This document shows positions 1-64,000 of a DNA stretch of 64,000 nucleotides, in pieces. Where the stretch lies: positions 5,431 to 69,430 of the forward strand of contig JAIQFF010000006.1 in NCBI GenBank assembly GCA_020073395.1, in the 5' to 3' direction. The position numbers were made by a program, and so were the translations under genes. Positions within the stretch are counted from its first letter, which is position 1. Each line of letters starts with the position of its first letter. Under the pieces are notes generated by a model that searched no databases, was not told where the DNA came from, and saw nothing but the letters and a program-made list of their open reading frames with translations. The DNA comes from Terriglobia bacterium. Its GTDB lineage: Bacteria > Acidobacteriota > Terriglobia > Terriglobales > Acidobacteriaceae.

Positions 1-605
1 GCCTGGCCGTGGCCTTCACCGCCGACCGCAAGACCCTGCACGATCACCTGGGCCTCTACACCAATAGCGTTTACGCCACCAACGACGCGCCGGGCGCAAC
101 CCCCGCTACCACCGCCAACTCGGTACAGGGCGGAATCCGCTACGACCACGATTTCACTCCCCGGCTGTTCGCCTACGTGGGCACCGATTTTCAGACCGAC
201 GCCCTGCAGACCCTGGATCTTCGCTCCGTGTTTGGCGGCGGCCTGGGCTGGCACGTGGTCCAGAATGACCGCACTACGCTGGACCTGCTGGGGGGCATCA
301 ACTACACCCGTGAAAAATACTCTCTGCTGCCCAGTCGCAGCTTTGCCGCCGCATCGGTGGGCGAGGAACTGAGTCACAAGCTGGGGATGAATACTGTACT
401 GGTCCAAAAGCTGTATTTCTTCCCCAACTTGAATGACACCGGCGAGTATCGCGCCACCTTCAACTTCGGCACGGTGACCAAGATCAGCAAGTGGCTGGGA
501 TGGCAGAACGCGTTCGGAGATATCTATGTGACCAACCCACCCGCGGGAGCCAAGCAGAACGATATTCTGCTCACGACCGGGCTGAACTTCTCGTTTGCGC
601 ATTGA
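1..605 (+). CDS. DUF481-family (YdiY-like) outer-membrane beta-barrel protein, 5' end cut by the window edge
   Basis: The frame is open from the window edge to the stop at 605. Alternating beta-strand-like pattern and a C-terminal LLTTGLNFSFAH end, typical of small OM barrels and of DUF481 as I remember it. Confidence 0.55.
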   Translation, partial: LAVAFTADRKTLHDHLGLYTNSVYATNDAPGATPATTANSVQGGIRYDHDFTPRLFAYVGTDFQTDALQTLDLRSVFGGGLGWHVVQNDRTTLDLLGGINYTREKYSLLPSRSFAAASVGEELSHKLGMNTVLVQKLYFFPNLNDTGEYRATFNFGTVTKISKWLGWQNAFGDIYVTNPPAGAKQNDILLTTGLNFSFAH

Positions 606-629
606 GGTGGCTCACGCAGCAATGCTTGA

Positions 630-651
630 GGGCACGACCAAGGTCGTGCCC
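630..651. terminator. Perfect hairpin between convergent genes (bidirectional terminator or REP-like element)
   Basis: GGGCACGACC-aa-GGTCGTGCCC gives a 10-bp perfect stem. It lies between the stop of the + gene (605) and the stop of the - kinase gene (705). Confidence 0.5.
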
Positions 652-704
652 TTCCCAAACCGCGTAGAGTCCTCGGTCCTGGCTGCCTCCCCTGCGACTA
701 CCAG

Positions 705-3431
705 CTATTTCTTGGCGTCGGCCGTCCAGTTTGTGACTAGAACAAGCGGGGTTGGAATGCTTTCCGGGTAGGTACTGAAGATGAGGCGCTGGCCGTCCGG
801 GGCGACGTCGTAGGGATTTCCCAACGGGCCGAGATAGCTGACATCGAACATGGTGCGCGCCGGATCGACTTCAAACTCGGTACTCTTTGGATTGACTGTG
901 GCCGCGTGGATAGAACTATCGGTACCGGCAAACCAGATTTCCCTGCTGTCTCCTCGCCAGGTCGGAAATGTGCCTCCATTTTGCGAGACCTGCCACTTGC
1001 CTTCGCCGCTGGGGAAATGGGTCACGTAGACTTCCTCGCGTCCTGACTCGGTCGAACTGTAAGCCAGCCAGCGGCCGTCGGGCGAGAGGCGGTACTGAAT
1101 AATTCGTGCCAGGGCAGATGGCGCCTGCACCACGGCGAACGGTTTTTTCTCTCCCGTCAAAGGCAGCGCCCACACGCCTGCTCCGGTCGGACCGCTCTGC
1201 GCCAGGTGGACAAGGTAGCGGCCGTCAGGCGACCACTGGGGGAATAGCAGTGTGACCGGCGCGCCGGAGGAATCCCGATCCATCAGTACTTCTTCTTGTC
1301 CGGCACCGTTGGCCAGCCGTGAGCAGAGCGCAGTTCCGGTTATCGTGGTCGCGCCTTCCTGCCGCACAAAAACTACCCTTTGACCATCCGCTGACCACGA
1401 CGGCATGAGGTGGGTCCCGCCGCCAAAGGTAAGACGGGTTCGCGATCCGCGGGTCAGATCGAACACCCAGATGTCAGCCTGGGGCTCTCCCATGGCGACC
1501 GCCAGCCGCTTGCCGTCCTGAGAGATCCGGCCGCTGCCCTTGTAAAACGCCCGCTCTCCGACTTTTCCTAACACCTTTCCGCTGCGGTCGAGCCAGGAAA
1601 GATCGTTTCCAAGCATTTTCGCGCCCGGCTCGTAAACCAGCACGCCGTTCTGGCTGACTGCGAATGTGGTGTGCCAAGTTCCGGAATCGAATTCCACCAA
1701 ACTCGCCACCGGTATCGGATCACCCGAGAGCACGCCCTTGGCGGGATCGAACTTCTGCGCCAGCAATTGCGACTGGAGATGGTAGAGCACGTAGCCGGAG
1801 GCATACTGGGCGCCTGAATCGGAATCGAGCAGGCGCTTGTAGGAACCATCCTCCAGCGACCCGAAGAAGACGCCCTGCTCGGGATCGCCCGAGTGACTGG
1901 TAGCAAAGAAGAGGAAATGCTTGCCGTCGGGCAAAAACCAGGGCCAGCGATGGGTGGTGTGCTTGCCGGTTTCGAGCTTGGTCACCTGCACCGGGGTCCC
2001 GCCCGCGGCGCTGATACGCCACAACGAATCGCGATAATTAGGCTCGTAAAGGATTATGTTGTCCTGGTTCCATGGCCGTCCTCGCGGATTGGGGGTATCC
2101 GCCAGGACCGTGATCGGCCCGCCCAATGCCGGTATTTTCTTGAGATGGCCATCGGCAAAAAAACCCAGAAATTTCCCGTCGGGGGACCAGAAGGGAAAAG
2201 ACGCACCTTCGATGCCTTCGAGTTTCTTGGCTGCCAGTTCGCCGAGCGATTGCACCCAGATCGCGTTCTTCTCCTTCTGATTGCGGGTGCAGAATGCGAT
2301 CGCCGTACCATCGGCGCTTATCGCCGGTGGGCCCGAGAAGTCTCCAGTAAAGTCAAAGCCCATCTCGGCGGGCGGAGGCAAGAACGATCGCAAGGTGCGC
2401 GCCGGCTGGCGCTCCCGGAGGCTCGACCACAGCAACGCCGCCAGTAGCGCCGCTGCCAGGGCGGCCCAAAGTAGATGCGCGCGCCACCGCGCACGCAGGC
2501 GGACCGGCGGCGCGGGATTGACGCCGGAACCGCTGCTGGAGATCCAGCGCAACTCACGGGCAATGTCGGCGGCATTCTGCCAGCGCGATTCCGGATCCTT
2601 CGCCAGACACTCCTGGACAACGTGATCCAGCGCAGGGGGCGCCGCGGGCAGCATTTTCGTGATTGGTTCCGGCTCTTTCTCCAGGATGGCTGACGCAACC
2701 GAGATCTGGCTCTTCCCCTCAAAGGCGCGCCTGCCTGTGAGCATCTCGTAGAGCACGCAACCGAAGCTGAAGATATCGCTGCGCGCATCCGCCTCTTGTC
2801 CTTGCAGCACTTCTGGCGCCATGAACTGGAACGTGCCTACGATCGAGCCTTGCTGGGTGAGCGTCGCCGGCGGGCCACTGAGTGCCGAGAGACTCATGGT
2901 GGGAGTAGAGGGAGTCAGGCTCGCACGGGTCAGGGTCTGGGCGCTAAGCATGCCCGATGCGGGCTTAGCCAGGCCGAAGTCCAGCAACTTGGCACCCGAA
3001 GCGGTCAGCATGATGTTTCCGGGCTTGAGATCGCGATGTACGATGCCGGCGCGGTGCGCCTTCTCCAGTGCGTCGCAAATCTGTTCGCCGCACTCCAGCG
3101 CCTGCTTCACCGGCAGCGGACCTTTCTGCAGGCGCGAATCTAGACTCTCGCCCTGCACATACTCCATCACCAGGTAGTCGGTTCCGTCCTGGCTGCCCAC
3201 ATCGTGCAGCACACAGATGTGAGGATGATTTAAGGAAGAAATGGTGCGCGCTTCACGCTCGAAGCGTTGCTTGGCCTCGAGATTCGAGGAAAGATGCGAG
3301 GGCAGTATCTTGACCGCGACGATGCGGTCGAGGCGCGTATCGCGGGCGCGATACACTTCCCCCATGCCGCCGGCGCCCAGCGGCGATTCGATTTCGTAAG
3401 GTCCGAGTTTGGTTCCCGAGGCAAGAGACAT
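705..3431 (-). CDS. Hanks-type Ser/Thr protein kinase with TM anchor and periplasmic TolB/WD40-like beta-propeller repeats
   Basis: 908-aa ORF with a GAGGMGEVY glycine loop, VAVK, HRDLKPGNIM, DFG and APE motifs. One hydrophobic segment (LLWAALAAALLAALLW) is followed by repeated SPDGK/SPDGR-type propeller repeats. Confidence 0.9.
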   Translation of the reverse strand: MSLASGTKLGPYEIESPLGAGGMGEVYRARDTRLDRIVAVKILPSHLSSNLEAKQRFEREARTISSLNHPHICVLHDVGSQDGTDYLVMEYVQGESLDSRLQKGPLPVKQALECGEQICDALEKAHRAGIVHRDLKPGNIMLTASGAKLLDFGLAKPASGMLSAQTLTRASLTPSTPTMSLSALSGPPATLTQQGSIVGTFQFMAPEVLQGQEADARSDIFSFGCVLYEMLTGRRAFEGKSQISVASAILEKEPEPITKMLPAAPPALDHVVQECLAKDPESRWQNAADIARELRWISSSGSGVNPAPPVRLRARWRAHLLWAALAAALLAALLWSSLRERQPARTLRSFLPPPAEMGFDFTGDFSGPPAISADGTAIAFCTRNQKEKNAIWVQSLGELAAKKLEGIEGASFPFWSPDGKFLGFFADGHLKKIPALGGPITVLADTPNPRGRPWNQDNIILYEPNYRDSLWRISAAGGTPVQVTKLETGKHTTHRWPWFLPDGKHFLFFATSHSGDPEQGVFFGSLEDGSYKRLLDSDSGAQYASGYVLYHLQSQLLAQKFDPAKGVLSGDPIPVASLVEFDSGTWHTTFAVSQNGVLVYEPGAKMLGNDLSWLDRSGKVLGKVGERAFYKGSGRISQDGKRLAVAMGEPQADIWVFDLTRGSRTRLTFGGGTHLMPSWSADGQRVVFVRQEGATTITGTALCSRLANGAGQEEVLMDRDSSGAPVTLLFPQWSPDGRYLVHLAQSGPTGAGVWALPLTGEKKPFAVVQAPSALARIIQYRLSPDGRWLAYSSTESGREEVYVTHFPSGEGKWQVSQNGGTFPTWRGDSREIWFAGTDSSIHAATVNPKSTEFEVDPARTMFDVSYLGPLGNPYDVAPDGQRLIFSTYPESIPTPLVLVTNWTADAKK

Positions 3432-3487
3432 CCGTGCGCGACATTATAATCTGCCACGAGTAGTGTCGGCGTCCCGCCGGCATTAAA

Positions 3488-3562
3488 GCGGGCGAAAAGC
3501 CCGCTCGTCGAAGAGGTGGAAGCGGGACGCCTCCACGACAGCCGGCAAGATGCCGGCGCTAC
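3488..3562 (+). repeat. Cluster of three GC-rich hairpins (REP-like), the last sharing a perfect 26-nt repeat with 28616-28641
   Basis: The hairpins are GCGGGC-gaaaa-GCCCGC (3488-3504), GTGGAAGCG-gga-CGCCTCCAC (3516-3536) and GCCGGCA-aga-TGCCGGC (3541-3557). GACAGCCGGCAAGATGCCGGCGCTAC (3537-3562) recurs exactly on the opposite strand at 28616-28641. Confidence 0.8.
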
Positions 3563-3621
3563 AACACAAGTCCACAAGTCGTATAATCACAGGGGCGCAG
3601 CCACGGTCTCCGGAGGCGATC

Positions 3622-4248
3622 ATGTCCCATCGTATTTCGATCGTTTTTCTCTCGGTACTGCTTCTGTCAGTTCTCCATATCCAGGCAAAAGAGAAGAAAA
3701 AGCAGTTGCTCCCGGAAGATGTGCTGAGGGCGCAAACCGTCATGGTGGTGATTCATCCGGATGCGGGCGAGGCTCTGACCGCTCCCTTGGCCAATCGAAA
3801 TGCCCAGGATGAAGTGGAGAGAGCGATCACAAAATGGGGCAGGTTCGATCTGGTGATGGATGCGTACACCGCGGATCTAATTATCGCAGTTCGGAAGGGA
3901 AACAAGAGCGGCCCCATCATTGCCCATTCGCCTGCGGACGACCGACCGGTCATCTTTCAGCCTGGTATTGGTGACGCGCGCATCGGCCAGCAACAAGGTC
4001 GTCCCCCCGATCTGTCTCAGCCCCTTCCTGGCGGGATGGGGAACAGAGGCCCGCAACTCGGCACTCAGATTATTTCGTCTGACGATACCTTTGAAGTGTA
4101 TCGGGGGCGAATGGAGTATCCGCTGGATACGTCGCCGGTCTGGCGCTATATCGCGAAGGACTCGCTGAATGCGCCGCAGGTCCCGGCGGTCGAGCAGTTC
4201 CGCAAGGCCATCGAAGAATCCGAAAAGCAGCGCCAGCACAAACCTTGA
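3622..4248 (+). CDS. Hypothetical secreted protein
   Basis: I moved the start to the ATG at 3622, which is preceded by GGAGG. The N-terminal signal-peptide-like segment is MSHRISIVFLSVLLLSVLHIQA. No recognisable domain. Confidence 0.6.
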   Translation: MSHRISIVFLSVLLLSVLHIQAKEKKKQLLPEDVLRAQTVMVVIHPDAGEALTAPLANRNAQDEVERAITKWGRFDLVMDAYTADLIIAVRKGNKSGPIIAHSPADDRPVIFQPGIGDARIGQQQGRPPDLSQPLPGGMGNRGPQLGTQIISSDDTFEVYRGRMEYPLDTSPVWRYIAKDSLNAPQVPAVEQFRKAIEESEKQRQHKP

Positions 4249-4268
4249 GCCGGTTTCCCGCAACGACC

Positions 4269-5813
4269 ATGAATAAGATCATGCCGTGGCTGCCGTTGCT
4301 CCTTGTAGTCTCCTTCCTGCTGTTGCCGTGCTCGCATGCACAGGAACCCGGGTACGATCAGCCCTGGCGGCCGCAGTACCACTTCACGCCACCCCAGAAT
4401 TTCATGAACGACCCCAACGGGACGGTCTTTTACAAAGGCGAGTATCACCTGTTTTACCAGTACAATCCCGAAGGCAATGTGTGGGGACACATGAGCTGGG
4501 GACACGCCGTCAGCACTGACCTGGTGCGCTGGAAGAATCTGCCGGTCGCGCTGCATGAAGTCCCCGGCCAGTACATGGTTTATTCCGGAAGCGCGGTGGT
4601 GGACTGGAACAACAGCAGCGGCCTGTGCAAGAATCCCGATCCTCAAGACCGTTCATGCCTGGTCGCCATTTACACCGCGGCATATAAAGACCGGCAGAAA
4701 CAGCACATCGCGTTCAGCAACGACCGCGGCCGGACCTGGACGAACTACTCCGGCAATCCCGTGGCTGACCTGGATGCACCCGACTTTCGCGATCCCAATG
4801 TGTTCTGGTACACCCCGCAACACAAATGGATCATGGTCGCGGTCCTGGCGGATGCAAGAACGCTGGTGGTTCTCGACTCGCCCGACCTCAAGCATTGGAC
4901 GAAACGTTCTACGTTCGGCCCCGCTGGAGACACCGCCGGGCAGTGGGAGTGTCCCGACCTGATAGAACTTGCCGTTGAGGGCACTGCCGAAAAGAAGTGG
5001 GTGCTCATCATCAATCGCAATCCGGGGGCGCCGGCCGGCGGCACGGGAGTTCGCTACCTGATCGGCAAGTTCGATGGCGCAAACTTTGCCAGCGAAGTTC
5101 CAGACGCTCCCGCGCTTTGGGCCGATTGGGGCAAGGACTTCTACGCCACCAACACCTGGAACGACCTGCCGCCCGGCGACGGGGAGCGTGTGTGGATGGG
5201 CTGGTTCAGCAACTGGCAGTATGCGAACACCGAACCGACCGTGCTGTGGCGCGGAGGGCAATCCGTTCCGCGTACGTTGAAACTGCGCCGCTATGCGGAT
5301 GGGCTGCGTCTGGTGCAGCGGCCGGTGCGGGAACTGCAAAGCCTGCGGCACGATAAACTGCGAACCGAGAATTCCAGCGTGGCCCAGGCAAACCAGAAGC
5401 TGCGTGACACTGCTACAAGAGGCGAAGTTTACGAGCTCGAAGCAGAGTTACAACCTGGGGAAGCACACGAAATTGGTTTTCGCCTGCGCAAGAGCAAGGC
5501 TGCCGAGACCCTAGTAAGTTTCGACGCTGTCCATCGCGAGGTTTATGTTGACCGGACGCACTCCGGCGAGATTTCGTTCAGCAAGGACTTTCCCGGACGT
5601 TTCTCGGTCAAAGTAGAGCAAAGCGCAAGCATCAAGCTGCAGGTATTCGTGGACCGGTCGAGTGTCGAGGTGTTTGTGAATGACGGCGAACGCGTCCTTT
5701 CCAACCGCATTTATCCTCCGCCGGGCAGCGATGGCATAGAAGTTTATGCCGAGGGGAGTGGTGCGAGGGTCGTCTCATTAACCATTTGGAAATTGAATTC
5801 TGCGTGGAAGTAG
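4269..5813 (+). CDS. Secreted glycoside hydrolase family 32 (beta-fructofuranosidase / levanase-type)
   Basis: WRPQYHFTPPQNFMNDPNGTVFYKGEYHLFYQYNP (the GH32 NDPNG block), FRDP and WECPD motifs. An N-terminal signal peptide follows the internal ATG at 4269. Confidence 0.9.
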   Translation: MNKIMPWLPLLLVVSFLLLPCSHAQEPGYDQPWRPQYHFTPPQNFMNDPNGTVFYKGEYHLFYQYNPEGNVWGHMSWGHAVSTDLVRWKNLPVALHEVPGQYMVYSGSAVVDWNNSSGLCKNPDPQDRSCLVAIYTAAYKDRQKQHIAFSNDRGRTWTNYSGNPVADLDAPDFRDPNVFWYTPQHKWIMVAVLADARTLVVLDSPDLKHWTKRSTFGPAGDTAGQWECPDLIELAVEGTAEKKWVLIINRNPGAPAGGTGVRYLIGKFDGANFASEVPDAPALWADWGKDFYATNTWNDLPPGDGERVWMGWFSNWQYANTEPTVLWRGGQSVPRTLKLRRYADGLRLVQRPVRELQSLRHDKLRTENSSVAQANQKLRDTATRGEVYELEAELQPGEAHEIGFRLRKSKAAETLVSFDAVHREVYVDRTHSGEISFSKDFPGRFSVKVEQSASIKLQVFVDRSSVEVFVNDGERVLSNRIYPPPGSDGIEVYAEGSGARVVSLTIWKLNSAWK

Positions 5814-5934
5814 CGAGCGTGAACTCTTTGAGGAGTTCAGCGAGCAGGTCACCGCAAGGACACAGGGTTGACTGGAAGCCCGCTGTGTGTAAGTAGCTCA
5901 GTGGCTGAAGCCGCCATCAACCGCAGGTCTTAAT

Positions 5935-5952
5935 GCAGCGCTGAAGCGCTGC
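5935..5952. repeat. GC-rich hairpin in the intergenic region
   Basis: GCAGCGC-tgaa-GCGCTGC, about 120 nt downstream of the GH32 stop. Its role is unclear. Confidence 0.4.
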
Positions 5953-6095
5953 TCCACCCTAACCCCAAATTCTCACCCTAGCGAAAGTCAAGAATTGCTG
6001 GGGACCGACGTTGGAACACCTGTCCCCTTCGGCGTAGAGTACTCTCCGTGACGGCCGCAATCGTCTGAAGCTCCGCTTGTTTGCGGTCGCACCTG

Positions 6096-6911
6096 ATGGC
6101 TGAGAGCGAAATCCAGAAGTTGACTAAAGAACCTTCCTTTCTGCTTACGAAGTGGTACCTGGACTGCGTCGATGAGAGCGGCGATGCAGCGATTGTGTAT
6201 GTGGCGAACCTGCGATGGAACAAACTGTCCATACGCTACGGGAGTTTGCTCACGGTCCTGGACGGTCGTGCCCACTCCTCTTCCTCGCTGCGAAAGTGCG
6301 CCTTTCCTCGGCTGGAGGGCGACACCACGACTCTCACCCTGCCTCACCTCGGCATCATGGGGACCTGGCGGGCACTCCGGGCGCCGGTGAAGCGAACCGT
6401 CTTTGACGGCGAAGATGGTTCCGCTGATTGGCATTGTCATCAACCCATGGCGCAGGTCGATCTGCTGCTTCAAGGCAAGACTCGGATGACCGGGTTGGGC
6501 TATGCCGAATGCCTGACCCTATCGGTCCTTCCCTGGAAATTGCCCCTGGAAGAATTGCATTGGGGACGATTTCTCTCGGAGCAAGACGCTCTGGTCTGGA
6601 TCGATTGGCGAGGTCCGCAGCCATGGCGGACCCTGATTCATAATAGCGAAGAACACGAAATCCAGTCGCTCACGGAATCGGAGATACTCTTCGCGCCAAG
6701 CGGAACCAGCCTTGAACTTGATCGTGGACTGGTACTGCGCAGCGGTCAGCTCGGACAAACGGTTTTTGCCGGAGTCTCCCACCTGGCCAAGCTGCTCCCG
6801 CACAACATGCTGTCGGTGGAAGAATGTAAGTGGCGCAGCCGCGGCGTATTGCAGACCGGGAACAGCAGCGCATCGGGGTGGGCGATCCATGAGATCGTCA
6901 AGTGGAAATGA
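6096..6911 (+). CDS. Hypothetical protein, possibly CrtC/AttH-like (carotenoid 1,2-hydratase-type lipocalin fold)
   Basis: The block TKWYLDCVDESGDAAIVYVANL resembles the WWY(F/V)DA..DDG...(I/V) start of CrtC-family proteins. GLGYAECLT and ELHWGRF resemble later CrtC blocks. The match is by memory only. Confidence 0.35.
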   Translation: MAESEIQKLTKEPSFLLTKWYLDCVDESGDAAIVYVANLRWNKLSIRYGSLLTVLDGRAHSSSSLRKCAFPRLEGDTTTLTLPHLGIMGTWRALRAPVKRTVFDGEDGSADWHCHQPMAQVDLLLQGKTRMTGLGYAECLTLSVLPWKLPLEELHWGRFLSEQDALVWIDWRGPQPWRTLIHNSEEHEIQSLTESEILFAPSGTSLELDRGLVLRSGQLGQTVFAGVSHLAKLLPHNMLSVEECKWRSRGVLQTGNSSASGWAIHEIVKWK

Positions 6912-8830
6912 CGAAATCCACCTTGGGCAAATTGTTGTATGGGGCGCTGTTCACGGTAGCCCTGCCGGTTCTGCTGGTGGTCTGGGCAATGCAAAGCCAC
7001 GAATTGGTCGAACTGCCGGCAATTCATTCTTTGCCTTGGGGGGTCGGCACTATCACGGTGGGGTCATTGCTGGTCGCGCTGGGAATGGCTTCGCTATGGC
7101 TGGTGGGCGGCGGCCTCCCCATGAACGCGTTCCCTCCTCCGCGTTACGTTTCGAGCGGAATTTATAGTTTGTTTTCTCATCCGATTTATGTCGGCTTTTC
7201 GCTGGTGTGCATCGGCACCGCAATCGCCGCTGGTTCTGCCAGTGGCCTGTGGCTGGTGTCCGCTACCGTGATCCTGGCTAGTGCTGCGCTGGTATTGGGA
7301 TATGAACTGCCGGATTTGCAGACACGCTTCAACGGCGCGTGCCCTGGACAACGCCTCTTGCCCGCCGACGACCAATCTGCGCCATCCAGGATGGAGCGCA
7401 TTCGCTGCTATCTGACCGTGTTGTTGCCATGGTTCCTGATTTACGAAGCTTTCGTGGTCCTCGGAGTCCCGCCCGATGCGAAGATCGCATGTTTTCCATT
7501 GGAGTCCCGCCTGCCTGTGTTGCCGTGGACCCAGATTCTCTATGACAGTGTTTACGTGGTGGTATTGCTGGTTCCGTTAATCGTTCGCACGCGGCACGAC
7601 CTTCGCTTGTTCTCCAGTCGTGGCCTGCTCGCGATGATGATGGTTTTTCCCTTCTACCTGGCGGTGCCGCTGATTGCCCCGCCTCGTCCGTTTGCCGCCA
7701 GCGGACTTCTGGGAGAGTGGCTGAATTTGGATCGCGGGCACGACAGTGCCGCCGCTGCGTTTCCTTCCTACCACGTGGTCTGGGCGTTTATCGCCGCCGA
7801 GGCCCTGGCCCACACTTCGTGGCAAAAACGATTGTGGCGAACCTGGGCGGTGCTGGTGTCGGCCAGTTGTGTGACCACGGGAATGCACGCCCTGGTTGAT
7901 GTGATTGCCGGTCTTCTGGTGGCCGCAGTGGTCATTCGGATGGATCGAGTTTGGTCTTTCCTGCGCAACTTTTCGGAGACCGTTGCCAACTCCTGGAAAG
8001 AATGGCGGCTGGGGCCGTCACGTGTGATCAATCACGGAGCTTACGCGGGCGCCGGAGTCTTCATCGGAATTTGGATTATCGACACTCTGCTGGGCCCGGG
8101 CAAGAGTGCGATACCAATAGCGATTTTTTTGGGAGGCTGCGTCGGAGCCGCGTTGTGGGCACAGGTCATCGAAGGCTCTCCAGCTCTGCTTCGGCCACTC
8201 GGCTTTTATGGCGGGATGATCGGTACCTGGACTTGCGGGGGTGTCGCCGCCTGGCTGACGCGGACCCCCATCTGGCCGGTCCTGGCGGCGCTGGTTGTGG
8301 CTGCGCCCTGGATCCAAGGCATTGGACGGCTGCGCTGCCTGGTGCAGGGTTGCTGTCACGGGAGGGCCGCCGCTGACAATATAGGCATCCGCTACGCTCA
8401 TCCTCGATCGCGGGTTTGGCGGGTGCTTTCTCTTCGCGGCGTTCCCGTCCACGCCACACCGCTGTATTCCTTGCTGTGGAATGTCGTGGTGGCTCTGGTC
8501 GTAACGCGGATCTATCTGCTGCACGCTCCCAGCGCCATGGTGAGCGGAGTTTATCTGATACTGTCCGGCGCAGGAAGATTTGTGGAAGAGGCTTACCGCG
8601 GAGAGCCGCAAACTCCTATATTCGCGGGCTTGCGTCTGTACCAATGGCTCGCAGTGACCACACTGGTATTGGGTGCACTCATCACCACCGTGAAACACAG
8701 CCCGCCATCGCCGTGGCCTGTGCTCCACGCTTCTTCGATTTTCGTAGCGCTAGCTTGCGGCATCGGGGCATGGCTTCTCACTGGAGTGGATTTTCCCGAA
8801 TCGAATCGCAGATTCGCCCGCCTGACCTGA
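6908..8830 (+). CDS. Three-domain polytopic membrane protein: ICMT/PEMT-like methyltransferase + PAP2 phosphatase-like + Lgt (diacylglyceryl transferase)-like
   Basis: The ATG at 6908 overlaps the upstream stop (ATGA). Domain 1 has YVSSGIYSLFSHPIYVGFSLVCIG...YELPDLQTRFNG (ICMT/PEMT signature). Domain 2 has FPSYH and MHALVDVIAG (PAP2 C2 and C3, HxxxD). Domain 3 has GRLRCLVQGCCHGR and VHATPLYSLLWN (Lgt-like G-R-x-G-C..GCC.G and H-P-x-Q-L-Y-E-like blocks). Confidence 0.7.
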   Translation: MTKSTLGKLLYGALFTVALPVLLVVWAMQSHELVELPAIHSLPWGVGTITVGSLLVALGMASLWLVGGGLPMNAFPPPRYVSSGIYSLFSHPIYVGFSLVCIGTAIAAGSASGLWLVSATVILASAALVLGYELPDLQTRFNGACPGQRLLPADDQSAPSRMERIRCYLTVLLPWFLIYEAFVVLGVPPDAKIACFPLESRLPVLPWTQILYDSVYVVVLLVPLIVRTRHDLRLFSSRGLLAMMMVFPFYLAVPLIAPPRPFAASGLLGEWLNLDRGHDSAAAAFPSYHVVWAFIAAEALAHTSWQKRLWRTWAVLVSASCVTTGMHALVDVIAGLLVAAVVIRMDRVWSFLRNFSETVANSWKEWRLGPSRVINHGAYAGAGVFIGIWIIDTLLGPGKSAIPIAIFLGGCVGAALWAQVIEGSPALLRPLGFYGGMIGTWTCGGVAAWLTRTPIWPVLAALVVAAPWIQGIGRLRCLVQGCCHGRAAADNIGIRYAHPRSRVWRVLSLRGVPVHATPLYSLLWNVVVALVVTRIYLLHAPSAMVSGVYLILSGAGRFVEEAYRGEPQTPIFAGLRLYQWLAVTTLVLGALITTVKHSPPSPWPVLHASSIFVALACGIGAWLLTGVDFPESNRRFARLT

Positions 8831-9057
8831 GGCCAACCCGTTATGGGATAAGTTCCACCCTGCTTGCCTCCGCCCGGCGGTAACCTCCAAGGTGTAGACC
8901 GCGGCTAACTACTAGCGTCTAATTTCACCATTGATCTCCTTCAAAAAATCGGCGGTTTACGAAACTTTACGGTTGTTGACCGAGTTTTTACCCGATGGGT
9001 GGGCTGCGCAGTGTTGAATATACTAATGGTTCTGGAAATTTATAGGAATGTCCGCGC

Positions 9058-12000
9058 ATGAGATGCGCCGAGTCCAGGTGCGACCGCCAGACGTCTTTCG
9101 CTTCCAGGACGTGGTTGATCGCCATCCGGCGCGCCGTGCTTCTCCTGCTGCTCGCCGTCAGCGCGCTGGGGCAGGACGTGGCCGTGCCCCCCAGTTTCTC
9201 GATTACCGGCGTGGTGAAATCGGGTAACACGCCAATCCCAGGCGCAACCGTAAGCGCAACTAACTCTTCCAACGAAACCAAGACTACAACTTCCACGGAT
9301 ACGAATGGTACCTACAGGCTTCAGGTTGCCGCCCCGGGGAAGTATCAGCTGCGAGTTGAGATGCCCGCATTCGCGCCGAGTACGGGGGAAATTGTCCTGG
9401 GTGAGGCAAGCAGTCGCGCCGACCTTGAATTGACGTTGCTCTCGCGGACGCAACAAGCTGAACGCGCCCAGCAGCGACCGGCAACGGCCAGAGCCGGTCG
9501 AGGATTTCAGAGCCTGTCGGTCTTGCAAGGACTGGCCAGCACTGAAGCCAGCAACGGCAGCGGCGCGGACCAGATTGTGCCTGCCGGAATGCCGATCCCG
9601 GGCGTGGCCGCGGACGCTGCTACAGAATCGGTTTCGTTTTCCGGTAGCAACTCAAGCGTGGGCATGTTCGGCATGAGCACCGACGAACTGGAGCAGAGGA
9701 TGCGCGAAGGCCGCGAAGAAGGCGGATTGGGTGGTGGCCCGGGCGGTGGTGGCCCGGGCGGTGGTGGCCCGGGCGGTGGTCTTCCGGGTGGAGGCGGTCC
9801 TGGTGGCAGGTTCGGCGGCTTTGGCGGCGGAGGAGGACGAGGCGGCCCCATGGTCCTGGGCGGGGGGAGAGGCAGATTTGACGTCAATCGACCACACGGT
9901 TCGGCCTTTTACTCAATCGGCGATTCTGCCCTGGATGCCGCGCCTTATGCTCTCAGCAATAGTTCGGTGGACAAAGCCAGCTACACGCGGCAGCGCTTCG
10001 GCGCCTCGCTGGGCGGGCCGCTGAACATCCCGGGAATCTACAAGGGCGGTAGCAAGACTTTTTTCTTTGCGAACTACACCGGCTCACGCGGCGATTCGCC
10101 CTATGACGCTTTTTCCTTTGTGCCCACCGTCGTTGAACGCGGCGGCGTTTTTTCCGGAGTAGCGGGAGTTCAGCTGATCAATCCCAACAACGGGCAGCCC
10201 ATCCCGGGCAACAATTTGCAAAACGCCGGGCTGACCATCAATCCTGCTGCGCAAGGGCTCTTGCAGTACATCCCGTTGCCCAACGTAAACAACACGGCTC
10301 CTGACGCGCCGAACTTTCATTTTGTGACATCGACGCTCAACGATAGCGACGATTTGAATATCCGCCTGAACCAGTCCCTGGGCGCCGCCAGCAACGGCCG
10401 CGGCCGGGGACAGCGCGGCCCGCGAAATAATTTGAATTTCGGCTTTCACTACCACGCCGCCAGTGCGAACCTGACCAATCCTTTTCCCAGCGTGGGCGGC
10501 CATACCAGCACCCGCAGCTTCGACGTGCCCATCGGGTACGTCCGGACCTTTGGCAAAGTGATCAACAATGCGCGCCTCGACTTCAATCGCTCCCGTATCA
10601 GCACGCAAAACCTCTACGCCTTTAACCAGGACATCACTGGAGATCTCGGCATAACGGGCGTCTCTACCAACCCCTTTGACTGGGGCCTGCCCAACCTCTC
10701 GTTCACTCACTTCGGCAGCCTGAACGATACCAACCCGCAATTGCTACGCAACCAGACCTGGACGTTTTCTGACAGCCTGATCTACCGCCGCGGAAAGCAC
10801 ACCTGGCGCTGGGGCGGGGATTTCCGGCGCATTCAGGTGAACACCCAGACCGACAGCAATGCCCGCGGGACTTTCACCTTTACCGGTGTGAACTCAGGTT
10901 ACGACTTTTCCGACTTTCTGCTGGGGCTGCCGCAGTTGACTTCGGTGCAGTTTGGTAACAACAGCTATCATTTTCGCGGCAATTCCTGGGACCTGTTCGT
11001 GCAGGATGAGTGGCGACTGCGCGGCAACCTTACATTGAATCTGGGTGTGCGCTACGAATACATCTCGCCGTTTTCCGAACTGAACGATCGCATTGTGAAT
11101 CTGGACTTGCCGGTGGGCTTTATCTCGCCACCCGTCCCCGTGCAGGTGGGCGAGACCGGGCCGTACAACGGCCAGCTTCCCGTGACCCTGGTGCGCCCCG
11201 ACCGCAATAATTTCGCGCCGCGCCTCGGCCTGGCCTGGAAACCGCTGCGCAACACGGTGGTGCGTGCGGGATATGGCATCAACTACAACACCAGCGCCTA
11301 TCAAAGCATTGTGCAGAACATGGCCTTCCAGCCGCCGTTTTCAACCACGGCGACGGCCACGCAATCGGCGACCACCCAACTCACTCTGCAGGATGGATTT
11401 CCACCCGTCCCTCCCGGTTCCATTACCAACAATTTTGGCGTAGACCCCAATTACCGCCTGGGCTATGTGCAGATCTGGAATGTCGACATTCAACAGCAGA
11501 TTCGGCCCACACTGATCATGAACCTTGACTACACCGGAACCAAAGGCACACGGCTCGACATCCTGGAAGCCCCGAACCGCACCGAGACCGGCGTGCTCTT
11601 TCCCGGGGTGCAGCCGTTTTACTGGGAAGACTCGGTGGGAGATTCGACCGCTAACGCATTGTCAGTCCGCGTCCGCAAACGGCTGCAGGCGGGCTTTTCG
11701 ATTGGCGGCCGCTACACTTTCTCGAAGTCGCTCGATAATGCCTCCACCATCGGAAGCGGCGAGCCCCTGGTCGCGCAGGGCGCGGGACGCACCGCAGTTT
11801 CCGGCACCACCAACGTGGCGCAGAATGCTTTCGACCTTGCCGCCGAGCGGGGCTTGTCCAGCTTCGATCAGCGGCACAGTTTCACCGCTGACTATCTGTG
11901 GGAGCTTCCCTTCGGCCACGACCGGCGCTGGCTCACGGGCAACAGCCCGTTGCGGGCCATCTTCGGAGACTGGAATTGGAGCGGCGACTGGACCATCGCT

Positions 12001-12411
12001 TCGGGGCTGCCCTTCACTCCCCGCATCCTCGGCGACCGGTTGGATGTGAGCCGCGGCACCAACGGCACGGTGCGAGCTGATGTGGTGCCGGGGCAGTCCG
12101 TCAGCCTGCCAAATCCGTCCATCGAAGAGTGGTTCAACACAGCTGCGTTCGTGGCTCCGGCAGGCGCGTTTGGCGATGCGCGCCGCAATAGTATCGAAGG
12201 ACCAGGCAGCCGGAAGGTCGATATGGCATTCACCAAGATTTTTCCCCTCAGCGAAACACGCTTCCTGGAGTTTCGAGCACAGTTCTCGAATATTTTCAAT
12301 ACTCCCCAATATGTTGGGATCGATACAGTCGTGAACTCGCCCACCTACGGCCGGGTGATTTCGGTGGGCGCGATGCGTTCCCTGCAACTGACTGCGAGGT
12401 TCAGATTCTGA
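9058..12411 (+). CDS. Giant outer-membrane receptor-like protein (CarboxypepD_reg-like N-domain + TonB-dependent-receptor-type barrel)
   Basis: 1117 aa with a signal peptide, an ITGVVKSGNTPIPGATVSATN...TDTNGTYRL Ig-like domain, a Gly-rich linker, a long beta-rich region and a terminal ...LQLTARFRF. I did not see a clear TonB box. Confidence 0.8.
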   Translation: MRCAESRCDRQTSFASRTWLIAIRRAVLLLLLAVSALGQDVAVPPSFSITGVVKSGNTPIPGATVSATNSSNETKTTTSTDTNGTYRLQVAAPGKYQLRVEMPAFAPSTGEIVLGEASSRADLELTLLSRTQQAERAQQRPATARAGRGFQSLSVLQGLASTEASNGSGADQIVPAGMPIPGVAADAATESVSFSGSNSSVGMFGMSTDELEQRMREGREEGGLGGGPGGGGPGGGGPGGGLPGGGGPGGRFGGFGGGGGRGGPMVLGGGRGRFDVNRPHGSAFYSIGDSALDAAPYALSNSSVDKASYTRQRFGASLGGPLNIPGIYKGGSKTFFFANYTGSRGDSPYDAFSFVPTVVERGGVFSGVAGVQLINPNNGQPIPGNNLQNAGLTINPAAQGLLQYIPLPNVNNTAPDAPNFHFVTSTLNDSDDLNIRLNQSLGAASNGRGRGQRGPRNNLNFGFHYHAASANLTNPFPSVGGHTSTRSFDVPIGYVRTFGKVINNARLDFNRSRISTQNLYAFNQDITGDLGITGVSTNPFDWGLPNLSFTHFGSLNDTNPQLLRNQTWTFSDSLIYRRGKHTWRWGGDFRRIQVNTQTDSNARGTFTFTGVNSGYDFSDFLLGLPQLTSVQFGNNSYHFRGNSWDLFVQDEWRLRGNLTLNLGVRYEYISPFSELNDRIVNLDLPVGFISPPVPVQVGETGPYNGQLPVTLVRPDRNNFAPRLGLAWKPLRNTVVRAGYGINYNTSAYQSIVQNMAFQPPFSTTATATQSATTQLTLQDGFPPVPPGSITNNFGVDPNYRLGYVQIWNVDIQQQIRPTLIMNLDYTGTKGTRLDILEAPNRTETGVLFPGVQPFYWEDSVGDSTANALSVRVRKRLQAGFSIGGRYTFSKSLDNASTIGSGEPLVAQGAGRTAVSGTTNVAQNAFDLAAERGLSSFDQRHSFTADYLWELPFGHDRRWLTGNSPLRAIFGDWNWSGDWTIASGLPFTPRILGDRLDVSRGTNGTVRADVVPGQSVSLPNPSIEEWFNTAAFVAPAGAFGDARRNSIEGPGSRKVDMAFTKIFPLSETRFLEFRAQFSNIFNTPQYVGIDTVVNSPTYGRVISVGAMRSLQLTARFRF
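9731..9780 (+). repeat. Perfect 15-bp tandem repeat (3.3 copies) inside the OMP gene
   Basis: GTGGTGGCCCGGGCG occurs three times and is followed by GTGGT. It encodes (GGGPG)n within GGLGGGPGGGGPGGGGPGGGLPGGGGPGG. Confidence 0.95.
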
Positions 12412-14534
12412 TGCGCATGGCCACCAATTGCGGGCACAGGTTCTTCCAGAAGACGGGCGAGGACGCCCGTCGCTCCATCCTCGCGTCTCTGCTGGTAGTC
12501 GTGATGCTGTGCACCGGCGTTACTTCGCAGGAATCGTCCAGCGAGTACACCTTCCGCTCCAAGACTGAACTGGTGCTGGTGAATGTGACCGTGCGCGACA
12601 AGAACGGCAATACGGTGCGCGACTTGAGGCGCGAAGACTTTACCCTTCTCGAAGATAACAGGCCGCAGCAGGTGCTCTCTTTCGATCTGGAAAATACCGA
12701 TGCCGTGCTTTCAACTGCCGCCACCGAAGCGCCGTTGCTTCGCCCGGTTCAACCGCAGACCACAGACGCGACCGCCACCCTCGCAACCCGCCCGCTGAAA
12801 GACCGGCGGCTGATCATCCTGTTTTTTGATCTCAGCTCCATGCAACCGGGTGAAGTTGACCAGGCGACGACCGCGGCCCAGAACTATGTGGACAAGCAGA
12901 TGGTGGCCGCCGACCTGGTGGCCGTGGTCTCGCTGGGCAGCACGCTAAGCGTGAATCAGGATTTCACTTCCGATCGGGCGCTGCTGAAGAAAGCGCTGCA
13001 GGCCTTCAATCTTGGCTCCGGCGCGGGCTTCGAAGAAGGCAGCACGGGCACAACCGAAGGCACATCCGAAACCGGCGGGTCGTTCACCGTGGACGACACC
13101 GAGTACAACATCTTCAACACCGATCGCCGGCTGCAGGCCCTGCGCTCGATCGCCGACAAGCTGGGGACGATCAATGAAAAGAAATCTCTGATCTATTTCT
13201 CCAGCGGCATGGACCGCACCGGCATCGAGAACCAGTCGCAGCTGCGTTCCGCGACCAACGCCGCAGTGCGGGCCAATATGGCCATTTACACCATGGATAT
13301 TCGCGGCCTGCAGGCCCTGGTGCCAGGCGGCGAAGCCCAGAATGCCAGCTTGCGCGGGACTTCACCTTACTCCGGGAAGTCCGTGGCCGGCCAGTTCGAT
13401 TCCAATGCCACCACCCAGGAAACGCTGGTCACCCTGGCTGGCGACACCGGCGGGCGCGCATTTCTCGACTCGAACGATTTTGGCAGGGTGTTTACCGGCG
13501 TGCAGCAGGACACTTCGCTGTACTACCTTCTGGGGTATCACAGCACGAATTCGGCGCGGGACGGGCGCTTCCGGCGGATCACCGTCAGGGTCAACCGGCC
13601 CGGTGTCAAGATCGACTTCCGCCGCGGCTACTACGCTCCCGCCGACTTCCAGCATTCCACCCGCGACGATCGCGAACGCCAGCTGGACGAAGAGCTGGCC
13701 TCAGATCTCCCGACCACCGATTTGCCGGTATATTTGTCCGCCGCCTACTTCCGCATCGCTGACCGCAAATTTTATGTGCCCGTGTCAGTGGTCGTGCCCG
13801 GTTCCCAGATTCCTTTCACCCACAACAACGACCAGGACCGCGCCACGCTGGATGTTCTGGGCATCGTGACCGATCCGGAGAAGCGTCCGGTGGGTCAGAT
13901 ACGGGACACGGTCAAGCTGGCGCTGAACACATCGCAGCTGGTAGAACGCAAGAACGTGCAATACAACAGCGGTTTCGTCCTGCCACCCGGCACCTATCAT
14001 CTCAAGTTTGTGGTGCGCGAGAACCAGAGCGGGCGACTGGGCTCATTCGAAACCGATCTCACCGTACCCGACCTGAAATCGGTCCCGGTAAAGATGAGTT
14101 CGATTGTGCTGGCAAACCAGTTGCAGCCGGCCGGCAAGCACAAGAGCGACAACCCGCTGGTGCGCGATGGGTCAGAGGTAATTCCCAGCGTCACTCATGT
14201 GTTCTCCGCCGGCCAGCACCTGTACTTCTACTACGAGGTCTATGACCCGGCGCATGGGGCCACAAATACCAACGCGCCCGCGAATGATCGCAGCAGTCCG
14301 GCCATCCGCCTGCTGACCAATGTCGCGTTCTTCCGCGGAAATACCAAGGCGTATGAGACTCCGCTAGTCGAGAGCGAGCAACTGAATGCGCCCGACCGCA
14401 AGGCTGCGGTTTTCCAGCTTGACGTGCCGCTTACCCAGCTCAAACCCGGTTTCTACACCTGCCAGGTCAATGTGATTGACGATGCCGCCGGACAGTTCCG
14501 CTTCCCGCGCGTGGCATTATTAGTACGCCAATAG
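12411..14534 (+). CDS. VWA-domain protein of the acidobacterial VWFA-related family (TIGR03436-like)
   Basis: The block FRSKTELVLVNVTVRDKNGNTVRDLRREDFTLLEDNRPQQV is typical of this family, followed by VWA-like LIILFFDLSSM / SLIYFSSG motifs. The start overlaps the stop of the OMP gene (TGATG). Confidence 0.8.
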   Translation: MRMATNCGHRFFQKTGEDARRSILASLLVVVMLCTGVTSQESSSEYTFRSKTELVLVNVTVRDKNGNTVRDLRREDFTLLEDNRPQQVLSFDLENTDAVLSTAATEAPLLRPVQPQTTDATATLATRPLKDRRLIILFFDLSSMQPGEVDQATTAAQNYVDKQMVAADLVAVVSLGSTLSVNQDFTSDRALLKKALQAFNLGSGAGFEEGSTGTTEGTSETGGSFTVDDTEYNIFNTDRRLQALRSIADKLGTINEKKSLIYFSSGMDRTGIENQSQLRSATNAAVRANMAIYTMDIRGLQALVPGGEAQNASLRGTSPYSGKSVAGQFDSNATTQETLVTLAGDTGGRAFLDSNDFGRVFTGVQQDTSLYYLLGYHSTNSARDGRFRRITVRVNRPGVKIDFRRGYYAPADFQHSTRDDRERQLDEELASDLPTTDLPVYLSAAYFRIADRKFYVPVSVVVPGSQIPFTHNNDQDRATLDVLGIVTDPEKRPVGQIRDTVKLALNTSQLVERKNVQYNSGFVLPPGTYHLKFVVRENQSGRLGSFETDLTVPDLKSVPVKMSSIVLANQLQPAGKHKSDNPLVRDGSEVIPSVTHVFSAGQHLYFYYEVYDPAHGATNTNAPANDRSSPAIRLLTNVAFFRGNTKAYETPLVESEQLNAPDRKAAVFQLDVPLTQLKPGFYTCQVNVIDDAAGQFRFPRVALLVRQ

Positions 14535-14620
14535 GCTAGAAAGCTGGGTAACTTCGCCCATCCACTCCCTTTCGTAATCTCCTCCCTGGCCAAGGGCAAG
14601 CACCATACTTCCCTTTTAAC

Positions 14621-15097
14621 ATGACTTACCCGCCCCCATTGCTCGCATCCCGAGCCCCGCGCATCCGAACTGCCGAATACACTCCTGCGGTACTTCGCTT
14701 CCCCAGCGGCAGCTGCGTGACAGGCAGGTTGGAGGTTTTCTCCTCCACCGGCGGTCTTCTCTGCTTGCCGAAACCTGTGATTCGGGGCACCCGCATCAAG
14801 GTAATGTTCCTGACCCAAAATGGACCGGTGCTGGGCGCGGCAGAGATGTTGACCCCTGTCTCATGGACGCAGCAGCCTTTCCGTTTCGTGACGCTCGCTT
14901 ACGGGGACCAACGCAGACTGCAGGCGGTCACTGGGTGCTCCCCGCGACCGGAAATTCCCGCTCCGGAGCATACCAGTCCGGCACCTAACGCAGAACCGGA
15001 TTGGATCGACAAATACCGAGCGGCAATGAACTGCAACCCACCACGCAGACGGCTCCTTGAGAAAATGCTTGACGCGCTGATGCCGGGCACAAAATAA
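14621..15097 (+). CDS. Hypothetical protein, weak PilZ-like pattern
   Basis: An RAPRIRTAEY...LEVFSSTGGLLCL arrangement resembles the PilZ RxxxR ... (D/N)xSxxG motif, but both motifs are degenerate. Confidence 0.3.
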   Translation: MTYPPPLLASRAPRIRTAEYTPAVLRFPSGSCVTGRLEVFSSTGGLLCLPKPVIRGTRIKVMFLTQNGPVLGAAEMLTPVSWTQQPFRFVTLAYGDQRRLQAVTGCSPRPEIPAPEHTSPAPNAEPDWIDKYRAAMNCNPPRRRLLEKMLDALMPGTK

Positions 15098-15205
15098 CAG
15101 ACTCAAATTCTGGACTGGAAAGCGCCGCGGCCCGCCTTCACGGGATGTCCCGCCCTGGCGCGCGCTGAGATTGGAGTTTTTCTGGGAAGATCAGGGGGGC
15201 CGGGT

Positions 15206-15230
15206 TATAATGTTGCATACCAGTTGCAAT
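15206..15230 (+). promoter_or_regulatory. TATAAT -10-like box followed directly by a candidate operator, upstream of the Fur-family gene
   Basis: TATAAT at 15206-15211, then GTTGCATACCAGTTGCAAT at 15212-15230, AAGGA at 15231 and the ATG at 15244. Confidence 0.45.
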
Positions 15231-15243
15231 AAGGATCGCCCCC

Positions 15244-15708
15244 ATGCCATTACCCGAAACCGAGATTCCCGGACGTCTCCAGGCTGAACTGATGTCACGT
15301 GGGCTGCGCATGACCCGCCAGCGCCGCACCATTCTCAGCGTGGTGGAAACCGCGAAACAGCACCTTGATGCCAGCCAGTTGCTGCGGCGCGCTCGCCGGC
15401 TGGACCCGCAGATTGACCGGGTCACGGTTTACCGCACCCTCGGACTGCTCAAGCGTCACGGACTGATTGACGAACTCGACCTCATGCATATGCAGGGCGA
15501 GAAGCATTTCTACGAACGCCGCCCGCAGCGGGACCACATCCACATGGCGTGTCTGCGCTGCGGCAAGATTACGGAATTCGAAAGTGATCTCTTTGATCGA
15601 TTGAAGGGGCAAATCCAGAGAGATTGCCGCTTCCATATCGTGGTCACCCGGCTTGAGGTCGGTGGTTACTGCGCGCAGTGCCGCACCACGGATCAACCCA
15701 AGGACTAA
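15244..15708 (+). CDS. Fur-family metalloregulator (Fur/Zur/PerR type not resolved)
   Basis: RMTRQRRTILSVVE..., the winged-helix segment RVTVYRTLGLLKRHGLI, DHIHMACLRCGKITEF and a C-terminal CAQC (two CxxC pairs). Confidence 0.85.
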   Translation: MPLPETEIPGRLQAELMSRGLRMTRQRRTILSVVETAKQHLDASQLLRRARRLDPQIDRVTVYRTLGLLKRHGLIDELDLMHMQGEKHFYERRPQRDHIHMACLRCGKITEFESDLFDRLKGQIQRDCRFHIVVTRLEVGGYCAQCRTTDQPKD

Positions 15709-15807
15709 GCCCCTGTTGCCGTGCTGCCCGTGCTTTTGCGAAGGCGTCCGCTCCCCCTGTTCCCCATGCCTTTCCATGCGCTCATCCTCCGCTTCAAGAA
15801 CGCCGCC

Positions 15808-15836
15808 GTTGCATCTAGTTGCAACCGGGATGCAAC
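15808..15836 (+). promoter_or_regulatory. Candidate operator array (three phased TTGCA arms)
   Basis: The sequence is GTTGCATCTAGTTGCAACCGGGATGCAAC. The 19-mer at 15818-15836 matches 15899-15917 at 17 of 19 positions. Confidence 0.45.
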
Positions 15837-15898
15837 AGAAAATCTGAGCGATGATTGACCCGTCCAAGAGCGACCGCTTAGAGTCATGAAGGTCCTAA

Positions 15899-15917
15899 GT
15901 TGCAACCGGTTTGCAAC
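15899..15917 (+). promoter_or_regulatory. Candidate operator 22 nt upstream of the OMP start
   Basis: GTTGCAACCGGTTTGCAAC has the same arms as 15212-15230 and 15818-15836. Confidence 0.45.
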
Positions 15918-15939
15918 TACGGACGGCCTAATCCCCTCT

Positions 15940-16797
15940 ATGAGACCAGTCGTGGTTCTCTGTCTGTTTGTCGCGGTTTTCATTGGCGCCTCCCGGGCGC
16001 AGGAACGGCCCTACTTCGTCACCTATTCTCATGAAATGGAAGAGCCGGGGAATCTCGAAATCGAGTTCTTCAGCGTGCTGGGAAAGCCGCCAGCCGGAAA
16101 CCGGTTTATTGGCAGCAATATTGAGTTCGAGTATGGCGTCACCGCCTGGTGGACGTCAGAGTTTTATCTCGACGGCCAGATAACGCAGCACGACAGCACC
16201 ATCTTTACCGGCTACCGTTGGGAAAACCGCTTTCGCCCTTTGTTGCGTGAACACTGGATCAATCCCGTGATCTACATCGAATTTGAAAATACCAGCGCGG
16301 ACAAAGCCCTGCGCGAAGTAGTCGGCCACGACGGCAGGGATGATTTTCTCGAGTCCAATGCGGCGGCCCGGCAGGACAAAGAAAGAGAACTGGAGCTCAA
16401 GCTGATTCTGGGCAGCAACTATCACGGATGGAACATCAGCGAAAACATCATCGCGGAGAAGAATCTTTCCAACGAGCCTTGGGAATTTGGATACGCCGTA
16501 GCCGCAAGCCGTCCGTTGAGCCTGGCGGCGAGCGCTCACAACTGCACGTTCTGCGGCGAGAAATTTCAAGCTGGAGCTGAGATGTATGGCGGGTTGGGAG
16601 ACCGCTACAGCTTTGGCACACACCTGACATCGCACTATCTGGGTCCTTTGATCAACTGGGAAGGGCCTAACGGGATGACGCTCTCGTTCTCTCCCCAGTT
16701 TGGGTTGAACAACTACAGCATTCCGCGCTTGTACCGCTTTGGAGTTTCCTACGAGATCGACCAGCTCTTCAGCCGATTTCATCGGGGTGCCCCATGA
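15940..16797 (+). CDS. Hypothetical secreted / outer-membrane protein
   Basis: The internal ATG at 15940 yields the signal peptide MRPVVVLCLFVAVFIGASRAQE. The sequence is beta-rich and aromatic-rich. The 3' end overlaps the cytochrome c gene by 4 nt. Confidence 0.6.
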   Translation: MRPVVVLCLFVAVFIGASRAQERPYFVTYSHEMEEPGNLEIEFFSVLGKPPAGNRFIGSNIEFEYGVTAWWTSEFYLDGQITQHDSTIFTGYRWENRFRPLLREHWINPVIYIEFENTSADKALREVVGHDGRDDFLESNAAARQDKERELELKLILGSNYHGWNISENIIAEKNLSNEPWEFGYAVAASRPLSLAASAHNCTFCGEKFQAGAEMYGGLGDRYSFGTHLTSHYLGPLINWEGPNGMTLSFSPQFGLNNYSIPRLYRFGVSYEIDQLFSRFHRGAP

Positions 16798-17177
16798 TTC
16801 GCCGATTGTCGCTCGCGCTTGTGCTGGTTCTGGCCCCGGCCGCAGTTATGTTCGGCGCCGCCGACGGCAGCTGGATGAGGAACGTACCCGCACGCGATCA
16901 CGAAAAGGTCAGCCCCTATGGCGGCCAGGACGACGCCATCGCCGCCGGGCGCAGGATTTTCGTGGATCGTTGTTCGCACTGTCATGGTGAGGATGCCGAA
17001 GGAACGAAGAAACGTCCGCCATTGAAGAGTGAACGAGTGCAGCACCAGGCCACTGAAGGCGATCTGCACTGGCTGCTGGTAAACGGAAACATGAAAAAAG
17101 GCATGCCTTCATGGGCGAGGTTGCCGGATCAGCAGCTTTGGCAGGTGATCTCTTACCTGAAATCTCTGCGCCAATAA
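16794..17177 (+). CDS. Small periplasmic c-type cytochrome (class I)
   Basis: Signal peptide, a single CSHCH heme motif and a distal GMPSW Met-ligand block. Confidence 0.85.
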   Translation: MIRRLSLALVLVLAPAAVMFGAADGSWMRNVPARDHEKVSPYGGQDDAIAAGRRIFVDRCSHCHGEDAEGTKKRPPLKSERVQHQATEGDLHWLLVNGNMKKGMPSWARLPDQQLWQVISYLKSLRQ

Positions 17178-17484
17178 ATAATGGTTGAGTGATTCACGAC
17201 CGAGATCTCATCGTGCCTCGGCGGCACTGAGACCTCGGATCCGCCTTAACATCCTCCCTTAGCGCCAGACGCGTACAGTGTTTCCCGTATTGACGCCAAT
17301 CGGTAGAGTTATAAAGTGTTTGCGACGTCATCCTCCTCCGCCAGCCTTAACCCTGGTAAATCAACCGCTTTCTGCAATCTGGGCCCGGCGTAGGGCGCTC
17401 CAGGGCCACCTGATCAGGCCCGCAGAGCCAGCGCGAATCGCGGCGGTTCCCACTGTGCTCTAACGGTCTGGATCGGAACTTCAT

Positions 17485-17539
17485 TTACAAAATGTAAAGT
17501 ATTGTAAAAGCGGAAGATAAGTCGCAACCGGGATATAAT
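17485..17539 (+). promoter_or_regulatory. AT-rich island with a palindrome and a TATAAT box upstream of the RND operon
   Basis: TTACAAAATGTAA (17485-17497, TTACA/TGTAA inverted repeat), TTGTAA at 17502 and GTCGCAACCGGGATATAAT (17521-17539) with TATAAT at 17534. This is the only AT-rich patch in a 430-bp intergenic region. Confidence 0.35.
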
Positions 17540-17610
17540 TTTTGGAGTCAAATGCTTACGGTTTGTTGCGTCGCTGAGAGAATGGGAGCGGCGTTCGGGG
17601 GAGCGACAGA

Positions 17611-18879
17611 GTGCGAATTCCGATCGAGAACCACTGGCGCGGGCCAGAAGCGGACGTGACGCGGACGCGGCGAACCAGCAAATCGCCTCGACGACTCCTC
17701 GCGGCGACCCTCACCTTAGCGGCGTTAGCCGTCTCCATGGTCGGGTGCAACGCGGGCTCCAAACCTAATACGGCTCGGGCCTTCACCCAGATGGCGGTGC
17801 CTGTCGCCGTCGCCACAGCCGAACGTCGCGACGTGCCCGTGTTCCTGAAAGGGCTGGGCAGCGTAACCGCTTCCAACACGGTCAGCGTGAAGAGCCGGGT
17901 GGACGGACAACTGGCCCAGATCAATTTCACGGAAGGCCAGCACGTGAATAAGGGAGACCTGCTGGCGGTTATCGATCCCCGTCCATTCCAGGTCGCCCTC
18001 GACCAGGCCCAGGCAGCTTTGTTCCGCGACCAGGCCCAACTGAAGGACGCGCGCCTGAATTACGAGCGCTTCAAGAGCTTGCTGGATGATTCGGGAGCGA
18101 TGTCCCGACAGCAGGTGGATACGCAGAGGGCCACTGCAGACCAGTTGGAGGGAGCGGTCCGCTCCGACCAGGCAGCGATCGACAATGCTAAGTTGAACCT
18201 CGTGTACTCGCACATCACGGCTCCGATCAGCGGCCGCATCGGACTGAGGCTGGTGGATGTGGGCAACATGGTGCATGCCGCCGATACAACCCCGTTGTTG
18301 GTGATCACCCAGTTGCAGCCCATTGCGGTCCTGTTTACGCTGCCGGAAGACAGTCTGCTCAATGTGTCCCAGCACATGCACAAGGGCACGCTTCCAGTCG
18401 AAGCCTACAGCCGGGACGATCAAACCCGGTTAGCCACCGGCAAGTTGCTGACCATCGACAATCAGATTGACCAGACCACCGGGACCGGACGTTTAAAAGC
18501 AATGTTCGACAACCCGGACGACGCCCTCTGGCCCAACCAGTTCGTTAACGTGCGGCTGCTGCTGGAGACGCACAAAGGCAGCATCACGATTCCTTCAGTC
18601 GCGGTCCAGAACGGCCCCCAGGGAAGCTATGTATTTACGGTCAAACCCGATAAAACGGTTGCCGTGAGCCCGGTCACGGTTTCGTTCACTCAGAGCAACG
18701 TGGCATCGATCGCCAGCGGAGTCGCCCCTGGAGATGTAGTAGTGGTGGACGGGCAGGACAAGCTGCAAGCCGGAACCAAAGTGGATCCGCACACGGGGGC
18801 CGGGGGCGAAAACCGGAACGCACAGTCCCCTGCCACACAGTACCAGCCTGCACAGTCTTCTCCTACGGGAGCGCCATGA
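17611..18879 (+). CDS. mdtA: RND efflux periplasmic adaptor, MdtA-like
   Basis: GTG start after GGGGGA and a lipobox-like MVGC. Long colinear similarity to E. coli MdtA as I recall it (SRVDGQL..., [27 protein letters not shown]). Confidence 0.8.
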
Positions 18880-21800
18880 ACCCGTCGCGGCTTTTTATTC
18901 TTCGCCCGGTCGCGACAACTCTGTTGATGATCGGGCTTCTGCTAGTCGGCGTGGTTGCCTACACTCAGCTTCCTGTTTCCGCTCTTCCCGAAGTTGACTA
19001 TCCCACCATCCAGGTTGTGACCTTCTATCCCGGCGCGGACCCCGACGTGATGGCATCATCGGTGACGGCGCCTCTGGAGCGCCAGTTTGGCCAAGTCCCG
19101 GGACTGAGCCAGATGACTTCGACCAGTTCCCTGGGCAGTTCCATCATTACCCTGCAGTTCAATCTCAATGAGAATATCGACGTCGAGGAACAGCAAGTCC
19201 AGGCCGCAATCAACGCCGGCACCACGTATCTTCCGCGCGACCTGCCTAATCCTCCGATCTATAGCAAGGTGAATCCAGCCGATTCCCCCATTCTCACGCT
19301 GGCGCTGACTTCGGATACTCTGCCGCTTTCGAAAGTGGAGGACCTGGCGGACACCGCGCTGGCCCAGAAGATTTCCCAGCTTCCGGGCGTCGGTCTGGTT
19401 TCGATCAGCGGCGGACAGAAACCGGCGGTGCGGATCCAGGCCAATCCCACGGCGCTGGCTTCCTACGGACTGAGTCTGGAAGATATCCGCACCGCGCTCG
19501 CCGCGGCCAATGTCAACCAGGCCAAGGGCGTGCTCGACGGCCCACGCCAGTCCTTCACCATCGGCGCCAATGACCAGTTGAGTTCGAGCGCGCAGTACAA
19601 CAACGTGGTGGTGGCTTACAAGAACGGAGCGCCGGTCCGGCTTTCCGATATCGCCACCGCCATCGATAGCGCCGAAAATGTTAAGCAGGCCGCCTGGATG
19701 AACACGACCCCGGCGGTGATCGTAAACATTCAGCGCCAGCCCGGCAGCAACATTATCAGCGTCGCCGACCGGGTCAAGCTGCTCCTGAAACAACTGCAAT
19801 CGTCGCTGCCCGCGGCGATCAAAGTGCAGGTGCTTACCGACCGTACCGAAACCATTCGAGCGTCGGTGAAAGACGTTCAGTTTGAACTGATGCTCACCGT
19901 CGGGCTGGTGGTGATGGTGATCTTCCTGTTCCTGCGGAACCTCTCGGCCACCGTCATTCCCAGCGTTGCCGTCCCGCTCTCGCTGGTGGGAACGTTCGGG
20001 GTCATGTACCTGCTTGGATACAGCTTGAACAACCTGACCCTGATGGCGTTGACCATCTCCACCGGATTTGTGGTCGATGACGCCATCGTGATGATTGAAA
20101 ACATCGAGCGCTTCCTGGAAGAGGGCGAATCGCCGCTGGAAGCCGCTTTGAAGGGAGCGGGCCAGATTGGTTTCACCATCGTGTCGCTGACGGTATCGCT
20201 GATTGCGGTGCTTATCCCCTTGCTGTTCATGGGCGACATCGTGGGACGGTTGTTCCGCGAATTTGCCGTGACCCTGGCGGTCACCATTCTGGTTTCGGCC
20301 GTGGTATCGCTGACCCTGACGCCGATGATGTGCGCCAAACTCCTGAAGCGGCATGATCCTAAACATCAAAGCCGTTTTTACAGGTCCACGGAAAATTTCT
20401 ACAACCGGGTCATCGAATTTTACGGCCGCACTTTGAAATTTGTGCTGCAGCACCAGACCATCACCCTGCTGGTCACCGTCGGCACTTTGGTCCTGACGCT
20501 GTTTCTGTACGTGGTGGTGCCCAAAGGTTTTTTCCCGGTGCAGGATACGGGCGTGATTCTTGGCATTTCGGAAGGACCGCAGAATGTTTCCTTCCCCGCG
20601 CTGGCCAAGAGCCAGCAGGCGCTGGCCCAGGTCATTCTCAAAGATCCCGACGTGCAAAGCCTTTCGTCCTTTATCGGAATCGATGGCACCAACTCCACCC
20701 CGAACAGCGGACGCATTCAGATTAACCTGAAGCCGCGTGACCAGCGCAAAACAGCCGCCACCGATATTATCCGCAGGCTGCAGCCGGAGCTGGCCCGGGT
20801 CAACGGCATCACCTTGTATATGCAGCCGGTGCAGGACCTGACGGTGGAAGACCGGGTCAGCCGTACCCAATACCAATACTCGATGGAAGATGCCGACGCG
20901 CAAGAGCTGTCGGTCTGGGCCACTCGACTGGTCGATGAACTGCGTAAGCTGCCTTCTATGCGCGACGTCGCCACCGATCAGCAGAATGGCGGCCTCAAGG
21001 CCGAGCTGGTTATTGATCGTGATACCGCGTCGCGTTTGGGCATATTGCCCCAGGCGATCGACGATACTCTGTATGACGCCTTCGGGCAGCGCCAGGTCTC
21101 TACCATTTTTACCCAGTTGAACCAGTACCACGTGGTACTCGAAGTGGACCCGCAGTTTTCGCAAAATCCCGATTCGCTGAAGAATATTTACGTGCACTCC
21201 AACACCGGGATGCAGGTCCCGCTTGCGTCCTTCAGTCACTTTCAGACTTCCAACACGGCCCTGGCAGTGAATCACCAGGGGCAGTTCCCGGTGGTCACGC
21301 TGTCGTTCAATCTGGCGCCGGGAGTTTCTCTGGGAGAGGCGACGCAAGCGATACAGCAGGCGGAACAGGACATTCATCTTCCGCCCAGCATTCATACCAG
21401 CTTCCAGGGAACGGCCGCGGCGTTTCGAAACTCACTTTCCTCCGAGCCCTGGCTGATTCTGGCCGCCATCGTCACCGTGTACATCGTGTTGGGCGTGCTC
21501 TATGAAAGCTACATTCATCCTGTGACCATCCTTTCCACACTGCCTTCGGCTGGCGTGGGCGCGATTCTCGCGCTGCTGTTGACCGGCAACGATCTGGGAG
21601 TGGTAGCGCTGATCGGCATAATCCTTCTGATCGGTATCGTGAAGAAGAATGCCATCATGATGATCGACTTCGCACTCGAAGCGGAACGGGTGGAGCACAA
21701 ACCGCCGGAAGAGGCGATCTTCCAGGCTTGCCTGCTGCGTTTCCGTCCCATCATGATGACTACTATGGCGGCGCTGCTGGGCGGCCTTCCGCTGGCACTG

Positions 21801-21992
21801 GGAAGCGGCACCGGATCGGAGTTGCGCCACCCCTTGGGCATCACCATCGTCGGCGGCCTGCTGGTGAGCCAGTTGCTCACGCTTTACACCACGCCGGTCG
21901 TGTATCTCTGGTTCGACCGGCTGGCACAGCGTTTCTCACACTTGAACATCGGCAACACTATTGAGGAGCCGAGCGGGGCCCCGGCGGACTAG
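18876..21992 (+). CDS. mdtB: RND inner-membrane transporter, MdtB-like (AcrB/HAE1 superfamily)
   Basis: 1038 aa with the N-terminus [18 protein letters not shown] and the typical 12-TM, two-large-loop RND layout. It overlaps mdtA by 4 nt. Confidence 0.85.
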
Positions 21993-22010
21993 CCGTCTTT
22001 GGATTCGGGC

Positions 22011-25000
22011 ATGAATATTTCCGCGCCATTCATTAAGCGTCCGATTGGCACCTCGTTGCTGGCAGCAGCGCTGCTCATGGCGGGGGCGCTGGCCTTTAAT
22101 TACCTGCCGGTCGCTCCGCTGCCCCAGGTCGAGTTCCCGGTCATCTCGGTCGGGGCCGGACTGCCGGGCGCGAGCCCAGAGACCATGGCTTCGGCGGTGG
22201 CAACCCCGTTGGAGCGCCAGTTCGGCCGCATCGCCGGCGTCAACCAGATGACTTCGACCAGCCAGTTGGGGTCAACCAATATCACCTTGCAGTTCGACCT
22301 CAATCGCAATATCGATGCGGCGGCGCGCGATGTGCAAGCCGCCATCAACGCGGCCCGAAGCCAGCTTCCCGCCAACTTGCCGGGTAATCCTACCTATCGG
22401 AAAGTGAATCCGGCGGACGCGCCCATCCTCATTCTGGCCCTCACCTCCGACATCATCACTTTGCCGCGCATGTACGACGCCGCCGATTCGATCCTGTCCC
22501 AGAAACTGGCGCAGGTGGAAGGAGTCGGACAGGTGTTCGCAGGCGGAGGCGCCAAACCTGCGGTTCGTGCCGAGTTGAATCCCACTTTGCTGAACAAGTT
22601 GGGCATCAGCCTGGACACAGTCCGCACCGCCCTGGGCAGCGCCAACGCCAACCGGCCGAAAGGCGCGATCGACGGTCCGATCAATGCCTGGACTCTGGAC
22701 GCCAATGATCAGATCTTTACCGCTGATCAGTATCGCCGCTTGATCGTTTCCTACAACAAGGGCGCGCCCGTGCGACTGGGCGATGTGGGCAGCGTGGCAG
22801 ATTCCGTGGAAGACATCCGCAATATGGGGCTATCCAGCGGGAAGCCTGCGGTCCTGATCATCATCTTCCGGCAGCCCGGCGCGAACATCATAGCCACCGT
22901 GGACCGCGTGCGCGCCACCCTGCCCCTGCTGAGATCCTCCATCTCGCCGGCGATTGACGTAAGCGTTGTCATGGATCGCACCACCACGGTGCGGGCCTCG
23001 GTGCATGACATCGAAGTCACATTGATTATTTCCGTCATCCTGGTCATTCTTGTGGTTTTCGCGTTTCTGCGCACCTTCCGGGCCACGATCATCCCCAGCG
23101 TTGCGGTCCCGTTGTCGCTGGTGGGAACGTTCGGAATGATGTACCTGCTGAACTACAGCCTGGACAATCTTTCCCTGATGGCGCTCGCCATTTCAACCGG
23201 CTTCGTGGTAGACGACGCCATCGTGGTGCTGGAAAACATCACACGCCATATTGAGGATGGCATGGCTCCGGTGGCAGCCGCGTTCCGGGGTGCCCGCGAG
23301 ATCGGCTTTACCGTGCTCTCCATGAGCACGTCGCTGGTGGCGGTCTTCATTCCGATTCTGCTGATGGGAGGCATCGTCGGCCGTCTGTTCCGGGAGTTTG
23401 CCGTCACTCTGAGCGTGGCCATCGCGGTTTCGCTGCTGCTCTCTCTCACTCTAACTCCGATGATGTGCGCGAAATTTCTCCGTTCGGCGGACCAAGAGAA
23501 GCACGGCCGAATCTATCGCTTCAGCGAGAAGATTTTTGACACGACTCTTAGGCTGTATAGCCGCGCGTTGAAACTGGTTCTCCGCCACCAGCCCCTGACC
23601 CTGCTGATCACGATCGGGACGGCGGCGCTCAGCGTTTATCTCTACATTGTCGTTCCTAAGGGGTTCTTTCCGCAGCAGGACACGGGACGCGTGATGGGAT
23701 CAGTGCAAGCGGCACAGGATATTTCGTTCGCCGCCATGCAGGCAAAGATGAAGCAGTTTGTGTCCATCGTGATGCAAGACCCCGCGGTCGAAACCGTGGT
23801 GGGGTTCGCCGGCGGCAACACCTCGGCGAACAGCGGCCGCATGTTCGTCACGCTGACGCCGCTGTCCCAGCGCAAGATAAGCGCCGACCAGGTGATTGGC
23901 CGGCTGCGGCGCAAGCTGGCCGTGGTGCCTGGGGCCACTCTTTTCATGCAATCGGCGCAGGACCTCACTATCGGCGGACGCCAGAGCCAGGCACAGTTTC
24001 AGTACACTCTGCAGGGCGAGAACCTGAATGACCTGAACTATTGGTCCCCGCTCCTGCTGCAGAAGTTGCGCTCACTGCCCGAGCTGCGCGACGTCAATAC
24101 CGACCAGCAGGACAAGGGACTCGAAGCCACTGTCATCATTGACCGAGACACTGCGGCGCGGCTCGGCGTGGACGCAGGGGATGTCGATAATGCTCTATAC
24201 GACGCCTTCGGACAGCGCCAAGTGTCAATCATGTACAAGGCGTTGAACCAATATCACGTGGTCATGGAAGTGGCTCCGCAGTTTTCCAACAGTACCGACG
24301 CGTTGCAGAATATTTACGTTCGCGCCGCCAACGGGACGGCGGTCCCCCTGTCTTCCTTTGCTCACTTCGGTCCTTCCAACACGCCTCTGGCGGTCAGCCA
24401 TCAGGGCCAATATCCCTCGGTGACGTTGTCTTTCAATCTCGCCCCTGACGTGTCTCTGGGCGCCGCGACGGACGCGATCGACAAAGCGCAGCGCGCCATC
24501 AACTTTCCTCCCACCATCAACGCCAGCTTTCAGGGGACGGCGGCGGCCTTCCAATCCTCCCTGGCCAGCGAGCCCTTGCTGATTCTGGCGGCGCTGATCA
24601 CGGTATATCTGGTGTTGGGCATGCTCTACGAAAGTTACATCCATCCCATCACCATCCTTTCCACCCTGCCTTCCGCCGGCGTCGGCGCCATCCTCGCCTT
24701 GTTGTTGACTCACAGCGAGCTCAACGTGATGGGACTGATCGGCATCATCCTGCTCATTGGCATTGTGAAAAAGAACGCCATCATGATGATCGATTTCGCC
24801 CTGGAGACGGAACGTGCAGGCAAAACTCCGGCAGAGTCAATCTATGAAGCCTGCATTCGCCGCTTCCGCCCCATCATGATGACCACCATGGCTGCGCTGT
24901 TGGGCGGACTTCCCCTGGCCCTGGGCACAGGCACGGGGTCGGAACTGAGGCGGCCGCTCGGAATCACGATTGTCGGCGGCCTGATCATGAGCCAAGCGCT

Positions 25001-25130
25001 CACTCTCTTCACCACGCCCGTCGTCTATCTTTATCTCGATCGCCTCCGCCTGATGCTGGGACGCCAAAGCCACGTGGATCCGAACCAGATGGCGCCGCTC
25101 TCTCCGCGGCCCACGCCCGCTGGCGATTAG
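22011..25130 (+). CDS. mdtC: RND inner-membrane transporter, MdtC-like
   Basis: It is the second RND paralogue, directly downstream. I moved the start to the ATG at 22011 (MNISAPFIKRPIGTSLL). Confidence 0.85.
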   Translation: MNISAPFIKRPIGTSLLAAALLMAGALAFNYLPVAPLPQVEFPVISVGAGLPGASPETMASAVATPLERQFGRIAGVNQMTSTSQLGSTNITLQFDLNRNIDAAARDVQAAINAARSQLPANLPGNPTYRKVNPADAPILILALTSDIITLPRMYDAADSILSQKLAQVEGVGQVFAGGGAKPAVRAELNPTLLNKLGISLDTVRTALGSANANRPKGAIDGPINAWTLDANDQIFTADQYRRLIVSYNKGAPVRLGDVGSVADSVEDIRNMGLSSGKPAVLIIIFRQPGANIIATVDRVRATLPLLRSSISPAIDVSVVMDRTTTVRASVHDIEVTLIISVILVILVVFAFLRTFRATIIPSVAVPLSLVGTFGMMYLLNYSLDNLSLMALAISTGFVVDDAIVVLENITRHIEDGMAPVAAAFRGAREIGFTVLSMSTSLVAVFIPILLMGGIVGRLFREFAVTLSVAIAVSLLLSLTLTPMMCAKFLRSADQEKHGRIYRFSEKIFDTTLRLYSRALKLVLRHQPLTLLITIGTAALSVYLYIVVPKGFFPQQDTGRVMGSVQAAQDISFAAMQAKMKQFVSIVMQDPAVETVVGFAGGNTSANSGRMFVTLTPLSQRKISADQVIGRLRRKLAVVPGATLFMQSAQDLTIGGRQSQAQFQYTLQGENLNDLNYWSPLLLQKLRSLPELRDVNTDQQDKGLEATVIIDRDTAARLGVDAGDVDNALYDAFGQRQVSIMYKALNQYHVVMEVAPQFSNSTDALQNIYVRAANGTAVPLSSFAHFGPSNTPLAVSHQGQYPSVTLSFNLAPDVSLGAATDAIDKAQRAINFPPTINASFQGTAAAFQSSLASEPLLILAALITVYLVLGMLYESYIHPITILSTLPSAGVGAILALLLTHSELNVMGLIGIILLIGIVKKNAIMMIDFALETERAGKTPAESIYEACIRRFRPIMMTTMAALLGGLPLALGTGTGSELRRPLGITIVGGLIMSQALTLFTTPVVYLYLDRLRLMLGRQSHVDPNQMAPLSPRPTPAGD

Positions 25131-25161
25131 TCTTGGCAGTGAAACGTGGCAATTGAGGCCC

Positions 25162-25563
25162 TTATTGCGGCTCTGGCACGGAGACGCCGGGCTTCACATC
25201 CACATTGTGATACACCGCGATTTTCCATTCACCATTATTCTTCACGAAGACTTGCAGTAACCGGGTCCGCAGGCGTCCCTTCGCGTCGGCGCTTGTGCCC
25301 GGAAACAATTTCTGAACGCCGTTTACCGTTTGCAGCGTTTCCACAACGGCAACATCCGGCCGCCAGAACCTAATGGAAACAACATCCTCCTGCTTGGTCG
25401 TTCCGCGGAATGCCCCCTTGAAGATTTGGTCATGTCTCTCCCGAAACGCATCATGCCCGGTGAAAAACATTCCCAGAATATTCGTGAAGGTGCCATCGGC
25501 GGCGAAGTGCCGCGAGTAAGACTGACAGTAAGAACGTATCACCGGCAGACAGCCCGGCGCCAC
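25162..25563 (-). CDS. NTF2-like SgcJ/EcaC / DUF4440-type protein
   Basis: FTNILGMFFTGHDAFRERHDQIFKGAFRG...LLQVFVKNNGEWKIAVYHN matches the SnoaL/DUF4440 pattern. The N-terminus looks short, so the start is uncertain. Confidence 0.5.
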   Translation of the reverse strand: MAPGCLPVIRSYCQSYSRHFAADGTFTNILGMFFTGHDAFRERHDQIFKGAFRGTTKQEDVVSIRFWRPDVAVVETLQTVNGVQKLFPGTSADAKGRLRTRLLQVFVKNNGEWKIAVYHNVDVKPGVSVPEPQ

Positions 25564-25616
25564 CTCTGGGCGACAAGCTTAGCCTCGCTGCTGAGGTATC
25601 GCTCTGGCATGCAAGC

Positions 25617-26480
25617 TCAGTGTCGGTGGCCGTGGCGGTGAGGATGGGAATGAAGCTCGCCTGGAGCATGCGCGTGGCGATGGGCGTGAACGAGATTCGT
25701 ATTGAGCAGCAGTGCATGGTCGTTCAAGATCTCTGTCGGCGTGCCTGCCGCGACAATGCGGCCGCGCCGGAAGATATGACAGTAGTCCGCGACGTCCTCC
25801 ACCAGGTCGAGATCGTGAGTGGCCGTGACCACCGTCTTGCGGCCGCCGCTGCAACTCACCAGAAAATCGATCATCTGGCTCTCGCTCTTGGGGTCAAGCG
25901 CGGCGGTGGGTTCGTCCAGGAGGAGGACTTCAGGATCGAGGATCAGCACCGAGGCCAACGCAACCCGCTTCTTCTCTCCGGTCGAGAGGTGATGAGGCGA
26001 TCGGTCTTTTAAATTGCCGATCTCCATCTGCTCCAAAATCTCGCTGACGCGAAGACGAACCTGCTCCTTGGGCCAATGCAACTGCAGCGGCCCGAAAGCC
26101 ACTTCGTCAAAGACGGTCGGATTAAACAACTGGACGTCGGGGTTCTGAAACACCAGCGCCACCCGGCGCCGGAAGGCGAATTCAACCTCTCCGATCAGGC
26201 GGTCCTCTGCCAGGGGTTCGCCCTGGAAGGCAACGCTGCCCTTTTCCGGAAAGCAAAGGCCGTCAAGCATGCTGAGCAGCGTTGACTTGCCGGAACCGTT
26301 TGCTCCCAGCAGGACGATTCTCTGGCCCGGCATGATGGTGAGATTCAGTCCGTCCAGCGCGGTCACTTCGCGATAGCTGTAGGTGACATCGCGTACTTCG
26401 AAGATGGGGACGGTCACGACTCTTCCTTCCTGCAACCTTCGCGTAGATTTCCTGGTGCTGATACCACTCTTAACGTCCAA
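25617..26480 (-). CDS. cbiO: ECF-transporter ATPase (CbiO/NikO type) with a His-rich C-terminal tail
   Basis: Walker A GANGSGKST, signature LSTGEKKRV, Walker B LLLDEPT. The tail is HAHRHAHAPGELHSHPHRHGHRH. Confidence 0.85.
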   Translation of the reverse strand: MDVKSGISTRKSTRRLQEGRVVTVPIFEVRDVTYSYREVTALDGLNLTIMPGQRIVLLGANGSGKSTLLSMLDGLCFPEKGSVAFQGEPLAEDRLIGEVEFAFRRRVALVFQNPDVQLFNPTVFDEVAFGPLQLHWPKEQVRLRVSEILEQMEIGNLKDRSPHHLSTGEKKRVALASVLILDPEVLLLDEPTAALDPKSESQMIDFLVSCSGGRKTVVTATHDLDLVEDVADYCHIFRRGRIVAAGTPTEILNDHALLLNTNLVHAHRHAHAPGELHSHPHRHGHRH

Positions 26481-27303
26481 ACCAGAAAGCCAGAAACGCT
26501 ACCGTGATGAATAGAGCCAGCATCGCCCAGTCAAACCAGTTGGTCCGGAATTCGTCCAGCACATACACTTCGCCTTGAAAGCCACGCGAACGCATAGCCA
26601 GGTACACATCGCCGCTGAGCTGAATTGTTTTGGACATCAGCACGCCCACGCTGGCCGTGGCCGCCCGTCGCTGCTCCGGGCCATCGAGACGGCCCACGAT
26701 GCGGCTCTTGCGGGAGGTGAACATGTCATGGGCATTTCGCAGCAACAGAAAAATATAGCGATAGGTCATGCCCAGGACCACCACCAGTACCACCGGCAAC
26801 CGGAGCACGCGCAGCGCTTTGAGGACGTTGCTCCAGGGAGTGCAGAGCACCAGCAGAACCGAAAAAGTCGCAGCCGTCTCCGCCCGCATGATGAGGTAGA
26901 TGGCGGCGCGCAATCCCTGTGCAGTGACGGTCCAGCCGAGAAGCGGCAAACTGGAGATTGCCGGGCCGGGTGTGAGGAACAAAGCCGGGAACGAGATGAA
27001 TCCAGTGAATGTGAGCACGCCTAACCAGACTCTCCTGGCCAGCGTACCCAAAGGAACACTTGAGAGCAAAGCTATGGCGACCGCCAAGGCAAAAAGAACG
27101 GCGATCACCCACAACCGGCGCGCCAGCGCCGCGATGACGATCAGAGGCAAGATCGCCACAATTTTGACTCGCGGGTCAAGCTTTTGTAGCAGGCCGTTTT
27201 TCTTGGCCAGCTCCTCGGCATAGAACGCGTGCTCCAGGGCATCAACAAAAGACGCAAGACTACGCTCGACTACTCCGCGCGAGTTTTTTCCGGCGCGAGT
27301 CAT
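26470..27303 (-). CDS. cbiQ: ECF-transporter T component (CbiQ/NikQ type)
   Basis: 277-aa polytopic protein between the M and O components, overlapping both neighbours. Confidence 0.75.
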   Translation of the reverse strand: MTRAGKNSRGVVERSLASFVDALEHAFYAEELAKKNGLLQKLDPRVKIVAILPLIVIAALARRLWVIAVLFALAVAIALLSSVPLGTLARRVWLGVLTFTGFISFPALFLTPGPAISSLPLLGWTVTAQGLRAAIYLIMRAETAATFSVLLVLCTPWSNVLKALRVLRLPVVLVVVLGMTYRYIFLLLRNAHDMFTSRKSRIVGRLDGPEQRRAATASVGVLMSKTIQLSGDVYLAMRSRGFQGEVYVLDEFRTNWFDWAMLALFITVAFLAFWFGR

Positions 27304-28391
27304 GGCGAAGTCCCGGAATCAACTGAGCCGCGCTTGCCGATCATCCAGCCCATGAACAAGAAGAACCCAAGAATCAGGCCGCAGCCGAACATGGCTGACA
27401 TCACATAGCCAAAAGCAGGATGGTGCACAAATGGAGGAGCATACTTTGGAAAAGGCGCGCTCCATAAAGAAGAGAGTCGCGCCAGCCCCCTCGGCTGTTC
27501 GGAGGGAGGCGCGACCTGGCCTGAGGCGGCCGTGATCTGCCGCCGCATTTGCGCATCGGAAAAATCTTTCGCCTCCCATTCCCCCCAGGCCGTACCCGCC
27601 GCCAGAATTCCGAGAGGGGTCAGAAGCATGAGCAGAGCTAGACGAATCCAAAGCGGGCGGGTCGTCTTCCAACCCGAGGCTGCGGCCGGCGAGGCATCCT
27701 CCTTAGCGCCGGCAGCAGATCTCTGTCCCAGCAATGCAGGATTCGTACGCTGCAAATAAGCAACCACTCCGCCCGCCACGAACAGTTCCGCCAATCCAGC
27801 GAAAGTCAGATGGCCCAGCATCATCGCAGGAATCGCGATGTGGAGCGCATAGGGGGCATACAGAGGAGCGCCGCTCGCGTCCTTGAAGAACAGCGGCTGA
27901 ATTCCCAACTCGAATGCGGTAAGAAGTGCCGCAACGTTGATAGCTGTATACCCTGCCAGCGCTGCGGCGATAACTCGTCGCGAGGACGTGACCGCCGTCC
28001 GGCCTGCCACCGCCCGGTAGGTGAAATGCGCGACCAGGGAACCCACAATCGCCATGTTGAAACTGTTGGCGCCGAAGGTGGTGATTCCGCCGTCTCCAAA
28101 AAACACTGCCTGGATCAGCAACGCAATCGATACCGAGAGCATGGATGCCCAGGGCCCAAGCACGACGGTCGCCGCCCCCACTCCCACCGCATGCCCCGTA
28201 GTCCCGCCCGGGAGGGGAACGTTAAACATCATGATGACAAAACAGAACGCGCTGGCCACCGCAAGCAGCGGTACCAGGCGCGTGTTCATCAGTCGCTTGA
28301 CGCGAGCGAACGCCGTGTACCAGAAGGGTATCGCGGTGCCGTAGAGCAGGGCGCAAGTCGAAGGACTCAGATAGCCGTCAGGAATGTGCAT
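27300..28391 (-). CDS. cbiM: Cobalt/nickel ECF substrate component CbiM/NikM fused to a CbiN/PDGLE-like C-terminal segment
   Basis: The N-terminus MHIPDGYLSP is the CbiM/NikM signature. The C-terminal extension carries LLTPLGILAAGTAWGEWE (PDGLE-like). Confidence 0.85.
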   Translation of the reverse strand: MHIPDGYLSPSTCALLYGTAIPFWYTAFARVKRLMNTRLVPLLAVASAFCFVIMMFNVPLPGGTTGHAVGVGAATVVLGPWASMLSVSIALLIQAVFFGDGGITTFGANSFNMAIVGSLVAHFTYRAVAGRTAVTSSRRVIAAALAGYTAINVAALLTAFELGIQPLFFKDASGAPLYAPYALHIAIPAMMLGHLTFAGLAELFVAGGVVAYLQRTNPALLGQRSAAGAKEDASPAAASGWKTTRPLWIRLALLMLLTPLGILAAGTAWGEWEAKDFSDAQMRRQITAASGQVAPPSEQPRGLARLSSLWSAPFPKYAPPFVHHPAFGYVMSAMFGCGLILGFFLFMGWMIGKRGSVDSGTSP

Positions 28392-28399
28392 GCGTCAGG

Positions 28400-28610
28400 C
28401 AATGGATCCGCATCGCTTTGAAATGGCGCGGAGCGCGCCCATTACTCGTGGATAAACGGGCACGGCAAGCGTCAGGGTAGCACAAATGTGAGCTTCGTGT
28501 TACTCCAGTGACGGCAGTTCCCCAACACCCCTTACCGGTTTCGCGTGCACGGAACGCCGGGATATCCCATCGGATTCGCCGTGGGGCTCACCTTCCGGTT
28601 GTTCGAGAAG
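28400..28610 (-). promoter_or_regulatory. Long structured 5' leader of cbiM, weak candidate for a cobalamin-type riboswitch
   Basis: Read in the minus-strand sense, GGAAGGUGAG...GCGAAUCC, ACUGCCGUCACUGG and CCCUGACGCUUGCCG loosely resemble the GGUG..AAUCC, GCCACUG and B12-box blocks. None of them matches the consensus cleanly. Confidence 0.25.
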
Positions 28611-28615
28611 TAAGA

Positions 28616-28662
28616 GTAGCGCCGGCATCTTGCCGGCTGTCCCGAGGGCATCTTGCCCTCGG
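28616..28662 (-). repeat. REP-like tandem hairpins (second locus of the GGCAAGATGCC element)
   Basis: 28616-28641 is the exact reverse complement of 3537-3562. The adjacent hairpin CCGAGGGCA-tct-TGCCCTCGG (28642-28662) has the same core with a different, still complementary outer stem. Confidence 0.8.
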
Positions 28663-28719
28663 CCTTGAAGCGGGCGAGGGCGGAGTCGCGGGGCCGGCAA
28701 TCCTCTAGTTCCGCGTCGG

Positions 28720-29160
28720 TCAGGTATCGGCGCGGCCTGGCTGATTCGTTCTCCAGCCCTGGGACACAATCCGCTGACTGATGAACTGCCCACCTGCACT
28801 CACAGTGCTGATCGCCCTGAGGAGCTCCGATCCCGCATCGATCTTGGCAACGTATCCGTGGCCGCCCATGCGCATTGCACTCTCCACCACTTGCAGCGAA
28901 TCGTGCTGGCTTAGAAAGATGATGTGCGAATTCGGCGAGATCTTGCGAATACGCTTTGCTGCTTCGATGCCACTTATCCCCGGCAAACTGATATCAAGCA
29001 GGACCAAGTCCGGCTGCAGTTCCTTGGCCTTGAGGACCGCCTGTTCCCCGTCCGCCGTCTGACAAACCACGTCGAGGGTGGGATCACTGGAAAGAAGCGA
29101 ACAAATCACTCGCCTGATCACCTCGTGGTCATCGACGACTAGAATCCGAATTGCAGACAT
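28720..29160 (-). CDS. Stand-alone response-regulator receiver domain (NarL-like receiver, no output domain)
   Basis: I moved the start to MSAIRILVVDDHEVIRR (ATG at 29160). It contains DLVLLDISLPG and ends about 20 aa after the receiver, without a LuxR-type HTH. Confidence 0.8.
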   Translation of the reverse strand: MSAIRILVVDDHEVIRRVICSLLSSDPTLDVVCQTADGEQAVLKAKELQPDLVLLDISLPGISGIEAAKRIRKISPNSHIIFLSQHDSLQVVESAMRMGGHGYVAKIDAGSELLRAISTVSAGGQFISQRIVSQGWRTNQPGRADT

Positions 29161-29445
29161 TTCAAGCCCTAGAAATAAAGAAGAACCGGACCTTCGGGAA
29201 TTTGAATTGTAGCGAACTTTCACATCCAGTTCGATACCGTACAGCATGTAGTCGCCATACAGTAAAGGATGTAGAGCGCGAATTCCTTTGATGCAGGTAG
29301 AGCAAATACGCCACCGGCGCCGGGATCCGCCGGGTGCAGCGCGTTTCGCTGTAACCGGCGTCCTTGAGAGTGACTCGCGGTCAGTTAGCTGCGCGCTTCC
29401 TGCGTAGATATTGTCACCAGGCAATGGAGTTACTGCCCGCAGCTG

Positions 29446-30870
29446 TCAACATGGCTGCAAGGCTGGCCGCGGGAGAATGACTCTCGCTCTGCAGCCTCGC
29501 TCGTCGGGCCGGTTGGTAAGTTCGAGCGAGCCCCCATGCGCTTCCGCGATTTGCCGCGACAGGATAAGGCCGATCCCGCTTCCGGAAGGTTTGGTGGTGT
29601 AGAACGGAACAAACGCGTTGCTGGGATTCGAAAGGCCCGGACCGTTATCTTCTATGACTAAGGCCACAGCTTTGTCGAGCACCTTCCAGCCAATACTGAC
29701 GGCCGGCTGGAAGCTGTTCCTCGGAGGGGAATCAGCCTCGTTTACGCCCTTGGATGGCGGACCCTCCAGCACTGCTTCGGCCGCGTTGCGCACTAGATTG
29801 ATGAGCATCTGTTCGAGCTGATCCGGATCTGCCATCAGGGTGACCTCAGGTCCAGGAATCACTTTGACTTCTATGCGGGTCTCAAATCCAGCCACGCGCG
29901 TCACCAGTGGTGACAGGTTCGATTTCTTCAGGACAGGCGGCGGCATCTGCGCCAATTGCCGATATGCTTGAAGAAAGCGATTGAGTGACGCGGCACGGGC
30001 CTCGATGATGCCCAGCCCGCGTCCGAAGTCCTCACGCTCATCCGGGGCCAACGTGCTTCCGGCGAGCCGCGCATGCAGGCTTCCGGCGATTGACTTGATG
30101 GGTGCCAGCGAGTTATTCAATTCATGACCCATTACCCGAATCAGGCGCTGCCAGGCGAGTCGCTCTTCTTCCCGCAGGGCCCGGCTCACATCCGAGAGCA
30201 CGACCAGGGTGTGTGGCACTCCCCGTTGTCGAAACGAGCTTCGCCGTAAGAACCAGCGCGCATCGCTATTGAAGTGCAATGGGATCACCGAGGCATTCTC
30301 GGCGGAGAGACATGTTTTCAATCCCAGCTCCGCGGCCGTCCTGCCGAGCAATCTGGGAGAAGCCTGCTGAAGAAGTCTTTCGCCGGCAGAGTTCACCAGC
30401 CGCAGCGCTTCGCCGGGATCGAATGCAAAGAGCGGAATATCCACTTCTTCGACGACACGCTGCAGCAGGGCAGTTGCTTCAATCGCTCCGATGCGATGCT
30501 CCGCCAGCAGGTCGGCGAGCATGTTGACTTCAAGAGAGAGCTCTCCCAGAGCGTCGTCGGGAACCGCCATGCGCGCGCGGAAAGAGTAGTCCTCTTCTCG
30601 CAGAGCGCCGACCACATTGGCCAAGGTCTGCAGCGGGCGAATAATTTGATCGTGAAGTGCTGCAACAATCAATCCGCAGACGACGAGCTCGGCGAAAAGC
30701 AAAGCCAGCTTTGACTCGATGGCCCAGTCCTGCAGCCAGATCAGGACACCGCTGGTCACCAATCCGGGGATGGCCAGCCACAACGACGAACGAATAATCC
30801 GGCGCTCAAAAGAAGCTCGGCGCGCTTTCCTGCGTTTGAGCGGGTCAGTTTCGCGCGGGCTAAAGCCCAT
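29446..30870 (-). CDS. Sensor histidine kinase (2 TM with a minimal outer loop, HAMP, PAS-like, HisKA, HATPase)
   Basis: The predicted TM segments SSLWLAIPGLVTSGVLIWL and LALLFAELVVCGLIVAAL are separated only by QDWAIESK. H-box HELNNSLAPI, plus NLVRNAAEA, EDNGPGL and GSGIGL boxes. Confidence 0.85.
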   Translation of the reverse strand: MGFSPRETDPLKRRKARRASFERRIIRSSLWLAIPGLVTSGVLIWLQDWAIESKLALLFAELVVCGLIVAALHDQIIRPLQTLANVVGALREEDYSFRARMAVPDDALGELSLEVNMLADLLAEHRIGAIEATALLQRVVEEVDIPLFAFDPGEALRLVNSAGERLLQQASPRLLGRTAAELGLKTCLSAENASVIPLHFNSDARWFLRRSSFRQRGVPHTLVVLSDVSRALREEERLAWQRLIRVMGHELNNSLAPIKSIAGSLHARLAGSTLAPDEREDFGRGLGIIEARAASLNRFLQAYRQLAQMPPPVLKKSNLSPLVTRVAGFETRIEVKVIPGPEVTLMADPDQLEQMLINLVRNAAEAVLEGPPSKGVNEADSPPRNSFQPAVSIGWKVLDKAVALVIEDNGPGLSNPSNAFVPFYTTKPSGSGIGLILSRQIAEAHGGSLELTNRPDERGCRARVILPRPALQPC

Positions 30871-32275
30871 ACTTTTCCATTCGACGATAGAGCGCGCCGC
30901 GGCTCAGGCCTAGGGCTTCGGCGGCCTGGCTTACATTGCCCTGGAAGCGCTGCAAGGCCTTGCGGATCAGAATCGTCTCTACTGATTCGAGGCTCAGTTC
31001 CTCCAGGTTCTGCGCCTGTGATCGCTGCAGTCCCAAACCGAGGTCGCCCGGCTGGATTTGCTCAGTGCGGCACATGAGGACAGCGCGCTCCAGCGTGTGC
31101 TCCAACTCACGAACGTTGCCGGGCCAGGAATATTGCATTAACGATTGGAGGGCAGAGGAATCGAGCCCGCGAATCGCACGGCGGTACCGGGAGGCGTAAT
31201 GGGACAAGAAGTGGAGGGCAAGGACCGGAATATCCTCGCGGCGCTCGCGCAATGCAGGCAAATGGATTTCAACCGTGTTGAGGCGAAATAGCAAGTCTTC
31301 GCGGAACTGCCCAGCCTGACAGGCCGCCTGGAGATCCGAATTGGTAGCCGAGATGAGGCGCACGTCAATCCGCTTGGAACGCGACGATCCCACCCGTTCG
31401 ATTTCTCCTGACTCCAGCACGCGCAACAACTTGGATTGCTGGCGCATGGGCACGTTGCCGATCTCGTCCAGAAAAATCGTGCCGCCATCCGCCAGTTCGA
31501 AGCGGCCGATGCGGTCCGTGCGGGCATCGGTGAAGGCGCCCTTCACGTGGCCGAAGAGTTCACTCTCAAAAACGCCTTCGGCCAGGCCGCCAGTATTCAC
31601 TGCGACCAGCTGACGCGAGGCCCGCAACGACAGGACATGGATGGTGCGCGCGACTATTTCCTTGCCCGTCCCATGCTCGCCGGTAATCAGGACATTGGCG
31701 TCGGATGGAGCAAAGCGAGTGATGGCTTCCAGTACGGGGACCATTGACGGCGCGGTAGCGATGAACTCGGGACGCCCCTGAACGTTCAGCAGACGGTTTT
31801 CAGCCGCCAGCCGTTCCGCTCGCTGCAACGCGCGATGAAGTTCGACCTGGGTCCGCAAAATGGCGAGCAGCCGCTCGTTCTCCCACGGCTTCTGAATAAA
31901 ATCCCGCGCTCCCCGGCGCATGGCCTCAACCGCCAGGTCCACGTTGCCCCATGCCGTCATGACAATCACGGGCAACGTGCTGTCCATCGCGACGATGTCT
32001 GAAAGCAAACCCAGCCCTTCCTGTCCGGATGTGGTGTCCCGCGTGTAGTTCAGATCGATCAATACCGCGTCGTAGGAAGAGCTCGCGAGGGCTTCGCGGG
32101 CGAGCTCGGGAGAGCGGACAACGTCAACCTCGTAGCCCTGAGGTTTCAGCAGGAGCTCAATGGCTTCGAGGATGTGTTGCTGGTCGTCGGCCGCTAGAAT
32201 GCGGGGAAATTTGGATGCGCTTTGCGCCAACCCGGCGGAAAGCCCAATCTCCCCCGTCTTGGTTGAGCTTGGCAT
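30860..32275 (-). CDS. Sigma54-dependent response regulator (NtrC family)
   Basis: A receiver (RILAADDQQHILEAIELLL) is followed by an AAA+ core with GEHGTGKE, ELFGHVKGAFTDA and FLDEIG, then a C-terminal Fis-type HTH (GNVSQAAEALGLSRGALYRRMEKYGL). Confidence 0.9.
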   Translation of the reverse strand: MPSSTKTGEIGLSAGLAQSASKFPRILAADDQQHILEAIELLLKPQGYEVDVVRSPELAREALASSSYDAVLIDLNYTRDTTSGQEGLGLLSDIVAMDSTLPVIVMTAWGNVDLAVEAMRRGARDFIQKPWENERLLAILRTQVELHRALQRAERLAAENRLLNVQGRPEFIATAPSMVPVLEAITRFAPSDANVLITGEHGTGKEIVARTIHVLSLRASRQLVAVNTGGLAEGVFESELFGHVKGAFTDARTDRIGRFELADGGTIFLDEIGNVPMRQQSKLLRVLESGEIERVGSSRSKRIDVRLISATNSDLQAACQAGQFREDLLFRLNTVEIHLPALRERREDIPVLALHFLSHYASRYRRAIRGLDSSALQSLMQYSWPGNVRELEHTLERAVLMCRTEQIQPGDLGLGLQRSQAQNLEELSLESVETILIRKALQRFQGNVSQAAEALGLSRGALYRRMEKYGL

Positions 32276-32278
32276 GAG

Positions 32279-34183
32279 CTAAGGGCTTTGACTGGCGACG
32301 GTGCCGTTTTCTGCGTCCTGCACCCGTATTCCATTATGTTCCAAAGTGCTGCCAGTTGCACGATCAAGCTCAACTTTTGCCTTTTCGTAGATGGTCACGG
32401 CGGTGACCAAATCCAGCTCAGCGATGGCGAGGTCGCGCTGGGCGGTCATGGTCTGGAAAGTCGATCCCGCCCCCAGCGTTTGCTCTTTCTGCATGATCTC
32501 GAAAGTACGCTGCGCCAGGTCCCGCGCCTTGCGCGCGGCGCCAACCCGCGCCCCAGTCTGCTCCAACGCATATTGCGCGTTCCGGACCTCAATCCGAATC
32601 TGCTTTTTCAATTGCTCACGGCGGAGTTCGGCCTGCCGGTATTCCAGCTCGGAGCGGTACTGATCTGCCTTGGCCACGCGATTGCGGATGGGGATATTAA
32701 GACTCAGTCCAATGTAGTAGTCAGGGGAGGAATTGTTGAAGGCATTGGAGAGCGCTCCCGAGTAATCTGTGGGCACGTTGGAAGAATTCGGAGTGGGAAG
32801 GTTGTAGATCGGATTCAGCGGTCCGGCCAATCCCGATCCTCCGTAGAAACCAACCAGGGCCAGCGACGGTAACAACGCATTGCGCGCCGCTTTCCCACTG
32901 ATCTGCCGGTTCACCAGATCAACATCAGATTCGGCAAGTTCAGGGCGCTCGCGCAATGCCTGGGCGATGAGGTCCTGGACCGCTTCCGTGGCCTGGGTTT
33001 CGACAGTCTCGAAGTGGTCCACAGGAACAACTGGCACAGCTTCAAGCACGGGATCATCAAGACTTTTGGTCAGCGCATTCTTGATGAGCAGCTCCTGCAG
33101 TTGCAGGCTGGTGCGAGCCACGGTCAAGTCCTGATCGCGCTTTGACACTTCAGCCTCGGCGCGCATCACGTCCATGGCAGGAATACTGTCAAGCTGAAGC
33201 TGTTTCCTGGCATTGTCCAGCGATTGCTGGGCAAACGCCAGCGACTGCTCGTTGACCCGCGCCTGCTCGTAGGCGTTTACCAGGTCCCAATAAATGTTCT
33301 TGATCTGGGTGATGGTCGCGGTCACCTGATCCTTAAACGCGATGTCAGAGATCTTCTTGTTGTTCTTGGCGATGGTCAGATAGCGCAGGTTGGGCCCAAA
33401 GCCGAATCCCGCCAGCAGCTGCTGCTGGAAGGAGAAGCGGTACATGGAATTCAGGACAGGTGACAGGTTGAAGAACGGGCTGTTGGTCGTCTGGCGGCTG
33501 TTGTTGAACTCGACGGTAAAACTGGTGCCGGTCGGAAAAGCCTGCGAGTAAGTGACGCTGGCCTGTCCGGTGTTCGATTGCAGCGAGGGCACGCCGTAGA
33601 TCTGCTGATTGGCCAAAGGCGTAGTCTGGTGCTCCGCGCCAACCGAGGCCACGATCGCAGGATCGTACGAGGCGACTGCTGTGCCGGCGCCGAGTGTCGA
33701 TTGCACCAATCCGGACGCGCCTGCGCCCGCACCACCAGCGCCGCCGGTCGTGCCGCCCGCGCCAGCTCCGGGAGCTCCAGTGCCGAAGCCGCCGACGCCG
33801 CCACCGGGAGTTCCCTGTACTACGCCAGCATTGACGCCGCGAAAAATTCCGCCGGCACGGGTGCGCAAGATGTCCATGTTCGCGATGGGAAGATTGTAAC
33901 GCGCGATGGCCAGGTCAAGATTGTTCTCGAGCGCCAGCCGGATGGCATCCTTGAGAGACAAGTACAGCTTGCCGTCGCGGATCAACTGATCAAGCAACGG
34001 AGAATTTGCGAGGTCTGGACGCGGAACGCGGTCCGCCGAATACGCGCTAAACGGATTGTGCGATGCCTGCATGTCATAACGCACAGACGCGTTGGTCTGT
34101 CCCGAAGCCGTCGCGGTCAGGGCGACCAGGAACCATGCCACACATCGCGCCAGAAAGTTGGGCCGGGAAGCAATAGCTTTCAT
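32279..34183 (-). CDS. TolC-family outer-membrane channel with a Gly-rich insertion
   Basis: Signal peptide, LSLKDAIRLALENNLDLAIARYN (OEP-family N-terminal motif) and a two-repeat coiled layout. The insert is GTPGGGVGGFGTGAPGAGAGGTTGGAGGAGAGASG. Confidence 0.85.
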   Translation of the reverse strand: MKAIASRPNFLARCVAWFLVALTATASGQTNASVRYDMQASHNPFSAYSADRVPRPDLANSPLLDQLIRDGKLYLSLKDAIRLALENNLDLAIARYNLPIANMDILRTRAGGIFRGVNAGVVQGTPGGGVGGFGTGAPGAGAGGTTGGAGGAGAGASGLVQSTLGAGTAVASYDPAIVASVGAEHQTTPLANQQIYGVPSLQSNTGQASVTYSQAFPTGTSFTVEFNNSRQTTNSPFFNLSPVLNSMYRFSFQQQLLAGFGFGPNLRYLTIAKNNKKISDIAFKDQVTATITQIKNIYWDLVNAYEQARVNEQSLAFAQQSLDNARKQLQLDSIPAMDVMRAEAEVSKRDQDLTVARTSLQLQELLIKNALTKSLDDPVLEAVPVVPVDHFETVETQATEAVQDLIAQALRERPELAESDVDLVNRQISGKAARNALLPSLALVGFYGGSGLAGPLNPIYNLPTPNSSNVPTDYSGALSNAFNNSSPDYYIGLSLNIPIRNRVAKADQYRSELEYRQAELRREQLKKQIRIEVRNAQYALEQTGARVGAARKARDLAQRTFEIMQKEQTLGAGSTFQTMTAQRDLAIAELDLVTAVTIYEKAKVELDRATGSTLEHNGIRVQDAENGTVASQSP

Positions 34184-34887
34184 TGCTTCACCGCCTCATA
34201 GGGCTGTAAATCCGGGTTTGCCGTGTCGCCCACCATCCAGCCATCGCGCAATTGGATGGTGCGAGAGCCGTAGGCCGCGTTTGCTTCCGAGTGGGTCACC
34301 TGAACGATCGTGGTTCCTTGCTGGTTGAGCTCGCGAAAGAGTTCCATAATTTCCTTGGCCTGCGAGGAGTGCAGGTTTCCCGTGGGCTCGTCGGCCAGCA
34401 AAAGCGCGGGCTTGTGTATGACAGCACGAGCCACTCCTACGAGCTGCTGCTGCCCTCCGGAAAGCTGGCTGGGAAACAAATCCTTTTTGGCAACAATCTG
34501 GAAGCGGTCCAGCGTGTCGGCCACCAGGCCCTGCCGCTGCCCGCTGGGGACGTCTTTATAAGAGAGTGGCAGGTCGATGTTCTCGCGCACGGTCAGATCG
34601 TCGAGCAAGTGATAACTCTGGAAGACCATCCCGATGTTGCGTTTGGCGAGTTCGCCACGCTGCTTGCGTTTCATGTCATGAACAGCTTGGTCGCGAAACC
34701 AGTACTCGCCTAACCACTGATCATCGAGCAAGGCAAGCACGTTGAGCAGCGAAGACTTCCCTGCTCCGGACGGCCCCATGAAAGTAACGAACTCGCCCTG
34801 GCGAATCTCCAGCTTGATGCGGCGTAGGACCCAGGTTTGTCCGGCTGCGGTTTTGTAACTGCGTTCGACATTTTTCAATTGGATCAT
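34180..34887 (-). CDS. ABC ATP-binding protein, MacB/LolD-type NBD
   Basis: Walker A GPSGAGKSSLL, signature LSGGQQQLVGVARA, Walker [12 protein letters not shown]. It overlaps the TolC start by 4 nt. Confidence 0.9.
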   Translation of the reverse strand: MIQLKNVERSYKTAAGQTWVLRRIKLEIRQGEFVTFMGPSGAGKSSLLNVLALLDDQWLGEYWFRDQAVHDMKRKQRGELAKRNIGMVFQSYHLLDDLTVRENIDLPLSYKDVPSGQRQGLVADTLDRFQIVAKKDLFPSQLSGGQQQLVGVARAVIHKPALLLADEPTGNLHSSQAKEIMELFRELNQQGTTIVQVTHSEANAAYGSRTIQLRDGWMVGDTANPDLQPYEAVKQ

Positions 34888-34913
34888 TTGGTTTCTACTC
34901 TGGTAATAATTTC

Positions 34914-37469
34914 TTATTCGTAGTGCAACGCGATGTTCGGATCAGTTTGCATGGCCCGCCGGGCCGGGATGTAGCATGCAAGCAGCGCCACGGCAATCAA
35001 CCCGAACGCGGCCGCTGCTATGGTCGTGGGGTCGGACGGCTTTACTCCGAACAGAAAGCTTTGCAAATAGCGGGTCACGGCCAACACTGCGATGAAGCCA
35101 ACCAGCACGCCTGACCCTGAAATCAATGCACCCTGCCGGATCACGAGACGAAGGACATCGCCGCGCTGCGCCCCTAGAGCCAGTCGAATTCCGATCTCTC
35201 GAGTTCGCATGGAAACCTGATAAGAGAGCAATCCGTAGATTCCTACACACGTAACGATCAACGCCAAAACCGCGAACAGGGTCGAAAGATTGGCGATGAG
35301 CTGCTCCTGATAAATGTTCTGGTCGATCTGCTCCGCCTGGGTTTTCATGCCGGTGACTAGAAGATTGCTATCAAAACGGGTTACAGCGTCGCGAATTCCC
35401 GGCATCATTGCCTTCGAGTCCATCGCGGTGCGGACCTCGAAGTAGAAATCCGCATCCCAATTGCCAATTGAGTTGTAAATGGTTGGTTGGATTTCGTCGC
35501 GTACATTAGCGTACTTGGTGTCAGCCACCACGCCGACAATTTCGTCCTCAGGTCCATCCTCATTCTCCCGAAAATGGCTTCCCAGTGGATTTTCCGCTCC
35601 AAATAATCGGCGCGCCAAAGCCTGGTTCACAACGACGCGCGTCGGGACGCTGTTAGAGGGAGGCCCGGAATCCTGCGCACTTAACGTGCGGCCTTCGAGT
35701 AGACGAATGCCCATCGTTTGAAAGAAATTGCCAGCTACCGGAAGTACACCAACGTGGATGGGTCGGCCTGATTGATCTTTGGAAAAAATCTCACCGCCCA
35801 TACCCCCGCCGCTCAAAAGTAAAACTCCCGAGCGGCTGGCTGAAATGACACCCGGAAGAGACGAGAGTCGACCCTGAACGTCGCTATAGAGAGTCTGGAG
35901 GTTTTCCCCCGAACGCTTGCTATAACTGGCGTCAACCTGGAAGACGACGAGGTTTTGAGGATCGAAGCCGATGTTTTCGGCTTTCAAATTGGACAAGGTG
36001 CGCACCAACAACGTCGTCCCCGCAAGAACCAACATGGCGAGCGCCACCTGAACAACAACTAGCGCGCTACCCAGAGAAATCGGGCGTCCGGGTGTACCAG
36101 GCGCTGTCCCCGAGGTTTGTTTGAGTGCAGGAATCAACTCGGGCCGCTTACTGGAAGACGCGGGTGCAAGGCCAAAAGCGATACCGGTAAGAATGGAAAC
36201 CAGTGCGGTAAAGACAAGCACGTGAGCATCGGGACGGACGTCCACCTTCACCGGCAGGTACCAGTTATGCGATAGAAACCCTGCGAGAGCGCTAGCGCCA
36301 AGGTCACCGAGGAGAATTCCAATGGCCCCTCCCGCAACCGACAGAAGCACACTTTCCGTGAGCAACTGGCGGAGGATTCTTCCCCAAGTCGCCCCGAGCG
36401 CAACACGCATCGCCAACTCTTTTTGTCGCGCTTTCGAACGCGCGAGCGTCAGCCCTGCAATGTTGGCGCAAGAGATGAGCAGGACCAGAGCCACCGCAGC
36501 GAACAGCGCAAAAAGGGGCTGAGAGAAATTCTGGCGTAATGTGACCAATCCATGTGCAGAACTTGAGAGTGTGACTCGCGGCGAATCATCGGGTCTGAAC
36601 ATGGCGTCTGGACCATTGGTCGTGGCGGCAGCAAACAGGACGCTGGCGGCTGAAGCAGACTGCATAATACTTATGCCGGGCCTCAGTCGCGCCATCAATT
36701 CGACCCATAAAGCCTTTGCATCCGTCTTCTTCGGCAGACGCGGCTCGACTGCAGCCTGAAAGGCCATGGGCAGCCAGATGTCGGACGGGAGGCCAGGATC
36801 AAGTTCGGGGAAGTCCCCACCGGTGATGCCGATCACCGTGAACAATGTCTTACCCACTAAAACGTCTTTGCCCAGGACAGAGGGATCTTGGCCTAGTTCG
36901 TTCTGCCAAAAACGGTGGCTGACGGCAATGGCAGGCTTAGCCGTATCCGAATCGTCGGTGGGAGCGATGAGGCGGCCAAGTGCCGGATGTGCGCCCAGTA
37001 CAGAGAAGAAATTGCCGGAGACAAGTAGAACCCGCGCATGGCTAGTCTTACCGCCAGAATTCACGGCGAGCTCTGCGGGAAGCGGAACAAACGCTACGAC
37101 ACTTGAAAAAGTGCTGGATTTCTCTTGAAGCTCTTGGAACAGCGGAAAGGAAAATGAGCACCCGTCGGGTTCGAGCGGTGCTTGAGAAATAAGCGCCCGT
37201 CCGTTCCAAAAGCCTCCCCCGTGGGTGCAATTGTCATACGCGAGGGAAGCGGTCGTGTCTGGGATTCGGCGCGCTTTCCATTTCAGGAGCACGAGGCTCT
37301 GCGGATTTTTGATCGGCAGCGTGCGCAGCATGATTGAGTTAATCAGGCTGAAGATGGCAGTATTTGCCCCGATTCCTAGCGCCAGAGTTACGACCGCCAC
37401 GGCGGTAAACACCGGAATCTTGCGCAATTGGCGCACCGCGTAGCGTAGATCTTGAATTAGTACATTCAT
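34914..37469 (-). CDS. ADOP-family permease (duplicated MacB_PCD + FtsX modules), copy 1
   Basis: I moved the start to [40 protein letters not shown]. About 850 aa with two periplasmic-domain/FtsX repeats and a C-terminus ...DPNIALHYE. Confidence 0.9.
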   Translation of the reverse strand: MNVLIQDLRYAVRQLRKIPVFTAVAVVTLALGIGANTAIFSLINSIMLRTLPIKNPQSLVLLKWKARRIPDTTASLAYDNCTHGGGFWNGRALISQAPLEPDGCSFSFPLFQELQEKSSTFSSVVAFVPLPAELAVNSGGKTSHARVLLVSGNFFSVLGAHPALGRLIAPTDDSDTAKPAIAVSHRFWQNELGQDPSVLGKDVLVGKTLFTVIGITGGDFPELDPGLPSDIWLPMAFQAAVEPRLPKKTDAKALWVELMARLRPGISIMQSASAASVLFAAATTNGPDAMFRPDDSPRVTLSSSAHGLVTLRQNFSQPLFALFAAVALVLLISCANIAGLTLARSKARQKELAMRVALGATWGRILRQLLTESVLLSVAGGAIGILLGDLGASALAGFLSHNWYLPVKVDVRPDAHVLVFTALVSILTGIAFGLAPASSSKRPELIPALKQTSGTAPGTPGRPISLGSALVVVQVALAMLVLAGTTLLVRTLSNLKAENIGFDPQNLVVFQVDASYSKRSGENLQTLYSDVQGRLSSLPGVISASRSGVLLLSGGGMGGEIFSKDQSGRPIHVGVLPVAGNFFQTMGIRLLEGRTLSAQDSGPPSNSVPTRVVVNQALARRLFGAENPLGSHFRENEDGPEDEIVGVVADTKYANVRDEIQPTIYNSIGNWDADFYFEVRTAMDSKAMMPGIRDAVTRFDSNLLVTGMKTQAEQIDQNIYQEQLIANLSTLFAVLALIVTCVGIYGLLSYQVSMRTREIGIRLALGAQRGDVLRLVIRQGALISGSGVLVGFIAVLAVTRYLQSFLFGVKPSDPTTIAAAAFGLIAVALLACYIPARRAMQTDPNIALHYE

Positions 37470-37473
37470 GTTC

Positions 37474-39906
37474 CTACTCGTACCGCAGCGCGACCATGGG
37501 GTCGACATTCATCGCCCAACGTGCTGGGATGTAAGCAGCCAGTGCTGCTACCAAAGCCAGTAGAGACGTGAGCAAAGCGAATGTCACAACGTCGATCTGC
37601 ACCACGCCAAAGAGCGCACCTGAAAGCGCGCGGGTCAGCAGCAATGCGAGTACTAAGCCGATGCTGAGACCGATCATGGCCATTTTCAGCGCTCCTCCAA
37701 CCACCAGCCTGAGCACGTCAAGACGCCGCGCTCCCAGCGCTACGCGCACTCCGATTTCGTGAGTTCGTTGGGTGACGGAATAGGCCATCACGGCGAAGAT
37801 CCCGGCCGCCGCCAGCGTGAGCGCGCAGGCAGCAAAAATCAGCATCATATTGGCGGACGACTCGATGCCGCTGAGGCCGTCGGAAACAACCTGCTCCAGG
37901 CTGCGCATGTCATACGCGGGTTGGTCCGCATCCACATCGCGCAATTGCTTGCTGACAGAGCCCGCAAGCGTCAAGGGATCTCCCGACGTGCGCACCACGA
38001 ACGCCGTAGCGGATTCGGGCTGTTGCGCGAACGGAATGTATGCGGTCGGAGCGGGGTCATGGTCTAAGGGAACCGGCTGCACCTCCCCCACTACTCCTAC
38101 AATCGTGCGTAATGGCTGAGCAGCTTCCGGCCGTCCCATCTGGATATGCTTTCCTAGCGGGTTCTGATCCGGCCAATTCTGATGCGCCATCGTCTCACTG
38201 ATGACCGCCACCGGAGGAGCATTAGGTCCGTCCTGATCGGAAAGGAGCCGTCCTTGCCGCAGCGGAACACGCAATGCTGGGAAAAGGCCTGGAGTCACGA
38301 TTTGCGAAATGACTGATGGCCTTTCTCCCGGGGCTGCTGGGGGCCTGCCCTCCGCCGTGAATTCCGTCCAGTTCCATGTCCATCCCGAAGGCAGGCTGGT
38401 CACACACGCCGCAGATTCGACACCCGGCAGGGCCTGAATATTTCGCAGGACCTGTTCGTAGTAACCACGGATGCGATCTTTGTCGCGGTACTTCGCATCC
38501 GGTAACACGACATGAAAGGTAAGAACATGGTTGCGATCAAAGCCCATGTCCTTGGTTGTGAGAGTACGGAATCCCTTCACCATCAAGCCGGCGCCCACGA
38601 GTAGAACCAAAGAAAGGGCGATTTCTGAGATCACCAGCAAAGTACGAAGGCGCCGCCCGCTGGCACTAGCACTCCCACCACGGGTGCCCTCTTTCAGGGT
38701 GTCATTCACGTTAGGACGTGAAAAATGCCAGGCCGGTGCCAGCCCGGCGACGATGCCGGTCACAATGGCCAAGAGCAGTGTGAACCAGAACACTCGCAAA
38801 TCCAGATGCAGGTGTTTCAACCCCGCAACGTGCTCGACGATAAAGGGGGGAAGACTGCGACGCAAAAGGTTGATGCCCCAGGCCGACAACAGAAGTGCTG
38901 CCGCGCTGCCGAGCAGTGCGAGCAGAAGGCTCTCCACCAGCAGCTGCCGTCCCACCTGCCAGCGGCTGGCCCCGAGCGCGGCGCGAAGAGCGATCTCCTT
39001 TTGTCGCCCGGAAGCGCGGGCCAGTTGCAGGTTGGCCACGTTGGCACAGGCCAGCAGGAGAACGAAGACCGCCGCTCCCATCAGCATCATAAGAAATTGT
39101 TGCGAACCGTAGGTGACATCTTCCACCGTATTCTTGACATTGACTCCGTGGCCGGCGTTGGTCCTGGGATGCTGTTGGCCCAGGCTGGCGGCAATCGTCT
39201 CCAGTTTCGCCTGGGCTTGAGATATGGAAACGCTATCCTTCAGCCGTCCAAACACGGTTAAATAGTGGCTCTCGCGGTCTTCTTTGGCGGGGCCGTTCAG
39301 GTCGAGCGGAGTCCAGACCTTCGATCCGGTGGGGAAATCAAAATCTGGAGACGTGATGCCAATGACCGTGAACTTTCGGCCGTTCAAGAGCAATTGCCTG
39401 CCGACTAGTGCAGGATCAGCGCCCAAATGCTGCTGCCAGAATCCGTTGCTGATGACCACCACGGGCGCAACCCCGCCCTGGAAATCTGCGCTCCCGATAT
39501 TGCGGCCCAGTTGTGGAGACATGCCCAGCAACGAAAAGAAGTCGGCAGTTACCTGCGAACCTTCGACATGCTCGGCCACATTGCCGCCAGTCAAATTCGC
39601 GTCCCATCCGCGGACCGCCGCCAGCTGGCTGAATTGCGTGCTCTGCTCGCTCCAGTCGCGAAAATTCGCGGGAGCCGGACTCAGGTGGTTGTCATTCTGC
39701 CTGGGCAGCGTCTCCCAGATTGTGACCATGCGATCCAGACGCGGGAATGGAAACGGCCGCAGCAGCATGGCATTGACCGAATTGAAAATGGTTGTATTTG
39801 CGCCGATACCGAGGGCCAGAGTAATCACTGCCACCGCGGTAAAGCCGGGGCGCTTGCGCAACATGCGGAGCCCGTAACGAACATCCTGCAGCAGTCCAGT
39901 CATCAT
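37474..39906 (-). CDS. ADOP-family permease, copy 2
   Basis: N-terminus [42 protein letters not shown]-terminus ...[10 protein letters not shown]. The stop lies 4 nt before the start of copy 1. Confidence 0.9.
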   Translation of the reverse strand: MMTGLLQDVRYGLRMLRKRPGFTAVAVITLALGIGANTTIFNSVNAMLLRPFPFPRLDRMVTIWETLPRQNDNHLSPAPANFRDWSEQSTQFSQLAAVRGWDANLTGGNVAEHVEGSQVTADFFSLLGMSPQLGRNIGSADFQGGVAPVVVISNGFWQQHLGADPALVGRQLLLNGRKFTVIGITSPDFDFPTGSKVWTPLDLNGPAKEDRESHYLTVFGRLKDSVSISQAQAKLETIAASLGQQHPRTNAGHGVNVKNTVEDVTYGSQQFLMMLMGAAVFVLLLACANVANLQLARASGRQKEIALRAALGASRWQVGRQLLVESLLLALLGSAAALLLSAWGINLLRRSLPPFIVEHVAGLKHLHLDLRVFWFTLLLAIVTGIVAGLAPAWHFSRPNVNDTLKEGTRGGSASASGRRLRTLLVISEIALSLVLLVGAGLMVKGFRTLTTKDMGFDRNHVLTFHVVLPDAKYRDKDRIRGYYEQVLRNIQALPGVESAACVTSLPSGWTWNWTEFTAEGRPPAAPGERPSVISQIVTPGLFPALRVPLRQGRLLSDQDGPNAPPVAVISETMAHQNWPDQNPLGKHIQMGRPEAAQPLRTIVGVVGEVQPVPLDHDPAPTAYIPFAQQPESATAFVVRTSGDPLTLAGSVSKQLRDVDADQPAYDMRSLEQVVSDGLSGIESSANMMLIFAACALTLAAAGIFAVMAYSVTQRTHEIGVRVALGARRLDVLRLVVGGALKMAMIGLSIGLVLALLLTRALSGALFGVVQIDVVTFALLTSLLALVAALAAYIPARWAMNVDPMVALRYE

Positions 39907-39913
39907 TTATTCC

Positions 39914-42343
39914 TCACTCGTAACGCAGAGCCACCATGGGATCGACCTTGGTCGCGCGATAGGCCGGAATGTAACTGGCCATCATCGCGGCCATGAAAAG
40001 CACGACGCACACCCCCGTGAAAGTTGCGGCATCCGTGGGAGCCACGCCAAATAGCAAACTTGCGATCAGCCGCGCAGTGATCAAACCACCCACGATTCCC
40101 AATGCAATTCCGATCAGGGCCAGTTTCAGGCCGCTGTTGACTACCATCTTCAGCAAGTCGCCGCGCTGCGCTCCCAAAGCCATGCGCAAACCCAGCTCGC
40201 GCGAGCGCTCCGCCACGCTGTAGGCCAGAACTCCATAGAGTCCCAATACTGCAAGCAACAGCGCCAAGGCGGAAAATCCGCCGATGAGGTATGCGGGATA
40301 CGACCGCACCAGCATGGTGGGCGAGGTCGAAATGATCTGCGCCATGCTGCTAATTTGGAAAACGGGAGCCTGGGGTTCGAGTTCGTGGATGGATCGAGTG
40401 ACTGCGGCAACTAGTGAACCCGGTTCTTTCCTGGTGCGGATAGCCAGGCTAAAATATGGGTAAGGATCCTGTTCGTAGCAGTCATACACGATGGGTGTCG
40501 GCGGAGCATCCAGGCCGGTAACATTTTCATTGCCCACCACGCCGACGATCTGGACGTAGTGGGGCTCATTCGTGTAGGTGAAGTTGATGCGCTTGCCGAT
40601 CGGATCCTGGTGGGGAAAAACCATGTCCGCCATGGCCTGGTTGACGATTACCACGTGGACCGACTTGTCACGATCCTGCGAATTGAAGAACCGCCCGGCG
40701 CGCAACGGAATGCCCATCACCGAAAAGTAGTTTTGCGTGACCGTGGGAGTATTGGCTTCGTATTCCTGGCCGCCGCTGCTCTTGGGATGTCCCTCCAAGT
40801 CAAAACGAGACGTATTGCCTTTGGCGGACATGGGCACAGTCGTCACTGCCGCCGCTTGTTCGACACCGGGAAGGCTCCTGATTCTGTCCAATAGTTGTTG
40901 CTGGAGGGCCAGCTGTCTGGGTCCGTCTGGATACTTGTTGCCGGGGAGCGCCACTACGCCGGTGAGCAAATTGCGAGTGTCAAATCCGGGATCGGTGTTC
41001 AGCACTCGGTGCAAACTCTTGAGCATCAAACCTGCGCCCACCAGCAGCACTACCGCCAAGGCCATCTCCGAAACCACCAGCACGCTGCGCAGGCGGTGGG
41101 TGGAACCAACTGAACCGCGGCCCGCGGCCTGAAGTTCGTGTTGCAGGTCGGGGCGGAAAGTCTGCAGCAGCGGAGCCAATCCGAACAAGATCCCCGTTAG
41201 CAACGAAATTCCTAGCGCAAACCAAAGCGCACCGCTATGCACTTTGAGTCCCTGAAGCGGCGGCGTGCTCAGCAGGATGTCCGGCGGAAGCAGCGAAAGC
41301 ACAGCCGGCACCGCCCAGTAGGCGGCGAGAACCCCTGCACTGCCTCCCATGAGGGCGAGCAATACACTCTCCGTCAGCAGTTGCCGGGCTATGCGATTCG
41401 ATCGGGCGCCCAGCGCCAAACGAATGGAAATTTCTTTTCTGCGAGGCTGGGACCGCGCCAGCAGGAGTCCGGCCACATTTGCGCAGGTGATGAGCAGCAC
41501 GAATCCGATCGCGGCCATCAATACGACCAGTACCGGCTGCACCTGGCCGACAATCTGCCATCGCAGGTCAACCAACTCTGTGCTCATGCCGGCATTCGAG
41601 TCCGGATACTGCATGGCCAATCGCCGCGAAAGAGTCTGTATCTCGGCTTGCGCCTGCCGAAGGCTCACGCCTGGCTTGAGACGAGCCACGGGATGCAACC
41701 AATAAGCGTTTCGCCTTAAAAAAAATCCGGATATCCGGGGTGACATCCATAAATCCGCCGACTGCGTGGGAGCAAGAGCAAAATTCTTTGGCAGCACCCC
41801 CACTACAGTGGCCGGTTCACCATCGAGTGCCAGCGCCGTGCCGACTACGCCTGGGTTGCCGCCAAATCGCCGCTGCCAGGCGCCGTAGCTCAGCATGACA
41901 GGAAAGTTCTTCTGCAGCTCATCTTCACCGGCCCCGAAAGTTCGCCCTAGAATGGGCTGAACTCCCAAAGTTTCAAAGAAACCAGTGGTCGCCACGGCCA
42001 CCTGGAGTTGTTCAGCACCGTCTTTGCCCGAGAGCGTCACGCTGTTTCGCGAATAGCCGCCGATCTGCGAGAAGACTTTGTTCTCCCGTTTCACATCCAG
42101 ATAATCGGGATAAGAGAACTCCGACTGCTGGAACGAACCCTCGGTGCGCTTCTCCCATATCTGCACCAACTCCTCCGGCCTCTCGTACCCCAGCGGGCGC
42201 AACAGGATGGCATCGAAGACCGTAAATACTGCCGTGGTGGCACCGATTCCCATAGTCAACATGATCAGGATGATCACCGTCAGACCGGGACTCTTCCGCA
42301 ACATGCGTAAGCCATAGGTGAGATCCTGCATCAGAGTTTGCAT
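39914..42343 (-). CDS. ADOP-family permease, copy 3
   Basis: N-terminus MQTLMQDLTYGLRMLRKSPGLT, C-terminus ...[10 protein letters not shown]. Confidence 0.9.
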   Translation of the reverse strand: MQTLMQDLTYGLRMLRKSPGLTVIILIMLTMGIGATTAVFTVFDAILLRPLGYERPEELVQIWEKRTEGSFQQSEFSYPDYLDVKRENKVFSQIGGYSRNSVTLSGKDGAEQLQVAVATTGFFETLGVQPILGRTFGAGEDELQKNFPVMLSYGAWQRRFGGNPGVVGTALALDGEPATVVGVLPKNFALAPTQSADLWMSPRISGFFLRRNAYWLHPVARLKPGVSLRQAQAEIQTLSRRLAMQYPDSNAGMSTELVDLRWQIVGQVQPVLVVLMAAIGFVLLITCANVAGLLLARSQPRRKEISIRLALGARSNRIARQLLTESVLLALMGGSAGVLAAYWAVPAVLSLLPPDILLSTPPLQGLKVHSGALWFALGISLLTGILFGLAPLLQTFRPDLQHELQAAGRGSVGSTHRLRSVLVVSEMALAVVLLVGAGLMLKSLHRVLNTDPGFDTRNLLTGVVALPGNKYPDGPRQLALQQQLLDRIRSLPGVEQAAAVTTVPMSAKGNTSRFDLEGHPKSSGGQEYEANTPTVTQNYFSVMGIPLRAGRFFNSQDRDKSVHVVIVNQAMADMVFPHQDPIGKRINFTYTNEPHYVQIVGVVGNENVTGLDAPPTPIVYDCYEQDPYPYFSLAIRTRKEPGSLVAAVTRSIHELEPQAPVFQISSMAQIISTSPTMLVRSYPAYLIGGFSALALLLAVLGLYGVLAYSVAERSRELGLRMALGAQRGDLLKMVVNSGLKLALIGIALGIVGGLITARLIASLLFGVAPTDAATFTGVCVVLFMAAMMASYIPAYRATKVDPMVALRYE

Positions 42344-42351
42344 AGTTCTCC

Positions 42352-44806
42352 TTACTCGTATCTCAAGGCCACCATGGGATCAACCTTCGCCGCGCGACGC
42401 GCGGGAATGTAGCTGGCAAGCAAGGCCACAGCCAGAAGCAAGAGTGCGGCCTCGGTCAGTGTGGCTGGGTCATTTGGCTTTATTCCAAACAGCAGCGCGC
42501 CAATCCATCGAGCAGCAACCAGCGAACAGAAAGTGCCGGCGACAGCGCCGCCGGCAATCCATACCAGCGTCTGGAACACCATGACTCTGGTGACAGTAGC
42601 CGGGTTCGCGCCCAGCGCCAGACGAATGGCAATTTCCCGGATGCGCTGGCTCACCAGCAAGGAAACCAGGCCGAAGATACCCACTGCCGCGAGAAGCAGG
42701 CCGATCGCGGCAAATAGCGAAAGCAGAGCAGCCGTAAATCGGGGACGCTCCGCGAGCCGATACACGGTTTGACCCAGGGTGCTTGACTCCAGGGGCAACG
42801 TCGGGTCAAGCGCCGCGACGGAGTCTCGTATTTCTTTGGCTACCGTCTGGGGATCAATTGCACTGCGTACCACCATGCTGATGCGCTGAGAGTCTAGATA
42901 ATTGAAGATGCGGTCGTTCGCGCTGTGACTGCGAACTAGGTAATATTCGGGACCTATGTGTCCGCCGAGCCCCTGATTTTGCGTGTTGGCAGTCACACCT
43001 ACGATTCTGAACGTGGCAGCGTCGCGCACTTCGTCGGAACTAAAGTGGATGGTCTTGCCCACCGGGTCCTGGCCGGGAAAGAGGCGTTGAGCCAGGGCTT
43101 GGTTAAGGATCATGGCGTCATACGCTGAGGTGCGGTCCTGTTCCTCAAAGGCCCGTCCGCGCAGCAGAGGAATGCCCAGTACCGAGAAATATTTCGGCGT
43201 CACAGATCTCCAACTCACGATTCCACCAATGCCCTGGTCAGGGCTGAGAGGCGGTTGCCCTTCCGCTTCGAGCGCAACCAACGGCATCGTGCGCGCCGGG
43301 GTCTCAGGGGGGAGCGAGTCACTGAGGGCAGCCGCCGCGACACCGGGCAATTGCTGGAGTTTGTTCCAGTTGCTCGAAGAATGCAAGGCGCTGTGCCGGT
43401 TGAGCATATTTTTCCTGCCCAAGCGTGATCGCCGCCGTAACAATATTTTGCGTATTCATCCCCAACGGCTGGACCTCGAGGTTGCGAAGAGTCCGCAGGA
43501 ACAGCAGCGCACCCGTAACCAGAATAAGAGTCATGCAAACCTGAGCAGCCATCAGAGCCTTTCGCAGGTTGCTTCGCCGTGTGCCGGCCACAGTCATGGC
43601 CACCAGAGCTTCCGGGCGTGGCTTTTCCAGCGCGGGTAAAGTGCCAAAAACAACTCCGGCAGCGCTCGACGACAGAAGCGCGAAGATCAGGGCCCTGACG
43701 TTTACCATCGCCTCCGGCAAGCGTGGTATTCCTGCCGGGGAAAGAGCGACGAAGCCATGAACAATCAGGTAAGCAAGCCCACATCCGATTGCGCCTCCAA
43801 CCAGTGCGAGCAGCATGCTTTCTGTGAGCCTTTGCTGAAACAGGCGAAGGCGGGCGGCGCCGAGCGCAGACCGGACCGCAAGCTCGTGTCGCCGCCCCGT
43901 GCTGCGGGCAAATACGAGGTTGGCCACATTGGCGCAGGCGATTAGCAGGCCCGCAAGGGCCGAGACCAGCAGGAACCAGGCCGCGCGACGGGAGTCATGA
44001 ATCTGCAAATCGCGTATGGAGCGGACCTGAAGCCGCAGTTCTTTTCGAAACGGAGGCGGCGCGGATTCCACAAAGGTCCGAAACAAAAGCGGCAACTGCG
44101 CTACCGCCGCGTCGATGCTGACGCCTGGTTTCAGGCGTCCGTACACGCGGACCGTCGGTCCCATCAAATTACGTTGCACAATGGATTCATCGAGGGCCTC
44201 GGGCACGACCAGCCCTGTACCGGCCAGCGTCGGAAATTCAAAGTCACGCGGCAACACTCCCAAGACCCGTGTTGGCTTTCCATCAACCGAAATCGTGCGA
44301 TCAACAATGCCGCGATCGCCTCCAAACCGGCTTTGCCATATTCCATACGAGAGCAATGCGACTTTGGGAGAATCGGGGCGATCCTCTTCCGGCGTGAAGT
44401 TCCGGCCCAGGATGGGTTGCACACCGAAGGTAGACAGGAAGGTGGACGCTACGGACGCGCAGCTTGATCGGACGGGGCGGTCATCGGTGAGATCACAATC
44501 GTTCACGCCAGTGGACGACGTGAAGTTCGCGAACGGAGTTTGATCGCGCCTCCACGACAGATAATTCGCCGCAAAGAGAAACTCGCCGTCAATAATAGGA
44601 GCGATGACTCCGACGGAAACCAACTGCTCAGCGTGGGGATAGCGCAAGCCGCGGAAGAGCGCGCCGTCCACCAAACTGAACATCGCAGTAGTTGCGCCGA
44701 TCCCTAGCGACAATGTGAACACGGCGACCGAAGTGAATCCCGGGCTCTTGCGCAGTTGCCGCAGAGCGTAGCGAATGTCCTGGAGCAGGCCGGTCATCCT
44801 GTTCAT
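42352..44806 (-). pseudogene. ADOP-family permease, copy 4, interrupted by a frameshift near 43360
   Basis: The N-terminal ORF (44806-43319, [22 protein letters not shown]...AFFEQLEQ) and the C-terminal ORF (43443-42352, ...LQQLPGVAAAAL...[10 protein letters not shown]) together cover one ADOP gene in two frames. The frames cross at GAACAAACTCCAG (plus-strand TTT at 43360-43362). Confidence 0.75.
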
Positions 44807-44813
44807 CTCCTCC

Positions 44814-47234
44814 TTACTCGTACCTCAGAGCGACCATGGGGTCGACCTTGGCTGCGCGACGTGCCGGGATATAGCTCGCTGCTATCGCGACTCCACTGAG
44901 CACGACCACCACCGCAGCAAACGTTGCCGGGTCAGTAGGCCGTGTGCCGTACAGCAGGCCCACCATAAGGCGGCTTAGCGCCAAAGCTCCGGCCAGTCCC
45001 ACGGCGACTCCGGCCAGCGCTTGAACTATTCCCTGGAAGACCACCAGTTTGAGCACATCTCGTCCTTGCGCCCCTAGCGCCATGCGGACGCCGATCTCGT
45101 GGGTCCGCCGGGAGACCGAATAGCTCATGACACCGTAGATCCCTACTCCCGCCAGGACCAGCGCTACCGTGGCAAACGCGCCCAGCAGAACCATGTAGAA
45201 CCGCGACTGTCCTGTGGCTTCAGCGACCACGTGGTCCATGGTCTGGATTTCGGACAGCGGAATGTTGGTGTCGAGCGAGTGAATTGCTCCTCGGATGGCT
45301 GGGGCCAAGGCGGCGGGATCAAGGCCGGTTCGTACCACCAGGGTCAAGTAGGCAAATGGCGGCGATGGCATGTCGAGATACGCGCGGTTCTGCAGATAAG
45401 GCAGAAATACTTCCTCTTCGGGCGGACTCACCCAATTGCTGCGGGCGGTGTTCTTCGCCACACCCACTACGGTGAGCCACGAGGGATTTCTCGCCGGATC
45501 GTCAAACGTGATTCTCTTGCCGATCGCATCTTCGCCGGGCCAATAGCGACGGGCGATATAGTCGTTGACTATCACCACTCCCGGCGCGCGTAAATCGTCG
45601 GCATCGGTGAGGTCACGGCCGCGCAGAATCGGGATGCTCATGGTCCGAAAGTAGCCGGGAAAGACCGCGCGGTAGGTGGCAACCAGGTCTCTCCCCGGAG
45701 GCTCCGGCGGCCGGCCCTCGATGTGAAACGGGAAACCCCATTCGTCGCCCGCCAGGGGCAGATGATTGATGCCGCTGACTGATTGAACCCCGGGCACGAC
45801 ACTGACTTTCTGCAGCACTTCCTGATAGAAATTGCCGGTATGGCCAGCGGCCGCCTGCTCCGTACCCGCAACGCCAACCACCAGCGACAACACGCCGTGG
45901 GGATCGAAACCTGGATCCACGTGCTGCAATGCGAGGAAGGTGCGAACCATCAGCCCCGCGCCAGCCAGCAACATTACTGCCAGCGCAAATTCGGAGCCCA
46001 CCAGCAGACCGCGCAGGCGGTGCAGTCCTTGGCTGGACCCGCGTTTACCTTCTTTCAATGCGTCACTGAGGTTGACTGAAGTCGCTCTCCAGGCCGGAGC
46101 CATACCGAAAGCCAGCCCGGTGAATAAGGAAATGACTAGCGCGAACAGCAGCACGTGGCCATCCACCCCCACGGTCTCCACTCTGGGTATGGCGGCTGGA
46201 CTGAGCGCCAGCAGAACGCGAACGCCCCACACTGCAAGCAGCAAACCGGCGCCCCCGCCCAACAGGGCGAGCGCCATGCTTTCGGTCAGGAGCTGGCCGA
46301 ACACATCCCAGCGTCCCGCCCCCAGGGCGGTGCGCAGCGCAATCTCTTCGCGCCGGGCGGCCGCGCGTGCCAGCAACATGTGGCTGACGTTGGCGCAAGC
46401 AATCAGCAGCACGAAGCCCACGGCTCCAAGCAGCACAAGCAACGCGGGACGGATGTTTCCCACGACTTTCTCGCGCAGCGATAGAACCTGCATGTCCTGG
46501 TTGGTGCCGGGGAACTCGCGCTCCAGACGGCCGGTAATGCCCGCCATTTCAGCCTGGGCTTGCTCCAGAGTGACGCCAGGCTTCAGCCGTGCAAATACGC
46601 GTAGCGAGCCGCCCCCGCGATCGGTAAGGCGTGAACCGAGCGCCAGGGGTGCCCAAAGCTGTGCCGTCGCCCAAAAAGGAGCGAACCTGAATTCCCGCGG
46701 CATCACCCCGATCACCGCATATTTCTCACCGCTGAGCGCCACCGACCGGCCGATGACGTCGGGGCTTCCGGCAAAATGGCTCTGCCAGAGGGAGTAGCTC
46801 AACACCACTTCATGTTCTTTGCCGGCCTCTTGTTCTTCCGGCAGGAACACGCGCCCCAACAAGGGTTGGACTCCCAGCATTGGGAGAATCTCTGGAGTGA
46901 TGTGCAACGCCCACAATTTCTCGGGATTGTCAGTGCCGGTCAGGTTCGCAGTCCAGTACTCCGCCGCCCCCATGTGCGAGAAAACCTGGCTCTGACTCCG
47001 CCAGTCGATGAAATTCGCCGGGGACACGGGATTGCGCCCCTTGTTGAGAATTACCACCAGCCGGCTGTCATCTTTATATGGAAGCGGTCGCAGCAAGACG
47101 GCATTGACCACGCTGAAAATGGCTGTGTTCGCGCCGATCCCCAGCGCCAGTGTGATGACCGCCACCGCAGCAAACCCAGGGCTCTTTCGCAGGGCGCGGA
47201 TGGTGTAGCGCAGGTTCTGAAGCAGAGTTTCCAT
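44814..47234 (-). CDS. ADOP-family permease, copy 5
   Basis: I moved the start to [40 protein letters not shown] (ATG at 47234). C-terminus ...[10 protein letters not shown]. Confidence 0.9.
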   Translation of the reverse strand: METLLQNLRYTIRALRKSPGFAAVAVITLALGIGANTAIFSVVNAVLLRPLPYKDDSRLVVILNKGRNPVSPANFIDWRSQSQVFSHMGAAEYWTANLTGTDNPEKLWALHITPEILPMLGVQPLLGRVFLPEEQEAGKEHEVVLSYSLWQSHFAGSPDVIGRSVALSGEKYAVIGVMPREFRFAPFWATAQLWAPLALGSRLTDRGGGSLRVFARLKPGVTLEQAQAEMAGITGRLEREFPGTNQDMQVLSLREKVVGNIRPALLVLLGAVGFVLLIACANVSHMLLARAAARREEIALRTALGAGRWDVFGQLLTESMALALLGGGAGLLLAVWGVRVLLALSPAAIPRVETVGVDGHVLLFALVISLFTGLAFGMAPAWRATSVNLSDALKEGKRGSSQGLHRLRGLLVGSEFALAVMLLAGAGLMVRTFLALQHVDPGFDPHGVLSLVVGVAGTEQAAAGHTGNFYQEVLQKVSVVPGVQSVSGINHLPLAGDEWGFPFHIEGRPPEPPGRDLVATYRAVFPGYFRTMSIPILRGRDLTDADDLRAPGVVIVNDYIARRYWPGEDAIGKRITFDDPARNPSWLTVVGVAKNTARSNWVSPPEEEVFLPYLQNRAYLDMPSPPFAYLTLVVRTGLDPAALAPAIRGAIHSLDTNIPLSEIQTMDHVVAEATGQSRFYMVLLGAFATVALVLAGVGIYGVMSYSVSRRTHEIGVRMALGAQGRDVLKLVVFQGIVQALAGVAVGLAGALALSRLMVGLLYGTRPTDPATFAAVVVVLSGVAIAASYIPARRAAKVDPMVALRYE

Positions 47235-47239
47235 GTTCC

Positions 47240-49687
47240 TCACTCGTAGCGCAACGCCACCATGGGATCGACTCTGGCTGCGCGGCGTGCCGGGACATAT
47301 GCCGCAAGCAGAGCTATCGCAATCATCGCCACAGTGCCGGAGGCGATCGGGACGGCGCTTCTTATCTGCAGCTCGGGCACCAGGCTTGCGGCAAACCTCT
47401 CGCTCCAGAACGCGATAGGCGCTCCTACCGCCGAACCGATACAAACCATGCCCAGCGCGTCTCTGATCACCATCCAGGTCGCGTTACTTTGAGTTGCGCC
47501 CAGTGCCATGCGAATCCCGATCTCGTTGATGCGTCGCGCCACCGTGTACGTCAGCAGTCCATAGAGGCCGATGGCCGCAAGCAGCGCCCCCAGCACGCCG
47601 AACCACAGGGAGAGCGTCGCCATGAGCCGCTCTGGAACGATGGACGCATTCACCTGGTCGGTGAGCGTCGTGATGCTCTTTACGGAGACTGTCTTCAGCA
47701 TGTCGCGCACCACGCGCCGGACATCGGGAGCCACCGCCTCGGGGTCAACACCGGTCCGCAGCGCAAATCGCGAATCCACCGAAGGTTCCTGGAAAGTGTT
47801 GAGGTAGATGGTGCGCCACGTAGCTTCGCGCATTTCCATGTACTTCGCATCACCGGCAACGCCAACAATCTGGTATGGCTGGCCGTCACCGTCGAAAGTG
47901 ACATGTCTCCCGATGGGATCGCGGCTGCCGAAATAGTAGCGGGCCATGGTCTGATTGATGATCGCCACGCGTGGCCCACCCTTGTCCCCGAAGCTGAAGT
48001 CGCGCCCCATCAGCAACGGTGTGCCGACGGTTGCAAAATATTTCGGTGCGACCCAGCTCTCCATGACGTTGCGGATTTCTCCCGGCTTGGCCTCGTAGCC
48101 TTCTACCGTGACGCCGCGATTTGCTCCCGCTCCCGAGATCGGAGATGGGGCGCAGATTGTGGCCGAGCGCACGCCCGGGATCGCCTCCAGGTGTTGCAGC
48201 AAATCCTGATACGCGAGTGACAAGTGTTCGTCGTTATATCCACTGCCTTCGGGATCAAGAGTCACGAGCAGAACGTGGTCGGGGTGGAAGCCCAAATCGA
48301 GATGGCGGAGATTCAACAAGTGGCGAACAAACAGCCCGGCCGCGCTCAATAGCACAACCGACAAAGCCACCTGGGCAACCACCAGGGTCTTTCCGAACAA
48401 CCGGCGGGGCCTGGTCTCACTGGTACCGCCCGCTTGCCGGAGGGAGGATGCCGGGGCGGTCCTCATGGCCCGCAGAGCGGGAACCAGTCCAGATAGCAAT
48501 ATGGTCAACAAGGTGATTGCCGCTGTGAAAAGCAGCACGTGCATATCGGCCCGGACATGGAACTCGAGAGGCGGCCCCGGCCGTCGTTCCGCAACGATGA
48601 TTTTGGCTAAGACTCCGGCGCCGAAATACGCCACGTAAACGCCCAGCAGACTGCCGACTGCGGAAAGCAGCAAAGACTCGGTCAGCACCTGCCGCGCCAG
48701 GCGAAAGTGACCGGCCCCCAAAGAGAGGCGCAACGCCATTTCGTGTTCCCGGGTTGCCCCGCGCGCCAGCAGCATGCTGGCCAGATTGGTGCACGCAATC
48801 AGCAGCAGCAGGCCCACAACGGCCAACAGCAGCAGCAGTGGCTTGGCCCATTCCTCGCGCAGCTGCGAGAGGCCGGCACCCGCGGGCTCCATCTCAAGTT
48901 TCATCTTGCGAATAAATGGATTGTTGGTGGCCTTGGCCTGCTCCTCGAGAGTCGACTCGTATAACACCGCCGTCTCTGCTTGCGCCTGATTGATGGAGAC
49001 GCCGGGTTTCAACCTGCCCACCAACCACAACGATCCCCACCCGAGGCCGGAGCGAACAACGGTCGGCTGCATGGCCAGAGGCAGCCAGACGTCCTGGCGA
49101 GACTCCACCTGCAATCCGGAAAACTTGCGCGGCGCCACTCCGACAATCGTCACCAGCATATCTTCCACGATGATTTGCTTGCCCAGCATTGCCGGGTCGA
49201 GATTGAACCTGCTTTTCCAGTAGGACCAACTCACCACAGCTACTGCGGAAGGATCACCGGTGCGGTCATCCTCTGGACCGATCAGCCTGCCGATCGCAGG
49301 TTGCATCCCGAGGACAGGAAAAAAGTTTCGGTCAACATATCCGCCTTGCAGCGTTTGTGGTTCCAGACCTTCGCCGCGCACGTGGAAGGGTTGATAAGCA
49401 GCGGCGATCAAACCCGAGAACACATGATTGTGGTCGCGCATGAGCTGGTAGGCCTGCGGGGAGAAGCCATTCAGATGCGGCTCACCCGGATACCTGTGCA
49501 GGAGTTCGACCAGTTGCTCCGGTTCCCGCACTGGCAGCATGCGTAGCATGAGAGTATTGACCAGGCTGAAGATTGCCGTGTTGGCGCCGATTCCCAATGC
49601 CAGCGTCAGCACGGCGACCGCAGTGAACCCAAGGTTCTTCCGGAGTTGCCGCAGGGCGTACCGGAGATCTTGGATCAGGCCGTTCAT
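47240..49687 (-). CDS. ADOP-family permease, copy 6
   Basis: N-terminus [41 protein letters not shown]-terminus ...[10 protein letters not shown]. The start overlaps the ATPase stop (ATGA). Confidence 0.9.
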
Positions 49688-50409
49688 GCATGCACGTCCG
49701 CCATCAATTTCTTCAGTTCTTCCTCCGCCACCACTTTCCCGTCGAACAAATGCACTTCACGTTCGGCATGCTTGGCAAAGCGCGGATCGTGCGTGACCAT
49801 ACAGATGGTTGCACCCTCGCGGTGCAGGTTCTGGAGCAACTCCATCACGGCCTCGCCGTTGCGGGAATCCAGATTTCCCGTGGGCTCATCAGCCAGCAGA
49901 ATGGAGGGCTTTCCTCCCAGCGCGCGCGCCACGGCCACGCGCTGCTGCTGGCCGCCGGAGAGTTGCGAGGGATAATGTCGCACGCGGTGCGCCATGCCTA
50001 CGCGCTCCAGCGCCTCCATCACGCGTTTCTTGCGCTCGACCGCGGGCATCTTCTGCCTGTAGGTCAGCGGCAGTTCAACGTTTTCGTAAACCGTGAGGTC
50101 GCCAATCAGATTGAAACTCTGGAAGATGAACCCTATCTCCTGATTGCGAATGCGCGAGCGCTCGGCAAAGCCCAGATTCTCCACGGGCTGGCTGTTCAGC
50201 TGGTAGCGGCCCCCGGTCGGCGTATCGAGCAGGCCGATGATCGAAAGCAGGGTGGACTTGCCGCATCCCGAAGGACCCGACATGGCTACGTACTCGCCCT
50301 TGCGGATCGCCAGGTGGACGCCGGAAAGCGCGTGGGTTTCAACTTCGTCGGTGTAAAACACTTTGGTGAGATCTTCAATCTGGATCAGCGCTTGTCCTGT
50401 TTCAGTCAT
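49684..50409 (-). CDS. ABC ATP-binding protein, MacB/LolD-type NBD
   Basis: I moved the start to [19 protein letters not shown] (ATG at 50409). Walker [12 protein letters not shown], signature [14 protein letters not shown], Walker [13 protein letters not shown]. Confidence 0.9.
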
Positions 50410-50461
50410 GACGTGTGCCTCAATCGGTTGTCTAGTCGAGCTTGTTTTAGTCAAGCTGGTC

Positions 50462-51724
50462 TTAATCAAGTCTGATACGGTCGGTGTTATCCGAGCGCGA
50501 CATGTCGGAAAGAATCACCGTGTCGCCTTCGTGCAACCCTTCAATAATCTGAATTGAATTTACGGAGGCGCGCCCTACCTTTACCGGAACGCGAACCGCG
50601 CCCGTGCCATTCGCATCCAGTTTGAACAGGCTGATGGTGCTGTTCTCCTGTCCAAAGGCGGGACGGCCGACGTAGAGCACGTTCTCCAGCCGCTCCAGGT
50701 CGATGGTTCCGTCCACGCTCAGGTCGGGCCGCGCTCCCTTGGGGAGTTCACCGGTGAGCTGCACGTCAACCGTGACCGTACCGTTCTGCACTGCGGGATC
50801 GACTCGCATCACCGTTCCCGGAACCGTCCCGTTGTGCGTGTCAACCATCGACGGTTGTCCAATCTGTATGTCTCGCGCCTGGGTCTCGGCAATCTTTAAC
50901 TCGGCAATCAGATGGTTGGGCTGGACCACCTTGGCCAGCATCGCACCGGGCAAAACGTGCTGTCCCACCTGTAACGGCAGATCGACCAGGACGCCGTCGA
51001 TGCCGGCGCGGACCTTGAGCGCATCCAACTGTTTTTGCTTTAGCTCCGCGAGGGCACGCATCTGGTCCACTTTGGCCTGCTGTTGGGCCATCTGCGATTC
51101 GATCGCTTTCTGGTTGATGGCCAGCCGTTCATCTTCAATGTTGTTTCGCGTAGTGAGTTCGTCGGCCTTGCCCTTCGACGCTTTGTACGCGAGACCCGAA
51201 ATCACGCCGAGATCGTAAAGCGCTTTGTCAGTCTCCGACTGCAGCTTGGCCTGGCTGTAATCCGCGGTCACGGTGGCGGCGCCCGCTTTCTGGTTCATCA
51301 GATCGCTCTGCAGCTTGACCCGCAGACTCTGGTATTCGGCCTCGGCAGCCTTGAGTTGCAGCCTGGCGTCAAGCGCTGCCTGCTCGACTTGCGGATTGCT
51401 CATCTCCAGAAGAATGCTGTCAGCTTTCACCTGAGAACCCGGCAGCATTCGAATGCGAACGACAGTGGCTTCTGTCTCCGCTGGTATTTGACGGGTGAAC
51501 TCCTGGCTGGGAATCAGGGACCCCAGTCCTCTGACCTGGCGCAGCATGGGGCCGCGCTTGACGGTGTCGGTCCACACCGTACTGCGTTCCACTTCCTGTG
51601 CCGCCGGTTTCAGGCGGGACACGCCGATGGTGACGATCCCGAGAACTACTACACCGAGCACCACCCCGACGATTTGGCGGCGCCTCTTCTGGCGCTTGAT
51701 GTCCGGACGTGCGATATCCATCAT
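50462..51724 (-). CDS. MacA/HlyD-type periplasmic adaptor (membrane fusion protein)
   Basis: N-terminal anchor (IVGVVLGVVVLGIVTIGV), a long Ala/Gln-rich coiled-coil segment and C-terminal beta domains ending ...GDTVILSD. Confidence 0.85.
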   Translation of the reverse strand: MMDIARPDIKRQKRRRQIVGVVLGVVVLGIVTIGVSRLKPAAQEVERSTVWTDTVKRGPMLRQVRGLGSLIPSQEFTRQIPAETEATVVRIRMLPGSQVKADSILLEMSNPQVEQAALDARLQLKAAEAEYQSLRVKLQSDLMNQKAGAATVTADYSQAKLQSETDKALYDLGVISGLAYKASKGKADELTTRNNIEDERLAINQKAIESQMAQQQAKVDQMRALAELKQKQLDALKVRAGIDGVLVDLPLQVGQHVLPGAMLAKVVQPNHLIAELKIAETQARDIQIGQPSMVDTHNGTVPGTVMRVDPAVQNGTVTVDVQLTGELPKGARPDLSVDGTIDLERLENVLYVGRPAFGQENSTISLFKLDANGTGAVRVPVKVGRASVNSIQIIEGLHEGDTVILSDMSRSDNTDRIRLD

Positions 51725-52084
51725 TCCATCTCCTCGCAACTTTCAATCCATTCGACACCCGCCGGTAAGTGTCTGCGAGAACAGGGAAATACGGGCAGCC
51801 CTGCGACCTGGAACGACGCTGATTTGTCCGCTAGCGAACTTGACTGTCCATTTGCGAACACCAAAAGCGACAGCCTTCGCTGTCCGATCTCCCGGCACGG
51901 TTCAGTCAAAGCTGAGAACTGGGAACTCGTATCTGGTAACTAGGCAAGCTGAGAAACCGCGTCGCCCGGCAATCGTTTAAACATTCCGTCCCGCGAGAGA
52001 GTGGAGCAGAGTATGAAACCAGCCCGGGGTAATCAAGTCAATCTGAGGGGCTTCAGTGGCCACGCCTTTGTCCCGTTGCGCCAG

Positions 52085-54622
52085 TCACTCCGTCCGCAGC
52101 GCGCGGATAGGTTCCAGAGCTGCTGCTTTGCGGGCGGGCAGCACCGTAGCGATCAACGCAGCCAGGCTCAGTACAAGCGTCGTTACCAGCAAAATATCCG
52201 GAGCGTAAGGCTTCACTCCAAACAATTGCGTCGTCATCGCGTACCCCGCCAGAATCGTTGCAGGAATGCCGATCCCGAGCCCGACTCCAATTTGTACAAA
52301 CGCGCCCTTCAGCACCAGCCTCAGAACATTCAACCGGTCGGCACCGAGCGCCATGCGGATTCCGATTTCGCTGGTACGCCGTTCGACCGAGTATGCGGTC
52401 ACGCCATAGAGACCGACGGAGGCCAACACCAGCGCCAGCAATCCAAACAATGATGTCAGCCTCGCCAGCATCTGGTTCTGCGAGAAATTGCCATCCACTT
52501 GAGCCGCAAAGCTCATGAAGTCGATCAACGCAAGGTCAGGACTCACCTGGGCGAAAGCACGCCGAACCTGAGGTTCCAGTCCTGGAACCAGGCCCTGCGT
52601 TTGCAGCACGGCGGTGTTCAGAAAGTGGTTACTATCTTCGAAGGCCTTAAATCGCGGGTCATCGTACACCACGTTTTGGGCCTCGGGCAGGAAGAACATG
52701 GGTGGAATCTTGTGGGTTGCGTCCCGGTATTGCGTATCCTCGGTGACGCCGACGATTTCAAAGCTTCCAGCATACTTCTGGTCCAGATCGCCGAAGTGTT
52801 TTCCGATAGGGTCTTCATCTTTGAAGAAATGCCTGGCAAATGTCTGATTAACGACGGCTATTTTCCGGGTAGAGGCGGTGTCCTGCTCGGTGATGGTGCG
52901 GCCTTTCACTATTTTGGTTCCGATGCTCTCAAAGTAGCCGTCGGTGACCCTGAGCCAGGAGGTCTGATTCTGACTGCTGCCCGCCGGAGGTGGCGCTTGC
53001 CCTTCGATGTAAATGGTTTCACCCCAATTGTTGCCTTCCATCGGAGTGTAGAGGCCAAAGCTCACGCGGTTCACGCCCGGAATTGCCGCCAGATTGTCAC
53101 GGAGCTGCCGGTAAAGCGCGGGCAATCGCTCCTGCTTATATCCAGCCATCGATGGATCCAGATGCAGGATGTAGCGGTTCGCAACTTCAAATCCGAAATT
53201 TTGGCCCTGCATGTTACCTAAACTCCGCGTCAGTAATCCCGCGGCGCACAGCAGAACCAGGGATAGAGCGGCCTGGGCCACAACCAGCGTCTTTTGCGTC
53301 CAGCCTGCTCCATGCGCCGTCGAACGGTGCGCTCCGCGCAAAGCATCGGCGGGATCGACGTGCGCCATCATCCACGCCGGCGCGACTCCAAACAGGATTC
53401 CGGTCAGAAGAGAAGCTCCGAAGGTAAAAGCCAGGACCGGCAACGAAGGCATGGCACTGATGGCAACATGCTGGTCGTGAAATGCCAGCCGCAGGATGAG
53501 GCGCGTGCAGGCGAACGCCAACCCCACTCCCACGATTCCGCCGAGCAATGCAAGAAAGGTGCTCTCGGTCATTACCTGTGCCAACTGCCGCCACCGGGGC
53601 GCGCCCAGCGCGGTACGCACGGAAGTGTTCTGCTGCCGGCTGACAGCCCGCACCAGCATCAGGTTCGCCACATTAGCGCAAGCGATCAGCAACACAAAAC
53701 CGGAAACCCACATCAGCAGGTGGAGCCCCGACTGGTACTCGTCGCGCATCATCTGCACCCCTGCTCCACCCGGAGACAGATGCAGAGTTTGTTTCGGCAC
53801 TAGTTCCCGCTCACCAGGTTGCAGTTTGCTGTCGGGACTCAACAGCCACTGTCTGAGCTCCAACTGCATTTGGGTTTCAATGCTTTTGGGATCACCCCCC
53901 GGCGCGAGCCGCCCTATGATGTCGAGCCAATCCGACTCCCCAAATTGCAGCAGATTGCCCGGACCATCGATCATCGCCTCCGCATTCAGAGGAAACCAGA
54001 AAGCGGGCGAAGCCTCCATGCGATCGCCGTAGAATTTCGGCGGCGCCACGCCAATCACGGTAAAGGGAAAGCCGTTAAACGTGAAGCTCGCCCCAATCAC
54101 CGTCGGATCCAAACCGTATTTCTGTTGCCAGGTCGCGTAGCTCATCACCACGACCGGCTCCACTCCCTTGCGATCATCCGCTTGGGTAAACATCCGCCCG
54201 GCGTATGCACCCACTCCAAACATCGAGAAATAGTTTCCCGAAACGTATTGGGTGCGCATTGACTCTGCAGGCTGGTTGCTCGCGTTCCGCCGGACTCCCA
54301 TGAGACCGCGCCCGGCCTGGAAGGCGGCCAGTTCGGTGAACCCGTGCGTCCCGTCGCGGAAGGTTTTGTACTTGTCGTAGGAGAAAAGCGACCAACTGTC
54401 CTGCAAGCCACCGTTGACGCAACAGTTCTCGTTGTCCCCGATGCGGATCAGTTCGCTGGGCTTGGCCACCGGCAGGGACTTCAACAACACGGCGTGCACC
54501 AGGGTGAAGATTGCCGTGGTCGCACCAATCCCGAGGGCAAGCGTCAACACCGCCGTTGCTGTGAAGCCGGGGGCATGAGCAAATTGCCTCATCGCGTAGC
54601 GGACATCGTCTATGAATTGCAT
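52085..54622 (-). CDS. ADOP-family permease, copy 7 (more divergent)
   Basis: N-terminus [40 protein letters not shown]-terminus ...LEPIRALRTE. Confidence 0.9.
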   Translation of the reverse strand: MQFIDDVRYAMRQFAHAPGFTATAVLTLALGIGATTAIFTLVHAVLLKSLPVAKPSELIRIGDNENCCVNGGLQDSWSLFSYDKYKTFRDGTHGFTELAAFQAGRGLMGVRRNASNQPAESMRTQYVSGNYFSMFGVGAYAGRMFTQADDRKGVEPVVVMSYATWQQKYGLDPTVIGASFTFNGFPFTVIGVAPPKFYGDRMEASPAFWFPLNAEAMIDGPGNLLQFGESDWLDIIGRLAPGGDPKSIETQMQLELRQWLLSPDSKLQPGERELVPKQTLHLSPGGAGVQMMRDEYQSGLHLLMWVSGFVLLIACANVANLMLVRAVSRQQNTSVRTALGAPRWRQLAQVMTESTFLALLGGIVGVGLAFACTRLILRLAFHDQHVAISAMPSLPVLAFTFGASLLTGILFGVAPAWMMAHVDPADALRGAHRSTAHGAGWTQKTLVVAQAALSLVLLCAAGLLTRSLGNMQGQNFGFEVANRYILHLDPSMAGYKQERLPALYRQLRDNLAAIPGVNRVSFGLYTPMEGNNWGETIYIEGQAPPPAGSSQNQTSWLRVTDGYFESIGTKIVKGRTITEQDTASTRKIAVVNQTFARHFFKDEDPIGKHFGDLDQKYAGSFEIVGVTEDTQYRDATHKIPPMFFLPEAQNVVYDDPRFKAFEDSNHFLNTAVLQTQGLVPGLEPQVRRAFAQVSPDLALIDFMSFAAQVDGNFSQNQMLARLTSLFGLLALVLASVGLYGVTAYSVERRTSEIGIRMALGADRLNVLRLVLKGAFVQIGVGLGIGIPATILAGYAMTTQLFGVKPYAPDILLVTTLVLSLAALIATVLPARKAAALEPIRALRTE

Positions 54623-54837
54623 GGCGCTTCTGATCGTCTATACGGATGGGCCTCATTCACGGTTCCAGACCGGGCAGGGACAGAGAGAGACTTCAACTCA
54701 GCCCGTGCGGGTTTGACGCTCGTTATAGCCCTTCGTGAGCAACTCTCGGGGAGAAGGCGTCGCCATTCACGCGCCGACACCAGGCATGGAACCTAAACAC
54801 CGGTTCTGGCCGTTCGGAATCTCGCCTTGGGGACTCT

Positions 54838-54957
54838 CTACTCGTAGCGCAGCGCTGTCATCGGGTCCACTTGCTGGCCCGGCCGCCACCAAGCTTAACA
54901 GAAGGGTTACGGCCAACAGAATGAGCGGGTCACGACCCCATCCCATTCAATTTCCAC
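54838..54957 (-). pseudogene. Decayed 3'-terminal remnant of an ADOP gene
   Basis: The minus-strand reading ends ...VDPMTALRYE* (stop at 54838-54840). Upstream fragments LNGMGS / DPLILLAVTLLLSLVAAGPAS lie in shifted frames with internal stops. The terminal 33 nt match the 3' end of copy 9 (57632-57664) at 29 of 33 positions. Confidence 0.7.
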
Positions 54958-55179
54958 GGGGAGTAAGCGTCTGCTGCACGACTGGCCGTCCTTTTGTGCT
55001 CCGCAGTGTCCACCAGCGAACAGTGCTGTCGGGGTTGTCCGAATCGATTAGCAGGACAATCCGGCTTGCTCACAATCATCTTAGACAAACGTCAATAGCT
55101 GCGGTCATCGGTCACCTGCCAACACGAAAGCTTGCTTTCATCGAGTTCAAGTGGCAACATTCAGCCGCGAGTGTATGCA

Positions 55180-57585
55180 ATGGAAACGTTGCTTCAGGAT
55201 CTGCGCCAGGAGTTTCGCATGTTGCGGAAGGCGCCCGGCTTCACGGCTGTGGCCGTGATCACCATAGCGCTTGGGATTGGAGCAAACACGGCGATATTCA
55301 GCGTTGTGAATGCCGTCCTGTTCAATCCGCTGCCCCTGCATCAACCCGGCCAGATCGTGCGGTTGCAGGAATTCCATCAACGCCCGACGAATGTCACGGG
55401 AGCGACATTGCGCGATGTGCGTGAGCGCAATCGCGTGTTTTCTCAAGTCGCCGCTTACCGCATTTTTTCGCAAAACTTGAGCGACCCGCGGCAAGCAGTG
55501 CCGCCGGAGCAGATCGACACCGCATTCGTTTCCCAGGATTTCTTGCCGCTACTGGCGATGACGCCGTTCGTGGGGACGGGGTTCACCGTGGAGCAGTTTC
55601 ACAGAAATGCTGGAGGCGCAGTGATCCTCAGCTACGGACTCTGGCAGCATCATTTTGGGTCGGACCGCGAAATCGTCGGCAAGATGATCACCCTCCACGG
55701 AGTGCCTCACCTGGTTGCGGGTGTAATGCCGATGGGATTCTCGTTTCCGGAGGCGGTGCAGGCGTGGGCGCCACTCACTGACGACCTGGCGTTCCGAGAG
55801 AACCGCCGCGCCCATCTGTTTACCACCCTGGCGCGGGTCAAACCGGGCGTCTCAATGGAGGTTGTGCGTGCCGATTTGGAAGCAATCTCCGTCCAGATCC
55901 AGCGGGAAAATCAGAACGTCGATCCTGGCTTCACCTTTCACGCGGAGCGGCTGCAGGACAACCTGGTTTCAAGCGTTCGCCCTACTTTGCTGATCTTGAT
56001 GAGTGCGGTTGGCTTCGTGCTCTTGATTGCATGCGCAAACGTCGCGAACCTGCTTCTCACGCGGGCGGTCGTACGACAGAAGGAGATTGCGATACGTTCG
56101 GCGTTGGGTGCGACACGCTTTCGCCTAGCACGGCAATTCTTGACTGAGAGCGTTTTACTTGGCCTTCTCGGCGGAACCGCCGGATGTCTGCTCGGGCTGT
56201 GGGCGGTGAAAGTCTTATATGCCGTGTACCCCGGCGCCATCCCTCGCTTGGCCTCTCCGGCGATTAACGTGCAAGTCCTGCTCTTCGTATTTGCGGTCTC
56301 ATTGCTGGCCTCGATGTTGTCCGGAAGCATTCCTGCCATGCAACCTCCAGCGCTGAATTTGCAGGTGCAGCTTGCAGAGGGTGGCCGCACCACTGGGACG
56401 TTGCGCCATCAGCGCGTTCGCTCATCCCTGGTGATCACGGAAGTGGCGCTCGCCATGATGTTGCTCGCTGCGGCGGGTTTGCTTATCCGAAGTTTCATTC
56501 TGTTGCAGCGGGTTGATCCTGGTTTTGACAGCTCCCATCTGGCCGTTGTTCGTCTGTCACTGCCAGACTCCCGGTACCCTGAACTCCCCGAGCGGACACA
56601 GTTTATGAATTCGGTTCTGGAACGCCTTCACGCATTGCCTGGAGTTCAAACCGTTGCCGCCGCCGGGACTCTGCCCTTTGATTCAGTGCCTGAGACCGAC
56701 CTTGAGCTCGAGGGTCACGCCTACGAACCAGAGGACGAACCGAGCGCGGAGATTTTGACCGTCAGTCCCGAGTACTTTGGCACCATGGGAATTCGCCTGC
56801 TGGCTGGAAGAACGTTTACCCCGCAGGACATTCCGGGGCACCCAACCGCTTTGGTGATTAATCAAACCATGGCGCAACGTTTCTGGCCCGGGGAAAGCGC
56901 GTTGGGAAAACGGGTGGTGATGAAAGATTGGGGACCGCCACTGCCCGGCCAGATTGTGGGCGTGGTGTCGGATGTAAAACAGGATTCGCTCGAAGCCGCT
57001 ACCCAGCCCGCGATTTACTACAGCTTCGCGCAGTTCTCGCAAGGTACGCTGACCACGTACCTCATTGCACGATCCACCCCGGATCCGCTCCGCCTCGCGC
57101 CTGCCATTCGGGACCAGATCTGGTCGGTTGATCGGGATCAGCCCGTGAGCGTGTTAGCCATGGACCAAATCGTCTCTGGGTCGCTGGAGCGCCGCCGGTT
57201 TGTCCTCACCTTGCTGGGCACCTTCGCTGCACTTGCTCTGGTTCTCGCGGTAGTGGGCATTTACGGTGTCATTGCGTATTCGGTGGGCCAGCAGACGCAT
57301 GAATTCGGCATACGCATGGCGCTAGGCGCCCAGCGGCACCAGCTTCTGCTCATGGTCATGCAACAGACCGCCCGGAAGCTGGTGGTGGGCCTAGCCATCG
57401 GAGTTGGAGGAGCCCTGATTCTGACTCGATTGATGGGAAGCTTGCTGTTTGGAATCAGCGCGACCGATCCGCTGGCATTTTCGTTGGCGGCGGCGATTCT
57501 GCTGATTGCCGCCCTGATCGCCAGCTGGATTCCCGCGAGGCGGGCGGCCACGGTCAATCCCATGTTGGCGCTGCGGAACGAGTAG
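55180..57585 (+). CDS. ADOP-family permease, copy 8 (only plus-strand copy)
   Basis: I moved the start to [47 protein letters not shown] (ATG at 55180). C-terminus ...[10 protein letters not shown]. Confidence 0.9.
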
Positions 57586-57631
57586 CGTGTCGCTGGCCCG
57601 GACGCATTTAGAATCCCGCCTCGAAGATCTT

Positions 57632-60067
57632 CTACTCACAGCGCAGCGCTGTCATCGGATCAACGGCCAAGGCCCGTAGCGATGGGACCAGACATGCCAG
57701 AGCGGCAACTATAATCACCAACAACGAAACGGCCAGCACCATCAGCGGATCGTGGACGCCGTTCTGGACCCAGCGTGTGATCATGCTACCCAGCCCGAAG
57801 CTGAGCGCCAGGCCGGCAGCAAGCCCGATCGCCACACTCGCACCTGCAGACCACACCACGATCCGCAGCACATCGGCCCGTTGCGCGCCCAAAGCCATGC
57901 GGATGCCAAACTCGCCCGTCCGTTGCACCACGCTATAGGACACGACGCTGTACAGGCCCACCCCGGCCAACGCCAGGGCCAGGCCCGAGAACGCAGCAAA
58001 CAAGATGGAGATCAGGCGCGAAATGGCAAATTCCGGCTCGCGCCTGATCCACCCCTCGAGATCCTGTACATCCGAGTCTATCTGCTGATCAGGATTGACG
58101 GCGGCGATCTCCTTGCGGACGCCGTGCAGCAGGGACAGCGGTTCACCCTGGGTCCGAATCAGAATCTGTGTTCCCATAAACATGTTGACGGTGTACGGAA
58201 AATAAAGTGCCGGCAATATGGGTTTGTCCAAGCCATCGTCGAGCGCGTCGCCCACGACCCCAATGATCTGCAACCATCCGTCACTCCCGGTTGCATTCAG
58301 CCGGTATGGCGGCTGGCCGGTCAAGCGAGGCATGCGCACGGAGTGGTTCAGGACATCTTCGCCGGGAAAGTAACGGCGGACGAATGTCTGGTTGACCAGC
58401 GCAAGCGTAGCGCCGCGCGAGACTTCGCTCTCCTCCCATAGGCGTCCTTCCACCAGCGGAATCCGCAGGATGGTGAAATATTCCGGGCTCACAAAGTTTG
58501 CCCGCGCCTCCTGCTGCTCAGCCGCAGTCTTGCCCAGGATTTCGAAAGGTTGAGTCCAGCCGTTGCTCGGCGGCGTCGCGTTGGTCGAAATGCCCGAGGA
58601 AACCACTCCGGGAATGGCAGCGACGCGCTGGCGAAGCTGCGTGAAATATGCTGCGCGCTCCGCCCAGCCGTTGAGAGTATTTTGGTGGATGGGGATGCCG
58701 ACCGACATCACGTGGTGGGGATCGTAACCGAGCGGCCTTCGCATCATGCGGGAAAATCCCTGGATGGCTGCGCCCGCGCCGGTGAGCAGCAATAAGGTCA
58801 GGGCAATCTGGCCGGCAATCAGTCCGGTGTGCATGCGCTTGCCTCGGACGCTCCCGGCCATTTTGTGCGTGCCGGCCTGGATGACGTGATTGATCTCCCG
58901 CCGCGCCGACTCCAGCGCGGGGAAGATCCCAAAGAGCACGCCCGTCAAGACTGCCAGGCTCACACTGAAAAGTAATACCGGCAGATTCACATGGAAATCG
59001 GCTTCGTGGGGGAAAGAGTATTCCGGCAGCCGGGCCACGATGAATCCCAGCGCCTGGTACGCCAGCACCACGCCCAGGCCCGCGCCTGTCAAAGACAGCA
59101 GCAGCGACTCGGTCAGTAGTTGGCGCACAATTCGCAAGCGGCTTGCTCCCACCGCCGAGCGCACCGCCAATTCATGCTGGCGGGCGGTGCCCCGCGCCAG
59201 CAGCAGAATCGAAACATTGGCACACCCAATTGCCAACAGCAAAGCCACAGCGCCGAAGAGCAAATAAAGCGTGCCCCGGAGGTCGCGCACATAAAACTCA
59301 CCCATTCTTCGAAGCACGATTCGATATTGTGGCGGGTAAGTATTCGGCCTCTCCTTTTCGAATTGTTGGAGCAGAGGGAGAAGCTCCGCTTCGGCGGCTT
59401 CGATACTGACGCCGGTCCTCAACTTCAGATTCGCGTCGTAGGTTAAGTCCTGGGCCTGCGACATCTTAAGCGGCAGATAAACATCCCCATCCATCCAGGT
59501 AAAGCGGGACGGCAGGACTCCCAGAATGGTGTAGTCCTTGTACACGAGCTGGATATTTTTTCCGACAATCCCTGGATCGCTGTTGTAGTGCCGCCGCCAG
59601 AAGTTGTAACTCAGCACCGCCACCGGTTGTGGGTCCTGCAGGTCGGGTGCATCCGAGGGCAGGAAGTAGCGACCGAGAATCGCCGGCATCCCAAAATATT
59701 GGAACGCATTTCCGGTGAAATACACGGCATAGAGGTTTTCCGGGACATCGTTCCCGGTGATGACCAGGTCCCACCGCTGCATGGCGATCACGTCTTCGAC
59801 TGCACCCACCTGCCGCAGTTGACGAACCTGCGGCCCGGTGAAGCCGGGGGAGCCCTCGTGGCCAGCCTTATCGATAGTGTCGATCTGGCAGACTCTGTCG
59901 AACCCGGCATAGGGCCAGGCGTTGAGCACCGCGCTGTAGATGACGCTGAAGACCGAAACCGTCGCGCCAATCCCCAGCGCCAGAGACAGGACCGCAGTCA
60001 GGGAGAAGCCAGGAGTCCTCGCCATCTGGCGAAATGCAAAGCGCAAGTCCTGCAACAGACTCTGCAT
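57632..60067 (-). CDS. ADOP-family permease, copy 9
   Basis: N-terminus MQSLLQDLRFAFRQMARTPGFSLTAVLSLALGIGATVSVF, C-terminus ...VDPMTALRCE. Confidence 0.9.
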   Translation of the reverse strand: MQSLLQDLRFAFRQMARTPGFSLTAVLSLALGIGATVSVFSVIYSAVLNAWPYAGFDRVCQIDTIDKAGHEGSPGFTGPQVRQLRQVGAVEDVIAMQRWDLVITGNDVPENLYAVYFTGNAFQYFGMPAILGRYFLPSDAPDLQDPQPVAVLSYNFWRRHYNSDPGIVGKNIQLVYKDYTILGVLPSRFTWMDGDVYLPLKMSQAQDLTYDANLKLRTGVSIEAAEAELLPLLQQFEKERPNTYPPQYRIVLRRMGEFYVRDLRGTLYLLFGAVALLLAIGCANVSILLLARGTARQHELAVRSAVGASRLRIVRQLLTESLLLSLTGAGLGVVLAYQALGFIVARLPEYSFPHEADFHVNLPVLLFSVSLAVLTGVLFGIFPALESARREINHVIQAGTHKMAGSVRGKRMHTGLIAGQIALTLLLLTGAGAAIQGFSRMMRRPLGYDPHHVMSVGIPIHQNTLNGWAERAAYFTQLRQRVAAIPGVVSSGISTNATPPSNGWTQPFEILGKTAAEQQEARANFVSPEYFTILRIPLVEGRLWEESEVSRGATLALVNQTFVRRYFPGEDVLNHSVRMPRLTGQPPYRLNATGSDGWLQIIGVVGDALDDGLDKPILPALYFPYTVNMFMGTQILIRTQGEPLSLLHGVRKEIAAVNPDQQIDSDVQDLEGWIRREPEFAISRLISILFAAFSGLALALAGVGLYSVVSYSVVQRTGEFGIRMALGAQRADVLRIVVWSAGASVAIGLAAGLALSFGLGSMITRWVQNGVHDPLMVLAVSLLVIIVAALACLVPSLRALAVDPMTALRCE

Positions 60068-60189
60068 GTGAGTCTCGCTTGAAAAAAAAGCTAGCTGGTC
60101 CCGTACGCCAAAGCAATTCAGATACCACCGTCGAGGTTTGTTAAGTTGCTCATTCTGTTAAGAAGGCCGCCTACAGCGCGAGGAGCGGA

Positions 60190-60815
60190 GTGTCCGGTTC
60201 CTATGACGGCTGTTCGGAAATGGACAGAATCTGCGGCTTCAATCAACTGCTTGACCTGCGCGACCTGGTCACGGGAGTTCACAGCACCCGCCTGGCAGAA
60301 TGGGCGGTTCGGGTGCGCGCAAGCTGGGACTTCCTGAAACCGGGCTCTATCAGATCGAAGTCGCGGCGCTGCTGCACGACATCGGGAAAATTGATATTCC
60401 CGACGCCATCTTGAAAAAAGAGGGCAAGCTCACCGACTCCGAGCGCGAGCTGATGAACAAACATCCGGAACATAGCTGGTCGATCCTGCGCCTGCTTCCC
60501 GGTTTGGAGAAAGCCAGCCTCTATGCTCTCCATCATCACGAGAGTTTCAATGGATCAAGATACCCGGCCGGAATGAAGGGCGAGGAGATTCTGATCGGAT
60601 CGCGCATCGTTTCCGTCATAGACGCGTACGACGCCATGATCTCCAATCGTTGCTGCCGCCGTGGACTCTCCCATGAAGAAGCCGTCCGGCACCTCCTGGA
60701 GGGCGGCGGCACGCAGTTTGATTCCGCCGTGGTACAAACCTTCGTGGAAATCGCCAAGGAAGAAGTCGCCGACGTCTTCGCCGCCACCGGAGTCGGCCCC
60801 ACCGCCGTCATCTAA
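60190..60815 (+). pseudogene. HD-GYP domain protein with an apparent 1-nt frameshift near 60300-60325 (alternatively a truncated 171-aa CDS from 60300)
   Basis: The frame from the GTG at 60190 (AGGAG 5 nt upstream) encodes LLDLRDLVTGVHSTRLAEWAVRV, the usual start of HD-GYP domains. The domain continues in another frame as ARKLGLPE...LLHDIGKI...HHHESFNGSRYPAG to the stop at 60815. Confidence 0.55.
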
Positions 60816-60876
60816 AGGCTCGCGAACGACGTGAACTTGTCTTGCGTGGGCGGGTGGGCGGTACAATCGTCAGGCA

Positions 60877-61923
60877 ATGCCTGGCTCCGATCCAACCCAA
60901 CCCGACGCAACTGGATCGGACTCCACTACCCGAGGTCGCTTAAAAGTATTTCTAGGCTACGCGTCCGGTGTGGGCAAGTCCTTCCGCATGTTTGACGAAG
61001 CGCGGCGGCGCAAGGAACGCGGGCAGGATGTCGTAGTCGGTGCACTCCAGCCCGACGTCCCGCAGGAACTCAAGCCTCTCCTGAGTGCTCTCGAAATTGT
61101 CCCCACCATCGATGTGGAGGGCGTGCCCATCATTGATGTTCCCGCCATTCTGCGCCGTCATCCCCAGGTTTGTCTGGTCGATGGGCTGGCGTACGACAAC
61201 CCCTGGAGCCGCAACCCATACCGCTGGCAAGATGTCGAGGAGCTGATGGCGCACGGGATCAACGTCGTCGGATCGGTGAATCTTCAGCACATCGCCGACC
61301 AGCGCGAGGCCGTGGAAAAGCTGACCGGCAGGCCAGTGAAAGAAACCATTCCCCGGGAGTTTCTTAACAAGGCGGATGAGATCGTGGTCGTCGATGCCCC
61401 CACCGAAGGAGCGCCGCCAGAGCTCTCGGCGCTGCGGGAGATGGCGCTCGTTCTTACCGCCGATGTGATTGACTCCGGACTGCAACGCTATTTGCAGGCC
61501 CACGATATCGAGCCCGTGTCCCAGGCACAGGAGCGCTTCCTGATCTGCCTGACACCGCGCACGAACACCGATCGTATGATCGCAAGCGCCCGTCAGAGCG
61601 CAGCCCGCTTTCATTGCGACGTTCTCGCCATTTATGTGCGACAGCCGAAATCCTCAGAACAGGACCACGCAGAAATGGAAGAAAAACTGGCCCAGGCTCG
61701 CGCGGCCGGCGCCCGGGTGGATGTATTGGAGTCCGACGATCCCATCGAATCCATCGTGCAGTATGCACGCTCCCACGGGGTCACGCAGATTTTTGTGGGA
61801 CACAGCATGAAGAAGGATTGGAGGGCGCGCCTGTGGGGAACCAGCGTGAGCCGTCTGATCCGGGCTGCTGCCGGTATGGACGTTCGTGTCTTTCCACACT
61901 CGGCGAAAGGCAAAATGCCATGA
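60877..61923 (+). CDS. KdpD N-terminal sensor-like domain + USP domain protein (no kinase part)
   Basis: GRLKVFLGYASGVGKSFRMFDEARRRKERGQDVVVG (KdpD-N P-loop-like block), then a USP-like half (ERFLICLTPRTN...VTQIFVGHS). Confidence 0.8.
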   Translation: MPGSDPTQPDATGSDSTTRGRLKVFLGYASGVGKSFRMFDEARRRKERGQDVVVGALQPDVPQELKPLLSALEIVPTIDVEGVPIIDVPAILRRHPQVCLVDGLAYDNPWSRNPYRWQDVEELMAHGINVVGSVNLQHIADQREAVEKLTGRPVKETIPREFLNKADEIVVVDAPTEGAPPELSALREMALVLTADVIDSGLQRYLQAHDIEPVSQAQERFLICLTPRTNTDRMIASARQSAARFHCDVLAIYVRQPKSSEQDHAEMEEKLAQARAAGARVDVLESDDPIESIVQYARSHGVTQIFVGHSMKKDWRARLWGTSVSRLIRAAAGMDVRVFPHSAKGKMP

Positions 61924-64000
61924 CTCATCTAACGGTTGGAGGCCACCTCAAGATCTATCTTGGCTATGCCCCCGGTGTCGGGAAAACGTATCAGATGCTC
62001 GAAGACGCACGGGAGTTGAACGCACGCGGAGCGGATTTGGTGATCGGATGTGTGGATTCACACGGGCGCACCGACATTCGCGAACGGCTTGAGGGGCTGG
62101 AGACCATTCACCTGAAACGGGTCGTAAACCGCGGCGGCACGGCCGAGGAGCTGGATGTCGATGCGGTCTTGCGGAGGAGCCCGCGAGTTTGTGTGGTGGA
62201 CGAACTGGCGCATTCAAACGCTCCCGGCTCCGAGCGGCAAAAACGTTGGCAGGACGTTGAGGTGCTGCTCCACGCGGGCATCGAAATTCTCACCACCATG
62301 AATGTGCAGGACCTGGCCAGCCTCAGCGACCAGATCTGGCAACTGACTGGGCTCCGCGTCCGTGAGACCGTGCCGGATTGGCTTTTTCAGCAGGCCGATG
62401 AGGTTGTGATTGTGGATGTCACGCCACGGGCGCTGCTTCACCGCCTGGAACGCGGTGTGATCTATCCTTCGGAAAAGGCCAGGAGCGAGTCAGGACGGAT
62501 CTTTCAGGAACCGGTTCTGGTGGCCTTGCGGGAACTTGCGATTCGCCAGACCGCCCAGGCGCTCGAAGCGCGACAAACGGGCAAGGCCCAGCTGCCGGAA
62601 TCGCAAGCGGAGAAAATCCTGGTCAACGTCACTGCTGACCCGTCAACCGCCATGTTGTTGCGCCGGGCAAGGCGGGTGGCCGATCATCTGCAAGCCGTCT
62701 GCATCGCGGTGTACATCCATTCCAAGGAAGAATCGTCCGCCGTGCCTGCGGAGGACCGCCCGACGGTTGATCGCCACCTCCGGTTTGCCGAGAACCTGCA
62801 CATTCCTACTGAGATCATTCACGGCAAAAACCGCGCCGAAGCGCTGGTTGATTACGCGCGAAAAAAAGGCGTGACCCAACTCTTCCTGACTCGCGGCCCG
62901 AAACCTCAGAGACGCTGGTTTCCTGGCCTGGACTTTACTGACCAGGTCCTGCAGCAGGCAAGCGAGATGGAAGTCGCAGTCGTTGCTGAACGAAGCCGCC
63001 ATGGCCTGGCCGCATCCCCCTATCCGGAAGATGAGGCGGGCGCGCTCATGCATGCCGGCTACGTCAAGATCTCGCCCGACGCAACCGTGGAAGAAGCTAT
63101 CGCCGAGACCCGCCAACAGGCGGGACAGGTGGAGATGATTTATTACGCCTACGCTCTTGACGAATCAGGGCATCTGTTGGGGGTGGTTTCATTCCGCGAA
63201 CTTCTTTCCGCTGAAAGGTCGCGAAAAGTTCGGGAGGTGATGCGTACCGACTATGTTCACGTCGTAGAAGATGATGACCAGGAGACTGTCGCGCAACTGC
63301 TGGCCAAGCACCGTTTGCTGGCCGTACCCGTACTGGATCCGGACGGGCACATGGTGGGCATTGTCACCAGCGCCGATGTTGCCGGCCTGGTTCAGCAGGA
63401 GGCCGGAGAGGACATCCTGAAAATTGGCGGTATGGAGGCGCTGGACGGCCCCTACCTGGAAGTGACGTTCGGTCAGATGGTGCGCAAACGGGCGGGATGG
63501 CTCGCCATTCTGTTCGTGGGCGAGATGCTGACTGCCACCGCCATGGGATTCTTTTCCACGGAAATCGAGCGCGCCGTCGTGCTCGCCCTCTTTATTCCAC
63601 TCATCATCAGCAGCGGGGGGAACTCGGGCTCGCAAGCTACAACTCTGGTCATCCGGGCAATGGCGTTAGGGGAAATTCGACTGCGGGACTGGTGGCGCGT
63701 CATTCGGCGGGAATTGGCGGCAGGGCTTACATTGGGGACTATCCTTGGCGTCATCGGAATATCGCGGATTTTTCTCTGGCATACACTGCGTGGAACATAC
63801 GGGCCCCACTACGGAGTGGTTGCCCTCACGATTGGATGCAGCCTCATTGGGGTCGTGATGTTCGGCACCACCGCGGGATCGATGTTGCCTTTCATACTCC
63901 GCCGCTGCGGTCTTGATCCCGCCAGCGCATCGGCTCCCTTCGTCGCTACCTTGGTTGATGTCACGGGACTGATCATTTACTTCTCGGTTGCCAGCGTCAT
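61920..64000 (+). CDS. mgtE: Fusion protein: KdpD-N + USP + CBS pair + MgtE membrane domain, 3' end cut by the window edge
   Basis: This ORF is not in the supplied track because it has no stop inside the window. I translated it by hand from the ATG at 61920 (ATGA overlap with the upstream stop) and found no in-frame stop to 64000 (693 codons). It encodes HLKIYLGYAPGVGKTYQMLEDAREL (KdpD-N) and a USP half (EKILVNVTADPS...VTQLFLTRG). A CBS pair follows (MHAGYVKISPDATVEEAI...LLAVPVLDPDGHMVGIVTSADV). The MgtE signatures are FIPLIISSGGNSGSQATTLVIRAMALGEI and SAPFVATLVDVTGLIIYF. Confidence 0.85.
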   Translation, partial: MTHLTVGGHLKIYLGYAPGVGKTYQMLEDARELNARGADLVIGCVDSHGRTDIRERLEGLETIHLKRVVNRGGTAEELDVDAVLRRSPRVCVVDELAHSNAPGSERQKRWQDVEVLLHAGIEILTTMNVQDLASLSDQIWQLTGLRVRETVPDWLFQQADEVVIVDVTPRALLHRLERGVIYPSEKARSESGRIFQEPVLVALRELAIRQTAQALEARQTGKAQLPESQAEKILVNVTADPSTAMLLRRARRVADHLQAVCIAVYIHSKEESSAVPAEDRPTVDRHLRFAENLHIPTEIIHGKNRAEALVDYARKKGVTQLFLTRGPKPQRRWFPGLDFTDQVLQQASEMEVAVVAERSRHGLAASPYPEDEAGALMHAGYVKISPDATVEEAIAETRQQAGQVEMIYYAYALDESGHLLGVVSFRELLSAERSRKVREVMRTDYVHVVEDDDQETVAQLLAKHRLLAVPVLDPDGHMVGIVTSADVAGLVQQEAGEDILKIGGMEALDGPYLEVTFGQMVRKRAGWLAILFVGEMLTATAMGFFSTEIERAVVLALFIPLIISSGGNSGSQATTLVIRAMALGEIRLRDWWRVIRRELAAGLTLGTILGVIGISRIFLWHTLRGTYGPHYGVVALTIGCSLIGVVMFGTTAGSMLPFILRRCGLDPASASAPFVATLVDVTGLIIYFSVASV

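Follow-up and report, generated by a model that had tools for sequence, protein, structure and literature searches.

Paralogous ADOP permeases inside a conserved adaptor/ATPase/TolC operon of a Terriglobia bacterium are likely alternative parts of one type VII ABC machine

The 64,000-nucleotide stretch of DNA analysed here (hereafter, the window) contains eight intact genes, one frameshifted gene (A4) and one 3′ remnant of the ADOP family ("Acidobacterial duplicated orphan permease", TIGR03434 of NCBIfam/TIGRFAMs), whose members are called orphan in the TIGRFAMs family description. The host is a Terriglobia MAG, a peat/sediment acidobacterium. All eight intact open reading frames score 762-996 bits, above the whole-protein cut-off of 622.3 bits. 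The copies are chains of ca. 800 amino acids with two MacB_PCD and two FtsX domains (Pfam), and an ATPase domain is absent from them according to both NCBIfam and Pfam. Every copy except A8 lies on the minus strand, and a tblastn search of the window revealed no further copy. The ADOP genes and the genes of the operon that holds six of them are as follows; identities are to orthologues in congeners.

29446-30870, minus: sensor histidine kinase; NCBIfam histidine-kinase matches; ends the co-directional string and shares 11 nt with the regulator gene
30860-32275, minus: sigma-54-dependent (NtrC-type) response regulator; NCBIfam PEP-CTERM-box/NtrC/AtoC-type matches (E 1e-110 to 1e-114) with scores below the equivalog cut-offs; 92-98% identity
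32279-34183, minus: TolC-family outer-membrane factor; Pfam OEP in two stretches, 7e-41; start overlaps the NBD1 stop (ATGA); 90-96% identity
34180-34887, minus: NBD1, stand-alone MacB/LolD/DarD-type ABC ATPase; NCBIfam DarD 3.9e-70, FtsE and MacB NBD matches; closes the array; 94-98% identity, omega 0.02-0.04
34914-37469, minus: ADOP A1, 851 aa from MNVLIQDL (longest ORF to 37508); TIGR03434 819 bits; orthologue in G003 only, 66%
37474-39906, minus: ADOP A2, 810 aa; 948 bits, Pfam two MacB_PCD and two FtsX; intact orthologues (88%) in G014, G017 and G018, split ORFs (83-90%) in G001, G002 and G011
39914-42343, minus: ADOP A3, 809 aa; 947 bits; orthologues in five congeners, 82-87%
42352-44806, minus: ADOP A4, frameshifted; overlapping ORFs 43319-44806 (N-half) and 42352-43443 (C-half)
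44814-47234, minus: ADOP A5, 806 aa; 996 bits
47240-49687, minus: ADOP A6, 815 aa; 876 bits; its start shares ATGA with the stop of NBD2; orthologues 77% in G003 and, as split ORFs, 86-89% in G002
49684-50409, minus: NBD2, stand-alone MacB/LolD/DarD-type ABC ATPase (longest ORF reaches 50469); NCBIfam DarD 4e-72, LolD and MacB NBD matches; heads the array
50462-51724, minus: MacA/HlyD-type periplasmic adaptor, first gene of the operon; NCBIfam RND_mfp, DarC-type, and Pfam HlyD_3 and HlyD_D23; ORF opens at 51739, likely ATG at 51724; 92-98% identity
52085-54622, minus: ADOP A7, 845 aa; 866 bits; a unit of its own upstream of the operon; orthologues 87-95%
54817-54870, minus: ADOP 3′-end remnant, VDPMTALRYE and stop (54870-54838) with downstream flank, read directly
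55180-57585, plus: ADOP A8, 801 aa; 899 bits; divergent from A7 and convergent with A9; orthologues 86-88%
57632-60067, minus: ADOP A9, 811 aa; 763 bits; most divergent copy; orthologues 86-90%

Over 54 nt the remnant is 80% identical to the 3′-terminal part of A9 (family D8) with its downstream flank. An earlier note on this DNA, made from the letters alone, had counted nine paralogues and a remnant; the remnant is real, and the nine are the eight intact genes plus A4. The two halves of A4 match TIGR03434 positions 1-483 (454.8 bits) and 482-803 (324.4 bits). In contigs from three independent peat/wetland metagenomes an extra TC follows position 43361, and insertion of TC in silico turned A4 into an uninterrupted 818-aa ORF. 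Contig X1, which comes from a separate (Logan) assembly of what is likely the source sample, carries the window allele at a depth of ca. 10. An assembly error is therefore unlikely, since the second assembly agrees and the intact allele is found in three other samples. Thus, A4 is disrupted by a strain-specific 2-bp deletion.

The adaptor, NBD2, A6 to A1, NBD1, TolC, regulator and kinase genes follow one another in the same direction; neighbours either overlap or are at most 52 nt apart, with the end of A1 26 nt before NBD1. A stop/Shine-Dalgarno junction, TACGAGT(G/A)AGGA, recurs at the five ADOP-ADOP junctions; at A2-A1 it reads TACGAGTAGGAA. The two ATPases are 42% identical to each other, and both contain Walker A, signature and Walker B motifs. 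The best relatives of NBD2 among solved structures are 5XU1_A, MJ0796 and LolD; its identity is 94-99% in congeners and 72-76% in the sister family. A7, A8 and A9 lie outside the operon, with a terminator-like hairpin (51884-51866) setting A7 apart from the adaptor gene. The genome has ten full-length ADOPs. No ATPase gene adjoins A7-A9 or three or four further ADOPs elsewhere in the genome; copies on contigs C181, C117 and C119 are orphan in the sense of having no fused or adjacent ATPase gene, and those in the operon are not.

Sigma-54 promoters were considered as a control signal shared by the copies. One conserved candidate, the sigma-54-like site TGGTATCTGAATTGCT, is located upstream of A9 at 60127-60112 and is identical in G014; window-wide, the motif is found 43 times with 40.6 matches expected, which is no excess over chance. 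A GG-N10-GC sequence upstream of the adaptor gene was rejected as a promoter because only ca. 12 nt separate it from the likely ATG. Genes for PadR-type regulators beside the copies were also considered and rejected, since they would not fit into the intergenic spaces.

The AlphaFold2 model of A5 (pLDDT 88.8, pTM 0.82) contains eight TM helices, matching the eight peaks in the hydropathy profile of the nine copies, and two periplasmic domains. The first half consists of an N-terminal helix (4-17), TM1 (19-48), a periplasmic domain (59-252), TM2 (262-293), a coupling helix (295-303), TM3 and TM4; a short cytoplasmic helix and linker (386-402) are all that separates TM4 from TM5; the second half has the same layout, with a helix at 799-805 as its last element. 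The model thus predicts the features of type VII ABC permeases: 4-TM units in which TM1 and TM2 flank a large extracytoplasmic domain and TM2 is linked to TM3 by a coupling helix, with a cytoplasmic helix at the C-terminus. Foldseek retrieved YbbP (9GE6; E 7e-19, TM 0.46) as the best match, followed by MacB (5GKO, 5LIL and 5NIK), with LolC/E, BceB (TM 0.31-0.34, weak) and HrtB also matching; at the sequence level, phmmer matched ADOPs to MacB at 6e-18. The nine genes are ancient ADOP paralogues, each a single-chain fusion of two MacB-type half-permeases.

Conservation was compared across 78 ADOPs. The best-conserved elements are coupling helix 2 (0.72), the C-terminal helix (0.69), TM1 (0.64), and the N-helix and coupling helix 1 (0.61 each), as against 0.28-0.30 for the periplasmic domains; the helix following TM4 in the first half, the equivalent of the minor coupling helix, shows no such conservation (0.30). 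Put differently, TM1/TM2 and the four cytoplasmic elements stand at 61-72% and TM3-TM8 at 33-46%. In MacB, the amphipathic N-helix leads to the nucleotide-binding domain, which is contacted by the major and minor coupling helices (PMC5985334). By analogy, the shared ends of ADOPs, which are the amphipathic N-helix and the C-terminal helix, and their two coupling helices correspond to the elements with which MacB contacts its ATPase. The earlier note had proposed a constant transmembrane chassis carrying variable domains. Constancy is indeed observed; it belongs to TM1/TM2, the N-helix, the two coupling helices and the C-terminal helix, not to the TM bundle as such.

Full-length copies are 28-42% identical to one another, with a mean of 25.9% in the periplasmic domains versus 44.6% in the TM and cytoplasmic parts. 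Alignment bears out the description of conserved ends and divergent middles: column identity is 58-68% over the first 40 residues and 72% over the last ten, compared to 13-40% in periplasmic parts. The N-terminal block and the C-terminal VDPM(V/T)ALR(Y/C)E agree with the earlier description, the latter being exact in six of nine, with variants in A1, A7 and A8. Since the shared ends are only 60-77% identical at the nucleotide level and nucleotide comparison revealed no long near-identical repeats or conversion tracts between copies, recent amplification or gene conversion is ruled out. A5 and A8, which the earlier note took for the closest pair with nearly identical beginnings, are the most similar pair over the first ca. 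47 residues, at 83%, which falls short of near identity. At full length A5 is tied between A3 (42.0%), A8 (41.7%) and A2 (41.3%), and in the tree it groups with A2-type copies and is not a sister of A8, so a recent inverted duplication of A5/A8 was rejected.

Each copy has its own orthologue group, with identities generally of 82-91% across congeners. Thus, the duplications predate the genus. ADOP orthologue pairs have dS of 0.3-1.0 and omega of 0.07-0.16 (range overall 0.07-0.22), and the omega of periplasmic domains, 0.11-0.12, is as low as that of the TM parts. Every periplasmic domain is therefore under purifying selection, diversifying selection on these domains is rejected at the genus time-scale, and the proposal that the copies are old and maintained stands after both a tree and dN/dS analysis. 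Identity matrices of the periplasmic parts and the chassis correlate (rho 0.60), and thus there is no sign of targeted domain swapping between copies. Low periplasmic omega together with distinct orthologue groups fits the idea of a repertoire in which each periplasmic domain is specialised.

On its own, a set of nine old paralogues that share conserved ends is what the ADOP family is already known for. The surroundings of the copies were also compared between species. Across eight congeners, identity of the frame proteins is 90-99%, with omega of 0.01-0.07, and the slot between the ATPase genes holds four to seven ADOPs whose identities vary by genome. In loci from 80 Terriglobia species, median identities are 90% for NBD2, 86% for NBD1, 81% for the adaptor and 76% for TolC. 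The number of ADOPs per slot is zero in eight loci, one in nine, two in ten, three in seven and at least four in 35; the remaining 11 run off the fetched flank at one to three ADOPs. The 243 ADOPs of the 80 loci have a median identity of 41% to any window copy (ten sampled from related loci score 746-994 bits against TIGR03434). Thus, the chassis that the earlier note had placed in the permease is really encoded in trans: the adaptor, two ATPases and TolC bracket the array and are 90-99% identical within the genus and 76-90% over 80 species. The adaptor gene heads the frame in 80/80 loci, and a TolC-family gene follows in the 34 loci that reach the array end, except L068. NBD1 is missing from four of the 80 frames, and so a heterodimeric ATPase pair is not obligatory; TolC is missing in one congener-order genome. 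Synteny extends to the kinase gene in congeners (83-97% identity) and in 20 of the 80 loci.

The frame also occurs without permease genes. In the sister family, the orthologous adaptor-NBD2-NBD1-TolC-regulator frame contains no permease gene in four genomes, has an ADOP just upstream of the adaptor gene in two and has NBD1 and TolC replaced by an ADOP in one. Genomes of this family encode at least 15-22 ADOPs each, and G020 (3.3 Mb, 98% complete) encodes 35 full-length ADOPs and eight MacB/LolD-like ATPase genes; a single ADOP lies just upstream of its frame, and no other adjoins an ATPase gene. An NBD2 orthologue (E < 1e-95) was found in 24 of 25 ADOP-bearing genomes and in none of six ADOP-free ones (best match ca. 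1e-66 to 1e-71), so ADOP presence tracks the NBD2 orthologue in 30 of 31 genomes, counts which overstate independence because of the relatedness among these genomes. The ADOP ORFs that are split in G001, G002 and G017 were not accepted as pseudogenes: TolC, regulator and kinase genes are also split in G002 and G017, and G001 has many split ORFs, which suggests error-prone assemblies.

Because six of the copies sit inside a conserved pump operon, the nine most likely serve as interchangeable components in a single ATP-driven pump of the envelope, and we consider it probable, with some reservation, that the copies are modules of one type VII ABC tripartite machine whose engine is encoded by the genes around them. 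Single copies are dispensable, as A4 is broken in the window's strain and arrays differ by gain and loss.

One may object that the array is redundant, i.e., that overlapping isoforms of one pump permease are born and lost through tandem duplication and kept by dosage and drift, their periplasmic domains having diverged without acquiring distinct substrates. The variation of slot copy number from zero to at least seven between species, the loss of A4 in the window's strain only, the decayed remnant between A7 and A8 and the correlated matrices would all be expected of such an array. However, paralogues as distant as 28-42% are each kept as an orthologue group, their periplasmic domains are as constrained as the membrane parts, and one would expect redundant copies this old to have disappeared or been homogenised, whereas conversion tracts are missing. 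We consider this explanation unlikely.

An equally improbable alternative, by analogy with LolCDE, YbbAP-TesA, FtsEX and BceAB-BceS, is that the locus encodes a type VII machine with a role other than efflux, whose mechanotransmission would serve inner-membrane lipid or lipoprotein extraction, activation of a periplasmic enzyme or signalling to the adjacent kinase. It would be in keeping with YbbP as the top full-length fold match and the matches to LolC/E, BceB and HrtB, with the kinase and sigma-54 regulator as fixed frame members, and with the frames that lack NBD1 or TolC. The invariable adaptor gene and the TolC-family gene after the array argue against it, an adaptor with an outer-membrane factor being the signature of tripartite export (PMC5985334).

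That ADOPs are true orphans, acting without an ABC ATPase, e.g., as passive scaffolds or receptors, and lying between ATPase genes in the window's genus by accident, is suggested by the TIGRFAMs description and by the absence of a neighbouring ATPase gene for most sister-family ADOPs and three to four in the window's genome, but is very unlikely given that at least one full-length ADOP lies around NBD2 (within the fetched DNA, at most 10 kb on each side) in 76 of 80 loci, that ADOPs and the NBD2 orthologue co-occur, that a permease-less frame would be useless unless a permease were supplied in trans and that the cytoplasmic coupling elements are the best-conserved ADOP parts.

Returning to interchangeable permeases on one engine, we infer that the ATPases are physically shared, that efflux proceeds through TolC and that the copies are specialised for substrates. 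The engine would consist of the MacA-like adaptor, NBD2, NBD1 and the TolC-like duct, followed by the sigma-54 regulator and the kinase. One ADOP would dock the ATPase pair via the conserved helices at its two termini and its two coupling helices; closure driven by ATP would be passed to the two divergent periplasmic domains by mechanotransmission, and these would bind a substrate from the periplasm or the outer leaflet and drive it into the adaptor-TolC duct, with different ADOPs serving different substrates.

Among known systems, the locus shares with the ADOP family the score, the two MacB_PCD and two FtsX domains and the membership of a large paralogous family in Acidobacteriota; it differs in that six window copies are not orphan and lie between two ATPase genes in an adaptor/TolC operon. 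The type VII transporter MacAB-TolC (5NIK, 5LIL, 5GKO) resembles ADOPs in its 4-TM unit, whose TM1 and TM2 enclose a Porter/Sabre-type periplasmic domain, and in having a C-terminal helix as well as a major coupling helix and an amphipathic N-helix; its MacA-type adaptor and TolC partners both have counterparts among the genes of the window operon. However, MacB is a homodimeric permease with an N-terminally fused ATPase, whereas ADOPs are half-permeases fused as a pseudo-dimer with two separate ATPase genes, and many alternative permeases are encoded per one adaptor, ATPase pair and duct. YbbAP-TesA of E. coli, a lipid-extraction complex (9GE6/9GE7; PMC12646458), likewise pairs a stand-alone ATPase, YbbA, with a permease in which two MacB-type units are fused and which has two periplasmic domains. 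YbbP is described as containing two extra linking TM helices, ten in all (PMC5985334), as opposed to eight in the ADOP model, with sequence identity of 14-16%; the system comprises one permease and a lipid hydrolase, and has neither an adaptor/TolC operon nor a permease array. BceAB combines a 10-TM permease and a single extracellular domain, in contrast to the eight TM helices and two periplasmic domains of ADOPs; it pairs with an intramembrane-sensing kinase, and the window operon also has an adjacent kinase.

In group II ECF transporters with their many S-components and in MsiK/MsmK-type systems, one conserved ATPase module serves many exchangeable, substrate-specific membrane components encoded elsewhere. 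The logic resembles that proposed for ADOPs; the folds and transport direction are unrelated, and sharing is experimentally shown there and proposed here. An ADOP array is also known from genomic island 43 of Psychroflexus torquis, where about ten ADOP paralogues lie in a 42-kb cluster with other transporter genes, some with ATP-binding regions, and where the proteins are abundant and efflux was suggested (Feng et al. 2014, PMC3914696). That island is horizontally acquired and belongs to a different phylum; the paper contains no conserved frame or slot, cross-species comparison or shared-engine proposal, and no paper proposing a shared engine was found in the literature on ADOPs/TIGR03434 and on Acidobacteria MacB/FtsX paralogs.

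A broader and more tentative reading, which we regard as possible rather than probable, is that the ADOPs within a cell, as many as 35 in the 3.3-Mb genome, all compete for one conserved adaptor/NBD2/NBD1/TolC engine. The substrate range would then be combinatorial, set by the permeases present and expressed; engine load would be sensed by the kinase and the sigma-54 regulator, much as flux is in Bce-type systems, and the slot would be an evolvable cassette site for permease gain and loss.

Few paralogous families in Acidobacteriota are as large as the ADOPs, which occur in Bacteroidota too and bear a name that implies no ATPase. The conserved adaptor/two-ATPase/TolC operon holds permeases in the window's genus and none in the sister family, and its permease set varies much more than the engine does. 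With a shared engine, dominant bacteria of soil, peat and sediment would use a modular envelope export or extrusion system, which would bear on tolerance or secretion of antimicrobials, lipids and metabolites, and one motor with many fused permeases would be a new organisational principle in type VII ABC transporters. Should competition among all ADOPs of a cell prove true, this would be the first multi-permease, shared-motor type VII ABC architecture and a function would be assigned to a paralogous family of soil bacteria that is among the largest still uncharacterised.

The nine ADOP paralogues and one remnant described in the earlier note were called from an ORF listing and NCBIfam scans, with the TIGR03434 cut-off at 622.3 bits. 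The set proved to consist of eight intact genes (762-996 bits), one frameshifted copy (A4) and one remnant:

34914-37469, minus strand: A1, intact ADOP (TIGR03434)
37474-39906, minus strand: A2, intact ADOP (TIGR03434)
39914-42343, minus strand: A3, intact ADOP (TIGR03434)
43319-44806 and 42352-43443, minus strand: A4, two overlapping ORFs (TIGR03434 model positions 1-483 and 482-803)
44814-47234, minus strand: A5, intact ADOP (TIGR03434)
47240-49687, minus strand: A6, intact ADOP (TIGR03434)
52085-54622, minus strand: A7, intact ADOP (TIGR03434)
54870-54838, minus strand: ADOP remnant encoding VDPMTALRYE and a stop codon
55180-57585, plus strand: A8, intact ADOP (TIGR03434)
57632-60067, minus strand: A9, intact ADOP (TIGR03434)

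Each ADOP protein carries two MacB_PCD and two FtsX domains (Pfam), and a 54-nt stretch at the remnant is 80% identical to the A9 3′ end and flank. No further copies were found in the window by tblastn with all copies as queries. The host genome, a Terriglobia MAG of 5.5 Mb in 311 contigs, encodes 10 full-length ADOPs, of which this cluster contributes eight. An ADOP C-terminal fragment (G000:C279:130-519, plus strand; 67% identity with A5 across 122 aa) lies at the contig's very start, ca. 5 kb ahead of the window, and the cluster's contig therefore begins within yet another ADOP gene. Elsewhere in the window, a 422-aa ORF followed by two ORFs of ~1040 aa each occupies positions 17611-25130 (plus strand).

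The two frames of A4 abut at ...FFEQLEQ / LQQLPGV. Contigs from four public metagenomes were aligned to this gene. An extra TC after position 43361 is present in ~99%-identical contigs from three independent samples (one wetland and two peat, from different studies), and inserting the TC into A4 gives a single open frame of 818 aa. In run X1, the likely source sample, the contig agrees with the window at A4 without gaps. Since three samples carry the TC, X1 lacks it and its insertion restores the ORF, A4 is inactivated by a strain-specific 2-bp deletion. The loss of this otherwise intact gene is very recent.

The nine proteins are 28-42% identical in pairs. Column by column, identity reaches 58-68% in the first 40 residues and 72% in the last 10, against 13-40% along the periplasmic stretches; both the N-terminal block and the C-terminal motif match their wording in the earlier note. 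The proposed pattern of conserved ends and divergent middles is borne out, mean identity being 25.9% in the periplasmic domains versus 44.6% in the transmembrane (TM) and cytoplasmic parts. A5 and A8, which had been taken for the closest pair, are indeed the most similar over the first ~47 residues (83%), but full-length comparison puts them level with A5-A3 and A5-A2 (~42%), and the tree does not pair them as sisters. In DNA sequence the shared ends reach no more than 60-77% identity, and comparison of the copies revealed no long near-identical repeats among them, which excludes both recent amplification and recent gene conversion.

A tree was built from 54 full-length ADOPs from the window and syntenic regions of eight same-genus genomes. 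In this tree A2, A3, A5, A7, A8 and A9 each form their own fully supported orthologue group, 82-95% identical to the window copy. A1 has an orthologue in G003, A6 has orthologues in G003 and, as split ORFs, in G002, and A4 has one in the fragmented assembly of G001 (92-93%). The duplications are therefore older than the genus, by a wide margin. Values of dS against congeners are mostly 0.5-1.0, likewise for the genes around the array; ω is 0.07-0.16 for ADOPs (0.18-0.22 for A1 and A6) and 0.01-0.07 for flanking genes. By domain, ω is 0.11-0.12 in the periplasmic domains, every one of which is under purifying selection; the TM blocks come to roughly 0.10. The middles are thus divergent through age and not through fast present-day evolution, and each of them is being preserved. 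The earlier view of the copies as old and maintained agrees with the DNA divergence, the orthologue groups and the low ω.

In congeners G002 and G017 the TolC, regulator and kinase genes, like the ADOPs, are each broken into two ORFs, while G001 has many split ADOP ORFs and intact neighbours (loci L009-L012 and L005-L006 span the three genomes). These genomes, with few contigs, could be long-read assemblies that contain indel errors, and their apparent ADOP pseudogenes are untrustworthy without reads.

An AlphaFold2 model of A5, derived from an alignment of 78 sequences (pLDDT 88.8, pTM 0.82), contains the following elements:

residues 4-17: amphipathic N-helix
residues 19-48: TM1
residues 59-252: periplasmic domain 1
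residues 262-293: TM2
residues 295-303: coupling helix
residues 308-385: TM3 and TM4
residues 386-402: short cytoplasmic linker
residues 403-437: TM5
residues 448-665: periplasmic domain 2
residues 675-709: TM6
residues 711-719: second coupling helix
residues 724-795: TM7 and TM8
residues 799-805: C-terminal helix

A5 is thus predicted to have eight TM helices, as two directly fused MacB-type units. The top Foldseek match is E. coli YbbP (9GE6, E 7e-19, whole length), followed by MacB, the 5XU1 permease, LolC/E, YtrF, BceB and HrtB; phmmer matched MacB at 6e-18. Among 78 ADOPs, mean pairwise identity is 0.72 in coupling helix 2, 0.69 in the C-terminal helix, 0.64 in TM1, 0.61 in both the N-helix and coupling helix 1, and 0.28-0.30 in the periplasmic domains. 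In MacB, the amphipathic helix runs on to the ATPase, which both the major and the minor coupling helix touch (review PMC5985334). Since the conserved ends of ADOPs match these ATPase-contacting elements, the simplest reading of them is as elements on which a common ATPase docks.

ATPase genes adjoin the array, and the window's ADOPs are therefore not orphans. In gene order, the surrounding genes are:

50462-51724, minus strand: MacA/HlyD adaptor
49684-50409, minus strand: ATPase NBD2
between NBD2 and NBD1, minus strand: A6, A5, A4, A3, A2, A1 in that order
34180-34887, minus strand: ATPase NBD1
32279-34183, minus strand: TolC-family duct
30860-32275, minus strand: sigma-54-dependent response regulator
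29446-30870, minus strand: histidine kinase

From adaptor to kinase, intergenic distances range from 4-nt and 11-nt overlaps up to 52 nt. At all five ADOP-ADOP junctions the stop codon is fused to a Shine-Dalgarno-like GGA, in the sequence TACGAGT(G/A)AGGA at four and TACGAGTAGGAA at A2-A1. NBD1 shares 42% identity with NBD2, and the Walker A, signature and Walker B motifs are retained in both; among solved structures they are nearest to the ATPases of the pneumococcal MacAB-like pump 5XU1, MJ0796, LolD and MacB.

A7, A8, A9 and the remnant are separate units immediately upstream of the adaptor gene. A terminator-like hairpin (51884-51866, minus strand; GACAGCGAAGGCTGTC with a T-rich tail after it) separates the A7 stop from the adaptor gene, which suggests that A7 is transcribed as a unit of its own. 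A sigma-54-like element, TGGTATCTGAATTGCT (60127-60112, minus strand), stops ~45 nt short of the A9 start codon; G014 has it unchanged and G011 has a variant, TGGCTCGCGAATTGCC, and such matches are no more frequent across the window than expected by chance. Directly upstream of the adaptor gene is a GG-N10-GC element, TGGATTGAAAGTTGCG (51751-51736, minus strand), whose counterparts in congeners and ~30 of 80 species loci match better (TGGCTCGACAGTTGCG, TGGAGCCCCAGTTGCG); as it is only ~12 nt from the likely adaptor ATG, a promoter role is doubtful. Downstream of A9 (60300-63998, plus strand), an HD-GYP-type domain protein, a KdpD-N/USP protein and a KdpD-N/USP-CBS-MgtE fusion continuing past the window end (NCBIfam, Pfam) are unrelated to the ADOP question.

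The frame (adaptor, both ATPases, TolC and regulator) is present in 8/8 congeners at 90-99% identity. The slot between the ATPase genes holds 4-7 ADOPs there, of types that vary by genome; the shared types A6 to A1 occur in an unchanged relative order, consistent with differential loss and gain. Species-representative genomes scanned with NBD2 yielded 80 Terriglobia loci (83-99% identity) with a recurring string: adaptor, NBD2, n ADOPs, NBD1, TolC, regulator, kinase. Eight loci have no ADOP in this position (n = 0), nine have 1, ten have 2, seven have 3 and 35 have at least 4; 11 further loci exceed the fetched 10-kb flank at n = 1 to 3. Median identity to the window is 90% for NBD2, 86% for NBD1, 81% for the adaptor, 76% for TolC, 79% for the regulator and 64% for the kinase; when each of the 243 full-length ADOPs of these loci is compared with its best match among A1-A9, the median identity is 41%, and 10/10 sampled ADOPs score above the TIGR03434 cut-off. 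Some Terriglobia MAGs carry ADOPs upstream of the adaptor (three in a row in L039, one in L032) or downstream of the kinase (L067), outside the ATPase interval, and the slot position is therefore not fixed.

In the sister family, four genomes have adaptor-NBD2-NBD1-TolC-regulator with zero permease genes (NBD2 72-76% identical), two carry one ADOP directly before the adaptor gene, and one has a single ADOP where NBD1 and TolC would otherwise stand. One sister-family genome, G020 (3.3 Mb, 98% complete, 20 contigs), encodes 35 full-length ADOPs and only eight MacB/LolD-like ATPase genes, the frame copy being the only ADOP near an ATPase gene. Among 31 related genomes, an NBD2 orthologue is present in 24/25 with ADOPs (the exception is 83% complete) and absent from 6/6 without; these genomes being kin, the profile counts as at least two independent events, not 31.

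The evidence fits a model in which many alternative fused permeases, each bringing its own periplasmic-domain pair kept under purifying selection, would be served by one conserved type VII ABC engine made up of the adaptor, NBD2 (alone or together with NBD1), TolC and regulators. We infer physical sharing, TolC-dependent export and substrate specialisation. Three less likely rival explanations were weighed. The permeases may be redundant birth-and-death copies, a reading favoured by the variable slot content and opposed by the low ω. The machine may have a non-efflux type VII function like that of Lol, YbbAP, FtsEX or Bce systems; LolC/E, YbbP and BceB appear with MacB among the structural matches. 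Finally, ADOP proteins may be truly ATPase-independent, which the 35 ADOPs of G020 favour and the joint occurrence of ADOPs and NBD2 speaks against. Under the shared-engine model, the earlier proposal of a repertoire on a constant transmembrane chassis stands in that a conserved part exists, but this part would be mainly the trans-encoded engine and the cytoplasmic docking elements, not the whole TM bundle.

TIGR03434 is itself defined by ADOP paralogous expansion. Psychroflexus torquis has a 42-kb cluster of ~10 ADOPs with ATP-binding transporter genes, reported without a mechanistic proposal (PMC3914696), and Dyadobacter genomes carry 28-33 copies (PMC11573002). In the literature search, neither a shared-engine proposal nor a description of the conserved slot was found in any paper. 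The observation that started this analysis is confirmed and is ordinary as an ADOP expansion; its interest is in the locus context, which bears on how the ADOP family works.

Follow-up and report, generated by a model that had tools for sequence, protein, structure and literature searches.

A two-gene cassette of Terriglobia joining a KdpD-type N-terminal module to the CBS and pore domains of MgtE beside a putative pseudo-kinase paralogue

The window analysed here, a whole stretch of 64,000 nt from Terriglobia bacterium GCA_020073395.1 (contig JAIQFF010000006.1, positions 5,431-69,430, forward strand), ends with two overlapping genes on the same strand: a stand-alone protein of the KdpD N-terminal (KdpD-N) and USP domains, and a fusion ORF in which a second such module precedes the CBS pair and the transmembrane (TM) domain of MgtE. 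The features, numbered along the window, are as follows.

60877..61923, + strand: stand-alone KdpD-N/USP paralogue of 348 aa, putative pseudo-kinase (Pfam KdpD, Usp)
61920..64000, + strand: fusion ORF, KdpD-N - USP - CBS pair - MgtE TM domain, 693 codons in the window
61941..62561, + strand: KdpD N-terminal P-loop domain (atypical serine kinase fold), residues 8-214 (Pfam PF02702, E=8e-81)
61962..61991, + strand: Walker A GYAPGVGKT (residues 15-23) and Y24, equivalents of E. coli G30-T38 and W39
62199..62204, + strand: Walker B D94-E95, equivalents of E. coli D109/E110
62442..62444, + strand: R175, equivalent of E. coli R190 (adenine coordination)
62607..62984, + strand: KdpD-type USP domain, residues 230-355 (within NCBIfam KdpD_non_kinase, residues 8-357)
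62985..63044, + strand: linker/junction AERSRHGLAASPYPEDEAGA, residues 356-375, conserved (TtMgtE alignment)
63045..63419, + strand: CBS pair, residues 376-500 (two Pfam CBS stretches, E=9e-19)
63468..63998, + strand: MgtE transmembrane pore domain, residues 517-693, five predicted TM helices (Pfam, 4u9l, invariant residues)

The fusion frame is open from the ATG at 61920 to 63998/64000, and translation met no stop, as the original prediction had stated, and gave 693 codons. Full-length relatives comprise 699-700 aa and end in ...SVASVILRGILL, and therefore the window copy is short of about seven C-terminal codons. The start codon is supported by an M-T-H-L-T N-terminus conserved across other species and by the Pfam KdpD match, in which residue 8 corresponds to model position 3; it shares the ATGA at 61920-61923 with the stop codon of the gene before it.

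The domain content was verified with Pfam, NCBIfam and structure comparisons, and the HMM searches proposed as a check supported both KdpD-N and MgtE. The KdpD-N block, placed originally at residues ~1-215, matches the P. syringae structure 2r8r in sequence (E=7e-61) and, as a predicted model, in fold (Foldseek TM 0.93, rmsd 2.1). The NCBIfam KdpD models cover the USP domain expected at ~230-355, and both sequence and fold point to S. aureus KdpD-USP 7ji4, the former weakly (E=0.0018) and the latter with a Foldseek TM of 0.82 for the predicted model of pLDDT 85, whereas the Pfam Usp model gave no match at E<=0.01. The CBS pair and the pore were found where predicted, the latter as MgtE PF01769 at residues 559-690 (E=6e-38, Pfam) with a predicted fold close to 4u9l (Foldseek TM 0.92), and the linker of about 20 aa proved to be 20 aa long. 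The motifs quoted in the original prediction stand at their positions (GYAPGVGKT 15-23, SSGGNSGSQ 564-572 and PFVATLVDVTGLIIYF 673-688). Residues 368-692 align with positions 128-444 of the 450-position NCBIfam model TIGR00400 mgtE, with 280.3 bits against a curated equivalog cut-off of 232.75, which is thus exceeded although only model positions 128-444 are aligned. The predicted model, a monomer, has a pLDDT of 85 and a pTM of 0.53.

The claim that the MgtE N-domain has been replaced was borne out at the exact N/CBS boundary by Pfam, NCBIfam and alignment to the canonical N-CBS-TM channel of Thermus thermophilus (TtMgtE; 2yvx/2zy9/5x9h). The PDB sequence match to 2yvx (E=4e-73) begins at native residue ~125, and residues 364-697 share the CBS pair, plug helix and five-helix pore (Foldseek E=1e-28). 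No match to MgtE_N (PF03448) was found in the fusion at E<=0.01 in the Pfam search; eight of eight other long MgtE relatives examined keep it. Unlike TtMgtE, the protein carries a 360-aa KdpD-N/USP module in its place and has an obligate partner gene. On the KdpD side, the fusion aligns with model positions 22-376 of 895 in NF007793 KdpD (280 bits versus a cut-off of 1123), and Pfam detected no HisKA, HATPase_c or DUF4118, the histidine kinase half of KdpD. Thus, in contrast to E. coli KdpD, KdpD-N and USP are followed by a channel and not by the 4-TM/GAF/DHp-CA kinase half. The model NF038185, the 'KdpD-like non-kinase potassium sensor', is matched by residues 8-357 from one end to the other (model 19-372 of 373); unlike these stand-alone KdpD-N/USP proteins, the fusion scores below the cut-off (297 bits versus 550) and its chain continues covalently into CBS-MgtE.

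The architecture occurs in more than 120 clusters at 90% identity, together with 39 species-level MAGs (sources NCBI, JGI, ENA and Logan), and its carriers, all uncultured MAGs, are almost all titled Terriglobia, Terriglobales or Acidoferrales. All clusters merge into a single 50%-identity cluster among 1.84 billion representatives, and the fusion is therefore one lineage-specific invention. We found no paper describing a KdpD-N/USP-CBS-MgtE protein, in agreement with the original prediction that no example was described; it is nevertheless a database-annotated family of at least 39 uncultured species, whose members NCBI and JGI name only 'magnesium transporter'. Every domain is under purifying selection (dN/dS 0.01-0.16; 0.05-0.14 for KdpD-N and USP). 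The plug and TM region is the most conserved part, with a mean conservation of 0.95 and a dN/dS of 0.01-0.04 for the pore. The linker has a mean conservation of 0.90, with dN near 0 in several pairs, and its segment YPEDEAG matches YEEDEAG, the stretch ahead of CBS1 in TtMgtE. We give practically no credence to a mis-assembly or read-through joining a KdpD-N/USP gene to an N-truncated mgtE, or to a decaying pseudogene, in whose favour one can formally cite only the position of the stop codon beyond the window end: this reading is refuted by cross-species conservation, with the same continuous frame and junction in the 39 independent species-level genomes and the metagenomic clusters, the constraint on all domains and the linker, and a GC content uniform across the USP/CBS junction (0.60 versus 0.59).

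MgtE is the textbook Mg2+-gated Mg2+ channel, and its N-domain together with the cytosolic sites Mg4, Mg5 and Mg7 is the accepted closure sensor. We mapped the Mg2+ sites, as defined in PMC5882242, in 116 family members, with 50 canonical MgtEs as a control, and read them also on the window sequence. Invariant in 116/116 members are the residues corresponding to D432 (D680, the pore aspartate of Mg1, nt 63957-63959), N329 (N568), E359 (E598), A428 (A676) and the Mg2/Mg3 acidic pair E258/D259 on the plug helix (E497/D498). The CBS ATP-site residues Y170, R187 and D188 are likewise retained as Y409/R426/E427. In contrast to TtMgtE, Mg5 is destroyed: D226 is replaced by R/H/K and D250 by G in all 116 members (R465/G489 in the window), whereas the canonical proteins keep D/N in 43/50 and D/E in 44/50, respectively. 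Furthermore, Mg6 (D95) and Mg7 (E59) have gone with the N-domain, and Mg4 is halved, having lost its N-domain ligand D91 and kept D486, the D247 equivalent. The cytosolic Mg2+-sensing apparatus that closes canonical MgtE is largely absent, which makes the predicted gating by a signal other than cytosolic Mg2+ plausible. Physiological closure has been attributed to Mg4, Mg5 and Mg7 (PMC5882242), and Mg2+-dependent control was reported lost in a deltaN MgtE mutant (PMC5529423).

KdpD-N is an atypical serine kinase (ASK) whose E. coli representative phosphorylates KdpB S162, with roles in ATP binding and catalysis assigned to Walker A, the adenine pair W39/R190 and Walker B D109/E110 (PMC11018627). 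The fusion shares with E. coli KdpD-N and 2r8r the fold, Walker A, an aromatic residue after GKT, the Walker B D-E and the R190 equivalent, and the window protein possesses the full ASK residue set (GYAPGVGKT, Y24, D94-E95, R175). Equivalents of G36/K37/T38, W39 (here Y), D109, H113, R124, W125, R163, E164 and R190 are invariant in 40/40 species. Unlike in E. coli KdpD-N, the catalytic glutamate varies within the family: E occupies the E110 position in 23, D in 15 and Q in 2, with E in the clade of the window, Q in L017 and L024 and D in all 15 Acidoferrales-type members. The E110A substitution abolishes E. coli KdpD-N activity, an assay that did not include D or Q (PMC11018627). With the ATP-binding residues invariant and the catalytic position variable, the conserved property would thus be ATP binding and not necessarily catalysis; the complete catalytic set with D94-E95 in the window protein is equally compatible with a kinase output.

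Two suggestions about the signal were not supported. The module was proposed to sense K+ or turgor, but the proposed K+ sites of KdpD lie in the TM/GAF region, which the fusion lacks. The hint at c-di-AMP found no support in sequence: in the register set by the 7ji4 alignment (CIAVY = FTAIY), the published KdpD-USP motif (A/G/C)-x-S-x-S-x2-N-(Y/F), derived from Firmicutes and comprising S244, S246, Y248 and N249 of S. aureus KdpD (PMC8214093), is not matched, the equivalents being N236, T238, D240, S242 and T243, a further difference from NF038185 proteins. A short KdpD-N/USP-only protein, the Deinococcus geothermalis KdpD, is a c-di-AMP-stimulated ASK (PMC11018627). A riboswitch search found none.

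In 42/42 loci the paralogue immediately precedes the fusion, in the same orientation, and the two genes diverge in step. It matches Pfam KdpD (1.5e-50) at model positions 2-165 of 210 only, and Usp (7e-05). Walker A is kept as GVGKS, but glycine stands in place of E. coli E110 in 39/39, and 40/40 have lost the R190 loop (L191/G194/Y197 segment). With its catalytic residues degenerate, the protein is a putative pseudo-kinase; its dN/dS is 0.08-0.14. Single-chain (KdpD-N-USP)x2 proteins also exist, one half often degenerate, which argues that two such modules act together.

In L012 and L014 the last genes of the kdpABC operon are an unfused pair of pseudo-kinase and kinase with 49-50% identity to the cassette genes, and the closest unfused relatives of the fusion module are NF038185-type proteins in this position (L012 fus2, 49% identity). 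The cassette pair is a duplicate of the pair ending kdpABC operons. In addition, kdpABC or a DUF4118-type KdpD-C (split KdpD) kinase stands beside the cassette in 7/39 loci, against a chance expectation of roughly 0.4% per genome within +/-10 kb. In the 20-kb locus of L039, where the cassette contains the only KdpD-N genes, it is preceded by kdpABC, a KdpE-like regulator and a KimA homologue. The fusion of L007 is followed by a co-oriented gene for a KdpD-C-type kinase, an order resembling a split KdpD. The remaining 32 of the 39 loci have no Kdp neighbour, and no kdp genes were found within the 64-kb window. The obligate paralogue and the link to kdp loci go beyond the original prediction; they turn the picture of a re-gated channel into the broader one of a two-gene, Kdp-derived cassette.

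The reading we tentatively prefer, with a probability of about 45%, is that the fusion is a functional MgtE-type Mg2+ channel whose N-domain has been exchanged for KdpD-N and USP, working as a two-gene cassette with its degenerate paralogue. The pore, a dimer, would work as in canonical MgtE, and so would Mg2/Mg3 next to the plug, while the low-affinity cytosolic Mg2+ clamp of Mg4, Mg5, Mg7 and the N-domain would be gone. The KdpD-N/USP module would take the place of the clamp, probably as a heteromer with the paralogue, and its nucleotide-bound, possibly phosphotransfer, state may control the CBS/plug gate. In this way Mg2+ entry could come to depend on the energy or K+-status signals to which KdpFABC responds. 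What the analysis establishes is the architecture, the conserved residues, the missing Mg sites, the constant partner gene, the descent from and linkage to Kdp, and the purifying selection; that the protein conducts, binds ATP, forms a heteromer and is gated by its module we infer.

It is somewhat unlikely that the main output lies instead in a kinase tethered by the channel part, phosphorylating the serine equivalent to KdpB S162 or another target, with CBS and TM anchoring it in the membrane and sensing Mg2+, whereby Mg2+ flux or status would throttle K+ pumping. Such an enzyme is consistent with the full catalytic set of PMC11018627 in the window protein, with the descent of the cassette from a pair at the kdpABC end and the ITGES(188)APV of the L012 KdpB, with L039, where no other KdpD-N gene is at hand, and with the split-KdpD-like order of L007; moreover, the E. 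coli kinase domain is itself membrane-tethered and controlled by a membrane domain. Residues 357-366 of the linker are predicted to be disordered, and a flexible USP-CBS connection would accommodate a tethered enzyme equally well. However, the catalytic glutamate is D in the entire Acidoferrales-type clade and Q in L017 and L024, L012 and L014 already own a dedicated unfused pair beside kdpABC, most loci lack a Kdp neighbour, and the pore residues are the most constrained of all, beyond the needs of an anchor. A tethered kinase does not preclude channel activity, and both together would make a bacterial channel-kinase. We consider unlikely this bolder possibility, in which an active KdpD-N on a conducting pore would act with the pseudo-kinase to phosphorylate KdpB or the channel itself, and a single membrane complex would govern K+ pumping and Mg2+ entry reciprocally.

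It seems to us quite improbable that the protein is an ordinary MgtE on which the module, an accessory ATP-sensing head, just refines a known ATP dependence, with cytosolic Mg2+ still gating the channel through other sites and K+ or Kdp playing no functional part. Canonical MgtE is already ATP-modulated through its CBS domain, where ATP tunes the affinity for Mg2+ (PMC5529423), the equivalents of Y170, R187 and D188 as well as Mg2 and Mg3 are retained, and most loci, including the window, have no nearby Kdp genes. Cytosolic Mg2+ sites vary among MgtE homologues, according to a passage of PMC10200709, so that other Mg2+ sites could exist in the fusion. Nevertheless, this account leaves unexplained the paralogue present in every locus, the excess of Kdp linkage over expectation and the specific charge reversal at Mg5.

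Zhao et al. 2025 divided MgtE into the classes N-CBS-TM, CBS-TM, TM, TM-TM and mini-N (bioRxiv 10.1101/2025.05.26.656215). By their InterPro proxies for TM, CBS and N, the fusion would count as 'CBS-TM', its N domain lacking; their survey leaves KdpD, Usp and kinase domains unmentioned, and the fusion is a 700-aa protein with a large foreign N-terminal module. It is a natural, strongly conserved MgtE variant whose sensor has been swapped for a module recently shown to be a post-translational off-switch of KdpFABC. Should either the module control opening of the pore or the pore control the kinase, this would be direct molecular evidence of hard-wired K+/Mg2+ cross-regulation, to our knowledge so far known only physiologically, as in B. 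subtilis osmoadaptation. The reach of the KdpD-N atypical serine kinase would also widen beyond KdpD, and a recurring pair of active and degenerate KdpD-N would come into view, encoded here by two genes, by single tandem chains or at kdp operon ends. A channel-kinase, if real, would be the first case in which a KdpD-type atypical serine kinase had a substrate or context beyond KdpD, and a prokaryotic functional analogue of TRPM6 and TRPM7, the eukaryotic divalent-cation (Mg2+) channels that carry an atypical Ser/Thr kinase domain in the same chain. TRPM7 is termed an 'ion-channel kinase' in a passage of PMC3435302; the likeness is an analogy in concept only, resting on a putative kinase, since neither channel nor kinase is homologous and the kinase part is N-terminal in the fusion.

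K+ influx and Mg2+ loss have been described as antagonistic, and re-import through MgtE as limiting osmoadaptation (PMC8844918). This antagonism is offered as a physiological rationale for a coupling of Kdp and Mg2+.

The frame opening at the ATG at 61920 (+) continues to the window end without a stop (693 codons), and since full-length relatives have 699-700 amino acids, about seven codons of this fusion gene are cut off there. Profile searches confirmed the KdpD, CBS and MgtE parts named in the original prediction, whose quoted motifs were each found at the residue given (numbered from this ATG):

Residues 8-214, KdpD N-terminal domain (KdpD-N, PF02702), E=8e-81
Two stretches, CBS, E=9e-19
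Residues 559-690, MgtE (PF01769), E=6e-38

A search of solved-structure sequences aligned 2r8r, the KdpD N-terminal domain, with residues 7-214 and T. thermophilus MgtE (TtMgtE), from about its native residue 125, with residues 364-697. The AlphaFold model built from a hybrid alignment (pLDDT 85, pTM 0.53) matched 2r8r (TM 0.93), the MgtE TM domain 4u9l (TM 0.92) and full MgtE 2zy9 (E=1e-28); an earlier AF2 model from a shallow family alignment (pLDDT 59) was unusable. The USP predicted at about residues 230-355 holds as a fold, matching 7ji4 (TM 0.82), but is missed by the Pfam Usp model. NCBIfam KdpD models span residues 8-357, and the mgtE equivalog TIGR00400 scored 280 bits, above its cut-off of 232.75, with only model positions 128-444 aligned. 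The proposed replacement of the MgtE N-domain is thus upheld: MgtE_N (PF03448) was not detected in the fusion by profile search, and the TtMgtE and TIGR00400 alignments start at about 125 and at 128. The same domain is present in 8/8 other long MgtE relatives tested. Hence the protein agrees with MgtE channels in pore, CBS pair and equivalog score but not in MgtE_N, shares the KdpD-N/USP module of KdpD histidine kinases without their DUF4118/GAF/DHp-CA half, and scores below the cut-off of the stand-alone 'KdpD-like non-kinase' family. At seven related loci (L001-L003, L008, L012, L014, L020) the frame is also open for 102 codons 5' of the conserved ATG, overlapping the upstream gene (window equivalent about 61614-61919), so that longest-ORF calling gives a spurious protein of 802 amino acids.

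Each of the 120 best-matching clusters (74-99% identity) in a collection of 5.8 billion proteins has the KdpD-N/CBS/MgtE architecture on record; these come from NCBI, JGI, ENA and Logan, and those with a name are called 'magnesium transporter' and belong to MAGs of Terriglobales or Acidobacteriia. Junction-specific alignment against 185,579 species genomes located the fusion gene (with the upstream partner described below, the cassette) at 39 loci, all in MAGs, and most of these carry the record titles Terriglobia, Terriglobales, Acidobacteriaceae, Ca. Sulfotelmatobacter or Ca. Acidoferrales/Acidoferrum, from which all taxon names used here are taken. Four SMAG bins (L030, L034, L036, L037) titled Candidatus Saccharimonadales, Dormiibacterota and Eisenbacteria hold an Acidoferrales-type cassette at 63-67% identity, for which mis-binning or mislabelling seems more likely than inter-phylum transfer. 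When 1.84 billion representatives clustered at 50% identity were searched exhaustively with HMMER, exactly one collinear full-length protein emerged (P0121), along with fragments. Because any second fusion with at least 30% identity to both halves would have scored far beyond the HMMER listing cut-off, the fusion is one lineage-specific invention, abundant in soils and narrow in sequence space. Against ten relatives, dN/dS was 0.01-0.04 for the plug and TM regions, 0.08-0.14 for KdpD-N, 0.05-0.13 for USP and 0.06-0.16 for CBS, dN of the linker was near 0 in several pairs, and GC was even across the junction. Recurrence across genomes, purifying selection and even junction GC exclude an artefact or a pseudogene.

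Using the published Mg site definitions (PMC5882242, PMC5529423), we compared 116 family members with 50 canonical MgtE representatives as a control. The Mg1 pore aspartate (D680), the pore residues N568, E598 and A676, the Mg2 and Mg3 residues (E497, D498) and the CBS-side Mg4 ligand D486 are invariant in 116/116. Mg5 is lost: TtMgtE D226 corresponds to R465 (R in 109, H in 4, K in 3), a position that is D or N in 43 of the 50 canonical proteins, and D250 to G489 in all 116 members, where 44/50 canonical proteins have D or E. In addition, D91 (the Mg4 partner), D95 (Mg6) and E59 (Mg7) are gone with the MgtE N-domain. Maruyama et al. assigned physiological closure of MgtE to Mg4, Mg5 and Mg7 (PMC5882242), and since the ligands of these sites are lost wholly or partly, the canonical Mg2+ clamp is, on that basis, largely dismantled around an intact pore. 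The CBS ATP-site residues Y409, R426 and E427 are kept; F227 to L and N203 to H or R were dismissed as meaningful ATP-site changes, since canonical MgtEs vary equally there.

Directly upstream of the fusion lies a stand-alone paralogue of its N-terminal module, whose stop overlaps the fusion start:

60877-61923 (+), KdpD-N/USP protein identified by profile search, 348 amino acids

By tblastn, the paralogue stands in this place and on the same strand in 42/42 loci, and the two genes diverge in step (64-99% identity for both across loci); its identity to the fusion's own N-module is only about 32%. No other conserved neighbour was found among the loci surveyed. Residues were numbered on an E. 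coli KdpD N-terminal sequence, which puts G36/K37/T38/W39, D109/E110 and R190 where they are published and is consistent with the 2r8r alignment. In 40/40 species the fusion retains residues corresponding to G36/K37/T38, W39 (replaced by Y), D109, H113, R124, W125, R163, E164 and R190, whereas the position of E110 varies: E in the clade of the window, Q in two species, D in 15/15 deeper Acidoferrales-type members. These residues are the catalytic ones defined for the atypical serine kinase of E. coli KdpD-N (PMC11018627). The paralogue keeps the P-loop (GKS), has G at the E110 position in 39/39 and a deletion of the R190 loop in 40/40, and despite its degenerate catalytic residues is under purifying selection (dN/dS 0.08-0.14). 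An HD_5/HD-GYP-like ORF at 60300-60815 (+), 171 amino acids long and covering only model positions 29-170, was rejected as part of the system: it is confined to the closest relatives (L001-L003), whose gene calls break it into pieces of 152, 80 and 59 amino acids, and is probably a decaying gene outside the cassette.

Next to the cassette, the loci L012 and L014, both from Terriglobia MAGs, each have a further gene pair that is not fused; three regions are referred to here:

L012 4136-12074 (-), kdpABC operon region ending with the gene pair
L014 11530-15327 (-), kdpABC operon region ending with the gene pair
L039 6263-8131 (+), full-length homologue of the KimA-type K+ importer (PDB 6s3k, E=3e-111)

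The degenerate member of the unfused pair is 50% identical to the paralogue and the complete KdpD-N/USP member 49% to the fusion N-module; in L012 the pair closes a kdpA-kdpB-kdpC operon whose KdpB carries the target motif ITGES(188)APV. By this identity and this position, the cassette derives from duplication of a regulator pair of the Kdp operon, the second gene of which gained CBS-MgtE. The degenerate gene comes first (GKS, D-G, R190 loop deleted) and the catalytically complete one second, with a methyltransferase gene between kdpC and the pair; the KdpD variants described in the section consulted of the 2024 KdpD survey (PMC11018627) include no such pseudo-kinase/kinase pair. Furthermore, kdpABC, a KdpE-like regulator and the KimA homologue lie 5' of the cassette in L039, kdpABC lies downstream of it in L033, and DUF4118-HisKA-HATPase kinases, best matching the KdpD C-terminal half, adjoin it in L007, L022 and L023. 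Altogether kdpABC or a KdpD-C kinase occurs within 10 kb of the cassette in 7/39 loci, against an expectation of about 0.4% for a genome with one kdp locus; neither was found within the 64-kb window. The L039 gene, situated between the KdpE-like regulator and the cassette in a K+-homeostasis island with kdpABC, is the only true KimA homologue among the cassette loci; a cluster of 607-amino-acid neighbours once considered as KimA is TypA/BipA.

On the observed anatomy, conservation, ancestry and linkage of the cassette, we would read the fusion, with a probability of roughly 0.45, as a functional Mg2+ channel with the KdpD-N/USP module standing in for the N-domain clamp, probably as a pair with the degenerate paralogue. 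Single-chain (KdpD-N-USP)x2 proteins, one half of which is often degenerate, support such pairing. The CBS/plug gate would be under the control of the module's nucleotide state, and perhaps of its phosphotransfer state too, and Mg2+ entry would thereby be tied to the signals controlling Kdp, a link for which K+/Mg2+ antagonism in osmoadaptation provides a physiological logic (PMC8844918). That the channel conducts, that the module binds ATP and forms a heteromer, and in which direction the coupling runs, we infer. The main alternative, which we hold less likely, is that phosphorylation of KdpB or some other protein by the kinase is the output, with the MgtE part as anchor and Mg2+ sensor; in its favour, the window protein holds the complete catalytic set and, in contexts such as L039 and L007, the cassette sits where a split KdpD would have its N-terminal half, while the D and Q substitutions at the catalytic Glu position and the very tight constraint on the pore speak against it. 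A sensing or regulatory role is favoured because the ATP-binding residues are invariant family-wide while the catalytic Glu varies. Gating and kinase activity are not exclusive, and their combination, a bacterial Mg2+ channel-kinase, is conceivable if unlikely. That the protein is a plain MgtE which merely gained an ATP-sensing head and has nothing to do with Kdp seems improbable.

The proposal that the module senses K+ or turgor is outdated: PMC11018627 places the proposed K+ sites of KdpD in its TM/GAF part and identifies KdpD-N as a serine kinase. As a ligand, c-di-AMP is unsupported: the published c-di-AMP USP motif is absent from the fusion and, by hand alignment, from the paralogue, and the window and four kdp-linked loci gave no match to ydaO/kimA or M-box riboswitches. 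The 2025 MgtE survey (bioRxiv 10.1101/2025.05.26.656215) lists the architectures N-CBS-TM, CBS-TM, TM, TM-TM and mini-N and mentions no KdpD, Usp or kinase, the 2024 KdpD survey (PMC11018627) describes no channel fusion in the section consulted, and of the only ten papers in the literature searched that mention MgtE as well as KdpD none deals with such a fusion, in agreement with the earlier statement that no described example was known. The objection that the architecture is already common and annotated applies to the databases, where it stands under a generic name, but, as far as the literature searched goes, it is undescribed and unstudied. This lineage-restricted domain fusion of uncultured bacteria, with the mechanism inferred for it, is a genuine surprise for specialists in Mg2+ and K+ transport.

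About 23 representatives that matched in two stretches, with KdpD-N at about residues 400-750, were considered as reversed-order fusions but mapped as tandem (KdpD-N-USP)x2 chains of about 735-825 amino acids with no CBS/MgtE. Such chains make up some 23 of the 150 top clusters at 50% identity, including P0123-P0128, P0132, P0163, P0176-P0179 and P0197; in several, the Walker A Lys is missing from one half, or its Walker B reads D-D or D-G. Seven other MgtE relatives (P0129, P0138, P0140, P0144, P0177, P0190, P0238) have long N-terminal extensions but keep MgtE_N, and were set aside.

Among the window ORFs surveyed, no kdp, corA, mgtA or c-di-AMP enzyme gene was seen. Three ORFs had no Pfam match at E<=1e-5, the second of them directly 3' of a gene for a TonB-dependent-receptor-like outer-membrane barrel. 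The remaining kinase, RND pump and cobalt-uptake content is typical of Acidobacteria. In window order:

705-3431 (-), Ser/Thr protein kinase with PD40 repeats, 908 amino acids
3550-4248 (+), no Pfam match, 232 amino acids
9058-12411, outer-membrane barrel, 1117 amino acids
12411-14534 (+), no Pfam match, 707 amino acids
15886-16797 (+), no Pfam match, 303 amino acids
17611-25130 (+), HlyD and two tandem AcrB-type RND pumps
27300-28391 (-), CbiM-PDGLE cobalt-uptake protein with ABC ATPase
34914-60067 (both strands), at least 8 MacB_PCD/FtsX duplicated-permease paralogues of about 810-876 amino acids, with genes for ABC ATPase, HlyD and OEP in between

Within this last array, the overlapping ORFs 42352-43443 (363 amino acids) and 43319-44806 (495 amino acids) look like one permease split by a frameshift.
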